64,000 nucleotides of DNA from Podospora anserina (Eukaryota). Made by a program: the position numbers and the translations under genes. Location of the stretch: positions 2,728,001 through 2,792,000 of the forward strand of contig CM030338.1 in NCBI GenBank assembly GCA_017654855.1. Reading direction: 5' to 3'. The notes below the pieces were generated by a model. The model saw nothing but the letters and a program-made list of their open reading frames with translations. It had not been told where the DNA came from and searched no databases. Below, one piece after another: positions 1 through 64,000 of this stretch (its first letter is position 1; each line of letters starts with the position of its first letter).

Positions 1-409
1 TCTTGGTCACCCCGCCTTTCGCCCAGCGCATTCCCCCTCTGACTCCACCTGCGACTCACCGCAGCACGTCATATCTTATCAGTTGAGTTCGTCCATAACG
101 ACTACATTCCTCCCAAATGACCAGACGATGCACCTGCCAGTCGGGTTCATCTCAAGAATCATCTCTCTCACTCAGACTCTGTCTTCTGCCAGATTCCATC
201 TGCATACACCATAGGTTTACTAAACCACCACCCCTTACACCGACAAGCCAATACTTGCGTGGAAAGGTGGAGAAGCCAGAAGCAGGGGCACATGAACAAC
301 TCCGAGTTGGAGAGAGAGGCGGTGGAGTTTGGAGTCTGCCCCAACAAGTCATCCACGTTGTCCCGATCCTCTATACGATATGCTGAGAAGTCAACCTCCT
401 CAGACTGTC

Positions 410-941
410 TCAACTCTGCAGCCAAACTCTATACCTCGCCCACTTCCACTTCTCGGCTCCTCCAGACTCGCTTTCCCAGTCTTGTCGAACCAACGTGCCC
501 TGCGCCGCCCAATCCACCACCTTTTGCTCGGTTTCAGGCCCTTCGCCAGAGACCACCTCCAAAGTAACCTTTCCGCTGAACATGACCTCAACCTCGTCCT
601 CTCCTTGTTCCCTTTTGAACTTTGTAAATGCATCAGAAGCAGCGGCGTAGAAGTTGCTGAAATCGTGGTGCTTTCTTGACCTTACATCCTTCCACATGCC
701 GCGTCTCAGCTCCCGTAGCTCTGGAAGTCCATTTAGCCTATGTCTTCCAACATATGTATGCAGGGAGGCATTGCTCACCTTCCCGACCTCTCGCAACCTT
801 CTTGCCCATGGTGACTTCGGCATCTTCGGTGAAGCAGTCGAGCCAGGGCTCATACATTCGTTTGGGGTCGTCCGATATGGCGAAGAAGTAGAAGATAAAA
901 CTCGGGATTTCAATCCCCGGCTTGCGAGTAATTGGATTCAT
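410..941 (-). CDS. Small SnoaL/NTF2-like protein (~157 aa), 2 exons (941-779, 720-410)
   Basis: ORFs 738-941 and 410-913 join in frame through intron 778-721 (GTGAGC...GCTAAA...CCAG), giving ...FFAISDDP..WLDCFTEDA..RGRE|ELRELRRGMW..RKHH..EVMFSGKV..WKWARYRVW. The fold is assigned from recalled family pattern. Confidence 0.7.
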
Positions 942-1200
942 GTTGCTGTGGTTTTGTTTTGTTTGTGTACAGTTAAAAGAAGAGAGAGAAGAGCAATCCG
1001 TTAGGTTGCAAGACCAAACCTCTGAGAAAGTGACGCAATTAACCCTGATGACCCATACTTAACCCTGAGAAAGACATGTACCCCCTGCCTCATGTACACA
1101 AACCAAGCCTTCTTTGAGAATCATATCTTCTCCCCCTTTCCCACATAGGCATCTAACTCTCTTCCTCATCCTGCAACATAATCCCACTGGTCAGATCAAA

Positions 1201-1966
1201 ATGGACAACAGAGACAAAGACAGCATCAACAAGTTCGTCACCGATTTCCTCGCCCAGTCCAGCAACCTCACCGGCGGCGCAAGATGGTTCACGTACTTTG
1301 ACACCCACCCCACAGATCTAGAAACCGGAAACAGCGGCCTATGGGACTTCAAGGATGTAAGCCATCGCTTCGAAAAGTTCATAAGGGACGAGTACGGAAC
1401 TCGTGGCACCGAGCTACGGATAACTGGTGGTTGGATCTACGCTTCAAGACGCAACCCGGACGTACCATTCCGCTACAGGATTGCCTCTCGAGAATATCAC
1501 TCCCTGTCTCCCATCTTCATCACCGGCGACGGGAAGCCCAACGCCGAGGTCATGTTCCGCTGCAAGATCCACCTCACGTTTGGCAGTCCATATTGCCCTA
1601 CAGACAAGAAGGATGATTCAGAACCAGACTATTATCTCGAGAGGGGGGGCCTATGATCTCCCGAGGGAGGACTATCATCCAGAGAGGGAGTCTATACCAG
1701 AGAGACCCAAAAAGTACGACTTTGCTGTTTGGGGCAGGTTGGTCCGACGAGCTGGGGAAAACGAGATACTAAACAACCGTGAGACGGACCAAACTGGGGA
1801 AGACAAGCGAGTAAAACGCGAGAGTGATGATGATGATGATGATGGTTCTGCTCTTAACTTGTGGAAATGGGAAGCGTTCAAGTCCTGGGAGTATGACATG
1901 ACCGACGAGAAGTTGGGGGTCAGGCTCGATGATGAAGATTACCTGTTTCGAAGAAGATGGCCTTGA
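1201..1966 (+). pseudogene. Divergent paralog of the 410-941 gene, interrupted by a 1-nt frameshift in a G7 run (1643-1649); may be a sequencing error
   Basis: Motifs matching the neighbour occur before the G run (IASREYH, EVMFRCKIHL) and after it (DFAVWGRLVRR, WKWEAFKSW) in different frames. Removing one G fuses them. Confidence 0.6.
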
Positions 1967-2109
1967 GTGAAGGAACACTAGCTGTAGAAGATAGGCAATA
2001 TAATTGTAATATAAAATGGAAAAAAAAAAAGGAAACATCGCCTGTAAGATCGTATCATGCTCCCCTCCCATCTCGCGACTCCCAGTCTACATGAAGGCAG
2101 AAGCAAGAC

Positions 2110-2333
2110 ACAGTATATATACCATTCCAACCACACACCTTCGAACAGCTCCAATATCCTTGCCAGGGCGCCCTTGTGGTCAGGTCAAATGGTAAGGATA
2201 TTGGAGCTGTCAAACCCCCCCCGCCGGGGGCTTGCAACCGATATCCCCCGAGTTCGATTCGAAGTAAAACCACCGAGGTGTTCGTAACCGGCCACCTCCT
2301 GGGTTTGACCGGTGAGTTTTTTCGACTTTTTTT
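2110..2333 (+). ncRNA. Dispersed structured Pol III-type/tRNA-derived element, copy 1
   Basis: TATATA 2114; 21-bp hairpin 2145-2165/2190-2210; B-box-like GAGTTCGATTC 2250-2260; T6 and T7 at 2317-2333. Homologous to the copies at 40.7 kb and 58.2 kb. Confidence 0.6.
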
Positions 2334-2643
2334 CACGACCACACTCTATACAACAGAATGCTGGCAAGCAGGATGAAGAACAACTTGGACATGTGACTGC
2401 TAGCTAGCTAAGGTCTTCCCAGTGCCCAAAGTTCACACGTACCTCAATCATTTTAGACCCCTCTGCCCTCTGGAATAATTGCTACCTTTAGATCCTGCAA
2501 TATTCAGGTTGTGTTTGCAACAAAGAGGGCGAGTAATCTCACACTCGACCAAAAACTCCTCGCTCACCGAAACTGCCTAGACCAGATCCGATCGATCTTC
2601 CACAAATATCATTACAACATCATGCCTCCATGCTCACCAATGC

Positions 2644-4980
2644 TCACTTCGCAAACTATTCCAATGTTAGCCCAAATCCTCATTCAGAATGGAAAAACCA
2701 TGTACTCACAGCCTTGGCCTCCTCCTCGGTCACATCCGAAACATCCAGCTCCTCCTTCGTGATGAGCCCCAGTCCACCACCCACAATATGCTTATACCAC
2801 ATCTCCCTCCGGTCACCATCCAGCTCACCACTCAGCAAGCTCTTCTTCAGCGCTCTCAGAAGCTTGTTGTACAGCATCGGCATCTCGAACCCAAGCAACT
2901 CCTCCCTCATAACTCCCAAATTCTCAGCAGCCCGCGAGTAAAACACATCAGCAAAGCTGTCCTTGATGAGCTTCCGAACAATCTCGCCCATTTGCTTGAC
3001 AGCCTTCTCGATCGTCTCGTCGTCCTCAGCTGCGGCGAGCATCTGCTTGAACTCGGGAATAGCGTTTTCTGAAGAGATGGCAGCGCGCTTGGGTTGACCG
3101 CCAAGGAGGGAGTCAATGTCGAGGCCGGAGAGGGGCTTGACGGTGTCTTTCTTGCCGAAGCGACCTTTGGCCTTTTCGGGAACCTTCTTGAGTTCTGCGG
3201 CATCGATCAGGTTGCCGATTTCGTGCTTGGCTTTCTCGAGGAGCTTCTTTGGAGGCTTGGAGTACCTCAACAGAATCTCGGCTGGTTGCCCGATGGGCGA
3301 GTCTGGGTCAACAGCCCGGGCTCGGATGGCCTGGTTCATCCGGTGGATGATTGGGTTGTACACCTCGTCTACGGGTGCATAGTCTACTGGTTTTCTGTTG
3401 CGACATGTTAGTAAACTGCCGGGATACATGGAGCGAAAAGCATACCCATCCTCATCAACATCATAGTTCGACAAATCCATTGCGTCAACAAAGTCGCTCA
3501 CAGCGTCCTTCAAATCATCGTTTGGCAACAGCCGATGCTCCTTGAGCACACTCCCAGACACGGTAAGCACCTTGTCCAAGGGCGGGAATTGGTAACTTCG
3601 GATATCCTCGGCAAAGGGCAGAGGTACATCGTAAAGGCACTCAAACTCATCCTCAAGACCAGTGTTGGGCTTGAGAAGAAGAATCTGAACTGCAGCCTCA
3701 TCCTTTTGCACATATCTGGCAACAGCATACGAGTCAGCCTCGTAGAGAGCATGAATGAATGCCGAAAGTCCCAATTCGGCCTCCTCGTTCATTTTCTGGG
3801 GCACAATCAGACCCGTTTCGCCCATGTTGATAAAGGGATTGTAACTGTCAAAGGGGACGAACCCGATGATGGTGAATGACTTTTTGGTCGAGTACTTTGT
3901 GATGGACAGGTCGGACTCGCCAAACGGAACCACCGTGCGGCCATACTGGTAGCCCTTTGCAAGCTCTTCAAAATCAACGTCTCTCTTGCCTCCTGGGGCG
4001 TCGGGATCGTTGACCTTGTAGGTGCGCATTTGCTTGACACCGGAGAACTCGGCTCCGCCCATCTCAGAATCCCCATCTTCGTCTTTGTAGGTCTGTGATT
4101 GACTGAATCCGTTATTGTTGCTGACCACGACGGTGCTTGCTGATGGCGCAGAAGCGCGTTTGGTCTTGTAGTAACGCTCCACGTGGAAGCTGATGGCGCT
4201 TGGATATTTGTCTGGGTCTCCGAGGGTCAAAGGCCCATCATAGGCCTTGAATGGTCGTACTGGCTTGATCCGAGGTATTGACAGCTCATCCACGGCCTGT
4301 TGCATGGTGCCGAACACGCCGTCATTGCACTTTTCCACCAGTTGCTGAAGTGCCTTTTCGTTGTTTTTCTTGTTGGTAGACTTGTCTTCTTCCTTAAAGC
4401 CGTAGTCAGCGTCGTCAAAATCGATACCACTAAAAGAATGTCAGTCTGGCGCTGTCTCTTGTCGTCAGGAAATAGAAACATACATCACAATCAGTTCAAC
4501 TTTGAACTCGTTGAATACCGCAGCGATGTGGTCCAGCTCTTCATCATCAATGTTCGACTCGCCATTGGTGACAAGGATTACCCTCCGCTTGATCTTGTGC
4601 TTTGGATTGTACTTCTCAAGCATCTTCAGTGCCACCACAGCAGCAGAAACCGGATCGGCACCATAGCTCCTGGACGGCTGGACCTTGGAGCGCAATTCTC
4701 TGAGCTCCGTCATGCTCATGGGGCCGATGGGCTGTAACACAGAGATGTTATCGTAGCCCTCGAGCTTATCTTTATCCGCGAGTTCGTTCTCTGTCTCATC
4801 GGTGTTGAAGCCAACGAAACCTATGGTCCACGTCTTCCTGCTTGCCGCGACGGTATCTGAAATCTTGTCCCAAACATAGCGCATACCAAAATCGAGATCA
4901 GATTCGACGCGGCCGTTATGGCAATCAGCCATTGACTCGCCTAGGTCGACGACGTAGACTGTGGATTCCTTGTCGGCCAT
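2644..4980 (-). CDS. ku80: ATP-dependent DNA helicase II subunit 2 (Ku80), about 3 introns
   Basis: N-terminal vWA (MADKESTVYVVDLG), Ku core (KGYQYGR, LPFAEDIR.Y.FPPL) and C-terminal domain. Introns at about 4482-4430, 3444-3389 and 2710-2656; terminal exon FAK*. Confidence 0.95.
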
Positions 4981-5440
4981 TCTGTGTGTTTTTGCTCATC
5001 AACTGGAGTGAAAATGGAAGAATTGAGACGAATCCATGAGTTTCAATGTCAGATGTTCGAATAAATGGCCGTTGACACGATCTCCAGGCAGCATCGCCAA
5101 AGGACCCACGCGCCTTGATCTGGGTCTGGGATGGCAGCTGATGCCTTCCCTCTCGCGCGTGGGCACATGTCTTCGCGTCACCCAGCACTTAAACCCTCCT
5201 GCCTGCAACAAAAAGACGCTCGGGCCATGGCCCCAACCACCAGCTTCTCCACAAAGGCCAACAGCCAAGTGCACGCTTGAGCTGCACAATGATTGATTGA
5301 TAAGATCATGCCCCTCACAGAGAGTCTTGACCTCAGCTGTCTGTGAGCCCGTTCATAAATATCTCTCCAAAACACTGTTCCTCTCATCTCCTTAGCATCT
5401 TCCTCCCTATCCTTACAACCAAAACCTCACAACTCTCAAA

Positions 5441-6114
5441 ATGGGCTTCTTCTCCCCCGCCCCGTACCACATCATCAGGTACCACCACTCCTCCCCACCA
5501 GTTCACCACATACATCACCCTCAACTAACCCCCCCCCCCTCTCAGCTACGGCTTCCTTCTCGGCACAACCTTCTTCCACACCTTCGTAGGCGGCATCGTC
5601 TCCTTCCGCGTCCTCCCCCGCCCCCAGTTCTCCTCCCTCATGTCCTCCCTCTTCCCAATCTACTTCACAATCCAAACCGCCCTCCCCCTCGTCCTAGCAA
5701 TCACCTACCCCGCCAGCCAAAACCCCTTCGGCATCACCGGCGGCATCACCGGCTTCCTTCACTCCTCCAACCGCTACTCCACCTTCGTCCCCGTCACCGC
5801 CACCTTTGTGTCCGCCCTCGCCAACCTCGCCTTCGTCGGTCCTCTCACGACCAAGGTCATGGATGAGAGGAAGCTCCAGGGTATGTGTACTCCATGCCTA
5901 CAATTACATATATCACTCGGTAATTATTAATGCCACAAAAAAAACAGAAAAGAAAGACGGCAAAAAATCCTGGGACTCCCCTCCCCACTCGCAAGAAATG
6001 CAAGCCCTCAACAAGCAATTCGGCATCCTCCACGGCGTGTCCAGCTTCCTGAACCTAGGCACCTTTATCGGAAGCCTTGTTTACGGCGTTACCCTGTCCA
6101 AGAGACTCTCTTAA
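5441..6114 (+). CDS. TMEM205/DUF4149-like membrane protein, 3 exons; divergent from ku80
   Basis: Spliced product FFSPAPYHIISYGFLLGTTFFHTFVGGIVSFRVLPRPQFSSLMSSLFPIYF...LNKQFGILHGVSSFLNL; introns at about 5479-5545 and 5882-5947. Confidence 0.85.
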
Positions 6115-6215
6115 AACCAATCCCCAACTACCAGCAAGTACCTTGCTCCCCACCCGAGTTCAAAGCGAATAGTTCGTCTCAGGTCCAACGTCTCAAGTCA
6201 AAGTCAAGGTCTCTT

Positions 6216-6217
<2 letters not shown>

Positions 6218-6260
<43 letters not shown>
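6218..6260. repeat. (CA)n microsatellite
   Basis: Visible dinucleotide run. Confidence 0.95.
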
Positions 6261-6263
<3 letters not shown>

Positions 6264-6777
6264 AAGCACAAAGCCACATGGCAGCAAGCATTACGAATGA
6301 CAAATTGGTTTATTACACCATGTTTTTTATCATGTGTTTCTGCTCTGTAGGTTGGTTATACAACATACACATTTACAGACAAAAACAAAGCCCCATCCAT
6401 TTACACGCCCAAACCCAGATATCTCCAAAAAAATGACAAATTAACGCCCGCTATAGAATGCCCTTTTTCTCTCAGGAGACAGTGAAAGAAAAAAAGAAAA
6501 ATACCACAAATCCCGCCGCTTGTTGTGTGTTGTGGTATTAATAGACCCGCCAATTTTCCGTGTCAACGATCCAACGCAAATATCCCATCCCATTCATCTA
6601 CCCATCCATCCAGTCTCAGAATCCAGTTGCGGCGGCGGGCTTTGCAACCCATTCATCCATCCATCCATCTACCCACCCACCCAAATCTCGATCCAGTAGT
6701 TTCCAGGTTTCGCAACCTCTCCATCCAATCTCTTCTTTTCTTTTTCTTTTGCTTTTTGCCCTCCAAACGATGATTGA

Positions 6778-7572
6778 TCACAACCCACTAGCCAAAGCCC
6801 TCAACTCTCTCTTCACCTCCTCCATCTCCCTCCTCCTCTTCTCGGCATCCTCCTGCACCTTTCTCCTCTCCCTCTCCTCCTCTTGCTGATCAACCAGCTT
6901 TTGCTTCTCCACCCACTGCGTCAGCGTCCACCGGCCTGGCTTCCTTGCCAGGAGCTCCTCCACGCTCAACTCGGCGGCCGGCTTGGGGAATTGGGTAGAG
7001 AGGGGGTCGACTCTGATTTGCTTGCGGCCCGGGACGGGGGGTTGGACGTGAATTATGGGGGTTGTGGCTGTCCTCTTTGGTGCAGCGGGGGGAGTGGCGG
7101 TAGGAATGGCGAGGGAGGTGGTTGAGCCGCAATTGTGGCATTGGGTGAGGGTAGCAGCAGGCTTGAGGTTGTTGTTGTTGTTGTTGTTGTTGTCGGTGGG
7201 GGTGGGAGGGGTGGTGACGGGGGGAAAGTAGCTGTCTGTTGAGGTGGCGGGGGAGGAGGAGAGGGTTGGTGGGGTGGTGGTGGTGGTGGTGGCGGTGGTG
7301 GTGGTGTCCGACATGGCGGAGGGGATGGTGGCGGTGGACATTGCGGTGTTGGTTGAGGTAGAGGATGTTTTTCGGTAGAGGGATGACCAGAAGCTTGAGG
7401 AAGTAGGGGAGCTGGGTCTGCTTAGTCTTCTGCTGGTTGGTCGGCTGTTGCTGCTGCTTTCCTTCTTGTTGGCGCTGTCGTTGTCTGTCGAAGAAGAGGA
7501 AGAGGAAATCAAGAACTGGAACGGGTTGCGGAAGGAGAACCGGTTGGGGTTTGAGGACGAGGAGGCTGCCAT
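6778..7572 (-). CDS. Hypothetical S/T/N-rich protein with C-terminal coiled coil
   Basis: 264-aa ORF with strong start context (CAAAATGG); C-terminal ELSVEELLARKPGRWT followed by a charged helix. Confidence 0.65.
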   Translation of the reverse strand: MAASSSSNPNRFSFRNPFQFLISSSSSSTDNDSANKKESSSNSRPTSRRLSRPSSPTSSSFWSSLYRKTSSTSTNTAMSTATIPSAMSDTTTTATTTTTTPPTLSSSPATSTDSYFPPVTTPPTPTDNNNNNNNNLKPAATLTQCHNCGSTTSLAIPTATPPAAPKRTATTPIIHVQPPVPGRKQIRVDPLSTQFPKPAAELSVEELLARKPGRWTLTQWVEKQKLVDQQEEERERRKVQEDAEKRRREMEEVKRELRALASGL

Positions 7573-9474
7573 TTTGAAAGAATGTGAAGAGGTGAATGCT
7601 GCTCTTTAAAAAGGTCGGTGGGTTAATGGGTAGGGTGAATTGGGGTTTCTGTTGCTCCGAAAAGTGAAAATCGTCGGTCCCTTTGTGGGGTTTTTGGGCT
7701 GGTCGCGAAGCTTAAGATAAGCCTTTTCCCCCTTGCTGGCTGTCACCGGATTCCCCCTGACTCTTTTCAGGGTCTTTCCCTGGGCAAGAGAGCAAACGGC
7801 CGAGTGAAGCTTGATTCAACTTTGTGCTCTTTGCAGGCGCTACTAACTCGGCTGGTTCCACAACAAAACAAAACGTGGAAAGAAGCGGTGCCTGCGAAGG
7901 GAGCCGGTGAAGACAGGCGGGGAAGTTGGTAGGTCTCGAGGGCTTTGGTGACTTTGCTGGTCGCGGATGGGATGAACGGTTGTGGCGGGAGCTACTGGCG
8001 GGCAACTGTGCTCGAGTCGTAAACACCGTCGGATTTGAGCTCGGAGGGTGATGGAGGTGACTTGCTGTCAAAAAGCTTGAGGTGCTCAGATGACAAGGTG
8101 GGATGAATAATAAGTGAATATGTTTGCTTTGTGACTCGAAAGACGAGATATTATTCACTGAGAGATATTCACGTTCTGTTCGAGAAGAGTCAAAAGACCG
8201 AGGAATAATAACACAACAATGTGACGAGTTCAAGACATCAAGAGTGAACCGAAAAGAAAAAACAAGGCAGCTGCCGTAATATATACCCTCACAAACAAAC
8301 ACCCTCCTCTTCTCCTCCCTCTTTCATGTCCGCCCGACCCGCTGGTCACAACCAATGCCCGGTGGTGGTGGTGGTCGGGGAGGCTCTCCCGCGCTCTGAC
8401 CGGACTAGGACCAGGGTCCGGACTGCGGAGAGGGCCCAGTCCACCCAGATTTTCCCCATCTCCCGTGATGATCCATCTCCACTCCCTCTATGTCAAATTC
8501 ACGGGGGGTTATCAAAATTGGGGTTTGCTTATTCTGGGAACCGCTGTGTTGTTCAATAACGGCCTGCGGTAATCGGCGGAGAGCGGGACAACAAGACCAA
8601 CTGGGTGGTCAGGTCAGGCGGGCCTGGTGGATATAAACATCTCTTTTTCACAGTTTCATGGTCTTATTTGTTGTGGTTATGGCCCTCCTCCACGGTGAAC
8701 CCCCCCCACACACACACCTTGGGCATTGAAGATGGGCCTGGTCTCTTTGGCTTCCAACCCCACGTTTCAAACGGGGCTCAACCAATCTGCAGCTGCATGC
8801 AAGTCCAGCACGCGAGGTAGCGTTGAAAAAAGAGCCAATTTCAGCCAGTTTGGTCATGTGGACCTTCTGGAATCCCGCACTAACTAGCGGGTCGTCACCG
8901 CTAGCAGCGTGGGAGGGCCCCTGTCTCGTGTCCAGATCTGTGGGATGCTCACACCATTTCAGGGAGCCGCTAAAAGCCGGAGTGCTTTGGCGAAGAAGAA
9001 CGATGCCTGAGAATGGATATCTTCAGCTGGTTTCCCAGCCCAATATGGCCTCAAGGTGGTGATGCCTGATGTTTTTTTTTTCGTTTGTTTTTTGTTTCTC
9101 TCTGTGTCAATTGTCTGTGGATAATCAAGAATACGGACATGAGCTCTGGTCACCTGAGTCGGAAAGTGGTGGACCAAGGCGTGGTCGGTAATTTACACTG
9201 TGATTAACGATAATATTCTCATGTTCCACCTGAAAGAAGATCACCTGCGCACCACCCCTCCCCACATCTCATCTGCACAGCTCATCTGCCGCCGCTCGTC
9301 TGAACGGTAGGATTGCAGCCCTGTTGGGCTCGGGTCTCGTCCGCGACGGGCATCAAGATGCAGAATCGTTGGCCATCTGGACCGGCCCGTCCCTGACGGC
9401 TGCTGTGCCCCCATCAATCTACTTTTGAAGTCTCGTAGTAGAAAGGTTGCATATACTGACCTCTGACACAGACC

Positions 9475-10677
9475 TCACTTCTGTTTCTGTTTCTGTTTCC
9501 GTCTTTCCTTCTCTTCAATCTGCTTGGCGATCTCGCTGGTGCGGATCACCTTGGGTGCCTTTGCTGGCGGTACCTTGTAGCCCGTGATCCAAGTTGGAGC
9601 AAACATGCCGACCTGTCTCTGATACGCCTTATACTCTGGGTATTTCCCCGCCGTGATGAGCTCCGTGAGCCACGTCGACCCTTGAAAGAGCATGATCAGA
9701 AAGGAAGGACCCACGCCAGCCCAACTGTACAAGTTCCTTGTGGCATAGCAACTCCACTGATACAGGACAAACCAGATGGTCTGCTCGCAAGCAAAGTTGG
9801 GATGCCTCGAGTAGCTCCACAGGCCCGTCGTGATGAAGCCACGATCGAGGTCGTCTCGCTTGAAGCCTGACGGAACCTTGGCGGTTTTTCGGTATTGCTG
9901 CTTGGCAGACTGAAACTCCCACTGCTGTTGGTCGGCGATCCACTCCGTGAGGATCAACAAGAGCTCGACAGACGTATATGCGATGTCGGAGCTGGTCAGG
10001 TTGGGCTCAAACTGAGATGCCAGCAGGATGGGATAGGCGGGGGCTGCGAGGGCGAAAAGCAGGATGCTTTGGATGAAGGAGATGAAGGTCCAGTTGAAGA
10101 CGTGAAAGGCAGCTTTGGGGACATATTGACGGATGATTTCCCTGCCCGGAATTAGTAAGCCGTTATAAAGGTCAAAAGACTTGCGAGTACACACACCATC
10201 GGTAGTCTTCCGATCCCACACTATAGCCGCCCTTTCTCCAGTAGTTGAAGGTGAGTCGAGCCTTCATCATGTTGTTAGCACTTCTGAGCTGACCCCATGA
10301 GCGACGGTGTAACTTACGCTCCATGCAGCGCTGAAGAAGAGCGCTGCGTCTAGTCTCTGACTGGGAATTCCTGCCAAACGGGCCCAGGCATTGAAGTGGG
10401 CAATGTAGATGGTGGGCAACAAACTCCATGCCCGGTCAACTTGTGAATAGTTGCGGTTGATCTCGGCGGCAACCAGGAAGATAGCACCCAGCACTATCGA
10501 GATGGCGAATCCAGATATGAGTGGGTTGGTTTCTGCGTAGAGGTCCAGGAGACCCTCACGGCGTGCAATGACATCAAGCACCTTGCTGGGCAGAGTGTAA
10601 AGCTGGGGGATAAACGGCTCCACCGTTTTGGAGAAGTCGGCGCAATCTTCGAGCGCTTTGATGGTTGGAAACGCCAT
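9475..10677 (-). CDS. DUF1295 (steroid 5-alpha-reductase-like) membrane protein, 3 exons
   Basis: NYSQVDRAWS, NYWRKGGY..GSEDYRW, ADQQQW and GFITTGLWSYSRHPNF motifs; introns at about 10318-10262 and 10191-10144. Confidence 0.9.
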
Positions 10678-11520
10678 TGTTGACTCGGATGTGTACTCAG
10701 TGACCGGATATGACTTGCTTCCTCAGTTGCAACATGAGATAGGTACTGGGAAGTCAAGTTATACCTGCTTGATGAGTGGCCAACTAACTGATGTGAGCGT
10801 CATCACATCCAGCGGCAACGATCTGGTGTTGGGCTGTGAAACGCTTGGATCGCCCAGGGTTAGGGGCGGTTTAGCGTGGTGTGGAAGCCGCCAAGACGCG
10901 ATTGCCCTTCGAAAGGTTTCCATTCTTACGTGGTATCGTGTATTTACTTTAAGTTCGCTTAGTTGCATATCGAGTTTGGGCTCACATCACGTTCGCGCAT
11001 GTATTTCATGAAATTTCACATCTCAACTCGGTTCACCACCCCATTCAGGCCTCGTGAACTGAAAAGGCGGGATTGTTGCCTAATATCCATGAAAGTCAAA
11101 TTCATCAGATGAGATTATCTGAACCCGAGGAAAGCTGTCAACCAGTGTTGACTGCTGCCTCTTATGGAAGGCACGAAGAGGAGCTTATACGTGCAGGTTG
11201 GAGTCTTGAGCAGGCTTTCCTCTCATCGCGACTCGGTTGTGAGAGCACATCATATCTACAATTTGATGAAGTCTAGATTTGGAGTCTCATCCAACATTCA
11301 ATCTCATGTTGCCAATTGCAGCTCTGCTCTCTTCTTCTTCTTCTCCTTCTCCACTCACTCTCCTTCACTAGCAAAGTCCACGGCAAAAACTACGAAACCA
11401 ACTTCAACCAAAACAACCAAATCGTCACCAACTTCATCGACTAAGATATCGAAGGCTTCCACCAAGACCTCATCAGCAAAAACTGAAGAACCAACCATCG
11501 ACACAAAACCCAACAACATC

Positions 11521-13648
11521 ATGACACGCGTCCTCTGCGTGGCTGAAAAGCCCTCCATCGCCAAAGCAGTCGCCCAACACCTTTCCGGAGGCCAATATCA
11601 AACCGTACTTCCCCCCTCCCGTCTCACGCCACCCTTTGCTAACTTTCCATCAGGCGAACACCTCAGACAAATACACCAAAAACTACTCCTTCACCTTCAA
11701 CTTCGGCCCCGGCCTGGGCGACTCCAACGTAACCATGACCGCCGTCCGCGGCCACCTCACCACCGCCGAATTCCCCCCCACCTACAAATCCTGGTCCCAC
11801 CCACCCCCCGACTCCCTCTTCGACGCCCCCATCACCACCGTCACAACCCCCGACTGCAAAGCCATAGCCCGCAACATCGAAACCCTCGCCCGGTCCTCCT
11901 CCGTCCTCATCATCTGGACCGACTGCGACCGCGAGGGGGAGCACATCGGCTCCGAAATCCGCGACGCCGCGCTCAAGGGGAACAGGAACATCCAGGTCAG
12001 GCGAGCGCGGTTTTCAAACGTGGAGAGGGGGCACATACTCAGCGCGGCGAGGAGGTTGGTGGCGCTGGATCAGCGGCAGGTTGATGCCGTGGCGGCGAGG
12101 ATTGAGCTGGATTTGAGGATCGGGTTTGCTTTCACAAGGTTCTTGACGAATAACCTGCGGGGGTTGGGGGGTCCGATGGGGGAGTTGATGATCAGTTATG
12201 GGTCTTGTCAGTTTCCCACTCTGGGGTTTGTCGTCGATCGGTACTTTCGGGTCAAGAATTTTGTTCCCGAGGCGTTTTGGAGTATCAAGCTTGTTCACGA
12301 GAGGGAGGGGATGAAGGTGAGCTTTGGCTGGGCGCGGAATCGACTGTTTGATCGGGCGGCGGTGACGATTCTGTATGAACGCTGCCTGAGGGCGAGGGAG
12401 GCGGTGGTGAAAAAGGTTCAGGAGAAGCCCACCAAAAAGTGGAAGCCTCTCCCGCTTACGACGGTGGAATTACAAAAAATGGCGACGAGGTTTTTGAGGA
12501 TGACGGGTCAGCAGGCTATGACGGTGGCGGAGAAGCTGTACAACAAGGGGTTTATCTCTTATCCGAGGACGGAGACGGACAGGTTTGACAAGGGGATGAA
12601 CCTGAGGGGGTTGGTCGAGAAGCAGTTTCCTGATGGGAGGTGGGGGGCTTTCGCGAGGGAGTTGATTGAGGGGGGGAGGTTCAACCAGCCGAGGCAGGGG
12701 AAGAATGATGATAAGGCTCATCCGCCTATCCACCCTATCACCTGCGCGGCGCCGACGGTGCTGGATGAGCAGGAGAGAAAGGTGTATGAGTTGGTGGTGA
12801 GGAGGTTTTTGGCTTGTTGCTCGGATGATGCCAAGGGGATGGCGACGGATGTGGAGGTGGGGTATGGGGAGGAGATGTTTGCTGCGCATGGGGTTATTGT
12901 GCTGGAGAGGAATTATCTGGATGTGTACCCCTACGAAAACTGGACGGGGACGGCCATGTTGCCCAAGTTTGAGGTGGGGGAGAGGTTTGAGCCGACCGAG
13001 GCCATGATGACGGAGGGGAAGACGAGTCCGCCGAGTTACTTGACCGAGGCGGATCTGATTGCGTTGATGGATGCGAATGGGATTGGGACGGATGCCACGA
13101 TGGCGGAGCACATTGAGAAGATTCAGGAGAGGCAATATGTGGTTACGGTGCCGAGGGGGGGAGTGGGAGGAGCTGGTGGTGCCGAGGAAGATAATGAGCC
13201 TCCTCCTGCTGCTGGGCGAGGCCGTGGGAGAGGAAGGGGGAGGGGTGGCCGAGCTGCTCGTGGCGGGAGAGGAGGGGCGAGAGGCGGTGGTGCTGGGGGA
13301 GGAGGGGGTGGTGATGGTGTCAAGGAGTTTATCCCGACCAGTCTCGGAGTTGCCCTTATCATGGGTTTCGACAGGATGAGCTTCGAGATCAGTCTTGGGA
13401 AGCCGTTTCTACGAAAGGAGACGGAGCTCATGATGAAAGCCATCTGCGAGGGCAGGTCGACCAAGCAAGAGTTTCTGCAGAGCAACATACACCAGTACAG
13501 GACAGTATACCATCAGTCCTCGGCGGAGCTCAATACACTCAAAGCAGTGAGTTTGTTTACATTTACTTGATTTGATTTTAAGATTGACATACTGACACAC
13601 CCACAGGCCTGCAGACAATACGTCTTCAACAACGGCAACGGGCAATGA
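11521..13648 (+). CDS. top3: DNA topoisomerase III (type IA), 3 exons
   Basis: VLCVAEKPSIAK, WTDCDREGE, SYGSCQFPTLG, catalytic ISYPRTET, AHPPIHP, GIGTDAT; introns at about 11604-11653 and 13547-13606. Confidence 0.97.
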
Positions 13649-14150
13649 ACGATCAACATATCCCCTCCCGAGTATATCAGAGGCTGGTCACACAGAACAG
13701 CACTGCACGAATTCCCTCACCTATACACCCTCACGTATAGTAAGTACAACAACCCTCTCAAACCACTCACAACACGCCCCCAACCTGAAACAAATGTCCC
13801 CGCCCTCTCTAACCAACGAGAACAAAAGCACCAGCAACAGTGCATCCTATCAACAACACCACATTTTGCCTGCCGTGAAATGGCGGGCGGGATTTACCTG
13901 CATGTCGCTGGTGCGCGGGTGTGGACCATCACGAGCTCCCCCCTTCCCCTTCCCCTCCCCCATCAATTCCTCGGCCGCGGCGGAATTGGGGGTGCTATTT
14001 CCCCCCTCCTTCCGATAACCGGATGTCCGGGGGTTGGTAAAAAGACCATGGCTTTTTTTCTTTGACACTCCCGTTCCGTTTTCCGGGCCCCGGTTCGTTG
14101 CAGTAAAAGCAAGCAGCCAGAGAGGTGTGTGTTTGTGTCACAATTGGTTG

Positions 14151-14153
<3 letters not shown>

Positions 14154-14196
<43 letters not shown>

Positions 14197-14202
14197 GTGT
14201 GT
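14154..14202. repeat. (GT)n microsatellite
   Basis: Visible run. Confidence 0.95.
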
Positions 14203-17052
14203 ATGTAGAAGTGGTGCAACAAACATGTGGGAGCGGGTTACACGCGCAAAAAACTACAACAACTACATAAGGTTATCTAGTTGAACCGGCGGAAAAGGGG
14301 GAGCCCGGAAGGTACAGGAGGTTGAGGAGAGCCGAACTATACTAGAGGATAGGTAGTCAATCCACACAATGAATCTCATAATCATTGTGAAAGCTATCGA
14401 TGATGATGATGATGGCCGCCGTCTGTTCGGGTCGGACCAGCGGCGGGGTTTCTCGGCCAGTGAACCTTGACGGGTCGTTCGGTTGGTGGATTCCATTCCC
14501 CCCTCGTGGGTGTGAGCCGTGTGGTTCCGTGCCTACCCCATGTCTAGCGCCGCAAATCCGTACTGTACGCCCATGATAGTGGACTCCCACACACAGTCTG
14601 GGTCACTTGGAGGTTTTGGAAGGGATTGTTTCTTGGAAGTTGTGGTTGTACCACCATGAATGATGTGCCATGTGCGTATGTATGGAAAGAGGGGAAGATA
14701 GAAAAATAGGGCACACAAAAACTGATAGGGTAGGCACAAAAATCGGCATATGATACAGAAAGCTACACAGGGCACAAGCAAAAAACGTGGGGAACTAGGA
14801 CTGGCTTGTCTTGAGACAAAATAAAAACCTGGGGCAACCACTCGGGCTGTGGTGGCTTCTCTTCAGCAAAGCATCCACCACGCTTTGGTGATCCGGGGGT
14901 GGCAAAGACCTGTCATGAGCCCCCAACCTCGAAACGACTCGTAACGAGAAGAGGCGAAGCTCCCGTCGAGGTTGATGGTGGTTGTTGGAGCCCGGGTAGT
15001 CCTGTCCTGGGGAGTTTTCTGTGGTTTGTATCAGCTTACTTGATATAATGCCTTGAGAGTGAGAGCAGCAGGTGTTAGTGAACCAGATGACCTGCCCCAC
15101 TGCCCACTCGGATTAGCCCTCTTATAGACGAGCCAATCAGAGCGGTTGGCCTGGCCAATGTGCTTTCTTCATTGGGGCTTGACTGAAGTAGACATGTTAG
15201 TGTACATAAAAGACAAAGAGAAGACGGGTGTAATCGGAATGTGACCTTCATCATGATGGACCGTCATCACGATGAAGAGACTGGTCCTGACGATCATCTC
15301 TCTCGGTTGTATTTTCAAGCCTCCCACAAGGAGAGAGCCGAGACGGAGATGGGATGGCTGAAAGAAAACAGATCACCGGATGATGTCTTTTGGGCCATAC
15401 ACAAAGAAAAGGTGGTGTGGGTGTTAATCTGGGGAAATCGCTCGCCCTGACAGGAAAAGCAAAAGGCAAGAAAGCGGGGGTCAGCAGCAATGGCCGTTAT
15501 CGCTTGCCGGTCGGTATCATCGAAGGAGAGGGAACTGGAATGTGCTGCATGGCCATGCTGCTGCTGGCTGGATGGATGGAGATGGATTGAAAAGGCCTAT
15601 CACTATCAGCAGCATGACACACGGGGGGGTGAGGGGCCAGAAGGGGGGGGTGCTCTAGATAAGGGCACATGGGCTGGGGGTCAACTTCCAATTGGGGGCT
15701 GGGATTGGAGCTCTTGTTGCTGAAGAAAGTGCCAGAGTTGCCTGTGCTGCATTGAAGCACGAGGCGGCGTTAGTGGACAGAGAATACGGACGAAGAGAGA
15801 AAAGGGTAAAAATGGCGCTGCCTGGCAGACGAACAAGTCGTCATCAAACGTCCAGACCATCCAGGGAACTGGGTTTCCCGTCCTTCCTTTCTTCCCTGTT
15901 GATGCGACCTTTTGAAGGGCAAACATTTCGCACTGTGCACTTACACAACCCACTGGGAAATGCCTCCACCCATTTCGACGTGTGATGATAACCAAGATCC
16001 ACGATTGACGACCTGGTCCTTATCGTCGCAAAACCCTAAATGTTTGTGGGCGCGCACATCCATTCGGGAGATTGTCAATTCAGGGTTTGTTTGGGTGGAG
16101 GCTCAAACTAATTAAACGTCGCGATATTGAGAATAACAGCACAACACTGTAGCCAGGAAATGAGACAGAGAATGGGGATATGAAAACAGTTGCCTCAGAT
16201 TCCGAGAAATGATGACAGAGAGAAAGCTGGGCAAAGGTGGCACGGGGCAGAGCAGACTGGCCTCCCTCTCGCTCTCTCCCTCTCTCTCTCTCGAGACACA
16301 CCTATTTTTGTGTGATGATTTCGCTGTGTGCACGCCTCCCGCTCTCAAATCAGTGACAAGCCACTTGCCCGTCTTTGGCACCCTGGTCTGATGTACGGTG
16401 TGTGTACCCCGTGCCCGCCGTGAGTCGTCACTCGTCAGCGCCAGGGTGCTGCTCTCGGTACCTACCAAGGTACCGCTACCAGGGCAAGACACACCCTCTG
16501 GACTCGCCGGCCTGTCCAACAAGGCTTGGTTTATATTAGCATGGCCTGTCCACGATTCCTGCCGCTGACCCTTCTCTTGGTCTCGACAAAGCAACAACAT
16601 CGCGACCAACTAAACCACGACGACATCAAGTCTTACAAGAGAGAATCCTTCTCTTGTCACAGAAGATCATCGCCAGCAGCATCTGCCGAATAGCCCAGCC
16701 AACACCTCTTTTGCCCGACAAGACACGAACCGTCTTCCCCCGGTCAAAGAGTAACAAAGCTGCCCATATCAACTTGCTCCGGTCCTTTGGTGAGTGTGAC
16801 TCAGTTCTCAGTCTTCAGTCCTCAGTTTCCTTGTTGTCGCCAACCTGGGCACACACAACGCGACACTTCTTTATGCTTGTAAACAAACAAGCGAGCGAGC
16901 AAGAGAGATCGATGGTTATCGCTGTTGCCCATCATTACCCCTTCCCGGCCCGTCGCACCGTGTCTGGCTCCATCAGAAACACCTCTGCTAACACACGGCC
17001 TGCGGCACTTTGAAGAAACGGCTCGAAGCAACTCAACACCCAGAAGTGTCAA

Positions 17053-18199
17053 TATGGCGACCATGGCTACTGCTGCTCGCGATATCGCGACGACCTCCTC
17101 CCCCTCTCCCGGCCGAGACAACTTAACTGCTGTAGCGGCCGCCCGGAGTGTCCCTGTGACGACCCATCCGAACAACCTGCCGACTCCCCCCAACTCGATA
17201 TCTCCCAACCTGCCTCCGGTAGGCCTTCGCGCCCACCTGATGAGGGCGGGCGTCGAGCCCTCGGTCGACTCCGACCTGGAACTGCACGACCGCGACGCTC
17301 ACGACGATGAGCACTCCGGTCCGGGATCGCCCCCGTACGACTCGGCCGGAGCCATCACGTCAGCAATGCTGGCCAACTGCCACCTGCCCGAGATCCTGCT
17401 GGGTCAGGGCCCGTTGCCGATTCGCCACATTATGGGTTATCTGACCACCACGGTCCCCGGCTTCGCGGGCATCCCGCCTGCCAAAGCCCGGAGGCTGGTT
17501 GTGGCCGCGCTAGAGGGAAAGGGAAACGGTGGCGTGGGCAGCGGCCCGGATGGTGACGTAGAGTTTATCAAGGTGGGCTGGGGACGGTGGCATGCGAAGC
17601 GGAGGGGCCAGGGCAGCAGAGCTACAGCTGCCGCCTACGACCCTCCCTCGCGCCGCACGTCGCCCGGCGGGAGCTCCTACCCGACAAGCATCCCTATCAA
17701 CAAGGGCGGCCCCGGGTGGCACCACTTGGACCGGTCTCGACTCGCAGCCATGCTCGGGACGAGCGCCGGCGGCGCCTCATCAGCAGCCTTCTCTCATGAC
17801 GACCGTCTCAACGAGGACCGGTTCATGAACATGATGGACCACGAGGCCGACAAAATGTCGCTCGACGGATCCGGATCCGCATCGTGCTCCGAGGCGCCCG
17901 ATGAGGACTTTCCCATGGACCGCGACGACCCCGAGGACGCAACCGACGACGAGGACTGGGCAGCCGTCGGTGCGGCGGCGCTTCGAGCGTCATCCTATCA
18001 GGCCCAGTCCGACAACCAAAGACACCTCTCCCCTTTCAACAACGTATATTCTTCCAGCATGCGCTCCTTCTCCGGCGGCATGGCGCGGCCACCTCAGCTC
18101 AACTTCAAGATCCCACCATCGGGCTTGGCGGGAGTCATGGTGACCGACGCACAGGAGCGCGACGCCGTGGAGGCTCTTCTTCAGCTTGGATCTGTCTAA
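17053..18199 (+). CDS. stb3: Sin3-binding protein Stb3 homolog
   Basis: LPEILLGQGPLPIRHIMGYLTTTVPGFAGIPPAKARRLVVAALE, F.KVGWGRW, TDDEDW and terminal AVEALLQL are typical of Stb3. Confidence 0.85.
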
Positions 18200-21100
18200 T
18201 AGCATCTTTTATCTGCATATATGGCTCGGCGTTTTCAACAAGTGGGCGGGGCAAGCATCATCATCATCATATCACATCTTCACTCATATCACGAACACAA
18301 ACCAACCATTCGACAAACAAACCACAATACATATACATGCAATTCCCTGTCGTTTGGTTGGCGAGTTGTTCTGGGAAGTGGGGCAGGGGGAGTAGGGTTT
18401 GTTTCACTTCTTTTCTCAGGGCGCCGGAGGCTTTGGTAATACCTTTTTTTATTCATTAAAGCCTGGATGTTGTGCACCAGGAAACATTTATAATTCATGG
18501 TTCTCAGGTGGTAAAAAAAAGAGAAGGGATGACACATGGAATGAACTTTGATATCTTTGGGCTTTTTTTGGGGGGGATTGGGGAAGGTAAACATGGAATC
18601 GGGGAAGCAAAACATCAGGCATGGCAATTCTCTCGAATTTCCTTTCTTCCGCGAACACAATCAAAACCCACACAACACACTATCTACTACAACACACTTT
18701 ACACAGCATATTCTTTTCTCTGCTCACATTGTTGGGGTTAGGTTTTTTTGTTTTTTCTCCCTTCTTCCTTTCACGATGGGGGGGCGTTTCCGGTTATTTT
18801 CGGCGCTGGACGACAGGGGCTGGGAACATTTGCAACAACGCACTTTCTTCATCACACAACTCTCAACTCCATTATTGCAACACGCTTGCTTCACTTTATC
18901 ACACCGCTGCTGCGGGACGGGACGGCGGGGAGGGGGGGGCTAAGGACAACACATCAACAACACCACCAAACACAATCCACAATTGGGCATTGTTTTTCTT
19001 TGTGCCATCTCGATTTCTTTCTTTCTTTTTCGTTCTGCTGCTGCGTGGTTGGTTTGTTGACAAGGGGGCATCTTTTTTTTAATAGCGGTCACCGACTTTC
19101 TGGATTGACACTTGACAGGGGGGAAAGTGCACCCAAGCTTCGGATCGTCAAGCCGAGAAAGGAATGGTGTTTCTCCACAAGCCTCAAAAGGGGGTGGGGG
19201 GGGGGGAGTGGTGGTTTTGACGGCGGCACGACCCGCCAATAACACTAGCCCTCTTTTTTTTCTGGGGCGGGCGGGTATGGAGTTCCGGTGAGCTGGCACT
19301 GGGGCGGGCCAGCGAGATTCTACGCAAATGCACGATGGCACCTTGGGGGGAAAGATGATCTAAGGCATTGAGACCTGAGGGGAGCTAAAGACGGGCACCA
19401 GGCACAGGCACAGAAAAGAAAGAAAGAAAGCGAGAATTGTTGGACCGAGAGAAACCGAGCTTGTTGATGGGCGTGATTGGACCGACTGATTTGAAGGCTT
19501 GATCAAAGGGGGCAATTTGACTGATTGATGTGATTATTGTGGTTTTGGTGTTTTGTGGGCTCTTTGTTTTGTTCTGTGGCACTGCGTGTTGGTGATGGTG
19601 AAAGTGGTTACGTGCATATACATGCATATATATATATATATGTTTCTTTTATGAGAAGCTGGGGGTTTTGACATTGAGGTTGGTTTAGGATGTTTTTAAT
19701 TATGAGGCATGATGGAATGAGTGAAAGCGGAGAGAGAGAGACTGGGGGATTACTGATACTTGGACCTTGAGCCCTTGGTTTTGTTTGCTACAACCAGGAC
19801 CTTACTTACACTCTGTTTGGGGATATATACCACAGAAGCTTAGCTATACCTCGCGTGCTCGGTCACAAAGACAACAACAACAACTAGAACAAGAAAAAAG
19901 AACAAAATACCAAAAGACAAATAAAGCATATTACATGTCGCACGATTTTTCTCTTATCTGTTGTTGTGGATGATAGCAGAGTTCCAGCGAACAATTCTCC
20001 CGTAGGACCGGTACCGGAAATCAAAAGCCGGTCCCGGACTGCCGGACGGAGGGGGGGCGGGTACCGGGGGAGCCGGGGCGGGTCAGCCGGGCCCAGGCAA
20101 AACTCCAGCTCAACAAACATTCTTGGCTTTTCGCTTGTCTGGTGGGTAGGGTTTCGGGATATTTGTGGACTTTTGTGGAGGAGGAAGATCCACTGAGTTG
20201 TGGAGGTGGGTGGATGTATTGGGCGAGATCCTCGATCGGGATCGACGTTTTCAATGAGCTGGGAATGATCAACGGCTTTTTCTTGACGGTTCAAGATTTT
20301 GTATGCACAGGTAACTCACCTACGCAACATTGTGTGAGATTGACCTTGGGGAGAGAGAAGTGGTTTAACCCACCTCATGAAGTGGCAGATCGAGAGGAAC
20401 GGCAGATACAGGATGTTCAAAGATCTCGATTTCGAGATCCGTAGTGGAGAGGACATTGTGGAGGAGCTCGCAACAACACTGTGTGGAAACATTGTGGGGG
20501 GATGAAGGTGTGTGTTATCAGATTATGCTGGCATCTGCTGATGTGATGTGTTTACACATGGCATGACGCGGGGACAAAGCGGGCTTCGGTTTCAATACCT
20601 CTTCAAAATATTTGTGTGTGAAATTCGCCCAGGGGGAAAAACCCTAACTTCCCCAACCTGGAGACGAGAAAAAAGGGGGGTGGGCGACGGGTTTTGATAC
20701 CATCGCCATGCTCTCTGGCAGTCCTAAATAGGAATGAGAGAGGATGGTACAAGGTATAAGAACCTTGGAAGAGAGTCTGGGGTGGGAGAAAGTGACATAG
20801 TAGGTGGGATGGGGATGGCATGGGAAAAATTAAGATGGTGGTGCTCGAAACTACCCATCCACAAGTTCAGTTCATATGGGGTGGTGGTTGTAAATGGGAG
20901 AGTTGAAAAAAGAATATCAAGTGCGGTTTATGTGGATCGAACACATGACCTTCAGATTTGTTGATTGAAGTGGACTTCAGTCTGACGCTCTCCCAACTGA
21001 GCTAAACCCGCTTTTTATGATGGTGTTGGGGGAGGGAATAGTGTATGAGGGTATTGTCAGCTTCATCAAGTTGCACAAACAAAGCGCTCCTTTGCTTGCT

Positions 21101-21563
21101 TCTCAAGTCTCAACATGCAGCTGTGTTTGGGTTCACCCTCCAGCCAAATACTCACTGTGTCAACAACACCTCAAGTGATTGTTGATTTGAGCTTTGTTTT
21201 ATTATTAGAGGAGAGTTCCCCGATCAAACCATGACCTCTCTACACACCACCTTAGCAATAAAAATACAGCTCTTCCTCATACAACATAACCCCCCTTTCT
21301 CTCCTACTCCAGATCATAACCATCCATCCACCCACCCAACCGACCAGCAGCACCAATGCTTCCTTGTCCACCAACCAACAAAACCATGAAAACCAAAGTG
21401 CCGTAACGCCAATGCTATGATGCACACACACCACCCTCTTATGCACCCTCCGAAACGCAAGATATCTTTTTGGTACAGTCAACCACACCAATCCCACCAT
21501 TTTCCCTCGTACCCCTTCCATCCCCTTTTGCTATCCCCCCAATTCACCACAACTCTCACGCCC

Positions 21564-21939
21564 CTACGAAGAAGTAGTCTTCTCCAAAAACTCCTTCGCC
21601 TCATTCACCTTGGTCGCCAAGTACGGACTCCCCCCGCGATCAGGATGGTTGAGCAGCATCAGCGTCCTGTGCGCCTTCCTGACCTTGTCCTTTGTGATGG
21701 AGCTCTCCTGAAGCGACAGGATCAGCGCCGCCTCGCGCTTGTTCATCCTGGGCTCGAAGCCGCCCTTGTAAAAGGCTTTGCCGAGGGCGCCGACGCCGCC
21801 GCGGGAGCGACGCCAGGCTACGAGGCCTGCTCTGCCCTATACCGGGAAATTAGCGAGGTGTTTTGCGATAGATATAGATAGAGGGACATACGAGGAAGGC
21901 AGCAACTGCTACTCCTGCGCCGATGGCTACTGCGGACAT
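21564..21939 (-). CDS. pam18: Mitochondrial import J-protein Pam18/Tim14, 2 exons; an in-frame upstream ATG at 22005 could add 22 aa
   Basis: [18 protein letters not shown]...[19 protein letters not shown]; intron 21891-21837. Confidence 0.95.
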
Positions 21940-22346
21940 TTCGGATTCGGGTTTGCGGGTTTGTTGAGACGAGGTTTGGGGTGTCTGCGCGGGGGCTTTG
22001 GACATGTAGCGGTTGGAATGCGACAAGCGGATATTACTTTCGCGCGTTGTGGTGGTGGCGGTGGTTGTCGTCGTCGGGTGGTGCGATGTGGTGGACGGTG
22101 ACGATGATGACGGCAAGCAATGGAATCAACTTTTTTGACCGGGGGTTTGCGATTTGCGGAAAGTCGCAGAAGTCGGGATTTGCCGCCCGCTTGCCGGCCG
22201 GTGACTGGCTGAATTTTTTACAATGTTACGGGTATTTCACTGAAACAATGCAATAAAAAGCGGGGATGGACGGGTTCTCGGCATTTTGACACATGCTTCC
22301 CATTACCGTAACTTTGCGAGTATTAGGACATCACAACTGAAACTCA

Positions 22347-22900
22347 TCACTCCTCCGGCCCAGGCCTATGGTATGCCCCCGGCGGCTTGCCCAGCTGATC
22401 TTCGACTTCCTTCAACACCTTCATCTCCATCTCCTCCTCCGCCAACTTTTTCCGCTGCTCGTCTTCCGGCGTCGGCAAGTCCGCCCCTGGGATGGCAGCC
22501 GCTCCGTAATTACCTGCCCCACCACGGCCAGTCCCGCCGGTCTTTTGACGGGCTGCTATGCTTGCGGCGACGGCCTTTTTGGTGCGCTCCGCGTCTTCGG
22601 ACTGCTGCTTGGCCGAGGCAGCCGTGTCTGCTGCGCCGTAGAAGTTGCCGGCTCCTCCTCTGCCGCCGCGGGAATAGGGGACGGGGGCGGGTTGTTGCTG
22701 GATGGTGGTGGCAGTCTTGGTGAGGTCGGCTTGGGCTTCGAGGTCCTTTGTGGTGTTAGTGCAAGTACAAATATGACAAACTAGGAGTGATAACTCACAG
22801 CAGAAGCCTCCGAAGCCTTCTGGACATCCTCTATATCCTTCTTGCTGTAATAGTTGCCAGCCCCACCACGGCCCGTACGGCGAAATACGTCGTCGGACAT
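22347..22900 (-). CDS. DUF3602/Par32-like protein with three GRGGAGN motifs, 2 exons
   Basis: MSDDVFRRTGRGGAGNYY, GGRGGAGNFY and GTGRGGAGNY; intron at about 22798-22747. Confidence 0.85.
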
Positions 22901-25900
22901 GTTGCAAGATCAGCAACAATTGAGAACTCAAAAAATGGGGTTTATTCTAGGCCAATTGATACACTAGGTTTGAGATGTAAGAGTCAAGAGTTTCATTCCC
23001 ATGAGCTGAAAAAAAGGGGGCAAAAGGTAAGTGAGCTTCAGGCGTAGTAGGTAGTCCCTTCCCTTATCCCTCTTATCAGTTACACCCCTCACTTTTGAGA
23101 CTCCTTATCGCAAGTCACCTCATTCATTCACTCATGAAATTCAACTGCCAAGCTGATATCCCACCTCTTGGAGGTTGATCACCTCACTGGGCGTACGTAT
23201 TCTTACTCGACGCCACAATTTGGATTTTGGAAGGAGCACATGATGAAGAAGAGGGAAAATTGTGAGATCTGAGTTGGTTATGCATAGGTGGCTGAGGGAA
23301 TTTGGGTTGAGGTGGTGTGTGAATGTCGTGGTGTTCACACAAGGCTGGGGGAAAAAAAGAATATGTCTGCCGAAGACGGACGGATGGGATATGCCTTAGT
23401 TTTCCAAAGTCGCTCATACAAGACCGAATGGAGCAAAAGAATTCCAGTGTCACTTGTGTATACGTGCTGTTTCCGTGAATAGGAAGGTCATTTCAAATCC
23501 ATCGGAGAAGCCCGGCTCGTGAAAAGCTGAGGAGGGGGCAGTGTTCCATAATTCCCCAATCCCCAAAGTCTTCCCAAACTCAAGCCACACATCATGAACC
23601 ACACCCTCCGTTCACCGGGACCTTTGATATATCAATTGTGGCAAACGCAGGTGTCAACACACAACTAGTCTGTTATTGTCCTCAGTTTTCCAAACCATCT
23701 TATTTTAGGAACCCTCCGTCACGGAGAGAATTCCAGCTTTTAGATTTTCTCCTAATGCAAGGACCACCGGAATCGCCGGCCAAGCTATAAAACCCATCCG
23801 GAAAGCCAAAAAAAAGGTCTCATTCCCAACCACGGTATCGGTAATTTTCCAGAAACACACCTTTTCCTGTCGCGTGGCAGGTATGTTAGTCAGGTACAGG
23901 GACCGTCGTGTCGTCAGCCCTGAAAAAAAGGATGAGCTAGTGTTTGCCTACATGCATGCTGACTTACGGCATGAAATCAATGGCGACATCATCATCCCTT
24001 CACAGGAACGCTGGTACCTGTCGTTGTTGTTTACGTGTATGTCTCTATATGTTAGTGTTGCTATTTTCTACCTCATCCCCACAAATGATATTCCCTGCCC
24101 ATATGCCTCGCTTCTTCCAGCCGAGTGAGCTACAGAAAACACCCGAGCCGACCGATCGATCGATCACCCTCCGGAGCCGGTCAATCCCTGGGTGTAATAG
24201 AACCGCAACCTTGCTAGGTGCCGTTGCTGGTTTTTCGAAAACCGTTTGAAAATCCGGGAGTCTCGGTAATAGAAGGAAAAAAAGAAAGAAAAAAAGCGGT
24301 TCGTTCCTGGTGATGATTCCAATGCCACCCATCTTCCAACTTTTACCGTGTACATAGTACTAGTGTACCTATACAGTGCCAATTCATAGGGATTATTCCG
24401 TCCTACCCAAAAGAGAAGGCAGCTGTCGTGGCTGTCGAAAAGAAAAAGTCAGGTGGCCGCTTTTCTCAACGTCATTTGCCCCTCGTCTTCCATGGCACTG
24501 CACACACTTTTCTCTAAACGGGTGGGAGTGAGTGAGTGAGGATGGTGTCCTGCGCCATGTCACCCGAGGCTACATGAATAGGCATGCGGCTGGCTTTAAA
24601 AAAATAAAATAAAAAAAAAAGGACAACATATGCCTCCTTACCTCAGCAGGGGGTTTTGGTCTCACAAGGTATTCGGATTCTAGAAGTGTGGGTGTCAGAC
24701 TAAACAAGAGGTGGTGGTACACATCGGGTCTTCATGCTTAAATGCGCCCTGTGGTACCGGGCAAGGGAGATGTTGTTAGACTTGTTTGATGGCCAGGTTA
24801 TTAGGGTTTGCTGTGATGGCCATTGTTTTTGTTGCGGCGAATGCCCTTGTCTGCTTCTTTGAAACGCAACGGCAACTCCTCCTGTCTGGTCACTCTGATG
24901 AACCGGCACTCGGTTTCTGCCTGTCCGGCAGAAATGAAAGGCCCTGGCTTGTTAGCAACAAAGAAGATACATCACAATCCGACGTAGCAATCCCCATGTT
25001 GTGACCGACAAATATGTGCCTGAAAGAGAGCCCGATGACAAGGGCAGGCAAGCAAGGGCAGACGACCGAGTGATGAGATCTCGAGCCACGTTGTGTGGCT
25101 TGCCAGTGGTCTGGCAAAGGAAATCTCTTTGGTTCCAGCTCCGTGCCGTCTTCTGAGGATAAAAATTTTCTTATTCGGAGATTCGACTTGTCAGCAAGCA
25201 AAAAAGTCAATGGTTGGTCTCGGATTGGCGTCGTCTAAGAGCGAGGTAGCAGTGATGCCGTCCAACTGCTTTGGTGAGGCGGCGTAGATAGTGGGGACAT
25301 TGTGTTAGGTGAAGCTGCATGTAGAGCTATGTACACACACTACTAGCCTTGGAGGAAAAAAAAGTGTGGAAAGCTTGGCACGCACGAAGGCCAGTCTGGC
25401 CCGTCTTTGTTTCCCCTTGATCCACGACCCGGTGATCTCGACGATTGGCCGGTATGTGCCTATTTTCCAGGACTGTGGGACACTCTCGACGACAGCGACT
25501 CGAGCCCTGTCAAAGAACAAGAACCGAATCGGGTGAAAGAGGGGGTTGCGTGCTCCGAGGTTATTGGTCAAGCGGCTGGTGTTGTGTCGGGAGTGGATGT
25601 GCGGAGTGCTGAAAGGACTCGAGCTCGCTTTGCTCTTGCTTAAGATACTCCGCAGGATATATAGATACCGGTAGGTACGTATGTACCTGTAGGCCTGCCT
25701 GGATTATAAGTGGTGGTGGTCAATTGGTGAGCCGAGAATGGGGACTGATATCCCCCTTCATTCTGTCAAAGTCAATTGGTGTCGTTTCAACTGACAAGTC
25801 CCTACCTTATGCCTCAAATATGTTTTCTTCCAGTGAGGGGCATGGATGTCTGTTCCTGGTGCGCCAGTTCCTTGAGTTGAAGCTGGTGTGCTGCATGAAC

Positions 25901-28638
25901 CACCTGAGGGAGTTAAAAGCGGAGGCTTTGGCCTTGTGCAGGGAGGGGGTGTTGTTAGCGCCGATGACAGCCCCGATGCACAGTGCGGCCGCTCGGCTTC
26001 AAGGATAAAATGTGGATCTTTGCCAGTTGTGAAGTTGGCACGTTGATAAGACAGTTGAACAAAGATAAAGAGACAATTGTAATGGGTCTCTGCTGTGTCT
26101 AGAATCATAAAACGTTTCAGAGCAACAATTCCGCAGTGACACGTTTGCAGTTGTTGCTTACGTTCTGAAAAACTTCCAACCCAGGTTTCTCATGGCTTGG
26201 ATTCTTACTGTGCAAGATAGATGTATACAACGGCTGAGCTAAAGAATGGTCTGAATCAATGAGTGTGGTTGTCAGATTTGGAAAAGACTCATGTGCTTTG
26301 AATAGGTAGGTGCCTCCTATGATTGTTGAGAGTCTATTTCAACTCAGTTTATCCTATTATTTCTCTAATTTGTGCTGAATGGCCTCACTGCTGAGAGCTT
26401 CATGAGGAGAAGCTTGGCTCCACAGCACCTCATGACCGCATCCAGATCCAGCCCCTCTTCCCAGCAATGGCTTTCAAGCTAGGAAAGATGGCGATCCCGG
26501 ATGGGGAACACGACAGGCGGGGTACATAAGTAGCGACATGCGGGTATCATCAAGCTTGCGTTCCTGTTCCTAGGCCGGTAGCATAGCTATCACAACACTA
26601 TTCCTCTGCCGTAACTTTTTTTTTCTTTTTTTTTTTTTTGGCATTTAGCAAGCACCACTGTGGCAAGCGTCAACTGATGTCGCTTACGAAACTGACCGAG
26701 GGAATTGTGCAATTCGGTCACTGAACAGAGAGAGAAACCCATTGAGTCATTGTGGAGACGGACATTTCTTAGCCATGGCTCAGGACTCGTGACACGGCGA
26801 CAGCTGCCACCGCTTTGTCCCAAGCAAGGCATTCCGAGTTCCATTCAGATGGGGTCACACGGCGGTTGCTACACCGAGGCCGCGTCTGCACGGAGAGGGC
26901 CAGAGAGAGAGAGAAAAAAAAAGGACAGACCGAAGCAGGATGGAGAGCCCGGTGTTCTACAGTACATAAATGTCCAAAATGTTGAGAATGGGCGATCTGA
27001 ACCGAGTTCGGCATGGCAGGTCCCAGATCAACAGCGATTTTCTTGTTCCGATAGCCCATAGCAAAAAGCTTATCTCGATCCGGGAGACCCTCCATGCACA
27101 TCACCACAAGGTGAAGAGACAGATATCCAGATGCCGAGCCAATTCCAATATCGGCTTCACACCACCCACCTTATGGAAAAGGGCATCCCAATCAGCTAGC
27201 TTCCCCAGCCTGCAGTTGAGTTGACGCTGTTGCACGCAGGGACGGACAGGCAACTTCCAGAAACAGGCGCAATATTGGCCCACCACTGTCCATGGTCACC
27301 CGCACCAGCTTTCCTACAGTGCATGCATCAGGTAGGTGGTCCTTATGTGCAGTTTTTGCGCAGCTGGCAAGCAGACCCGAGAGGCCAGCTGACGCATTCG
27401 GCAAGAGCATGAAGATTGGTGTTCCAAGTTATCTTCGCTGTTCACTGTTCATGGCTTTGGGTCTGTACCAATCGAGATGCCACCTACTCCAGACGCATCA
27501 CCAGTGTCCGAGGTGGTAAAGGTACTACTAGGTTTGGCACCTGGCCTCTCCCTGAGAAAGCTCAAGGGGGGTGGGAGAAGGGGTTACAAACCAGGGCAGC
27601 CCGGACTCTTTGTGGGCCACGTACCCCGATCGTACCCCCGGGCCCCGAACTCCTTTGGCTTTCGTTGTTGCTTGCAATTCGCACCCCTTCCACGGACCGT
27701 CCAAGGCCAGCCAGCCAGCCAGCCAGCCAGGCTCTTTTCAGGTTGGATGAATTATGCATGCGTTGCCAGTGCTGAGGGCTGTCAGTTTCAACACAGTGCA
27801 CCTAGCCAGGTCAGGTATCTTATTACTAGGTAGGTGGTCTGGTAGGGAACCAGTGGTGTGTCTAGCCTCCCGCCAAACACACAGCGGCGGCTTGTCTTGT
27901 CTTGTCCAGTCTTTGTGAACAAAAAGTGCCCCTTTTTACAGATTATTTTTTTCTGCACCCTTTTTTTTTTTTTTTGGAGACAGGGCTCAGCGATTGATCA
28001 TTCAACATCGATTTCCCATTGCCTTGTTTCCGTCGCATGCCACGCGCCCCGCCTCCACCCCAGCAATCGTCAAGCCTAGCTTACAATCCATCCCTCCTGG
28101 CGGCCCATTCTTTTGTTCAGTCTGTGCCGTGACCTACGGCAGGCACAGCCACTCAGGTTTACCTGCTCGCATCATCTCCTGTTATTGATATTGTTATTAT
28201 TTTTTTGGTTCCTTCCACCTTTCTCCAGAAGCAATTGGAAATTATTATTTTCTTTCGGCGATCTCTCATCTTCTGGACAAATATCACGGCGGAGCATCGA
28301 GATTGGCTGAAGAGTCACCCACACCCCCCCCTGGACCATACCCTAGCACCCTCTCTCTCCTAAGCTGCTACGCCCGAAATTATTATTGCTCCCCGCGCTT
28401 GGAATCTCGACGGGCCATCCCAAACACTGGACATAACCACCAACACCTTTCGTGAACCTCTCCCCTTGCCGCCACCGACACACTTTCACAGCGTCTCACC
28501 ACACCAGCACACGCCTTCTGATCAGCACTCTCTATTTTTCTTTTTTTCTTCTCTTCTTTTTGGCAACTTGTTGTGTTTGGATACAGTAGTAGGTTGCCAG
28601 AGCTGTGCAGCCAGTTGGATTACTGCACCGCTTTCGCA

Positions 28639-30252
28639 ATGGCCTCTTCCAAGGTAGCTAGGTCTCTCTCAACACCACCGGCAAAGCGCGGCGTCGGCTC
28701 CCACCCAACTGCAGGACTTTTTGAGCAGACAGAAACATGAGAACATGTGCTGACCACAATTTTCCTTCACTCGTTCAGGAAATTCAACAGACCTCTCGAC
28801 CCCTGAACCACCGACCCTCCATGACCTCGTCGTCGTCCGTCCCAGGGGGCCTCACCCTGAGCCGCCAATCCCACTCCCGGAACCACTCCCACTCCATCAT
28901 CGGAGCCACCCTCAACGGCACCCACCGCGTTACCCGTCGCAAGAGCATGACAAACACGGGCGCTAATGTTGCAGCCGTAGCTGCTGCCTTTACGGAACCC
29001 GGCGACGGGCCCATGCCCCTCCAGATCTCGGCCCGCCGAAACACACTGTCCAAGAATGGCCTCTCCCGGTCCGTGGTAGCTGGCAGCCTGCCGTCTCCAC
29101 CAGCAAGCCTGCCCAGTCGCAGATTCCTGGCCGGGACAGGCATGAGCAACTTGCAGGAGAATGCGATCGACGACGAACTCAATGACGCATCGGGGGATGA
29201 CGCCGATTCGGCCTTCCAGAAAGCTCGCGTTAGAAGAGCAAGCGACGGACAGCCCCTGGTCAAGGAAGGTGGACGCAAGAGCAATCGCCCAGAGCTTCGC
29301 TGCGAGAAGTGCGGGAAGGGATACAAGCATAGCAGCTGCCTGACCAAGCATTTGTTTGTGCCCATTTTCCTTTCCCTACCCTCTCCCACCACGTGGTCCC
29401 TGAGTGTGGAGCGAGGTATCCCGTGCCGGTCGTGGCTTGTCGACTGTGCTGTTTGAACACTATTGTTGACTTTGTCTCTGTCCCAGGTGGGAACATACCC
29501 CCGAATGGTCCTACACCTCCAAGCTCTTGATTTCGAAGCACCAGCAGGTGCAGCTGCTCGAGGCTGCTTCGGTACTCGTTGCTATGAACAAGGACTCAGC
29601 CACCACGCCCCCAGATTCGGCCCGGGACTTCAACAGCGAACAGGGTTCGGCGTCGCCCCCAGCAAGCGGCTTCTCGGATCCCCAGGACCGGAGCTCGGCC
29701 GATACCACCCCACCGCCGCAGCTGGACGCTGTCGGCGCTGCGAACGGGTCGTACAGAAACTTCAGCAAGAGGTTCAGCAACGGCAGTGGGATTTCCCGGT
29801 CATATCAGTCTGCGCCTTTTGGAAGTTCAGCTCTTGGCAGCGTTCCAAACGGATCCGGGTTTGGCCACTTCCGGCAGCTGAGCCAGGACCAAAGACCAAC
29901 ATCGTCTGGCAGAAATGCTACCGGTCAGGCCGACAGCGAGCTTGCTGCTGCCCTGCTGGGTTGCAGTTTCGGTAGCCACAACGGGTCTTCGCGGACGGTC
30001 CACCTTCCGGCCGACGCACCTCCCGTGCCGCCCCTCCCTACCAAGTTCCTCGAGGAGGCCATGTTGGGCAGCAGCTTCATGAACAGTTACCCCAGCAGGG
30101 CTCCTGAGAGTTTCACCCGAGGAGAGCTCCGCCGTGTAGACGTCAAGATGGAGGAAGCCGAGAGCGTCATGGACGAAGAGGACGAGGACATGCGCTCCCG
30201 CGGCCGAAGCGAAGAGGACGACGACGGTGTATTCGGTCGAATGGAGGAATAA
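28639..30252 (+). CDS. C2H2 zinc-finger transcription factor, 3 exons (first exon tentative)
   Basis: CEKCGKGYKHSSCLTKHL|WEHTPEW...SKHQQVQLLEAASVLV across intron 29354-29486; putative first intron 28654-28778. Confidence 0.88.
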
Positions 30253-30786
30253 GCTCGCGGCGGGCTTGTTCGGTTTTTATTTCGAGCGGGAACGCCTCGC
30301 CATGGTCTCGCTTGGGCGGGCTTTTATGATGTGACGAGGGATTCTGTTTTCTTATGTACCTTTATATTGTTGAACTATTGTAAATGAGGTCGCTCCGCCA
30401 ACGGCCCTTATCACCGAAGAATGGAGAGCGTCGCGTCCTGTTCATGTCCCGCGGCATGGACCGGGGAGCCGACCAGCTTCACGAGGTTAAAGTGAGGGCT
30501 GTGTGCGAGCGTTGAGCGATTCCTCGAGCGGTTAGCGAGCGACTGTCTTTCAGAGACAAAATAAACGAGTATTTTGCTCTAATCAAACTTGAAATAATAA
30601 AGAAATGTACAAAGTTGAAAGAACAAGATGCAATGCAATGGTGAGGAGAATTCCGAACGGTGAAGACTGAAGCTGGGATTGGTCGGACGAAGACCAACAA
30701 ACAGACTTTCAGGCTGCTACCGCCTTGGATGTCCGTGTCAGCGACATAGGTGGTGGGTGGTGTTCAAAGCTTGATGGTAACTGGGC

Positions 30787-30795
30787 GTGTGTGTG

Positions 30796-30840
<45 letters not shown>
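30787..30840. repeat. (GT)n microsatellite
   Basis: Visible run. Confidence 0.95.
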
Positions 30841-30844
<4 letters not shown>

Positions 30845-31327
30845 GTGAAGGGTAGTATTCTGTGCATCTCTTTTTATTGTATCGGTTGGCTTGTTGAAGG
30901 TGGATGGGAGCTTTGGGCAGCAGTCGGTTATTGTTGACAAACAGACGACGACAAGGCGACAAGGAGATGGTAGGTAGGTAGGACTGGGGGGATGGGGGAG
31001 AAGAGAAGCGCGGGGTTAGATGCAGCGAGGTGGTGGGGAGTGGGAAGGCAAGACGTCACTGTATCCACACGGATTTTGGGGGGCCCCTGGTCCCACGCGA
31101 GTGTCGCCGCCGCCGCCGCGGTAAGGACAAGCTTCTTTTCTGCGCTTTTGGTTCCATCTCCGTTTATTTTTTTTGAACACGAGAATTTTGATATCGACAA
31201 GCTACCTATCATTGTGTGAGGGACGGATAGGAAGTTTACATAATCATTTTCTTCTTCATACACAGCCTTTCACCCATTTTGGCGATACGGAGAGGTTAGA
31301 TCTCACGAGCGCACTCATCGCGCGTCG

Positions 31328-31328
<1 letters not shown>

Positions 31329-31361
<33 letters not shown>
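31329..31361. repeat. (CA)n microsatellite
   Basis: Visible run. Confidence 0.9.
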
Positions 31362-31364
<3 letters not shown>

Positions 31365-31441
31365 ATTTTGGCTACAGCGCCCACCCATCAAACGACAACA
31401 GTTTCGTGGATCTGACAGCAGATATTCACCGCGCCGACATC

Positions 31442-32777
31442 ATGCCCCGAATCAAAGAGGTGGCGGCGGACGCCCTTACCGCAGTGGAAAAGGCGTCTGA
31501 CACGGTTGCCCACCTGGCCACGCGCGCCGAGGTCGCTGCGGGGGATGCGGTCGTTGCTGCTCCTGCCACCATCGCCCGGTCGTTGCCCGGGGATACGGCG
31601 AGACTTGCCCTGGGGGTGGGGATGAGTTTCGGGGTTGAGGTGGTGGGGAGGTGGGTGGTCAGGTATTTGACCAAGGGGGAGGGGGTTGATGGGATGTTGG
31701 AGGATGGGAGGGATGATTTGGTTGTGGTTGGGTGGAGGATGTAAGTCAAGATTTCTGTTGTGTGTTGTTGGGTTGAAAGGTGAAGGCTCGGTCAGCTTTG
31801 CAAGGCTGAGGCAGGGCTGAGAAAACGATATATCTCAGCTCGGTCAGATATGGGGATGAGACCAAGCTAACATGACCGGTTGGGGGGACAGACTCGTACT
31901 AGCACTGGGTTGGCTCGGTGACTTTGACGGTTGGGATTTGGCTTCGCTGGCTTTGCTTTCGCATGGTCCTGCGGTAAGTTTTGTTCTGTTCTCTTCTCCG
32001 ATTGCCGCAAATGCAAAAAATCCGGGGATTTTCCGTCTTTGGTAGCCAGAGCACAGCCCCAAAAACTGACATGCATATGCTACCTAGACGTTTCTTGTCT
32101 CTGTCTTTTACGGCATTCGCTGGTTGACCGCCGGCGCCTATCTCGGTGTGGAGGTCGTATCAACTGCCTTGCCGTTCCTCCTTTTGCGTCATCTCTCCGG
32201 TGACGGGGGCAAGGAGAGTGCTGCTACACCGAACAGGGAGATCGTCACCGACAAGTGGATTCAGCTTCTTACTAGCCTTCAGGCGGGATTGGTCTACAGT
32301 GTTGTGCTCTTCCTGGCTAGCAGGACGTTCCTGTCGGATGTGTTTGTGCTCCACTTTGAGGGGATTCCTACTGTCAAGCCTGCCGTTGAGCCGGCGGGCA
32401 TCTTTACGGGGGCGGATGGGATCGCGACGGGGGTTTTGGGGTTGTTGATGGGGTGGGCTGCTAGGAGGTTCATCTTTGCGCCTGTGGTTACGGCTCCCGA
32501 GGGGACGGTCGGGGATGAGGAGAATGAGAGGTTTGATCCTGCGAGTGCGAGCTTGGAGGAGACGGTCAAGTGGAATTTGTGGGGGTGGAGGGACAAGACG
32601 AAGGTTTCGGTTGTGAGGACGGGCGCGGCTGTGGTTGCTACGGTTGTGGGCACGTATTTGGATACGGCATTGGGGATTAGGGGCGTTGATCAGGTTGGGG
32701 CCGGGGTCTATGCTGGTGTTTGGGGATTGGCGGTTGTGTTGACGGGGGTGGCGTTGACGTATGTGGGGAGCATCTGA
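31442..32777 (+). CDS. Conserved fungal multi-pass membrane protein of unknown function, 3 exons
   Basis: MPRIKE...VGWR, GTAAGT intron, LALGWLGDFDGWDLASLALLSHGP, GTAAGT intron, then the hydrophobic ORF 32124-32777. Confidence 0.7.
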
Positions 32778-34980
32778 GGCGGTTGGGGGTGGAAGAAGGG
32801 TGTTCGGTGAAGCGGCTATGGGATGACTCTCTCCCGGCCAGGGTTCTACGACATGCGATGGATGACGCAAGGTACCGGGAGCTGGAGTCATGGTAGTGGG
32901 TTCGCAAGCTTAGGCATCGGCAACATGTGGGATGCATCTAGGATGGAATGGATGGGAAGACGGGAGACCACCACTTGCGGCTGCCGGATCTTGCATGGAC
33001 CGGGCTTCCATAGGAGCAGGCATCCATCTTGGTCGCTTAACAAGCGCGGAGGGTGGTGGTAGCAAGGAGGGTTGCGGTTGCGGTGGTGTGGTGGTGGATA
33101 TGGTAATGGTGGTGGCTTGAAGCAACGGTTTTTTCCCCTTCTCCCTCGTTACAGCTGATGGCAGCAGTATCAACAGCCGCGGCATGTGTGTGTCGTGCAA
33201 CCCCAACAAGCGGCGGCTGTTCACCGGGGCGAGTGCTGCGTATGTCGGTATGTAGGATATAATGCGGATAGCTAATAGTATGAAGTGAGTTTGCGGCGCC
33301 GGCACATGGCAAGCCGGGATCAGTTACAATGACGACTTTCCAGCCCAAGGCCCGGGGGCCCAGCTGAATAGCTGGTATGACCGGGAAGGGAAACGTAAGG
33401 CTTTCTCCGGTGTCGGCAGGGGGCACGGTGGGCGTTTGAGTTCTGGTTGTTGTCATCATTGCTCACCGTTTTTCCATCCCGCTATTGTGTCTCGCGATAA
33501 TTGCTCCATACGACTAGGGAACGGACTGGGGACTGGGACGGTGAGTGAGTGTCAGTTTTTTTTTGTTGCTATTGTTCAGCCCCAGGAGCTGCGCCATATT
33601 TTTAGCGGACCTTCTCGGCGCCTCATTAGTGTACCGGGACCCGGACGCCGTAGGCGGGGTGTCCACTATACGGAAGCGGCTGCTTTTTGAAGCTGAGGCC
33701 GCCAAAGGGGGAGGAGGAGGAGAATTGGAACGGACTTTGCCATGCGAAACCAAAAAGTTAGTTTCGGCTTCGGATGGCTTTAAGCACGGCTGCGGCAACC
33801 GGCTTTCTTCTTTTGATCTTGCTGAAGCCCTTCAATTTCGGTGCAGAGAAACATGCAATAGAAGCGAGGCGCAGTTTGGATGGTGAGGTGCAGCTGTGAG
33901 TCTGACCAATGGGAGGGGATGTGGTGACTGAAATGGGCAAAGAGAGCCTGTGAGAGCCGCGCTGGAAACCAGATTGAATCCAAATCTGCCCTTTTGCCCT
34001 CTGCACAGCGTCTAAGATCACGTTTTCGGCGGGATAGATGGGGGAAAGCTGGGATAAAGTCCTTTCCCTTTTCGAACGTGGTATTGAGGCTTCTCGGGGC
34101 TAAGATGGGGGGGGGGAGCACCACCACACCGCAACCGCACCCACACTCTACCTTGGGGGACAAGCTACTTTTTTGATGTTACATATCGGTTTGGGGGGGA
34201 GATGACAGGCTGTGAGACGCGTGATCAGACGCCCTCCCGTTATGTCTGATGGCCTCTTTCTTCCTCTTTGGTTTTTTCTTGGGTTGAGCAGGGGATAGCG
34301 AGAAAGACGACTCATACCCACATCAGCACAGCTTTCGGGATGGGGCTATCCTTTTCTTCTTCTCCTTCGTCACCACCACCACCACCCCTCCCTGGCTGGG
34401 GTTAGGTAGGTAGGCAGGCAGGCACTGCTGCTGAGACGGCCCAATCTTTGAGGTAACAAAGTCTTGTTGTCTTGGGCAAAGGTGACATTGGAAGTTTACA
34501 GCTCTCCAGGTTGGGAAGTCCTAGTCTGGGTTGGAGTACTGACATGTTTTGTCTTGGAAGCACCAATTACATACAACCTTGCCTTGACCTTGAAGCTAAG
34601 GTTTGAGCTCTTTTTTTTCTTGTTTTTTTTTGTTTCCTGCCCCAGAGGTTGCCGCTTTCTATATATCTCCCCGAGGCTCGCCTCCTCTTCTTGATGGAGA
34701 TGTGTTTGAACAGACAACACAGCCAATCCCCTTTTGCAGATATTATTACCTGCCTATTCCAAGCCGCCTCGCTTTAGCGTTACCATCACGGGCAAACAAA
34801 GTCATGACGGACTCGCCGGTCAGGTGGTGTTGAAGTTTGGTCATCTCCTGTTTCGGACTACTGGACTAGTTGGGCAACGTACACTCAGCGAAGTCGTTGT
34901 TGTGTCATCGTTGGAAAATTTCCCTTTGACTTGTCGTTGCCTGGTTCTAGTTTGGGCTTGGGGAACAAGGGAAAAAAGAT

Positions 34981-35836
34981 ATGAAAGAAGCCACCTCTCC
35001 TTCGACAGAGAGTTCTATATCTACCCCATCGTCACCAGCATCTGAAGCAACAATTACACACACATCCTCACCGGCATCCTCTTCAACAACAGTTACTGCT
35101 GCTCCTTCGCCAGCTTTGACATCAACAACTCTTGCTCCTTCACCTTCAACAACAGTCAACATTCCTTCCCCATCTGCAACGGAAGACATTCCAACAACAA
35201 CAACAACAACAACAACAATGTACGAGTACGAAAGCATCATGACCTTTGACCAGCCCATGATTATGGGCTACGACCCCTCTGGCTCTTCCTCGTCGTACAC
35301 CACCCCCTCATCTGCTTCTGGAGCCGTGGTCAAGAAGAAGAAGAGCATCAAGTCTGAGACTTCGATTGACCTCCGCGGCCCAATGGAAGTCGATGGCTCA
35401 GTCAAGTCAATGGCGAGCATCAAGTTTGACGGGGACTTTGCCGTCAGGGATAGAGTGGAGGCTTATGGGGATGTGGGTGTTCACGGCACACTCAATTGCA
35501 GGTTTGTAACCCCCCTTCTCACCCAATTCTCTGTGAAGAACAGAAGACTAACAACAAGCCAGCTCACGAATGAAGTCAATGGGTAATGTGAAAATCAACG
35601 GAAACGCCACATTCGGGGACAAGGTCAAGATCTTTGGGAAGCTGAAGATCAACGGGAGTCTGGAAGTCAATGGTGACTTGGAGGTGTGGGGGGCGTTGAC
35701 GGTGAACGGATATCTGAAGTGCAGGAACTTGACGGTTCATGCCTCCCTCACAACGGTGGATAGCTCGTGGTATGAGGCGGAGAGCGAGACGGTTCATGGG
35801 GCGAAGTTGGTGCACAGGAGTGGTTATGTTGGTTGA
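34981..35836 (+). CDS. Bactofilin-like (polymer-forming beta-helix) protein with S/T-rich N-terminus, 2 exons
   Basis: Hexapeptide-periodic V/I-x-G-x-V/L repeats (EVDGSV, KFDGDF, VHGTL, KINGNA, KIFGKL, KINGSL, EVNGDL, EVWGAL, TVNGYL); intron 35502-35562 joins the frames. Confidence 0.7.
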
Positions 35837-37418
35837 GCGGGAGATTGGTTGATATTTCTTTTGTGGTTTCTTTCATGTTTCATGACTCTGTTTGACATTG
35901 GTTGGGCTGGGGATATGGGATTTGGGTTGGACACTGTATACCACCGAGACTTTTGGGCTGTTTCTTTATGTCTGGCATGTTTCCTGTGTTTTTCCTTTTC
36001 AGTCTTTGGCATCTCGACTCTAGGGAAGGGGCATGATGAGTTATGAATACCGGGTTTTCTTACTGTCATATTTTCCTTGTTATCATGTTTCTGTTACGTC
36101 CAGAGTGTTACAGGCTCATAGCCGTCGATTAGTTTGGGGATGACATTGGCATTGGTTTCTTGTTCTCAGATACTTCAATTCATTGTTGGCTGTAGCAACA
36201 GCATTTAGAGTTGGCCATTGGCATGGCCGTTTAGGTAGCAACATTACAATAGAGCTCAGTACCTGTGTCAACGTTGGCACAGGACTCAACATCATGAACC
36301 CCTCAGCTCTGGTGCGAATAAGCTGTCCGCGTCATCAACTGGCATCATCATGGACAGGGATACCGTCTAGGTAACAAGATTCAAAACGGTAGTAGTCGAC
36401 ATACAAAACGGAGGAGACGTGTTAAGTCAAAGACCCAACCAAGACCAAGAGAGCCCGCTTTCTGCCTTACTATCACCTCAATATCAAGCCATCTCAAGAT
36501 GTCCTCAATTCTTAGCTGGGTGACATCGCCGTCAGGCATGCTCAGGAGAGTCCACATCGGGACCTAGTAGTAGTTTGTGCTGCTCAAGTGTGCAAACCCG
36601 GGGTTTCAAGAACAGCGGAAGGGGAGCTGCTGCCTGCAATGGCCTTGCGTCTGTATCCACAAATGCTTGTCTTGTCTACACATGAGGTATGGAAGTTGCA
36701 AAACCCATCGTCAAGACGGCGGTTGCCGCGGATAACATGGGGAAGCCAGGTTTTTGATCTAGGAGAAATTAAGTAAGGCATTTTCTGCAGGCACGGGCAG
36801 ACCAAGGCAGGCAGGCTGCCGGTGAGTGATTCAGAGATGTGATATGATCGCCGAGATGCTGCAGACAACGGGAGGTGAAGCCACCGACTGGTAACGATTT
36901 CGAGAGGGAGCCGGTCGAGGGTTGGGACGCTAAAGAGATAAGATCAACAGTTCCTTGTCAGGGTTACATTGCAGGCTGCAGGTCTGCCGGCCGGCCACAG
37001 GAAGCCAGGATGATCATGTGGGGGTGCACAGACCCACTTTGTATCTTCTGCTGCGGGCTGCGGACCAAGCCAAGGAGCAAATGGAGCTTGGACTTTCGCG
37101 ACGGGAGCACGAGGCGCGTTTGTTCCACAATCACATTCTCAACCGCCGACTTCACTGCAAACGACACCACCGCGACAGCCTCATCCACCGCCCAACGAGA
37201 GCTGGAAACCTTGCTCCACGACGCCCACGAGATAGTTTTTTCACTGAGGACCACTATACTGCAGCTTAATATTCACTTTTGCTTCGCATTGCACCCACTC
37301 ATGGCAAGGCCTTTTGCGCCAACATCCAACCAGTTGCTCTGACGTCGACGTCAACACCGGAAACATCGTGAAGAAACAAACATAAAAAAACAAGAGGACG
37401 AATTGGAACAACCAAAAA

Positions 37419-40188
37419 ATGGCTGCTCCAGAGGCCATCCAACCCGTTGTCGACGAGGCCATCTCTCCGCGACAGGATGCGCCACCGTCCATCGAGCAGG
37501 CTATGCACGAGTCCATCAAGTCCATCGAAAATATCACGCCGCTCAATCCCCTCGACCTCCGAGCCGACCCCGATGCCCAGGCCACCGTTAGTGACTTCCT
37601 CGACTTTACCGAGTACCTCCCGGCCGATATGATGCGTTCTTTGACCCTGATTGGCCAACTCGACCAGGCCTACATCGATTCCTCGAACAACATTGACGAC
37701 CTCACAACACAATGGGGCCAGCTCCCCGGCCTCCCGGCTGGTGCTAAGAGCAAGAATACACCGGTGGAGCTGCGCAGCCACGTGTCGGAAAACCTACACC
37801 ATGCCCTCAACTCTCGCGTCTATTCCCATGCCGAAGCGCAACGGATGGCCGAGAATGTGAACCGTCATCTCAACCGTGCCAAGACCATTCTCGCAAAATT
37901 GCAGGCTATGCAGGATAACTACCAAGAGTTGGAGGAGCAACAAAAGAGCCCAGTGGCCAACAGATCGCCTCAGATGTCGAGAGTGCCAAAGATTACACTG
38001 AAAATAGACGGACAGAAAGTGCGCAGGCCGAGAGTGCCTAGGATCACAGTTCCTGGCGAGGTGTTGGCGCCATACGATATCAACTTTGACGCATACACCA
38101 CGGGATCGGAGAGCAGTTCGGAGGAAGAGGATGACGCAGTATCTTCCAGCCGGGTCACTCCGGCTCCGCGCATCAAGGTCGTGAAAGGATCAACAAGGCC
38201 GCCCAAGTCGAGTGTTCCAAGGGCGCCAAGACCCAGGACATCTGTCCCCCCTCCCAATGTGCCCGGTGGGCTATCCACCAGTGCTGTCATGGCACAGCTC
38301 GTCCCTCCACCCGAAAATGCAGTCCCAGGAAGCGCCGATGCTCCATGGTGTCAGCTCACTGCGTTTGAACTGGCAAGACTTCGTAAGAGAATGAAGAAGA
38401 ACGCGGCTTGGACTCCAAGTGATACCATGGTTGCGCGAGAGCTAGCCGCGCTCGGACGAGGCGTCGATGCCTTCAAAGCTGCGAAGAAAAAGGCAGAGGA
38501 CGAGGGGAGGGTGTTTGAGGGGGCTATGCCGGTGCCGACGATCGACCCTCACACCGGCGAGAAGAGGATGCCGCTCGGGGCTTTGACTGTGGATGCTTTG
38601 GCGTCGGATGACAAGAATATCACAAACCGTGGCATGAAACTGAACGAGGCTAAGAAACTCAAGAGGGAGCAACTGGCCAAGCTGGCAGCGGACGAAGCCG
38701 AACAGTCGGCTGCCATGTTCCGGGAACAGGCACGGATGATTATGGGGGGCGTGCCTCAACCAGCTGCTGTCGCGGATGCCAAAGCAATCAAGAGCAAGGC
38801 TCCGAAGAAGCGGAAACGAGATTCGATGCCGGGAACTGAGGCCGAAGGTGCTGAAGAACAGGAGACCGCGGCGGATGGCAGTCAACAGGCTCAGAGGCCA
38901 CAGTTTAAGAGAACCAAGACGGAGACGCCTGTACCGCCGCCAATAATAACCTCTGGGAATTCTTTGGGCCCGCCTCAGGAAACGCCGGTCCAGCTTCCCC
39001 AGAGGACAAATGCGGTCTTGCACTCTACAACGCCTATACCTTTACCAAACCTTTCTCAGGACCAGTCAATAACGGCCAAGCCGGCATCAGTAATATCAGC
39101 TACCTCACCCGCCGGTAGCACCGCCGGGCCTTCGAGCGTCCCGACATTGGCACCCATCAAACTGCCGACTACCGAGACACCTATACCACCGCCAGTGATT
39201 TCACCGAAGAAGTCAGTGACGCCCATCCTGCCTCCTGTGAGAGAGACCCGCCAGAAGCAGGCCACTCGGTCGCAAGATCAGCAACAACAGTCACAACCAC
39301 AGCAGCTTCCACCAGGGGCCGTGTCAGGAGTCGCAAGCAAGGCCACGTCAAGGACAGCAAGCCCCGAGCTGGTTGCACCAAAGCCAGATCCCGACGCTGC
39401 TCCTACCCCTGCCCCTGCCCAACCAGCATCAACAGTCATAACCCGCCGCCCAGCTTCGAGAGGAAAAGCGTCAAGCCAAGAGCCAGCACTACCTCACCAC
39501 CCCCCATCTCTGGCAGCAGACCGTCCCCGCCGGACTAGCACCGCCCGAAACACCCCTGCCCCTCCAGATGTAGCCGCTGCCCTATCTTCTCACGCAACCG
39601 CGACGACTTCTGCCACTGCTGCTAGCACCACCGCCGCCACTGCTCCCACCGCCGCCGGCAACTCCACCACCAGACCGGCCAGCAAACGAGCCGGCAAGCG
39701 CCCTGCTCCCGGCGTCATCAGCCGGACCAACAGCGGCGGTAACAGCGCCGTGGGTACGCGCAAGGCGGCGCCGAGGAAGAAGCAGAGCGCCGCTACCGGG
39801 TCAAGAACTGCTGGTGGCGGTAACAAGAAGGAGAAAGAGGTGGCGGCGACGCCGGTGGAAACGCACGGCGGGACGGCAGAGGTGGAGGTGGACGACGAGG
39901 GGAATGTGATTGATCCGGAGGAGCCGAGATATTGTCTGTGTAATCGGGTCAGCTTTGGGACGATGATTCAGTGTGACAATGTTGATGTAAGTAACCCCGG
40001 AAGTGGCGGGGGGGGAGAAGGAAATGCTAATGGGGAAACAGCAATGCAAACAGGAGTGGTTTCACTTGGAGTGTGTCGGGTTGGAGGACATTCCGGCGAG
40101 GACGACGAAGTGGTATTGTCCGGATTGCAGGAAGGCGTTGAAGATTGGGGAGAGGGGGGAGGTTAGTGCCAGGGGGGTGAGGGCGTAG
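37419..40188 (+). CDS. PHD-finger protein with ING-like N-terminus
   Basis: FLDFTEYLPADMMRSLTLI at the N-terminus; EPRYCLCNRVSFGTMIQCDN|..CKQEWFHLECVGL..KWYCPDC across intron 39987-40041. Confidence 0.9.
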
Positions 40189-40681
40189 GTTTGGGGTGGT
40201 TTTTTGAGTTTCTTTCTTGGGGGATAAATGGGGGGTATGCGTGTTTGAGGGTGTGTTAATGCGGTAAGGTTGGGTTACTTTGTTAGGTTAGTTGTTTGGT
40301 ATGGGTGAGTGAGTGAGTGAGCTGGGCAATGAGAACAAGACAGTCGTCCGATTCTTTCTCTCATAAGTGAGGTGAATGTTGCTAATGACTCTTGGCTATC
40401 AAAGCAGAATCCAGATGCTCGTATCGCCATTGCTCGTTCTGGAGAATTGAGGTATAAGGTCAGGTCGCTTTGTTATGGAACTTTGTCTGGAATAAAGGAT
40501 TCAGTGATAAACAACAAGAACCGTTCGACTTTTCTTGTTATCAAAAGCAGTGCTGTTATAAATGGCGGAGCGACCTCCCAGGCAGATGAACCAACTCCTC
40601 GCTTGTCTGATCATCTTGGACGTGAAAGTGGGTTTGACCTTGTTGTCTTTATATTGGGACATCGATCGATGAGGAGTGAAG

Positions 40682-41012
40682 AAAAAGCAAAAGCTCACCA
40701 GCCCTGGGTGGGCGGACTACGAAAACCCAGTTGAGAAAGGTTTTACTTTGGGGGAGGGGGTCGAACTCGGGGGCTATCGGTTACAAGCCCCCAGCTCGGG
40801 GAGGTATTTAAACAGCAGCTCCGACATCCTTACCATTTGTCCTGACCACAAGTGTGACGCCCTGGTAAGGATACTGGAGCTGCTGTTGGAAGGTGGGTGG
40901 GGAGAGTGGTGTATATACTCTGGTAGGGGTTGCTCCTCCCTTCTGTTGTTCTGGCTTCTGTTGTTCTGGGTGGAATGACGGTGTCACATGATGGCAAAGT
41001 GTTGATCAACTT
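40682..41012 (-). ncRNA. Dispersed structured Pol III-type/tRNA-derived element, copy 2
   Basis: On the minus strand: TATATA 40917-40912; 25-bp hairpin 40887-40863/40835-40811; GAGTTCGA 40768-40761; T4GCT5 40692-40682; upstream homology with copy 3. Confidence 0.6.
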
Positions 41013-42681
41013 CCAGGTTGCGGCATGGAAAATCATTGTTATTATGGAAGGCTTTGAGTGAGTTGAGCTTGCTGCTTGACCCGCAACCGTCGTGCTTGTG
41101 GTGATTCAGTGCCGTCACTGCCACCACATACCTAAGATACCCAAGGTAGCCTTCCTACATCAGGTACATGTCGAATATACCAGCAGCAACAGTCAAGATC
41201 CCATGAAGTTCCCCGCTCAATATCACAACAAATCTCGATGAAAAGTACGGAACATCACTCAAGTGCATAAACCATTTCGCTAAGACGCTTCGTATACCTG
41301 CATGTAGCTGCCCCCAGAGCGAACAAACCATTACCCTAACTTCCAAAGTGAGGGATGTATCTCTCCCAATGTGGCGTTTCGAAAACAGACTCGGGCAGGT
41401 GGCTGATGCTGATGAAGGACTCGAGAAGAAAGGTGGTGTCAAGGCACAGCCTCCACCAAACACGCCTTCCAACATGATAGGCTCGAAAACATCAAATTCC
41501 AAACTCACCGCCGAGCCTGCTCTAAAGTTATCCTTTGTAGTTTGTTCATCGAGATTCAACTTGAAGTACTCAGGCAAAGCAAGAGCTAATTACATCAACA
41601 CTTCTACTCTCTCGCGACATAGTAGCTTGTCCAACACGATCCCATAAAAGTCTCCCTCCAAGACCCCTTTCCCGCTGAGTAATGTAATCACCTTAAACCA
41701 ACATCGCCATCAAAGCGTTTCTCATCGTCAGCCCAAAAAAGGAAAGTTGCGAGGTTACATTGAAGATGATCTACAAACTCGACACAGTTGACGATGCACA
41801 CCCCGCATAATACCCGGCTTCCTTTCCGGTTCCGAATGAACAAGCTTTTGGGAGGAAGTGCCTAGCGATAAATGGGAAGCTCAAACGTTGGGGACCACTG
41901 CAAAAAGTGCTTCTCGGGGAATTATTTTGTGATTTGCGGTTGGTGTTTTGGAGGTCCAAACGGGACGGGAAATGCAAAAGAGTGAAGGTCAGGGGTCTTG
42001 AGGGTTTTTTAGTTTATTGTAAGCTTACGGGGTGTGATACTAGGGTGATACTGTTCATTCTGATCTCGAAGCAGCGTGCGTTATGGTATCTTCATGTTCA
42101 ATGGCCCGATGTTACATGCTGACTCTAACCTTACCCACAGACACAGCTCCTCTGGCAGTCTATACCACTGTGACAACCTCCCAGAACACATCAAAGCTTT
42201 GTGACTGCAAATGCGGCTAAACACACCGCCTTGCCAACAACCACTCCCGAACCCTGGGATCATCATGCAGTGTATGGCGATCAGGGAGTTCACGATGACA
42301 AAAGAGCATTCTCCATTCGACCGAAAGCACAGCAGCACCGAGATGTCGTTGCGTTGAGGTGTGAGCGGACGGCAAGAAGGTAGGACTTTCTCGTGCGGAT
42401 GGCACATCCCGTGCCGCTGTCACAGTTAGTATCAAACATTAGACGGAAGGGCAGGTAGGTGTCTGTGTGGGCTGTCAGGAGGTTAAACACCCAAGGGTCC
42501 CAGAGCAGAGTCAAAGCTGCCTCCTATCCGTCCTTTCCTGCTCTTCTTCTCCTTAACTCGAGGCACTGCCTTTACCTTCCGTACATATCTTTCCCAATGA
42601 TACCGATACTCGCCTCATTAGTTTCACCAGACCAAACACACCCTACTTGAAGTTGACCATCACCTCAGCAGACACAACAAC

Positions 42682-43476
42682 ATGAAGCTCCCATGCCTAC
42701 CTCTTCACCTCCACCACCACCACCACCACCACCTCCTCCTCCTCCTCCTCCCCCTCACCATCCCATCAGCCTCCCCCCTCCCAGTCACACCACAACCCGG
42801 CCCCTGCCCCCTCCTCCACATCCTCTCCGCCCGTGAGACCACCGCCCCCCCAGGCTTCGGCTCCTCCATAACCCTTACTCAACTCCTCCTCTCAACCTTC
42901 AACCACTCCTCCCCCCCACCCACCCACCCAACCATAACCGCCGAAGCAATAGACTACCCGGCCCTAGGCGCCAACACATCCGAATACGCCGCCTCAGTAA
43001 CAACCGGAACAGCAGCAGTCATCAAACGGCTTTCTACATTCAACGCCCTGTGTCCAGAGACAATACTCATCCTCCATGGGTTCAGCCAGGGAGGGCAGAT
43101 CATAGATGATGCGCTTTGCGGGGTGCCTCATGATTTTACTGGACGAGGAAAACCTGATGAAGATGGGGGACGGGTTGGGAGGCCTTTGGTCAGGAGGGAG
43201 GTGCAGAGGAATATTGCGGCGGTGGTGTTGATGGGGAGTCCGAGGTTTACTGGTGGGAAAAGGAGGGGGGAGAAGGGGACGGCGAAGGTGGGAGGATTTG
43301 CTGCCCGACCGGAGGGGTTCAGCTGTCCGGTGTTTGATGATAGGATGGTGAGTTTTTGTGATGAGGGGGATCCGTTTTGTTCGGATGGGGAGGATGAGGA
43401 GGTTCATGGGGGGTATGGGGAAGTTTATGGGGGGGAGGCGTTGGGGTTTGTGGTTGAGAGGGTGCTGGTTGGGTGA
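42682..43476 (+). CDS. Secreted cutinase/acetylxylan esterase (CE5)
   Basis: Signal-like N-terminus, CP..H..ARET, YPA, nucleophile GFSQG, CDEGDPFC and a downstream His. Confidence 0.9.
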   Translation: MKLPCLPLHLHHHHHHHLLLLLLPLTIPSASPLPVTPQPGPCPLLHILSARETTAPPGFGSSITLTQLLLSTFNHSSPPPTHPTITAEAIDYPALGANTSEYAASVTTGTAAVIKRLSTFNALCPETILILHGFSQGGQIIDDALCGVPHDFTGRGKPDEDGGRVGRPLVRREVQRNIAAVVLMGSPRFTGGKRRGEKGTAKVGGFAARPEGFSCPVFDDRMVSFCDEGDPFCSDGEDEEVHGGYGEVYGGEALGFVVERVLVG

Positions 43477-43499
43477 ACTTGGGTAGAGTTGATATGGGC

Positions 43500-43514
43500 T
43501 TTTTTTTCTTTCTT

Positions 43515-43551
<37 letters not shown>
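43500..43551. repeat. Poly-T tract
   Basis: About 50 nt of nearly pure T. Confidence 0.9.
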
Positions 43552-43552
<1 letters not shown>

Positions 43553-45312
43553 ACTGACTGGCGTTGGTTATGCGTCGCGAATATGTCTGGATGATGGGAA
43601 CTTGCTATCTGAAGCATAGTAGTAATTGGGATCTAAATCTTGGTTCGAGTTGTGATCAACTCGGAAAAGAAGTGTAGTGCCGCCGCTGGATGAACTGTAT
43701 GTATCTCGGATGAATGACTCGAGTTGCTCAACGTCCCGGTGCTCATTGGGTTGAATAGGATTGTGCTTAGACCTATCAAACGGTGATATCAGCATGAGAT
43801 GAACTCAATGGATGATGCACTGCAAACCGATATGAGTGAGTCTCAACCAGAGCCATCCTTGTTCCATAGTCCCCGCCACAAACTCCCACCAGATGACCCT
43901 GACTCGGCCTCAAGATCCGATATCAACGCCGTTGAGCGTTGCTTTTCACAGCCACTATCAGAAATTATCATGATATGGTTTGTATGAATACCCCCAGATA
44001 TTTAGAATTAAATTGATGCTATCGGTTGCAAGCGAGTCCCACGACAACAACCATGCAACGTTCGATTCTCAAAATCCGCTGGAACCTTGATAAACATGGG
44101 TCAAGGACCAGGGAAAGAAACGTTTGCTTGGCATTCGCGGGCATCTGCCCCACACAGTGATGAGTAAGCGAGCAAAGGGAACCACAGGTTCTGCGCAACA
44201 ACACCTCACCACGGCACAATGATCGCAACTTCTATTCGTATTCACCGCCTGTCTGTCATGGCTGACGACGACTTGCGAGAGTCTGAGCGGGCCAGACAAA
44301 AGAGGGCAGCCCCATTGTCAAACAATTGCCAACTCGTGGTTCGGTGGCAGACCAGGCCTGAACCAATCACGAAGCCTCCCGGCACGGGGCACACCATCTC
44401 AACCACACCAGCCAAGGGGGGTGGCCCGCCGCCCGCTCGGGAGGCGCTTTGCTTTTTCTTCACCTCGAGCAAGACATCAACAATGCACATCCTAACCACC
44501 TCACTCGAGCAGGCCAGCATGTGGCTTCCCTGCCTGCTTCCGAGGAAGAGATCTTCGCCATTCACGTCAAAAGATAGCAAAGATAGTGGCGTCCAAGGTG
44601 CCTGTATACCAAGCATCGCCGGCAAGGAGCCAAAAAAAGCCAGGCATTGGTCCCGTCACACGGCTTTCCGCCCACACGCCGCATCTCGTCCTGCCCGAAA
44701 GCATCCCACCCTGCTCGATGCTCGCCGCCGACACACACACCACCTTTTCCACAACACCGGCCGAAGACTCGCCGTCATGATTGGCCAATGCTTGGTCAAT
44801 ATGCATCATGTAGAGCGGTACCTTGAATGTTGCCCGTTTACAGCGTAAATCACAGCGCTGGGTGGCTTGCCTTGTCCGTCCTGAGAAAGGATTGCCGCAG
44901 CAAATCACAGCTCTCCAAGCCAACCTCTCTCGCTTCCAGGATCACACACTCTCTCAAGAGAGAAGAGCGGTGACCAGCAAACGTCCGAAACGATGTCTTT
45001 TAGAGCTTTTCCATGCCAAGCAACGCGGCCTCTTCTTGTTTCCGTCTTGTCGTTGCTTGATCCTTCCAGAAGTCTTGCATAGGCCAAAAGCTTATCATTG
45101 GATGACAACCATTTAGGTAAGCAGGATTGAGAAAAGCTCCGAGACAAAAGAGCCTCGTTTTCGAGAGGGGAAAAAGCCGGGTTGATCTGCAAGCAAGTTG
45201 TCTGGTTTTGCGTCAAGGTGTGCGTGTCTCATATGAAAAGAGAAGGTGAGAAAGAAGGAATCTTTGTCCGGACGAACTCTCCTCTCTTTCTGAATGAAAA
45301 GGCCCGTCATCC

Positions 45313-45651
45313 AAAAAAAAAAATTCAGATGGCGTAACCCGCATGGACACTGAAAACATTTGGATCATAGTGTATGCCCAACTCACTCACATGCAGATGG
45401 TCAAAAACCCAAAGTTGAGCTTGGGACGAGCGGGTAACCGCTCGTCCGGCCGCTTTTACCAGCCTCCTGTGACAAGTTGACAGTGACAGATAGCTGTACT
45501 AGAGAAGTCAATGACGGTTGAGCTGACGTCTAGAGGCATATTCGAGCTTGTCACTCAAAGCCCTCTTCACAAGCCAGCCTTTACCAATCCTCTAGGTCAT
45601 TGGGCACACAGACTCTTTCGATTTTCAGGGTCCAACTGCAGCACCCGAACT
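45313..45651 (-). ncRNA. Candidate ~330-nt structured ncRNA ending in T11 (family unidentified)
   Basis: Nested terminal helices whose transition mismatches are G-U only on the minus strand; internal stems; T11 immediately after the closing stem. Confidence 0.4.
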
Positions 45652-48600
45652 CCTTGCTTCCATACTGACGTACGCACTTTACACTGAACTTGGTTTTTCT
45701 CTCTCTCTCTCTCTCACTCTCTCTCTCTTTGGATCAAATCACGGACATTCTCTTTGCTGACAGTGCCTTACATGAAAGCATATGTTTCTGTAAGGTAGAG
45801 TTTCAGATCCCACTGTGCAACCATGTCCCCCCCACTCTTTACCAACCTGTTTTGAGAGCTTGCAGCATACTCTATTCATACAGAGCCAGATTCAATTTGT
45901 TGTGAAGACGGCTGGGCTGTGTGTGGGGAGTTGTCGTGCCTCCGCCGCACACGCTGAATTTGATCCTTTTCTCAGAACGGGAGATCTTGTGCCGCACGCC
46001 TGCTGGATGCGCCCCCCTTATTCTGGAGATTGGACGGGGAAAATATTGGGAGAAACTATTAAAGGGTTGGCATTCTGCCCGGTTTCGATGTTGGGTTATC
46101 TATCTTCAGCTTCGGAAAAAGGTTGGCTTGGGCTAAAGTCTTTCTTGATCTTGGGTTGTTTGGGTAGGCCTCGGTCTGATCGATCTTGAATGTTCAGGAG
46201 TGCATAGCTATAAGCCCCACAAGGAGACGACGTCAAGGATGGTTATGGATTTGCAATGAAAATGATGGGGATAGTCGGAAGGATTTAGTGTAGGGCGGAG
46301 TTATGATGTTGGTAAAGTTCAAGAGAGCGATATGAAAAGCGAGCCCCAGATGTGCCTCTCTTGGCAGGTAGGGCTGTTGGCCGTTGTTGTTGTTGTTGAT
46401 TGGCATTATAAAGGGAAAAAGAAAATCGCGAGGCTCTTGTTTATTATGTCTCTCTTTTTCTTCCTCCGCCCACGAGCGGCACTGCACAGAAAGCAAAAGA
46501 AAAGGGGGAACAAAGTTGTTGTTGATGGCCGAACGCGACAGGTGCCACGCCACACCATCGCCGACCCGAGAGGGCCTTCCTTGCTGCATTCAGTCATCAT
46601 CGTCGTGGATGTATAAAACATTATTTTATACATGCAGTGCAAGTGTTTGCAAGTTGCACATGCAACTAGTGAGGCTCATTAAAACCTCCTGCCGTCTCCA
46701 TGACTTGAGTTTCCTGATCTGATTTGTGGAGCTTTGCTTGCCCATCAACGGTGGGTGTGGAGAACGGTTTGACTTTCAACACTGTGTTGGCAAAGTGGAA
46801 ACGAAACGCGAGGCGCGATTGCCGAAAGAGAGCGTGACTGCAGGTTTTTGAATGGAAAGAGGTTATAGTGTGTACATGCGATGCGACTCTGGAAGAGAGA
46901 GCTTGGAAGATTGCATATGCGAAAGGCAATAATATCGGCGGGATAATGTTGAATAATAACCTTAATAAAACAAGAGATAGCAACGGCCGGTGCCTTGTCC
47001 ACGTTGGGCAGGTTGGTTCCGTGACTGGGCATTTCCCCAGGCAAACAGACCGCTGACACATTCACATTGCTCTTTGGAGGAAGAGAGGAAGAGGAAGAGA
47101 GACTATCTCTGCTTAACGGTTTGACCAGAACGAGAAATTGGAACGGGGCGGTGGTCCATCCAGCAATCCACTGGGGCGATGAGGAATAAATTCCGGCTCC
47201 ATTCCAGTTGATACTCACGGGCAGTGACTGAGATGGAATAGGATGAACACAGTAGCCAGCAACAGGCAGCGGCTTGAAACATATACACTGGGAAACTTCT
47301 TTCTGTGAGCACTTCGTAGTGTAGCTTCTGCAAGGAGACGTGGATGGATTTATGCACAAAAGCCGTGTAGAGTCGCCTCGGTGGGCTCGTCGCAAGGAGA
47401 TGGGAAGCCCCTGGCACCCTTGCACGGCGACATTTGGCCTGCAGCATGGGCCCTGCTAGCGCGCCTTGGGTCAATGCTCGTTCCTCCCTCGCTGGCCAAT
47501 GGGCGAAGATGGGGGGATCAACACATGGCCTGAGGGAACAGAGGAGGAGCTTTGGGTCCGAGGTTTAGGAGGTTGGAAATAGGTGGGGTGAAGACAGACA
47601 CAGTATACATTGACAGTTTGCGTTGCTGAAACTGAGATCTGAGATTTCATGAATCGAACAGAAAGTCAAGATATACTAATGAGAAACGGTAGTAGTAGGT
47701 AATTAGATCGGATATTGATTTCTTAGTCTGGGTAGGTCAGACTGTACTGTATGAATAGCCGGTGGGTGGAGTGTCTTGGTTCTTGGCCGGCGCCCGATGC
47801 ACGGAAAGAGGCCGACTCGTTCCCTCCTGGTTCTGGCGTGCACCGCCGTCCTAAGCCGTTGCCCTGTCTCAACTAGTCGCTGCACGTCTGGCCTCCTCCA
47901 GACAGCCCACGACAGGAGACACCAGAGGAGAACTTCCCTAGGTTCCTCACATTACACCCAAATCCCATTCCCAAGTCGCCTCTACCCCCAATCCCCCCCT
48001 CTATTCCCGTCCCATCACTCTTTCTTTCCCACCTCACCGAACCGACGACACGCCCCGGCCCCCCGATTACGAAATTTCCTTTTTTTTTCGACACCACGAC
48101 CTTCGCCCTTCTGTGCCTCGCCGTGTTTCGAGAAAGCGCCCCTTCCACCCTTTCACCTTTCGATTCGCGTCCGCCTTCTACAAGCTCCCCATCTTGGCCT
48201 CTCTCTTTTTTTTTTTTCGTCGTTAACGTCCCAACTCGAAATCTCAGTCTCGCTCGCCCGTGTCGTCTCATAGCATCTTGTCTCTGGGCTGTCTGTTTGC
48301 TTGTCTACTACGCATCTCTTTCGTTCTCGGTTCGCTATTTGTCCTCACGCAGAAACGAACCACACACAGAAAAAAAAACATTGACCACGCCGTCTGCTCG
48401 GACCAGCTTGCTCCCAACTCCCATCCGATAATTCTGGCCCTCCCCGATGTCCCGTCTCCAGTAACGGCCGAATTTGCAGTTGTCAGTCGTGACGCGGCAC
48501 TGCCTCTACCCCATACTCCTTTCCCTCAGTCTGCGACTCCCGACGGGTTGTGACCGGGCTTGAGACCGCCAGACCAGACAAGAAAGTTCACGGTGACAGT

Positions 48601-49087
48601 GGGCTTCTTCTTCAGAGACGGACAACGTCATCTACCTCCCTCTTTGGCCGCCGGGCGACCTTCAGTTCTATAGTGTCACCATCGTTGAAAAAGGTCTTCG
48701 TACCACCATACACGGGGCCTCGATTTATTTGAAAAGGCTCCGTTCTTGTCAACGCAATTGGCAGGTGAGTTCGATGCTGGGACTTGTCGTCCCCCCCATT
48801 GATCAGCACAATTGCAAAAAAAACGTGGGGGTCACCTTGCCTTTTTCAGCAAACACACATTTCTGTCCTCAGTTGAGCTACACACTTTGCCATTGTCTTT
48901 TTCCCGAGCCTCTTGATGAATGGTCTCGCTGACAGACTCCATGCAGAAACCCTGCCTTAATACTTTCGTTCAACCTCGCAATCTGCTTGTCAAAGTTTGA
49001 GCACCGTCGGGCAGCTCATCTCTCCGAGACTTTGAACAAGAACATCCATCTAGTTCTGCCTTGGATCTGAACAGATCTCCAGATATC

Positions 49088-51776
49088 ATGGCCGCACTGG
49101 TACAAGGATATCCACAGCAATCTGGGACAGTCACAATGCTTCAGACCAGACCGGCCTCAGCCTCGGGCATGCTGCCAGTTCAGTCGAATGCGCAATATGC
49201 TCAGGGTGGAGCTCATAGAAATAGTATCCACGGCTTGCCCACAGGAGTGGCTTCTCCTGTGGTGTACCGTGGCGGCTCAGGGTCTGTCCAACCTTATGCC
49301 TACACAGGCACACCCAGCCTTAATCCGACGACACAATGGCAACAGGTCAGGTCACACCGGACATCATCCTCGCCAGCAGTGCCGACTATCCAGACGCTGG
49401 ACTATCTACAGCCTGGTGTGGCCCGCTCCCGGTACGCGGCCAGCAACTCCATGACAAACTTGCCTAGTACGGCATCCATCAGTTTGACGGGTGCCGGGTC
49501 TCGGGATGATTCAGCCCTGCCGTCATCAGGAACACGCAGAGCCGGTGCGCAGGCATCACAGATGAACGGAACATCGCTGTCGCCACCGATTGCACAGGCG
49601 GCGCCGCGGGTGTCACCGGAAAGATACAGGAGAACTGCGTTGCGGTCTTCTGACTCGGCGGGCTCGGGCCTAGGGAAACAGCCCCAGGAAACGGCAACCG
49701 CTGGGCGCCCAGGCCACACTCGGAGTGCATCGGATCAAAAGCCTGTGATGCTGCGGACTCCCCAGTTGCACCAGATGAACAGGCCAAACAGCTATATCGG
49801 CTCGGTATCTGGGTCGGCGATTGACGACATGGGGTTTGTCCGCGGTCAGGGACAAGAGGAACCCAGAAGAACTCGCAGACGCAGCTTGCCCGCATTGGAT
49901 TCTGCCGGTTTTTCCACGCCCTTGACCCCGCCCGAGCTTAAGCAGCCGGAACTACCAAGCCGTCCAGATCGACCAGCATCGGCCAAGGTGGCCGAAAAGA
50001 AGAACAACAACCCCAACAAAGCTGCCAAAGCTGGAAGCAACAAGGCCGGCGACAGAAACAACAGCAGCGCTACTACTGATGCCCGTCTTGGCAGCTCGGA
50101 CAGCCGGTCCTCTGGCCGCAGCGCTGGAAGCAACAATTCCAGAGCTTCCTCTTCTGTAAGTGATTTCTGACCTGCATATCTCGTGGCTGCATTGTCCAAT
50201 CACATGTTATGGCGGCAATGTTGGGGGTTGGATCAACCAGCGCTAATCATCTCCTACCACTTTAGTCGGCCAACCGCAGCGCGAAGGCTTCCAACCCCAC
50301 CGGAAACCCCGCCCCGTCTTCCTCCTCGCCTTCTGAGCAGACGGGCAACAGCCAAGATTATCCCCGGCTGGTCAACATTCCCCCACGAAGTTCATCGTCC
50401 GATGCTGCAACTCCGAAGCGTGCCGTCAATTCGTCTCCCCTTTCCAAGGCAATGGGCACGGAGACTGAGAATGGCGTTTCGGCCGATGCCGCCGACAGCG
50501 CGATTCAGGAGGCCGTGAAGCCGACCACGCCTCGCGTCGAGAGTCCGGCCGCCAGGCAGCTGGCTGCCATCAACGAGAATGGAGGGAAGCCAAAAAACAA
50601 GACATCGAGACTTAGGAGAGCCTTCTCCTTTGGTAGCGCGGCAGAGTTCCGGAAAGCGGTACATGCTAACAGCGAAGCCGCCGAGAATGGGCCAGGCAAG
50701 CTCCAGAAGGAGCAGAGCCAGGAGGATGCGTACGAGACGGAACAAGCCCGCATCGCCCAGCGACAAGAAGAGGCTGGCATCGGCAGCAACATCTACGGCG
50801 GCAGACTCTTCTCGGGATCGACCGATAACCTATCAATCTCATCAACGGCATCCTCGGCTTCGATTATGATTCGGAAGATGGGTCGTGGAATGAAGAAGGG
50901 CGGTCGTTCCCTTGTCGGCCTTTTCCGGCCCAAGTCCATCATTGGTGTGCCGGCCGCCGATGCCAGGATGCCCGAGGCCATGGAAGCTACCGTCTCCATG
51001 GTCAATGTCGAGGCCGAGCGCGAGCGTGTCAATGTGAACGCCGACCCTCGAACGCAAGCTGGTGGCGGTACCGGCTTCCCCCGTCTCGAGCGAAATTCCA
51101 TCGACGCCGCCAATGTACCCACACTCGAAGCGGACCCACGATCTAGCACAGGCACAGACAGCTCGGCAGCACGAAAGAGCATTGTTGGCGGTGAGAAGGA
51201 ACGTGCCGAGGTCTTGGCTGCTGTCCGAAAGGGCATCTTGAAGAGTACGTTTGTTCTTTTCCGGTGAAGAGGCATGTTGCTAACATTGTTGCTTTAGAAG
51301 ACCGCAATGGCTCCGCCAGCCCATCTCCACGCGGTACAGAACCGCCTCATGCTCCTAACGTCACCGATTCCCCTACCTCCAGCGCTCCCAGCACCCCCAA
51401 TGATGAGCAGCAAGGACACAGACGGACTGCGCCTGTCGCCATTGGCAGTGAGGATTACTTTGTTTCGGCCCTCCGTCTCCGCCAGGACACCAAGAGCGCG
51501 CCCGGAACCCCTCAGGGCAGCCTGAAGCGCAACGCCACCTTCAGCCCCCGCATCATCACCTTTGAGACATGGCCGAGCGGGGAGTACGATCGCCGTGGTG
51601 ACATCGCGACGTGCAACCGCCTGACGCCAATGCTTGCTCAGCAGATCAAGGAAGAGCTGAACACATTCAAGATGGTGGGTCTCCTACTGATTATTCGAGC
51701 GATGCATGAGATGCTAACAACCAACCAGGAGATGGAGGTTCACGAAAACTCCAAGATTTACACGCATTTCTTCTAA
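49088..51776 (+). CDS. Bni4-like/PHACTR-type PP1-binding protein, 4 coding exons
   Basis: C-terminal TWPSGEYDRRG...LTPMLAQQIKEELNTFKM|EMEVHENSKIYTHFF; introns at about 50156-50265, 51246-51297 and 51675-51729. Confidence 0.8.
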
Positions 51777-52370
51777 TGATTCAAGACGAATGGCCCGCAC
51801 CCCTTTCAAGCACAGCAGCACCTCTCTCGGCTCGATTCTCTTTTTTCTGCACCAAGGGCGGCGAAGATGACCTCCCGTCGTGTATTTGACCAAAGGATTT
51901 GCACAATTCCCAGGCGTTTTTCTTTTTCTCTCTCATGGGACAAAGCATAGTAAGGTGTCATGGCGTTGATTTAAGTCTTTTTTTCTTGTTCTCACATTGA
52001 TCTCGACAAACTTTTTTGTTTCTCTTTATTTCCGTCTAGAATCTGGCACACAGCAGCACAGCGAAATTTAATTACAAGCGGGGTATGGGGGTGAATACGG
52101 CCACGGGTTCACCTTGATCCTTTTTCTTATTTTCCTAAACAAAATTATGTTTCTGGTTCATTCAACGAAGTGGGGAGAAGTGTGCGTGTGTGCGTACGTG
52201 GTTGAGAGTTGAGTACTGTCTGTCAGCGAAAGCGAAGCGAATTGTATCTTTAACAAGCAGAGATGTGGCTAGAGGTGTAAGGGTTGATGGGTGATGAGTG
52301 ATGTTGAAAGACAGAAGACAGCGTGAAGTTTTTTAATAGATGTGTCTGGTGTTTTGACCGGGGGGGGGTG

Positions 52371-52430
52371 GGGGGGATGGTGTTGTGAGGAGGTGGATGG
52401 TGTTGTGAGGAGGGGGATGGTGTTGTGAGG
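52371..52430. repeat. 20-bp minisatellite x3 (core GGATGGTGTTGTGAGG)
   Basis: Three tandem near-identical units. Confidence 0.85.
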
Positions 52431-53970
52431 GGGGGGAGTGGCGTGATGTCGCGGTGGTGGTGGTGGTGAACTATGGAGGGAGTTGAACAACAACAGGGAC
52501 GAAAGAGACGACGATGAAGAGGAACAACTACAACAACAACATCAACAACACAAACAAAACACAAAGCAAGTAAGGGGAGAAAAAGGCAACAAGACGTAAT
52601 GGTGATGGTGGTGTGGTGGTGATGGTGGGTGGAGGAGGTGATTTTTTTGTCAATTCGGCATTCAGAGACAAGTTCAAAAATACATATATCATCTTTTTCT
52701 TTTCTTTTGCGCTTTTTGGGGGATGTTTGATAGTTGAGGTGTATCTTGTGTGAAGTTGCGGAATGGGGGAGGATGATGATGGTGAGGGAGTGGGGGTAAT
52801 TCTACTGGGTGTGGTGGTGGTGTAAAGTAGATAGATATTATTGTCGAGTTGGAATGGGATATATGGGTTTACAAGCTTGACGAGTAGTGGTTGTGATGTG
52901 TTATCATCAGCTTCTATTTGGTATATGCGAGGCCGTTATAGATGTGCTGTATGCACGGCGCAACCGAGCCGGGCCAAGGTGGGAACTAGTTTCCTGAAGT
53001 TTACGAATGGAAACTGGCCGTTGGATGATGACCTGCCTTGCTTTTTGGTTGGCGGTGCTTTTGGCTAACGGTCGCGAACCTTGCAGTAGCTTGGGGCTGA
53101 AGAGTGGGATGAGGGGATGGGGATGGGGAAGATCGAGATGGGATTAGTTTCTATTGGGTTCTACGGGGACAGAAGAAACAGCAGAAGAAGAAGAATTCTG
53201 TCGATGGTGTGCAGGTGATCACGACCCGAGTTGGGATATCCGGTATCTTTCACATGTATGACTGTCCCTCTGCAGCAGCAAACGACCGAGCCCCGTCCGT
53301 GTTAGAGTGTGTAGGCAAACCACTTTACGGGAGTGGGCTGGTCAGTGGTGTCATAGATCGCACAGTATATATATATATGTACTGCATGAATAGTAATTCT
53401 CGTGTGCAGGACCACACTACCACTTCGGTGTCCTCCCACTCCCCGCGTGTCCGTTGCGTCCGGTTCTCCGTATGGGGGATTGGTTCGTTTGTGAAATACG
53501 AACTTTTTTTTTTAATGATCTGCCTGCGCACAAGTGTGAAGAAAGGGTTTGTGGGGGTGGGTGCCGTGCGTTCAGGGGTCTTGAAGGAGGGACAGTGTGA
53601 GTTTGGGGAGGAGCTAACTGTGCTTGGGGCCTCGAGAAGTGCATAGGCCAATCAGACGCGGCGCGCAAAGAAGTGTGGGTTCAGCCTTGCAGGGCTGGCT
53701 GGGTGAGAGAGGATGAGATAATGGGATTTTTTTTTTTGGTTTTTCTTTGTTTTTTTTTTTGGAGGGGTTGCGGATTTGCGATTACAACGAAAATTGAAGG
53801 GAAGATTTGCGACGACGACGACGACGACGGAAAAGGTGAGCTTGGGAAGGGAAAAAATCGTGGCGTTTTTTACTTTGGGAAGAAGGCTCCTCCACGCCGC
53901 TGGTGGGAGAGGTGGTACCTCGCAGGCTGGTTCTTCTTTCTTCTTTAGCAGCAGAGGGTTGTACTCGACC

Positions 53971-55650
53971 ATGGCGACGGCTCCGACAATAGATGCCCCA
54001 GCGGCGGCGACGGTGAAGAAGTTGCACGGGAGGGAGTTCTACGAGAGTATCGGGTCGCCAAAGTATATCCTCGCGCCAATGGTTGATCAGTCCGAATTTG
54101 TACGCCCTCCCTTCTCTGTTCATGACTGATTTTTGGCTGACGTGATGGTTTTTTGCTTCCAGGCCTGGCGTATGCTCTCCCGCTCATTCATGCCCCCCGA
54201 GCTGCAGTCAAAACTCCTCGCCTACACCCCCATGTTCCACGCCCGATTGTTCTCCCAAGACGCTCCGAAACCGCCCTACAACAAATACCGCGACTCGCAC
54301 TTCCAGTGCGTCCTCCCCAAAGACCCTGCCACCCTCTGGCTCGACGGCAACCCCCTTGTCGGCGACAGGCCGCTGTTTGTACAATTCTGCGCCAACGACC
54401 CCCAGCACTTGCTGGCTGCTGCCTTAAAAGTCGCCCCCTACTGCGACGCGGTAGACCTCAACCTCGGCTGCCCGCAAGGTATCGCCAAAAAGGGGCACTA
54501 CGGCAGTTTCTTGCAGGAGGATCAGGAGTTGATTTATAGGTTGATCAACACCCTTCACGAGAATCTTCCCATCCCAGTAACGGCCAAGATTAGGATTTTG
54601 GAAACAAAGGAGAAGACGCTGGAGTACGCAAAGAATGTGTTGAGTGCCGGGGCGAGTATATTGACTGTTCACGGGAGGAGGAGGGAGCAGAAGAGCCATT
54701 TGACGGGGGTGGCGGATTGGGAGTATATTCGGTATTTGAGGGATAACCTACCGGCGGAGACGGTCATTTTTGCGAACGGGAATGTTCTGGAGCACGGGGA
54801 TATCGAGGAGTGTATTGCTGCTACGGGGGCGGATGGGGTTATGTCTGCTGAGGGGAACTTGTCTAACCCGGCGATTTTTGCGCCTGAGCCTCAGCCGGGG
54901 GCGTTTGAGGATGAGTTCTGGAGGGGGAGGGATGGGAAGGGGGGATGGAGGGTTGATGCTGTTTTTAGACGGTATCTGGATATTTTACACAAGTATGTGA
55001 AGGGGGGTGAGCCACCGGCGAGGAGGCCATTGTTTGTACCTGGGAAGGGGATGGATACGGAGTGGATGACGGAGGAGATTGTGATCCCGCCGAAAAAGGG
55101 GTCGAAATCAGAGGCATTCGGTAACCCCAACTATGGTGCCCTTCAGGCGCACATGTTCCACCTCTTACGGCACTTTGTCTCAAAGCACCATGATGTAAGA
55201 GATGCATTGGCTAGGGCGAGGTTAGGAGAGTTGGAGCAGTTTGAGGGGATATACAAGATGGTTGAGAAGAAGGTTGCGGAGGGACTCATCGAGTACGAGG
55301 AGACGGATGGGAAGTCGATGGAGGATCCTGCGGAGGAAGAGAGGTTAAAGAAGCTGGTGGAGGAGATGGGTCCGGCGGAGACGAGCGCGACGGCGATTTT
55401 GAGGTGTAAGAGGCCTTGGTGGTGTGTGCAGCCTATCATTCGGCCGTTGCCCAAGGAGGCGATGGCTAGAGGTGCGATTCAGCCGGGGAAGAAGGATAAG
55501 AAGCGGGTAGCGGAGGAGGAGGCCAACGGCGGTGAGAAGAGGGTGAAGGGCGATGAGACAAATGGGGGGGATGCTAAGGTGGTAGAGGCCGTGAAAGAGG
55601 AGCTGGAGAAGCAGACGGAGTTCCAAACGAGCGAGCTTGTTAGCGGCTGA
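53971..55650 (+). CDS. dus1: tRNA-dihydrouridine(16/17) synthase, 2 exons
   Basis: ILAPMVDQSEF|AWR, DRPLFVQFCAND, VDLNLGCPQ, TAKIR, TVHGR, ANGN, GVMSAEG; intron 54100-54162. Confidence 0.95.
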
Positions 55651-55713
55651 AATCTCGAGGGAATATAGATGAATAAATGATCATTACTGCAAACTGGGCT
55701 GGGTGTGGGTTCT

Positions 55714-57726
55714 CTACCTGATGGTGACCATCTCATAGTTCTCCAGCGGCTTTCTGGCTTCAAACGCAATTCCATCCATGAACTCATCCACATAAGCAGG
55801 GGCCAATTACCTTGTAACTTCCATCACCCTCCCCTGAATCCCTCGTAACGACAGGAGTTGAACCCCCAAAGAAAACAAAAATCTTGTCCCCTTTTTCCGA
55901 TGTCATGGGCGCAATCCCCGCCGATACACCATCACGTCCCGGTACGGTAGCAGTAACCAAACAAGCGCCCTTCCAGGCCTCGGCCATGGAGGTCAAAAAT
56001 ACATTGGCTGGACCATTGGCTAGACCATTGTCAGAAGTGCCCCTAGATGATGACCCAAGTGCGGTTAATAACTGAGAAAATTGTTGTCGGTGGTCGAGGT
56101 TTTCGCCGAGCCACTCGGGGTACAAGTACCTGCCCATCAAAGTGCGAATGCAATCGGCACGGCCGAGAGGAGGGGTTGCATTGTATCCAAAATGCGAGTG
56201 TGTCCGCTGTATCAAAGTACGAATGTCTTGGCGTGCTCTGGCAGGATCAATAGAAGTGAAAGAAGGCCCCTGGAATCCCAATCTCTCCATCATCCTGTGG
56301 TCTGCATCCAGCTGGGGCGCCAAGGCCTCGATATCGACGCTTGGGTAAACTTGCTTGATGGTGGCCATGTGTATTCCAGCGACTTGAATCGCAGTATCAT
56401 CATCGTTGAACAGTGGGTGTTCCGGCGTCAGCCCTGAGAAGCGTCTCCCCGCTTCGTGACGAGACCAAGTACGTGTCATGAAGGGAGGCAGGGTTAGATC
56501 GGGGACCCAGGATGGTAGATTTGTGTCACTTTGAGATTCTGACTGACTCTTGCTCAGCATCAACCCGTCCAGGAACGAGGATGAAAAGGTCAGGCCCATG
56601 ATGCTTGAGGAAGGCCTTGGCGAAGTCTTTGAATGCCGTGCAATGATGAAGTGTGGTGTCGATAGTAATTTGCGTCTGGATTTCCGGACTGACAAGCCTG
56701 AGTATTCCATACACTCTGTCCCTAGGCTCGGTGCAATCCCGTTGCCGAACAAGAGTGACTACCTCGAGATCGTAGCGACGAGAGTCATTCCGCTCCTGGC
56801 AGCGAACAAGAGTATCTGCCGTTTTTATTAGTCAACGGCTTAACCAGTTCCTTGAATGAAGAGCAGAAATCATACCAAAAGGCTTTAGGGCCCCATATCC
56901 AAGGCTTGCCCTTCTAGCCACACCTATGCTGCTTTGGCACTCTTCCGGACAGCGCAAGTACACGGTGGCTAGTTCATCCCAGCTTTTGATGGAACGACCG
57001 CAAACCAGCCGTGCACTCCTGGCCAAGAGAACCTCTTGTAGTGTCCATATGCGGGTAAACCACTGGCGTTGAAAGAGGGCTTCACAGTCTTTCAAGTGGC
57101 GGCTGTACATACCCAACACCACGAAACCCTGTGTTCTCATAGGCGGACACCGCGCTATCGCAAATGCGAACTCCCTCGTCTTCTCCAGGCTCTCTTCCAT
57201 CTTCGAGTCACCGTCACCGGCCCAGATGGTGACGAGTTCCGCCTCTCTATAGATGTCACCCTTCATTCCAATCTGGACACCTTTCCCGTCCTCGTCTTCC
57301 TGATTGATGCATATCTGATCGATCCAGATCCATTGAGGGTGCCGGATGGCATCCAAGTCTCTGAACACTTGAAGAGCCTTGTGAAGTTCTGGCCAAATGT
57401 CCAACTGGCGAGTCTTGTTTACTCGTATATTCTGTTTGGGCTCAGGTGGTCCCCAGCAGTATGGAAGGGCTTGGTAACTTGGGCACTTGCTGATCGGGAA
57501 TGTCTTTGGTTTGAGGGAGATCAGCTCACTGTTTTCCGCACTCTTGACCTTCTTACCCTCCCTGGCTCTCCACTTTCTTCCCTTATTACCCCCTCTTCCT
57601 CTTTTCGTTTTGGCTGCACCCTTCTCTCCTCCCGCTTTTCTTGTGTCTTTCTCCCTACGGCGTGGTAACAGTCTGAGAAGCCTGAACTCGGTGGGATGAA
57701 GGGGTTCGTAGAGAGAGGAGGACATG
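55714..57726 (-). pseudogene. HET-domain (HET-6-like) heterokaryon incompatibility gene with two frameshifts
   Basis: FRLLRL, YQALPYCWG, WIDQICINQED, WFTRIWTLQE, then an intron (about 56874-56817), CTEPRDRVYGIL, a frameshift before LPSWVPD, and a second frameshift in IGPC-T-YVDEFMDG near 55794. Confidence 0.85.
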
Positions 57727-58159
57727 GCCGTTGGGAAATGGTGATGTCCAGATGTCAAGAATTGGTGAAAAGACAATTCAAGAGGATTATAATGAATTTG
57801 GGCTGCGATGGATACTCAACTGCACTTATAATCGTCTCTCCCGACTTGAAAGTCAGACAAGGCTCTCATGCGCCAACCCAGCCTGCTTCCAACACGGCAG
57901 CTGTACTGCAGCGCCAAGGTCTTCATGTCGAACATAGCGCTTATAATCACCTCTCAGTGGTCATAGAGGCTACTTCCCGACAAAATTCGGAGGTGTGACG
58001 AGGCTCATGATTAGACGATGTTGTAGGATTGAACTGAGTGATTGGTGGTGTCTTGTTGTCGCAGGATGGCTGGCCAGATGTAAGCGAACAGTGTGTTATC
58101 AAGAGATCGTAAAAGGCAGAAAGAAGCGAGAGGGACTACTTGTGAGAGGGAAGGCACGG

Positions 58160-58448
58160 GTTGGTCAACAACCCACGGTCGTCATGTGATGCAGCCATTC
58201 CATCCAAAGCAAGAGAGGGAAGGGACAACCGCGTACCTTCCAACAGCTCCAATATCCTTACCAGGGCACCCTTGTGATCAGGTCCAAATGGTAAGGATGT
58301 TGGGGCTGTTAAAACTCGCCCCCCGCCGGGGGGCTTGCAACCGATAGCCCCCAGGTTCGATTCCAAAGCAAACCCCTCGAGAGGGGTTTCGTAACCGGCC
58401 ACCTCTCTCAGAACGCTGAGGGGGCTGACCGGTGAGCTTTTGCTTTTT
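58160..58448 (+). ncRNA. Dispersed structured Pol III-type/tRNA-derived element, copy 3
   Basis: 22-bp hairpin 58242-58263/58289-58310; consensus B-box GGTTCGATTCC 58354-58364; two 3' hairpins; T4GCT5 58438-58448. Confidence 0.6.
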
Positions 58449-58918
58449 CTACCTATATTATCTTAGGAAGATGATGGCTGTGCTTCATTTGTTCCCACTT
58501 AGTCAGTAGTACCTTTGCATATGTTGAATATATTTGGCGACTTTTCGGCCGGGGCTTTTTGTTGTTGACCATTATTGCTTGCTCTACTTCTCGTACCTAA
58601 CCAACCCATCGACCTTAGATTTCAGTTTATTAGTCTGGAATTAATAGGGTAGTTATCTGTGAGTGTTGATGATATTGAGGTTGCCATCGTTGCTGTCGTT
58701 CCATGCCAATTTCAGCATCTGTCAACTTGATGTTTTTTTTTAAAAAAAAAAAATCTTGCCTCTCCAGTCAAGTAACCATACTCTCTCTCTATTTCCCTCT
58801 CTTTCCTGAAGTCCCAGCTAGTGATCATACCTGATCTGTTCAGAGAAGCAGCAAAAAGGGGGGTGAACGCCAAGAGATCTCGATGGAGTCAAGTGGACAC
58901 CATTAAAAAGCACAAAAA

Positions 58919-59037
58919 ACATACAACACCAGGGATTCCCCAGTGGTCACCCACCTGAGTACTAGTCTGGCGATCAGCTGTTTGACTCGGGCAGAGCGGA
59001 CGGGATGCCGTATTTTCAGCTGTCTATGGTCGTATGT
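58919..59037 (-). rRNA. 5S: Dispersed 5S rRNA gene
   Basis: Minus strand ACATACGACCATAG...ATCCCGTCCGCTCT...GCCAGACTAGTA...GGTGACCA...GAATCCCTGGTGTTGTATGT followed by oligo-T; 119 nt. Confidence 0.97.
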
Positions 59038-59292
59038 GATGTTTTGGGAGCGAGAATTGGTTTATGACCTCCTTGCCTGATGGCGAGGGTTGAATGTTTC
59101 AAGAAACTCATGTTCTTGAGGCCCGAGTGAGCTCTACCGCAGGCGATATTGACGAAGTAATCCCATTGTACCTACAACCGAAATCATAAACTGACAGAAC
59201 TGTTCTTATAAACATGATTCCTATGATCTAGCAAACATAAAACTACCAAACAATTCCTTCCAAACGCCAAACACCCGTTAAACAACCCCTAT

Positions 59293-60384
59293 TCAAGCAA
59301 GCAAAAACAACACCGTCACCACCATCACCGGAACCCATCCCATAAACACCCCCGCCCCCCGCCCTCCCCCATTGCTCCAAAGCATAACCGGCCTCCCCAC
59401 CTCCGGCGACCCGTCAACACTACAAACCGAATGACACACACCCTGCCCCTGCTCCTGTCTCTTCTCCGGCTCAGTCGTGTTATACAAAATCTCAAACCAC
59501 TGCAACTGCAAATACGCCGACTCCCCCACCGTCATATTCCCCGTCCACTCCCCCCCATCGCTCCACGCATTCAAAATAATATTGCTCACATCCTTCGGCG
59601 TCTGAAACTCAATACTCGCCACCTGTATATCATTCACATACCACGTCGTGCTCCTCGGCGTCCAATCCAACCTGTGAACAGCCCAATCTGACCACTCCAG
59701 ACCATTGGGCATGGTGGCGTTTTTGCTGGCACGGACTTCAACATCCCCCTCACTGTCCAAAGAAGGCTGGTTGGTGCAATGAATCACGTTCTTGGGGTCG
59801 CTGGTGCGGATTTCCAGGTCGGATTCTTGTACTTGGTAGTAGTCCTCCGAGTGGCGGTACGTAAACATGGCTGTGATGGCACCACGAGCGCCAATCGTGC
59901 GGGCTAACATCCGGATGGAGACGAATTTGAATTTTGCCGAGAGGGATTCTATCTCTGCTGTGGTTTGGAACTTTTGGAGACGCTCGGTGCGGAGTGAGAG
60001 CCATGATTTGGGGGAGGAGTCAGCGTCGTGGTTTGCTTCGAGGTAGACGTTGTTTGGTGAGTTGACCATCAGCAATGTAGAGTCCTCGCGGATGCCATGG
60101 CTGTTGTTCCAGTTGCTTATCATCCAGAAATCCGTCCATTCGGTCGAGTTGAAGAAAGGGCTCGTGATAGGTGCGTCGGATGTGTCCTTGACCTCTGTGA
60201 TGACTGGGGGTACGCTTGCGTGGTGGTGGTGGTTTCGAAAGTCGAAAAAGCGATGTTCCTTGAAGTATGCTGTTTCATTGCCTTTCATGAGATAGCAACC
60301 GCATCTGGAATCCTCGGTGAGAGGTGCTTGTTGCGCATTGACTCCCACAGCACCGCCGAGAAGGAGGAGGCTTAGAATCTCCAT
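59293..60384 (-). CDS. Glycoside hydrolase family 16, secreted, probably GPI-anchored
   Basis: Signal peptide, ESDLE catalytic ExDxE motif, HRLDWTP, WSDGGEW and a hydrophobic C-terminus. Confidence 0.9.
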   Translation of the reverse strand: MEILSLLLLGGAVGVNAQQAPLTEDSRCGCYLMKGNETAYFKEHRFFDFRNHHHHASVPPVITEVKDTSDAPITSPFFNSTEWTDFWMISNWNNSHGIREDSTLLMVNSPNNVYLEANHDADSSPKSWLSLRTERLQKFQTTAEIESLSAKFKFVSIRMLARTIGARGAITAMFTYRHSEDYYQVQESDLEIRTSDPKNVIHCTNQPSLDSEGDVEVRASKNATMPNGLEWSDWAVHRLDWTPRSTTWYVNDIQVASIEFQTPKDVSNIILNAWSDGGEWTGNMTVGESAYLQLQWFEILYNTTEPEKRQEQGQGVCHSVCSVDGSPEVGRPVMLWSNGGGRGAGVFMGWVPVMVVTVLFLLA

Positions 60385-61692
60385 TGCGATGTCGCCCCAG
60401 TCCAGGGGTATTTTAGAATGACAAGCTTCGTGTAAAGCAATATGACGTGATATAAATGAAAATCAAGCCAGTACAGGGCACAGAAATGAACTAGGAGAAA
60501 AAAGATAAATAGGAGGATATGCACTCATGCATCAGCATTTGCAAAATAAGCTAGGAGAGGTGGCGTGAGAGAACTTCATATACAGCCAAGATCCCAGGCC
60601 GGTTTTCAAGTCGTCACGGACCGACGGGAACAGGCAGGGCCGTTTGACCAGCTTATAAGTTTGCCCAAGTAGACTTTTTGTAGTAAGATCAAACCACAAC
60701 CTTCTTCAATCTATTGGTCAATGCCTGGCTGGGTAAGTAGGATCCAGGCTTGAATAACACTCTGTCTAGACGGGTGGTATCAGGGGCACTTGCCCCGACG
60801 AATCAGCTTCAGTTTGAGCTGATCGAGGCAGCGAATGTGTGGTATAAGAGTGACCCAGGCCCCAGGATCAGCATTCTTCCATACAAGGCGTCCATAGTGG
60901 ATGTCACTGTTTATCCGGCTAAAGGGTAGCCAGGCCGAGATCCTAAAAATGGAGGAACGGGAAGAAAGAGAAACTTCGGGCATGATGCTGCGTAACGTGG
61001 GTTCGGTGCTGTAAAATGTTTTCCAATTTAGTAGGGAGAGAAGAGTGGGATTGCAATTATTCTGGAACGTGGCCTGAGGATGAGAATTGATGGTTGTCCA
61101 TGTTCCAGATTGTTGAAAATGTCATAAGCCTGGAGGAGTGTCGGGTCTCGTGTCCCTTCATGGAAATGACAACCGAGAGTGCTGTCGATGCGAGATATAC
61201 AGTGGGAGAAAAACTGTCTGAGCCATGAGAAAGCACACAAACTATCGAGCTTGAAGTGATGAATTGCTTAACTTGTCGTTGGGAGTTTGAAGAGGAAAGT
61301 GAAATAAGCTTTCGCGATCCCCACCTCGAGCTTGGCAAAAGAGCTTAGCTTGTGGTCCAATCAAAACACCGTCATTGGCTGATGCATTTAAGCAGGGCTT
61401 TTCTGACAACATGTATCATGCAATTATCCGCAGCCATACCTTACCCAATCGGCTACAGGAATTTGATCTGCGATTCTGGATCTCGCCTGTCTCCACCGAA
61501 ACCGAGAGATGCACTGGAAGCGCGATTGAAGGGTCTCGATTTTCCAACTCCAAGCTTATTCCCTTCATTTCGAACTCGCATTCTTCCCGGCTCTCCCTCA
61601 AGAAGGTTGAGACGATCGGCAAACAATCAACCAACTCTCTTGAACTCCGAACCCCAAAACGCCCTTCCAATTGACAGCACCACTACATCACC

Positions 61693-62700
61693 ATGTCGAC
61701 GCCAGCCGAGACCGAGTCTCCAGCGCCTCCAGTTGTGCCAGAGGAGCGCATCGAGAACGCAAACGCGACTCCCCAGCAAGAGACATCACCTGAAGCAGAC
61801 CTAAAAGAGGCGGACCAGACTCCCAAAGCTATTCCCCCAGCCGATGAAGCCAACAGCAACGAACCAAACCCCAATGAATCAACCAGCTCCCCCAAAGATG
61901 CTGAGGAGACAGTCACTTCCCCCAGAGAAGGCTCACCCTCCCCATCACAAAGCTCATCCGACGAAGAAGGCGAAGTCTCCGAATCAGAAGCCGACCACGA
62001 CCACCCACCACTCCCCAACGAGCCCCTCCCCGGCAACAACTGCCCCCCATTACCAAACGAGCCCCTGCCAGGAGCAGACAACAACAACTCCTCAGCCCTC
62101 CCCGCCGAACCCACACCAGCCCCCGAACCGGCAGACGACGGCTGGGAATACCACTGGAACCCAAACGACAACCAATACTGGTTCTATAACCGCTTCAGCA
62201 ATCACTGGCAGCTCGAAAACCCCCGCCAATCCACCACCATCCCTCAAACCGCCCCACCCACGGCACCAACACCCCCCCAAACGGACCCTACCTCCATCTC
62301 CAACCCAACCTCCATCGCAGGAGGCTACAACCCCGCCATTCACGGCTCATACGATGAAAACGCCTGGTATGCCGTCAACGCGAGGGCGCTGCAGCAACAA
62401 GCGGAGCAGAGTGTTATTCCCCCTGCACCGGCGGAGTATGCTGTGGGCGGTTACTTTAATAAACAGACGGGGCAGTGGCAGATGCCGGAGCAGGGGGCCG
62501 AGAGGCATTCGGATGAGCAGAAGAGCAGGAGGCAGCTGAATGCGTTTTTTGATGTGGATGCTGCGGCGAATATGCATGATGGGAGGAGCTTGAAGGCGGA
62601 GAGGGCGGGGAAGAAGCCGAGTAAGAAGGAGCTGAGGGAGTTCAAGGAGAAGAGGAGGGCGAGGAAGGAGGAGAAGAGGAGGGCTTGGTTGAGGGATTAG
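61693..62700 (+). CDS. WW-domain protein
   Basis: DGWEYHWNPNDNQYWFYNRFSNHWQLENP; conserved-looking GYNPAIHG, SRRQLNAFFDVD and a basic C-terminus. Confidence 0.85.
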   Translation: MSTPAETESPAPPVVPEERIENANATPQQETSPEADLKEADQTPKAIPPADEANSNEPNPNESTSSPKDAEETVTSPREGSPSPSQSSSDEEGEVSESEADHDHPPLPNEPLPGNNCPPLPNEPLPGADNNNSSALPAEPTPAPEPADDGWEYHWNPNDNQYWFYNRFSNHWQLENPRQSTTIPQTAPPTAPTPPQTDPTSISNPTSIAGGYNPAIHGSYDENAWYAVNARALQQQAEQSVIPPAPAEYAVGGYFNKQTGQWQMPEQGAERHSDEQKSRRQLNAFFDVDAAANMHDGRSLKAERAGKKPSKKELREFKEKRRARKEEKRRAWLRD

Positions 62701-63062
62701 ACTGGGGGTGGGCGTTTTTGCTTGGTGGGTTTTTGATTCTGGTTTGGGCATTTTGGTGGGTGTTGGCTGGTAAAATTGGCATAAAGGTTTGGTTCTTGTT
62801 TGTGAGGCAGGCAGAGAGGTCAAGGGCGTTGGGGAGAGGGGGGGGGTTTGTTTTTGGGATGTATGTAGTTCGGCCGGGGGAGGCTGGGCACGATGGAAAT
62901 GTATTCAGGGAATAGGGTTTTGTATGTACAAATGGAAGCGAGAAGTAATTGACAGCGTTGATCAATTTCGGGACGTTGTGTGTGGTGTATATGAAACGTC
63001 TTGTGTACAATGTATCATGTCCTGTATACACCCCACATTCTACATCCATATTTGGACCACAT

Positions 63063-63183
63063 CTACTCATCATCTTCTTCCTCGTCCTCATCATCCTCAT
63101 CATCAAGCGACATATCAATCTGCACGCTCCCCTCATCATCACTATCGCTATTCTCCTCTTCCACCTTTTTGGTGTCAACAGCC

Positions 63184-63220
<37 letters not shown>

Positions 63221-64000
63221 CCACCCTCTTGACCTTTGTCTCATCCCCCACCTCCAAACCCCCGCTGCTCTTCCTCTTGAGCGGTGACGCGGCCCTCTTC
63301 TTGTTCACAACAGCGGTTTCCGTCTCCTTGACAGTAAAAGCAAAAGGGTTCACCTCGGCAGGTGTGTCATCATCCACCTCCATTGCCTCCTGGACTGTAC
63401 CATTTGTGACTGCGGTTCCCCAGCTGGAAACAACAACTCTCTTCTCCTTCTCAACAACAGCAACAACATCACTTTGCTCCCCAGCGTCACCCATCTCCTC
63501 ATCCGCCGCCTCCTCGCCCCGGAGCTGTCTATCCGCCAACAAGTCATCAAGATTGGCGGAGGGGTCGTACTCATCCGTGTTAAGCTGCGCGTAACGGCCG
63601 GCACGGACGAGGTTGCTGCGGACAACCTCCACCTCTTTTGACGTTCCAAACTTTTGAACGAGAAAAGGAAGGATAGAGGGGTAGTACCGCCCTCTGGAGT
63701 CTTTATACGGTTGCAACACCGACGCGAGCATAGCTTCTTTGTTGGAGGATAAAATAGCGGTGCGGTCGACAAGGGAGCGGATATCGGGGGAGAGGTGCGG
63801 TTGGGGGAGGTGGGAGAGGAATAATGGGAGGAGGGCAGCAGCCGAAGCGAGGAGGGAGGCTGGGAGGGGACTGAATAAAGACGCTGGGGTGGCGGACGGG
63901 GTGGAAAGGAAAGCGTCGGCGTTTCCTTGGACGGTTTGCTTGGCTTTTTCGACGGGGAGGGTGGGTTTGGGTGCGTCGTCTAGGTGGCCTGCTGATAGGA
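63063..64000 (-). CDS. rix1: Pre-rRNA-processing protein Rix1, 3' part (5' end outside the window)
   Basis: Frame is open to the window edge: NADAFL...HLPQPHLSPDIRSLVDRTAILS..AMLASVL.PYKDSRGRYYPSILPFL, with an acidic tail. Confidence 0.75.

Follow-up and report, generated by a model that had tools for sequence, protein, structure and literature searches.

Three copies of a repeated, non-coding unit lie in the 64-kb window, the whole 64,000-nucleotide stretch of Podospora anserina DNA that was analysed here (Table 1). All three are intergenic and lie beside ordinary genes, among them Ku80, an ING-like gene, cutinase, HET, GH16 and Dus. A sequence-only reading of this DNA had described three copies with one order of parts; all are found where it placed them, with the listed parts in the same order. 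The similarity among the copies far exceeds chance: in blastn, copies 1 and 3 share 84% identity over 180 nt (E 3e-42), copies 1 and 2 71% over 277 nt (E 4e-34), and copies 2 and 3 71% over 236 nt (E 2e-28). The proposed multicopy, non-coding family is thereby borne out as genuine, with E values from 1e-28 to 1e-42. The alignment gaps, of 1, 3, 4, 7 or more bases, do not preserve frame and break any reading frame, which makes the unit non-coding and is consistent with the earlier remark that no ORF is conserved. Across the window, nhmmer returns three full-length matches, which are these copies, and no fourth; of its other five hits, three are the hairpins on the opposite strand and two have E values of 0.21 and 7.2. 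The family is known from these three copies, all in one 64-kb window.

Table 1 Features of the repeated unit in the window. Basis is given for all copies unless stated otherwise.
Feature	Copy 1 (+)	Copy 2 (-)	Copy 3 (+)	Basis
Whole repeated unit: upstream (promoter) region, body and double T-run	2093..2336; nhmmer E 1.6e-84	40676..41010; nhmmer E 2.2e-78	58160..58449; nhmmer E 5.7e-76	blastn (copy 1: HSP limits against copy 2); nhmmer
Palindrome GTTGATCAAC, left edge of copy 2 homology with copy 3		41010-41001		alignment
TATA box, starting 23 nt before ACCTTC	2114..2121, TATATATA	40912..40917, TATATA		alignment of copies 1 and 2
ACCTTC	2137-2142	40894-40889	58235-58240	read from sequence
Predicted RNA body	2137..2322, ACCTTC to first T-run (both ends predicted); MFE -81.6 kcal/mol	40682..40894; MFE -80.7 kcal/mol	58235..58448; MFE -99.6 kcal/mol	folding
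Long hairpin P2	2144..2211; ~22 bp with structured apical loop	40811..40887; 3-nt insertion, CAG in one arm matched by CTG in the other	58242..58310	folding (copy 2: also alignment)
P3 hairpin GGGGGCTTGYAACCGATAKCCCCC (GGGGG, conserved 14-nt loop, CCCCC)	2226..2249	40769..40792	58329..58352	sequence, alignment
B-box-like RGTTCGANNC	2251..2260, AGTTCGATTC	40758..40767, AGTTCGACCC	58354..58363, GGTTCGATTC, then C (full GGTTCGANNCC match)	motif search
GGTGAG	2311-2316	40699-40694	58431-58436	read from sequence
Terminator-like double T-run, after GGTGAG	2317..2333, T6-CGAC-T7	40681..40693, CTTTTGCTTTTTC (T4-GC-T5)	58437..58449, CTTTTGCTTTTTC (T4-GC-T5)	sequence

In each unit a stretch of ~45-130 nt upstream is followed by a 185-215-nt body and then by a double T-run at which homology stops. 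Pol III-type signals had been proposed for it, and they are present: a TATA box in two of the three copies, a B-box match and oligo-T in all three. As had been reported, copies 1 and 2 have an upstream TATA box; it lies at the same distance in both, and copy 3 has a 29-nt alignment gap in its place. The B-box matches fall in one shared alignment column. The 10-mer itself is not rare (4 in the window, 4.06 expected by chance), and it carries weight only through its conservation and position. The T-run doublets stand precisely at the end of homology in every copy, the second run being only T5 in copies 2 and 3. The window's 5S gene (58918-59037) has CATAAA at -30 and a terminator T6-GTGC-T5, a design like the unit's double T-run, and a T6 run ends its tRNA-Phe. 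No A box was recognised by eye in the unit. Taken as sequence signals, the TATA box, B-box match and double T-run are consistent with a Pol III gene. The yeast genes SNR6, SCR1 and RPR1 are hybrid Pol III genes in which an external TATA box is combined with an oligo-T terminator and with a B box that binds TFIIIC and is a promoter element, not a folded T arm. The unit likewise pairs an upstream TATA box with a B box and oligo-T, but it has no Rfam homology to these genes and no identified A box.

For each copy, none of 200 shuffles folds as well as the native sequence; the z scores are -5.9, -4.6 and -5.5 for copies 1, 2 and 3. The earlier claim that pairing is kept while the stems differ holds by eye but does not reach statistical support. 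Across the three copies 31 of 47 pairs are invariant, and standard pairs fill 95% of the 141 pair cells, compared with 33-49% after the partners are slid. Only 4 of the 47 pairs change on both sides, a number equalled by 32 of 500 shuffles, and the covariation score is reached by 19 of 500; with three sequences the test is underpowered, and covariation support is weak. The matched insertion in P2 of copy 2 lies in a DNA palindrome and could have its source in a DNA-level process. As to strand, the proposed sense strand gives P2 an extra stability of 4.5-6 kcal/mol in copies 1 and 3, with five G-U pairs against one A-C mismatch in arms read by eye. The whole element folds slightly better in antisense (-83.1, -81.1 and -101.6 kcal/mol, compared with -79.6, -78.5 and -99.6 in sense).

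Conservation is uneven along the unit. Identity between copies is 88-90% in the long hairpin, in GTTCGA and in the GGGGG..CCCCC hairpin with its 14-nt loop, while linkers and 3' stems reach 53-73% and carry many indels, which fall in the linkers and the tips of the 3' stems. In the three comparisons, 97/109, 98/109 and 96/109 positions are identical in the conserved blocks (ACCTTC with P2, P3 and the B box), compared with 32/60, 48/66 and 41/68 in the variable ones (Fisher p = 4e-7, 0.006 and 3e-5, respectively). Within P3, 22-23 of 24 positions are identical between copies. Its 14-nt loop has kept its sequence, as has the apical loop of P2. This unevenness argues for selection over neutral decay. 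The targets of selection would be the 5' hairpin with its apical loop, the 14-nt loop and the B box, and not the 3' stems.

No Rfam family matches the unit at its gathering score, and, in line with the sequence-only reading, the unit is not 5S, tRNA or snRNA. At E values up to 10 there are only generic hairpin-type hits and one tRNA-Sec, the best match in the tRNA clan (12.6 bits against a gathering score of 47), and no snRNA or snoRNA family. ARAGORN returns nothing on the unit at default or 90% thresholds; at 80% and 70% it makes only mutually inconsistent calls, and it finds the window's tRNA-Phe in the same run. Given these results and the lack of an A box recognisable by eye, the proposed tRNA derivation is not supported, and tRNA ancestry is not demonstrable from the sequence. 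Of the sequence-only reading as a whole, the multicopy non-coding family, the Pol III-type signals and the lack of an Rfam match found support; tRNA derivation and the SINE alternative did not.

The three old, diverged, ~300-base non-coding copies look like genes for an undescribed Pol III small RNA. Our preferred reading, to which we give a probability of about one half, is a dispersed family of Pol III ncRNA genes that was copied as DNA with its own promoter and terminator. Counting against it are the missing TATA box of copy 3, the short second T-run of copies 2 and 3, the lack of a recognised A box, the commonness of the B-box-like 10-mer, the weak covariation and the slightly better antisense fold of the whole element. 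The dispersed 5S genes of Podospora and Neurospora offer a parallel for DNA-level copies of a small Pol III unit; 87 such genes are reported for P. anserina (PMC2441463). As in the unit, a TATA-like box lies near -30, the terminator is a double T-run, and conservation is limited to the gene and its immediate flanks. The unit differs from 5S in having no sequence or structural similarity to it in Rfam, a longer upstream homology and far more diverged copies (71-84%).

The best placed of the alternatives, though an unlikely one, is an RNA made by Pol II, either from a stand-alone snRNA- or snoRNA-like gene carrying a TATA box and upstream elements, or as a conserved structured module within a longer ncRNA. 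The 45-130 nt of upstream homology contain motif-like blocks (GTTGATCAAC / GTTGGTCAAC, a palindrome; TCATGTGA; the TATA box), and GAGCUUUUGC is loosely Sm-site-like. However, a canonical Sm site is lacking, and the Sm-like sequence is not followed by a 3' terminal stem-loop, since homology stops at the T-runs, whose doublet has the design of the window's 5S terminator; the lack of snRNA and snoRNA matches also counts against Pol II. Four sequencing runs, only guessed to be RNA and yielding contigs of unknown strand, bear on the same question at copy 2. Contigs cross the predicted start in three of the four (X15 40861-41194, X16 40834-40984, X17 40842-40992) and the predicted terminator in two (X15 40225-40740, X19 40569-40736), at a depth of 2-7 compared with 18-83 for the neighbouring gene. 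These runs of guessed RNA show no transcript with the size or ends predicted. The contigs bridging the predicted start and terminator count for a Pol II RNA and against the preferred reading: any transcription of copy 2 in those libraries is not that of a discrete unit. The signal may be read-through from the + strand gene; contig cover, of unknown strand, declines away from that gene, as expected of read-through.

Somewhat less probable again is a role at the level of DNA: the unit could be a boundary element or bind TFIIIC, it could be a palindrome at which recombination or replication takes place, or it could be what is left of a non-autonomous DNA element. The conserved B-box match with no A box found, the intergenic setting of every copy, and P2 as a DNA palindrome whose arms changed together in copy 2 all speak for it. 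However, the unit has neither terminal inverted repeats at its ends nor significant flanking direct repeats, and the G-U-type changes favour one strand of P2. A bare palindrome would not need the loop sequences kept in P3 and P2, and the TATA box and T-runs flank the conserved body as in a gene.

We consider it improbable that the unit is an RNA already known, in a divergent form (SRP, U-snRNA, RNase P/MRP or Y-like RNA), or a Podospora repeat on record that the libraries miss. Fungal lineage-specific RNAs are incompletely covered by Rfam, and the Podospora genome paper lists repeats whose origin is unknown (Additional data file 3, PMC2441463). Against this, the repeat repa is given as the yeti LTR (PMC13449251), and no LTR ends were found on the unit by reading its sequence. 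Three copies at 71-84% identity are unlike single-copy SRP or RNase P RNA, the Rfam hits at E values up to 10 are generic hairpins and one tRNA-Sec at 12.6 bits, and no description of the unit was found in the literature searched.

A tRNA-derived SINE spread by retroposition of its Pol III transcript is the reading to which we give least credence. The unit is short, dispersed and non-coding with a B-box match, each copy has CTTGYAA exactly 15 nt ahead of TTCGANN (the canonical spacing from anticodon loop to T loop), and low-copy tRNA-related SINEs are described in fungi (PMC5063351); but the stems beside these 'loops' lack tRNA-type pairing, no cloverleaf is found by ARAGORN (default, 90%) or Rfam, and homology between the copies takes in a TATA box and 45-130 nt ahead of the presumed start, none of which a retroposed transcript would bring along. 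Mg-SINE of Magnaporthe is one fungal tRNA-related SINE. Target-site duplications are not significant, since the longest shared flank words of 5-7 nt are matched by 59 to 465 of 500 shuffles, and the T-runs take the place of an A-rich, simple-repeat or LINE-like tail. Like the unit, AfuSINE2 of Aspergillus fumigatus is a short dispersed element in few copies, and both combine Pol III promoter motifs with a body unrelated to tRNA; AfuSINE2 has 4-14-bp target-site duplications and a tRNA-related head (PMC5063351), and the unit has neither. Homology that includes the promoter, ends at the terminator and lacks target-site duplications therefore favours DNA-level gene duplication over SINE retroposition.

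For the preferred reading of a Pol III gene family, the nearest comparison is with milR-1 to milR-4 of Neurospora crassa, likewise intergenic and in Sordariales (Yang et al. 2013, PMC3547838). There, Pol III makes the major milRNAs from short hairpin precursors (~170 nt for milR-1) with T-cluster terminators, and TATA-like elements are needed for its recruitment. The T-run directly follows the milRNA sequences in Neurospora, whereas 110-135 nt of conserved and variable RNA (P3, the B box and two hairpins) separate hairpin and T-run in the unit. In the same account milR-1 has no A or B box, unlike the unit with its B-box match, and milR-4 lies between two real tRNA-Ala genes and requires RNase Z, whereas the unit has no detectable tRNA fold. 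The unit is also multicopy, unlike the Neurospora genes, and its small RNAs are only predicted. The 10-mers of its hairpin core are absent from nine supplementary files of a compendium of fungal mi/milRNAs (PMC9757828).

The family would have been duplicated as DNA together with promoter and terminator, as for the dispersed 5S genes of P. anserina. Most likely, the TATA box and the internal B-box-like GTTCGANNC would recruit Pol III, with a transcription start near ACCTTC and an end in the T-runs. The predicted RNA would begin with a near-perfect hairpin of 22-25 bp, followed by the GGGGG/CCCCC hairpin with its conserved 14-nt loop, then a B-box region left single-stranded and a pair of variable hairpins on the 3' side. 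Speculatively, the B-box module may serve chiefly as an internal promoter. We infer a role as a milRNA-like precursor or an RNP RNA; our best guess is that the 5' hairpin would be the working part, either cut by Dicer to give a milRNA-like small RNA or bound by a protein as a stem.

The three copies of the element (c1, c2 and c3) constitute a real, non-coding family that is selectively maintained and laid out like a Pol III gene. The common order of parts proposed in the sequence-only reading was borne out when all three copies were read and aligned. The 5' half consists of ACCTTC, which is the conserved start of the predicted RNA body, a long hairpin (P2), a C-rich linker, GGGGGCTTGYAACCGATAKCCCCC (the hairpin P3) and R-GTTCGA. 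The 3' half contains a hairpin opening with AAACC, then TCGTA, a further hairpin, GGTGAG and a double T-run. When compared pairwise by blastn together with their 800-nt flanks, the copies show 84% over 180 nt for c1 and c3 (E 3e-42), 71% over 277 nt for c1 and c2 (E 4e-34) and 71% over 236 nt for c2 and c3 (E 2e-28), the last pair having a second, upstream piece in common. An nhmmer profile built from the three copies detects no fourth copy in the 64-kb window; the remaining 5 matches are the hairpins on the opposite strand and two at E values of 0.21 and 7.2. All copies are intergenic and located in ordinary gene-rich DNA, with Ku80, topoisomerase III, Stb3, ING-like, cutinase, Dus, HET-domain and GH16 genes among the neighbours. 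c3 and the 5S rRNA gene lie 474 nt apart, tail to tail.

For every pair, the homology ends directly after the second T-run, and just 3–8 of the 18 nt downstream of the unit are identical between copies. Upstream of ACCTTC, it reaches 44 nt between c1 and c2, including the TATA box, and approximately 115 nt between c2 and c3, where it extends to a palindrome. A 29-nt alignment gap takes out the TATA segment of c3. Only an ATCATG-like remnant is seen in c1 at the place of the palindrome. The palindrome and TCATGTGA may be promoter motifs of the upstream region or sites bound by factors. Since the homology spans promoter, body and terminator, it indicates DNA duplication of a gene and not retroposition of a transcript; the family is dispersed as DNA together with its own promoter and terminator. 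The similarity between copies is mosaic: c1 and c3 are most alike in the body, c2 and c3 in the terminator and far upstream region, and c1 and c2 in the TATA region. Such a pattern would be in line with gene conversion, or with a larger family that is sampled by the three copies.

Positions of the three copies, their parts and some genes of the window
Feature	Position	Strand	Remark
Copy c1	2093-2336	+	
Copy c2	41010-40676	-	
Copy c3	58160-58449	+	
P2 hairpin, c1	2144-2211		
P2 hairpin, c2	40887-40811		
P2 hairpin, c3	58242-58310		
C-run/G-run/C-run region, c1	2215-2249		
C-run/G-run/C-run region, c2	40803-40769		
C-run/G-run/C-run region, c3	58320-58352		
Palindrome GTTGATCAAC, c2	41010-41001		left edge of c2-c3 homology
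Palindrome GTTGGTCAAC, c3	58160-58169		left edge of c2-c3 homology
TCATGTGA, c2 and c3			about 10-20 nt after palindrome
HET-domain gene	56832-57815	-	other side of c3 from 5S gene
5S rRNA gene	58918-59037	-	Rfam 90 bits; intact; CATAAA at -30; terminator T6-GTGC-T5
tRNA-Phe(GAA) gene with intron	20922-21011	-	Rfam and ARAGORN intron option; ends in T6

Identity is unevenly distributed along the unit. It is high in ACCTTC with the 5' arm of P2, the better conserved of the two arms (31–32/34 positions), in the P2 apical loop (17–19/21) and 3' arm (17–19/22), in P3 including its 14-nt loop (22–23/24) and in the B box (6–8/8). The C-rich linker (7–9 of 13–17), the segment from the B box to TCGTA (17–24 of 29–33) and the last hairpin (8–20 of 18–24, with many indels) are variable. 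When pooled for the three pairs of copies, 97/109, 98/109 and 96/109 positions are identical in the conserved blocks, compared to 32/60, 48/66 and 41/68 in the variable blocks (Fisher p = 4e-7, 0.006 and 3e-5). If an old duplicate were decaying neutrally, identity would be lost evenly along it; parts of the unit are therefore maintained. Not only the stems but also the loops are kept in sequence, which speaks for a sequence-specific partner or a role in the promoter in addition to the structure.

Each of the copies folds better than 200/200 of its own shuffles (z of -5.9, -4.6 and -5.5). P2 forms a near-perfect stem of 22–25 bp in 3/3 copies (-40.5 to -41.1 kcal/mol), which is longer in c2 owing to a matched 3-nt insertion, with CAG in one arm and CTG in the other. 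The G-run of P3 has a C-run on each side and can pair with one or the other, so that two mutually exclusive hairpins are possible in 3/3 copies; in the minimum-energy folds its partner is the upstream C-run for c1 and c3 and the downstream C-run for c2. Both 3' hairpins of c3 are strong (-11.9 and -23.4 kcal/mol), and their counterparts in c1 and c2 are weak. It had been proposed that pairing is kept despite differing stems. This agrees with the RNAalifold consensus, in which 95% of 141 pair cells hold standard pairs, compared to 33–49% when the partners are slid. As a claim of covariation it does not stand, since with three sequences the signal is not significant: of the 47 consensus pairs, 31 are invariant and only 4 are changed on both sides, and column shuffles reach the double-change count in 32/500 cases and the covariation score in 19/500. 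P2 is more stable by 4.5–6 kcal/mol on the proposed sense strand in c1 and c3, with no difference between strands in c2, whereas for the whole element the antisense fold is slightly the better one; the strand is therefore not fixed by folding alone. The arms of P2 read AUCCUUACCAGGG (5') and UGGUAAGGAU (3') at 40811-40887, and the same arms are present in c1 and c3. We take the 5' arm (CUUACC) to resemble the 5' end of U1 snRNA, a post-hoc likeness that may be due to chance. The same applies to the resemblance of the 3' arm (GGUAAG) to a 5' splice site.

In a Pol III gene, a TATA box is expected about 25–30 nt before the start, and a B box is defined by GGTTCGANNCC. The TATATA reported for c1 and c2 is present in both and missing in c3; it begins 23 nt before ACCTTC, the presumed start. 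RGTTCGANNC occurs at one aligned position in 3/3 copies, as expected of a B box, and c3 matches the full consensus (GGTTCGATTCC). The 10-mer is no commoner in the window than by chance (4 occurrences vs 4.06 expected), and the weight of the match comes from its conservation and position. Inspection by eye revealed no match to the A box TRGCNNAGTGG with fewer than 3 mismatches near the start of c1, c2 or c3. The homology ends with oligo-T, T6 and T7 in c1 and T4-GC-T5 in c2 and c3, a design that is shared with the terminator of the 5S gene in the window. In Neurospora 5S genes and in fission yeast, Pol III promoters usually depend on TATA. Dependence on TATA is also stated for milR-1, a microRNA-like RNA (milRNA) precursor of Neurospora, in PMC3547838. 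On the basis of this layout, we predict that the family encodes an RNA of about 200 nt made by Pol III, with a probability of roughly one half.

Expression was assessed at c2. None of the sequencing runs is recorded as RNA; the share of sampled words is 0.68–0.73 in 14 DNA-like runs and 0.15–0.38 in 6 that are guessed to be RNA. Four guessed-RNA runs were examined over 40000–41500, using contigs that carry no strand, ends or level. In the four runs contigs end at 40137–40153 on the ING-like gene, and before 40042 all four run on into a long stretch without a match, as would fit a splice junction in this neighbouring gene. Contigs over 40222–40740 and 40834–41194 have a depth of 2–7, compared to 18–83 on the ING-like gene. 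This low-depth cover reaches 41186–41194 in three studies and then stops. The predicted c2 start is bridged in 3/4 runs and the predicted terminator in 2/4, and the stretch 40741–40833 is without a contig in the four runs, a gap that proves nothing. The contigs show that the intergenic region around c2 is transcribed at a low level, in runs that are only guessed to be RNA. The signal crossing c2 is possibly read-through from the + strand gene, antisense to c2, or may represent an unannotated transcript; a discrete 200-nt RNA is not shown by the contigs over c2 in the four runs. Short non-polyadenylated RNAs are expected to be lost from such libraries, so that this result is not decisive either way. 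That the element belongs to a Pol II or longer transcript, to which the bridging of its predicted ends would correspond, we consider improbable, given the terminator design shared with the 5S gene.

It is somewhat less probable still that the family is a DNA-level element.

That a known RNA or repeat has been missed here is quite unlikely. In a search of the whole window with Rfam 15 at gathering thresholds, only the 5S and tRNA-Phe genes pass. The best matches to the individual copies at E up to 10 are hairpin-only miRNA models, with 24–27 bits compared to gathering scores of 75–86, and further sub-threshold matches comprise bacterial oddities and tRNA-Sec on c3 (12.6 bits vs a gathering score of 47). 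The earlier statement that the element is not 5S or tRNA is thus confirmed, with no Rfam family at gathering score on any copy. The Podospora genome paper counts 87 5S, 361 tRNA, 14 snRNA and 13 snoRNA genes and also lists 'repetitive elements of unknown origin' (PMC2441463). The repeat repa is the yeti LTR, according to PMC13449251 and PMC3321046, and the relevant passages of an RNA-seq re-annotation of P. anserina make no mention of Pol III or such a family (PMC9801653). We found no published description of the family; the list of unknown-origin repeats in PMC2441463 lay outside this comparison, and the family may be listed there.

The description of the element as tRNA-derived is not supported. 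ARAGORN identifies a tRNA in 0/3 copies at default and 90% thresholds, with the control tRNA-Phe found, and the calls that it makes at 80% and 70% are inconsistent with one another in position, strand and anticodon. CTTGYAA is located exactly 15 nt before TTCGANN in 3/3 copies, which is the canonical spacing between the anticodon loop and the T-loop, but the presumptive anticodon-stem and T-stem sequences do not pair. Given the unpaired stems and the lack of support from ARAGORN and Rfam, tRNA ancestry is a lead and not a result; ARAGORN at default and 90% thresholds and Rfam detect no cloverleaf, and what the description retains is the B-box match. The tRNA-Phe gene itself was overlooked by ARAGORN at default settings and recovered with the intron option.

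A tRNA-derived SINE, the alternative raised with that description, would share the B box but is very improbable, as the copies have a common upstream promoter, end in T-runs and lack a significant target-site duplication. The copies of a SINE would be expected to start at the transcription start, whereas the shared homology begins upstream of it and includes the TATA box. No A-rich, simple-repeat or LINE-derived 3' tail is found, T-runs ending all three copies. The longest words shared by the flanks measure 5–7 nt and are equalled or exceeded in 59 to 465 of 500 shuffles, depending on which of 6 boundary choices is used. ACCACAC (7 nt), at 2130-2136 and 2337-2343, flanks the c1 body, and 59/500 shuffles contain a word as long; it is not a target-site duplication, because the upstream copy is inside the promoter region homologous to c2.

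If the family does encode a Pol III-made RNA, P2 might yield a putative milRNA-like small RNA, a proposal that we regard as tentative and rather unlikely. The stem of about 20 bp or longer that is characteristic of milRNA precursors is present in P2 in 3/3 copies. Equally doubtful is the broader proposal that the copies belong to a multicopy, selectively maintained set of endogenous 'Pol III short-hairpin genes', specific to the lineage and producing a putative milRNA-like guide. In such genes, a module of TATA and B box, possibly the remnant of a tRNA gene, would drive the RNA, whose 5' end would be at or beside the base of the 22–25-bp hairpin. The hairpin would be freed and then diced into a conserved milRNA-like guide, and the 14-nt loop together with the alternative C-run/G-run/C-run pairing may serve as a switch for processing or protein binding. 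We know of no fungal milRNA for which this gene architecture has been described. RNAi-type silencing has seemed weak in this fungus. Four 10-mers from the stem core, in DNA and RNA spelling and from both arms, have 0 occurrences as exact words in the supplementary files (n=9) of a compendium of fungal hairpin RNAs (PMC9757828). A search of the window outside the copies for targets of the hairpin arms (20-mers, up to 4 mismatches) gave 2 matches, each with 4 mismatches and each involving the loop section of the hairpin, and no usable target. The hairpin-arm pattern has 0 matches in prokaryote genome contigs and the P3 pattern 0 in viral contigs. The P3 pattern was also found at 8 loci in JGI metagenome contigs, all of them chance matches without the GGGGG/CCCCC or GTTCGA context.

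To our knowledge, the Pol III products recognised in filamentous fungi outside tRNA, 5S, U6, SRP and RNase P RNA are few. The main microRNA-like RNAs of Neurospora are made by Pol III (PMC3547838). A conserved multicopy unit with a TATA box, a B box, a terminator and a Dicer-sized hairpin would offer, in a model species, a concrete and readily testable case of what may be a new family of small-RNA genes in fungi. It would also illustrate the spread of such genes as DNA together with their promoters. Should the family turn out to be silent, or to function as DNA, it is still a selectively maintained intergenic element that has been missed by current annotation and Rfam.

Follow-up and report, generated by a model that had tools for sequence, protein, structure and literature searches.

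An unusually long hairpin in the 64-kb stretch of Podospora anserina DNA analysed here (the window) belongs to a low-copy, dispersed repeat. We read this repeat, with a probability of about 0.5, as a transcription unit of the Pol III type: its RNA would start with the hairpin, and the stem would be constrained in the RNA. The hairpin, flagged at 40811-40887, has two arms of 25 nt around a loop of 27 nt, and it lies on the minus strand in the second of three copies (copy 2). Throughout, the element strand is the strand that carries GTTCGA and the T-runs (minus for copy 2). The arms of all three stem-loops were paired base by base with a script, with the following results:

2145-2165 / 2190-2210, plus strand: copy 1 hairpin arms, 21 pairs (20 Watson-Crick and 1 G·U)
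40811-40835 / 40863-40887, minus strand: copy 2 hairpin arms, 25 pairs (22 Watson-Crick, 2 G·U and 1 A·C)
40863..40887, minus strand: copy 2 hairpin 5' arm, 25 nt, element-strand sense
40836..40862, minus strand: copy 2 hairpin loop, 27 nt, well conserved among the copies
40811..40835, minus strand: copy 2 hairpin 3' arm, 25 nt, first base U on the element strand
58242-58263 / 58289-58310, plus strand: copy 3 hairpin arms, 22 pairs (20 Watson-Crick and 2 U·G)

These counts agree exactly with those of an earlier note on this DNA, which also had the 3' arm opening with U, as it does on the element strand of copy 2. Across the copies, the stems are 21-25 bp long and the loops 24-27 nt. Every wobble in the three stems is a wobble solely on the strand with GTTCGA and the T-runs. 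The predicted folding energies were better on the element strand than on the opposite strand for copy 1 (-39.8 versus -34.5 kcal/mol, 5.3 better), copy 2 (-40.5 versus -39.6 kcal/mol, 0.9 better) and copy 3 (-40.4 versus -34.9 kcal/mol, 5.5 better), and the whole unit of copy 3 gave a fold z of -5.86. When the whole window was searched for local inverted repeats, the three hairpins were the top three of six. A 21-nt arm motif, with up to three mismatches allowed, matched only the six arms in the window, where 0 matches are expected by chance. The hairpin feature far exceeds chance. Elsewhere in the window, an inverted repeat whose 16-nt arms are 88% complementary and separated by 18 nt was noticed at 33172-33221, and a GC-rich palindrome within an ORF region at 49586-49619.

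The hairpin is part of a repeated element, as the earlier note had proposed; the unit is about 290-340 bp long. Three copies were aligned in the window; they are 71-84% identical according to pairwise blastn and alignments, the closest pair being copies 1 and 3 (84%, blastn). An nhmmer profile made from the three copies found no further copy in the window. The units and the parts of copy 2 are as follows:

2040..2336, plus strand: copy 1 unit, its 5' limit uncertain (2040-2093), with TATA at 2114-2121, hairpin at 2145-2210, 24-nt box at 2226-2249, B-box-like motif at 2250-2261 and T6/T7 runs at 2317-2333
40676..41012, minus strand: copy 2 unit, about 337 bp (blastn and alignments), carrying the flagged hairpin
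40912..40917, minus strand: copy 2 TATA box, its first T 30 nt before the first paired base of the hairpin
40769..40792, minus strand: copy 2 24-nt box, near-invariant, with a 7-bp stem GGGGGCU/AGCCCCC and a loop with CUUGYAA (alignment and consensus fold)
40760..40768, minus strand: copy 2 B-box-like motif, its core GTTCGA invariant in the three copies
40680..40699, minus strand: copy 2 unit 3' end, GGTGAG and then T4 and T5 runs that resemble a Pol III terminator
58158..58450, plus strand: copy 3 unit, with hairpin at 58242-58310, 24-nt box at 58329-58352, consensus B box at 58354-58364 and T4/T5 runs at 58438-58448

Copy 2 is homologous to copy 1 over 40676-40943 and, additionally, to copy 3 over 40957-41010. 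On the element strand, the 5' part of the unit consists of an upstream segment of 100-130 bp, the TATA, a conserved ACCTTCC leader, the stem-loop and a C-rich linker. The 3' part continues with the 24-nt box, the B-box-like GTTCGA, two small hairpins of variable sequence, GGTGAG and two T-runs. The 3' limit of the unit is sharp, and homology between the copies ends directly after the second T-run. About 130 nt on the 3' side of the hairpin are conserved among the copies, and so is the region upstream of it: homology reaches 100-130 bp 5' of the stem, TATA included. A copied upstream region of this kind needs either DNA-level copying or conservation of a promoter.

The three copies all lie within 56 kb (spaced 38.6 and 17.5 kb), versus about ten hairpin-bearing genomic pieces that align at a likeness of at least 80% (see below). 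This clustering hints at nearby DNA-level duplication rather than random insertion. The ORFs with protein matches around the copies are:

2680-4338, minus strand: ORF matching Ku, with a Ku C-terminal domain, Ku80-like
42682-43476, plus strand: ORF matching cutinase
54133-55650, plus strand: ORF matching dihydrouridine synthase
56832-57776, minus strand: ORF matching a HET domain
59293-60384, minus strand: ORF matching glycosyl hydrolase 16

Since the units are flanked by unrelated genes, they were not copied together with paralogous genes.

We then considered the Pol III-type signals of the unit. The distance from the start of TATAWA to the first paired base of the stem is 31 nt in copy 1 and 30 nt in copy 2. 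A TATA box at this distance predicts an RNA whose first base lies within a few nucleotides of the hairpin. In three other genomic copies, the loose contig ends have TATA-like runs with an equal offset, while the spacer has diverged. Copy 3 is without the TATA-bearing segment of about 30 bp that copies 1 and 2 have (site 58216-58241), and it may be a promoter-dead copy. TATA-less as it is, copy 3 has a clean stem and the only perfect B-box consensus. On the element strand, all three copies have T-runs of five or more nowhere but at the unit end, and the opposite strand has none; an internal T4 run is present in copy 2. The strict B-box consensus fits copy 3 only (one of three), and by chance one such match is expected in a window. 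A reading of the sequence gave no convincing A box in the unit; the loop of copy 2 (40836..40862, minus strand) contains a weak A-box-like stretch, judged against the A-box consensus.

Two RNA genes lie elsewhere in the window:

58918-59037, minus strand: 5S rRNA gene (90 bits), about 470 bp from copy 3, used as an in-window yardstick for Pol III signals
20922-21011, minus strand: intron-containing tRNA gene, an Rfam match missed by ARAGORN in its bacterial setting, probably Phe-GAA

The 5S gene has ATAAA about 28 nt before +1 and ends with T6-GTGC-T5, much like the geometry and the ending of the unit. Scanning the window with Rfam at gathering scores assigned no family to the unit; the only matches were the 5S gene and one tRNA, elsewhere in the window. 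The best weak Rfam match on the hairpin was to a plant miRNA precursor model, at 24 bits versus a gathering score of 75, and it reflects generic hairpin shape only.

The variation of the stem was analyzed with contigs of a genomic run (X1) aligned to 40300-41300 at 80% likeness. Twenty-three contigs were placed, about ten of them over the hairpin; these hairpin-bearing pieces are assembled contigs and not a strict copy number. The summed depth at the hairpin was 911-1098, versus 91-96 for a single contig. Variants were taken as unlinked counts per position among those listed, a partner base being merely one without a listed change. In the stem of copy 2, position i pairs with position 81698-i. 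Two compensated pairs were found: 40829 C>T (at least six contigs) with 40869 G>A (at least five contigs), and 40831 T>G (at least five contigs) with 40867 A>C (at least six contigs), the latter a pair of transversions. Both pairs were changed in about half of the hairpin pieces and travel together in the same contigs. The C>T change at 40874 that is expected from copies 1 and 3 was absent among the X1 variants listed.

The one-sided changes pointed to one strand. Seven one-sided arm transitions were among the X1 variants listed (40818, 40820, 40827, 40864, 40865, 40866 and 40870), and every one of them leaves a G·U on the element strand, equivalent to C·A on its complement; the A·C type is absent among them. 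Of the transitions listed beyond the arms, these two kinds stand at 4:3. In the middle of the stem, some paralogs have transversion mismatches, such as 40824 A>C in at least three contigs, and 40823 G>T was found in at least six contigs versus only two for 40875 T>A among the variants listed. One paralog was recognisable across runs from its depth (93.6 in X1, 217.6 in run X15 and 203.9 in run X16); it has both compensated pairs and three adjacent one-sided changes, all of them wobbles on the element strand. When the contigs were pooled with the window copies, nine distinct wobble sites were counted versus one A·C, corresponding to a one-sided binomial value of about 0.011 by hand calculation, uncorrected for descent shared among the copies. 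The statement of the earlier note that the wobbles work on the strand of the B box and T-run holds in the window copies as well as in the about ten genomic pieces.

Covariation among the three window copies was indistinguishable from shuffling, 150 of 500 shuffles reaching the observed value; 15 of the 22 pairs are invariant and one pair is changed on both sides. Therefore, the claim of compensatory evolution made in the earlier note rests on the genomic contigs with their two compensated pairs, and not on the window copies, from which it had been drawn. Most of the stem changes are either compensated or yield G·U in the transcribed sense, in keeping with a constraint at the RNA level. Support for the strand assignment and for such a constraint is moderate.

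Contigs of presumed-RNA runs were also inspected. In these, paralogous hairpins lie inside contigs of 2-5 kb, and the locus of copy 2 is represented by low-depth pieces that break at the repeat. Contigs of two such runs, from different studies, end at 41186 and 41194, in a region (about 41186-41217) through which the genomic run continues; these ends hint weakly that a transcript may stop there, downstream of a 915-codon ORF.

The earlier note had relied in part on a matching 3-nt insertion in both arms of copy 2. The insertion is present: relative to copies 1 and 3, the 5' arm of copy 2 has an extra CAG (CAGCAG versus CAG) and the 3' arm an extra CTG (CTGCTG versus CTG). It is not private to copy 2, however. 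The loose ends of two other genomic contigs read AACAGCAG, which contains CAGCAG, and GCTGCTG, one arm each, and several genomic contigs align over the 25-nt arm from its first base on. This makes the longer stem a subfamily trait, and possibly the commoner state in the family. Because copies 1 and 3 are the closest relatives and share the shorter stem, the difference counts as one historical event and not as repeated evidence. A single template switch during replication can copy a change from one arm to the other, including multibase compensatory changes (PMC8794818), and one such event accounts for the double 3-nt change more simply than two independent insertions. Since one template switch or arm conversion suffices, the double change alone shows no selection on the RNA and was over-read in that sense.

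Together, these data suggest the following scheme. Given the anatomy, repetition, pairing and strand bias observed, we infer Pol III transcription, its start site and selection at the RNA level from motifs and geometry. The TATA 30-31 nt 5' of the stem base would set the start within a few nucleotides of the hairpin. The hairpin would be followed by the 24-nt stem box, the B-box-like GTTCGA and the two variable small hairpins, and transcription would stop at the double T-run, the same point where homology between the copies ends, giving a predicted RNA of about 180-210 nt. The stem would be kept across the paralogs by a constraint acting on the RNA. The 3-nt difference in the two arms would mark a subfamily split; template switching or a conversion between the arms most likely produced it as a single step, after which it was retained. 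As for its role, the hairpin RNA could be a Dicer substrate, as in the Pol III milR genes of Neurospora, or a structural domain. Several observations were counted against the Pol III reading: the absence of covariation among the window copies, the strict B box in only one of three copies, the lack of a convincing A box, the TATA-less copy 3, the copied upstream region, the internal T4 in copy 2 and the mid-stem transversions.

Some of these observations are expected if the unit is a DNA repeat without function, which we consider a possible explanation, although not a probable one. The unit would then be a decaying MITE-like or segmentally copied repeat, with template switching or gene conversion between the arms holding these alike. 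A small number of events, or strand-biased mutation, would then account for the wobble bias, and the TATA, GTTCGA and T-runs would be incidental. Template switching can create and repair perfect stems in a single event (PMC8794818), and both the two-arm 3-nt change and the two nearby, co-travelling compensated pairs are changes of that type. The inclusion of the upstream region is what a DNA-copied element would give, the position of the three copies within 56 kb suggests local DNA duplication, and the window copies show no significant covariation. Short families of similar size, MITE and 'unclassified', are annotated in P. anserina (PMC8105982). However, a DNA-level process predicts no strand preference of G·U over A·C, whereas nine sites versus one were found, with a 4:3 split outside the arms. 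The TATA offset is fixed while the spacer diverges, and the homology ends exactly at the T-run. Moreover, the three copies have no terminal inverted repeats in common and no target-site duplication was seen in their flanks.

The short repeats described for P. anserina (MITE_discodeles, MITE_mantella, MITE_altiphrynoides and 'unclassified') are about 70-460 bp long, too short for RIP and without H3K9me3 marking (PMC8105982, including its supplement file 2). They are alike to our unit in size class and organism group, but the unit is without terminal inverted repeats. An inverted-repeat search of the three units gave only low-complexity A/T matches in copy 1, and membership among MITEs was rejected on that ground. 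No fixed-length target-site duplication was seen in the flanks, the 5' boundary not being fixed. A trio spaced 38.6 and 17.5 kb was absent among all 71 annotated MITE rows of PMC8105982 when coordinates alone were compared, and the 'unclassified' rows of that source were covered through part of chromosome 5; the unit may already be in a repeat library under another name. In the literature searched, we found no description of it. A metagenome scan was made with a 17-nt pattern, which was taken outside the hairpin because a bias from the arms was to be avoided; none of the 80 stretches listed, of 101 in all, was the unit, and the five weak nhmmer matches (E 4e-5 to 3e-4), centred on the pattern site, are at the level of chance.

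A narrower version of the Pol III reading is a family of milRNA or shRNA-like genes, in which Dicer would cut the 21-25-bp stem and either the 3' arm with its 5' U or the 5' arm would be loaded into Argonaute, silencing targets or the family itself. By the precedent of Neurospora the Dicer idea is reasonable and plausible; the full version is, in our view, rather doubtful. Stem and loop lengths (21-25 bp and 24-27 nt), the U at the start of the 3' arm and the predicted position of the hairpin at the extreme 5' end of a Pol III-type unit would all suit it, and so would the soft spot of mid-stem mismatches in many copies, as is often found in miRNA precursors. In Neurospora, the major milRNAs are Pol III products, one of them from a tRNA-containing precursor, according to PMC3547838. 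On the other side, a literature search gave no paper on Podospora small RNAs from such loci, no arm-complementary or target-like site was found in the 64-kb window beyond the six arms (up to three mismatches), and the conserved 130 nt 3' of the hairpin would be superfluous in a pure shRNA gene. About equally doubtful is the extended proposal of a lineage-specific family of Pol III 'shRNA genes', each complete in itself and the whole having multiplied as dispersed repeats: every copy would have its own TATA, a 5' Dicer-size hairpin of 21-25 bp, a tRNA-Ala-like relic and a terminator, the stem being under selection in the RNA.

The tRNA-like part of that proposal comes from a reading of the alignment. 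In each of the three copies, a canonical-looking anticodon-loop-like motif (CTTGCAA in copies 1 and 3, CTTGTAA in copy 2) precedes TTCGA by exactly 15 nt:

2234-2256: copy 1, anticodon-loop-like motif to TTCGA
40763-40785: copy 2, anticodon-loop-like motif to TTCGA
58337-58360: copy 3, anticodon-loop-like motif to TTCGA

We take this distance to be the spacing found in tRNAs, and UGC would read Ala. The arrangement may be a relic of a tRNA-Ala or a coincidence. ARAGORN, in its bacterial setting, found no tRNA-like gene in the window, and the Rfam tRNA model gave no match to copies 1 and 3 even at E up to 10; tRNA ancestry is therefore only a lead. An improbable alternative is that the unit is a tRNA-derived SINE with the hairpin in its body, that is, a retroposon with an internal A/B-box promoter copied via RNA by the reverse transcriptase of a LINE; such an origin would agree with the B-box-like GTTCGA of all three copies (a perfect consensus in copy 3), the anticodon-loop-like motif and the known tRNA-related SINEs of ascomycetes, but it was rejected on the tRNA head, the tail (T4-T7 runs at the unit end and not an A-rich or simple-repeat tail), the target-site duplications, which were not seen, and the homology over 100-130 bp upstream of the predicted start, TATA included, which a retroposed Pol III transcript would not carry. 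AfuSINE2 of Aspergillus fumigatus and other ascomycete tRNA-SINEs are likewise short, dispersed and B-box-like in the Pol III sense, but PMC5063351 gives them a recognisable tRNA head and target-site duplications of 4-14 bp. Here, the tRNA searches gave no head and no duplication was seen; T-runs close the unit, and the upstream region is copied with it.

The preferred reading, a Pol III-type unit with a 5' hairpin, has its nearest counterparts in N. crassa, a member of the same fungal order. Its major milRNAs are transcribed by Pol III from loci with TATA-like elements, putative A and B boxes and poly-T, and milR-1 to milR-4 have, as here, a stem-loop precursor in a short unit of this kind (PMC3547838). 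The stems of 21-25 bp at -39.8 to -40.5 kcal/mol are those of a Neurospora-type stem-loop precursor, and the promoter and terminator motifs of that type found here are the TATA at -30/-31 in two of three copies, the GTTCGA core and the terminal T-runs. milR-4 derives from a precursor that contains tRNA-Ala and is tied to tRNA-Ala genes, and our unit has an Ala-type (UGC) anticodon-loop-like motif at tRNA spacing. In contrast, most Neurospora milR loci lie in repeat-free regions according to the discussion of the same paper, while the unit here is a dispersed repeat with about ten hairpin pieces per genome. The likeness to milR-1 to milR-4 is one of architecture and, on the Podospora side, is drawn from motifs.

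Two further systems share single features with the unit. The rodent 4.5SH and 4.5SI genes are short Pol III genes derived from repeats or tRNAs; besides internal A and B boxes they require a TATA-like box at about -31/-24 (PMC10137851), a geometry equal to the 30-31 nt before the stem found here. However, these mammalian genes bear no sequence relation to the unit and lack a long 5' hairpin, and their RNAs have been demonstrated. RNA hairpins made or maintained by template switching show matched multibase changes of both arms in one event, as here (PMC8794818). Template switching is a mutational mechanism and does not define a family; it would account for the 3-nt change in both arms, but the G·U bias of one strand is left unexplained by it.

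Should there be no transcription, the unit is simply a small, unclassified repeat whose palindrome repairs itself, and its interest is local, to those who annotate Podospora repeats. If it is transcribed as predicted, the units would form a compact, natural, multicopy family of Pol III hairpin genes, and their paralogs would be a natural mutagenesis series in which RNA-level selection and DNA template switching could be weighed against each other in the keeping of a long stem. Were the shRNA-gene reading true, these would be mobile or duplicating milRNA genes, which would join the Pol III- and tRNA-linked milRNAs of Neurospora to the origin of small-RNA genes borne on repeats. Transcription as predicted would also carry the Neurospora finding, that microRNA-like RNAs of fungi stem largely from Pol III units, over to another model fungus and link it with repeated DNA.
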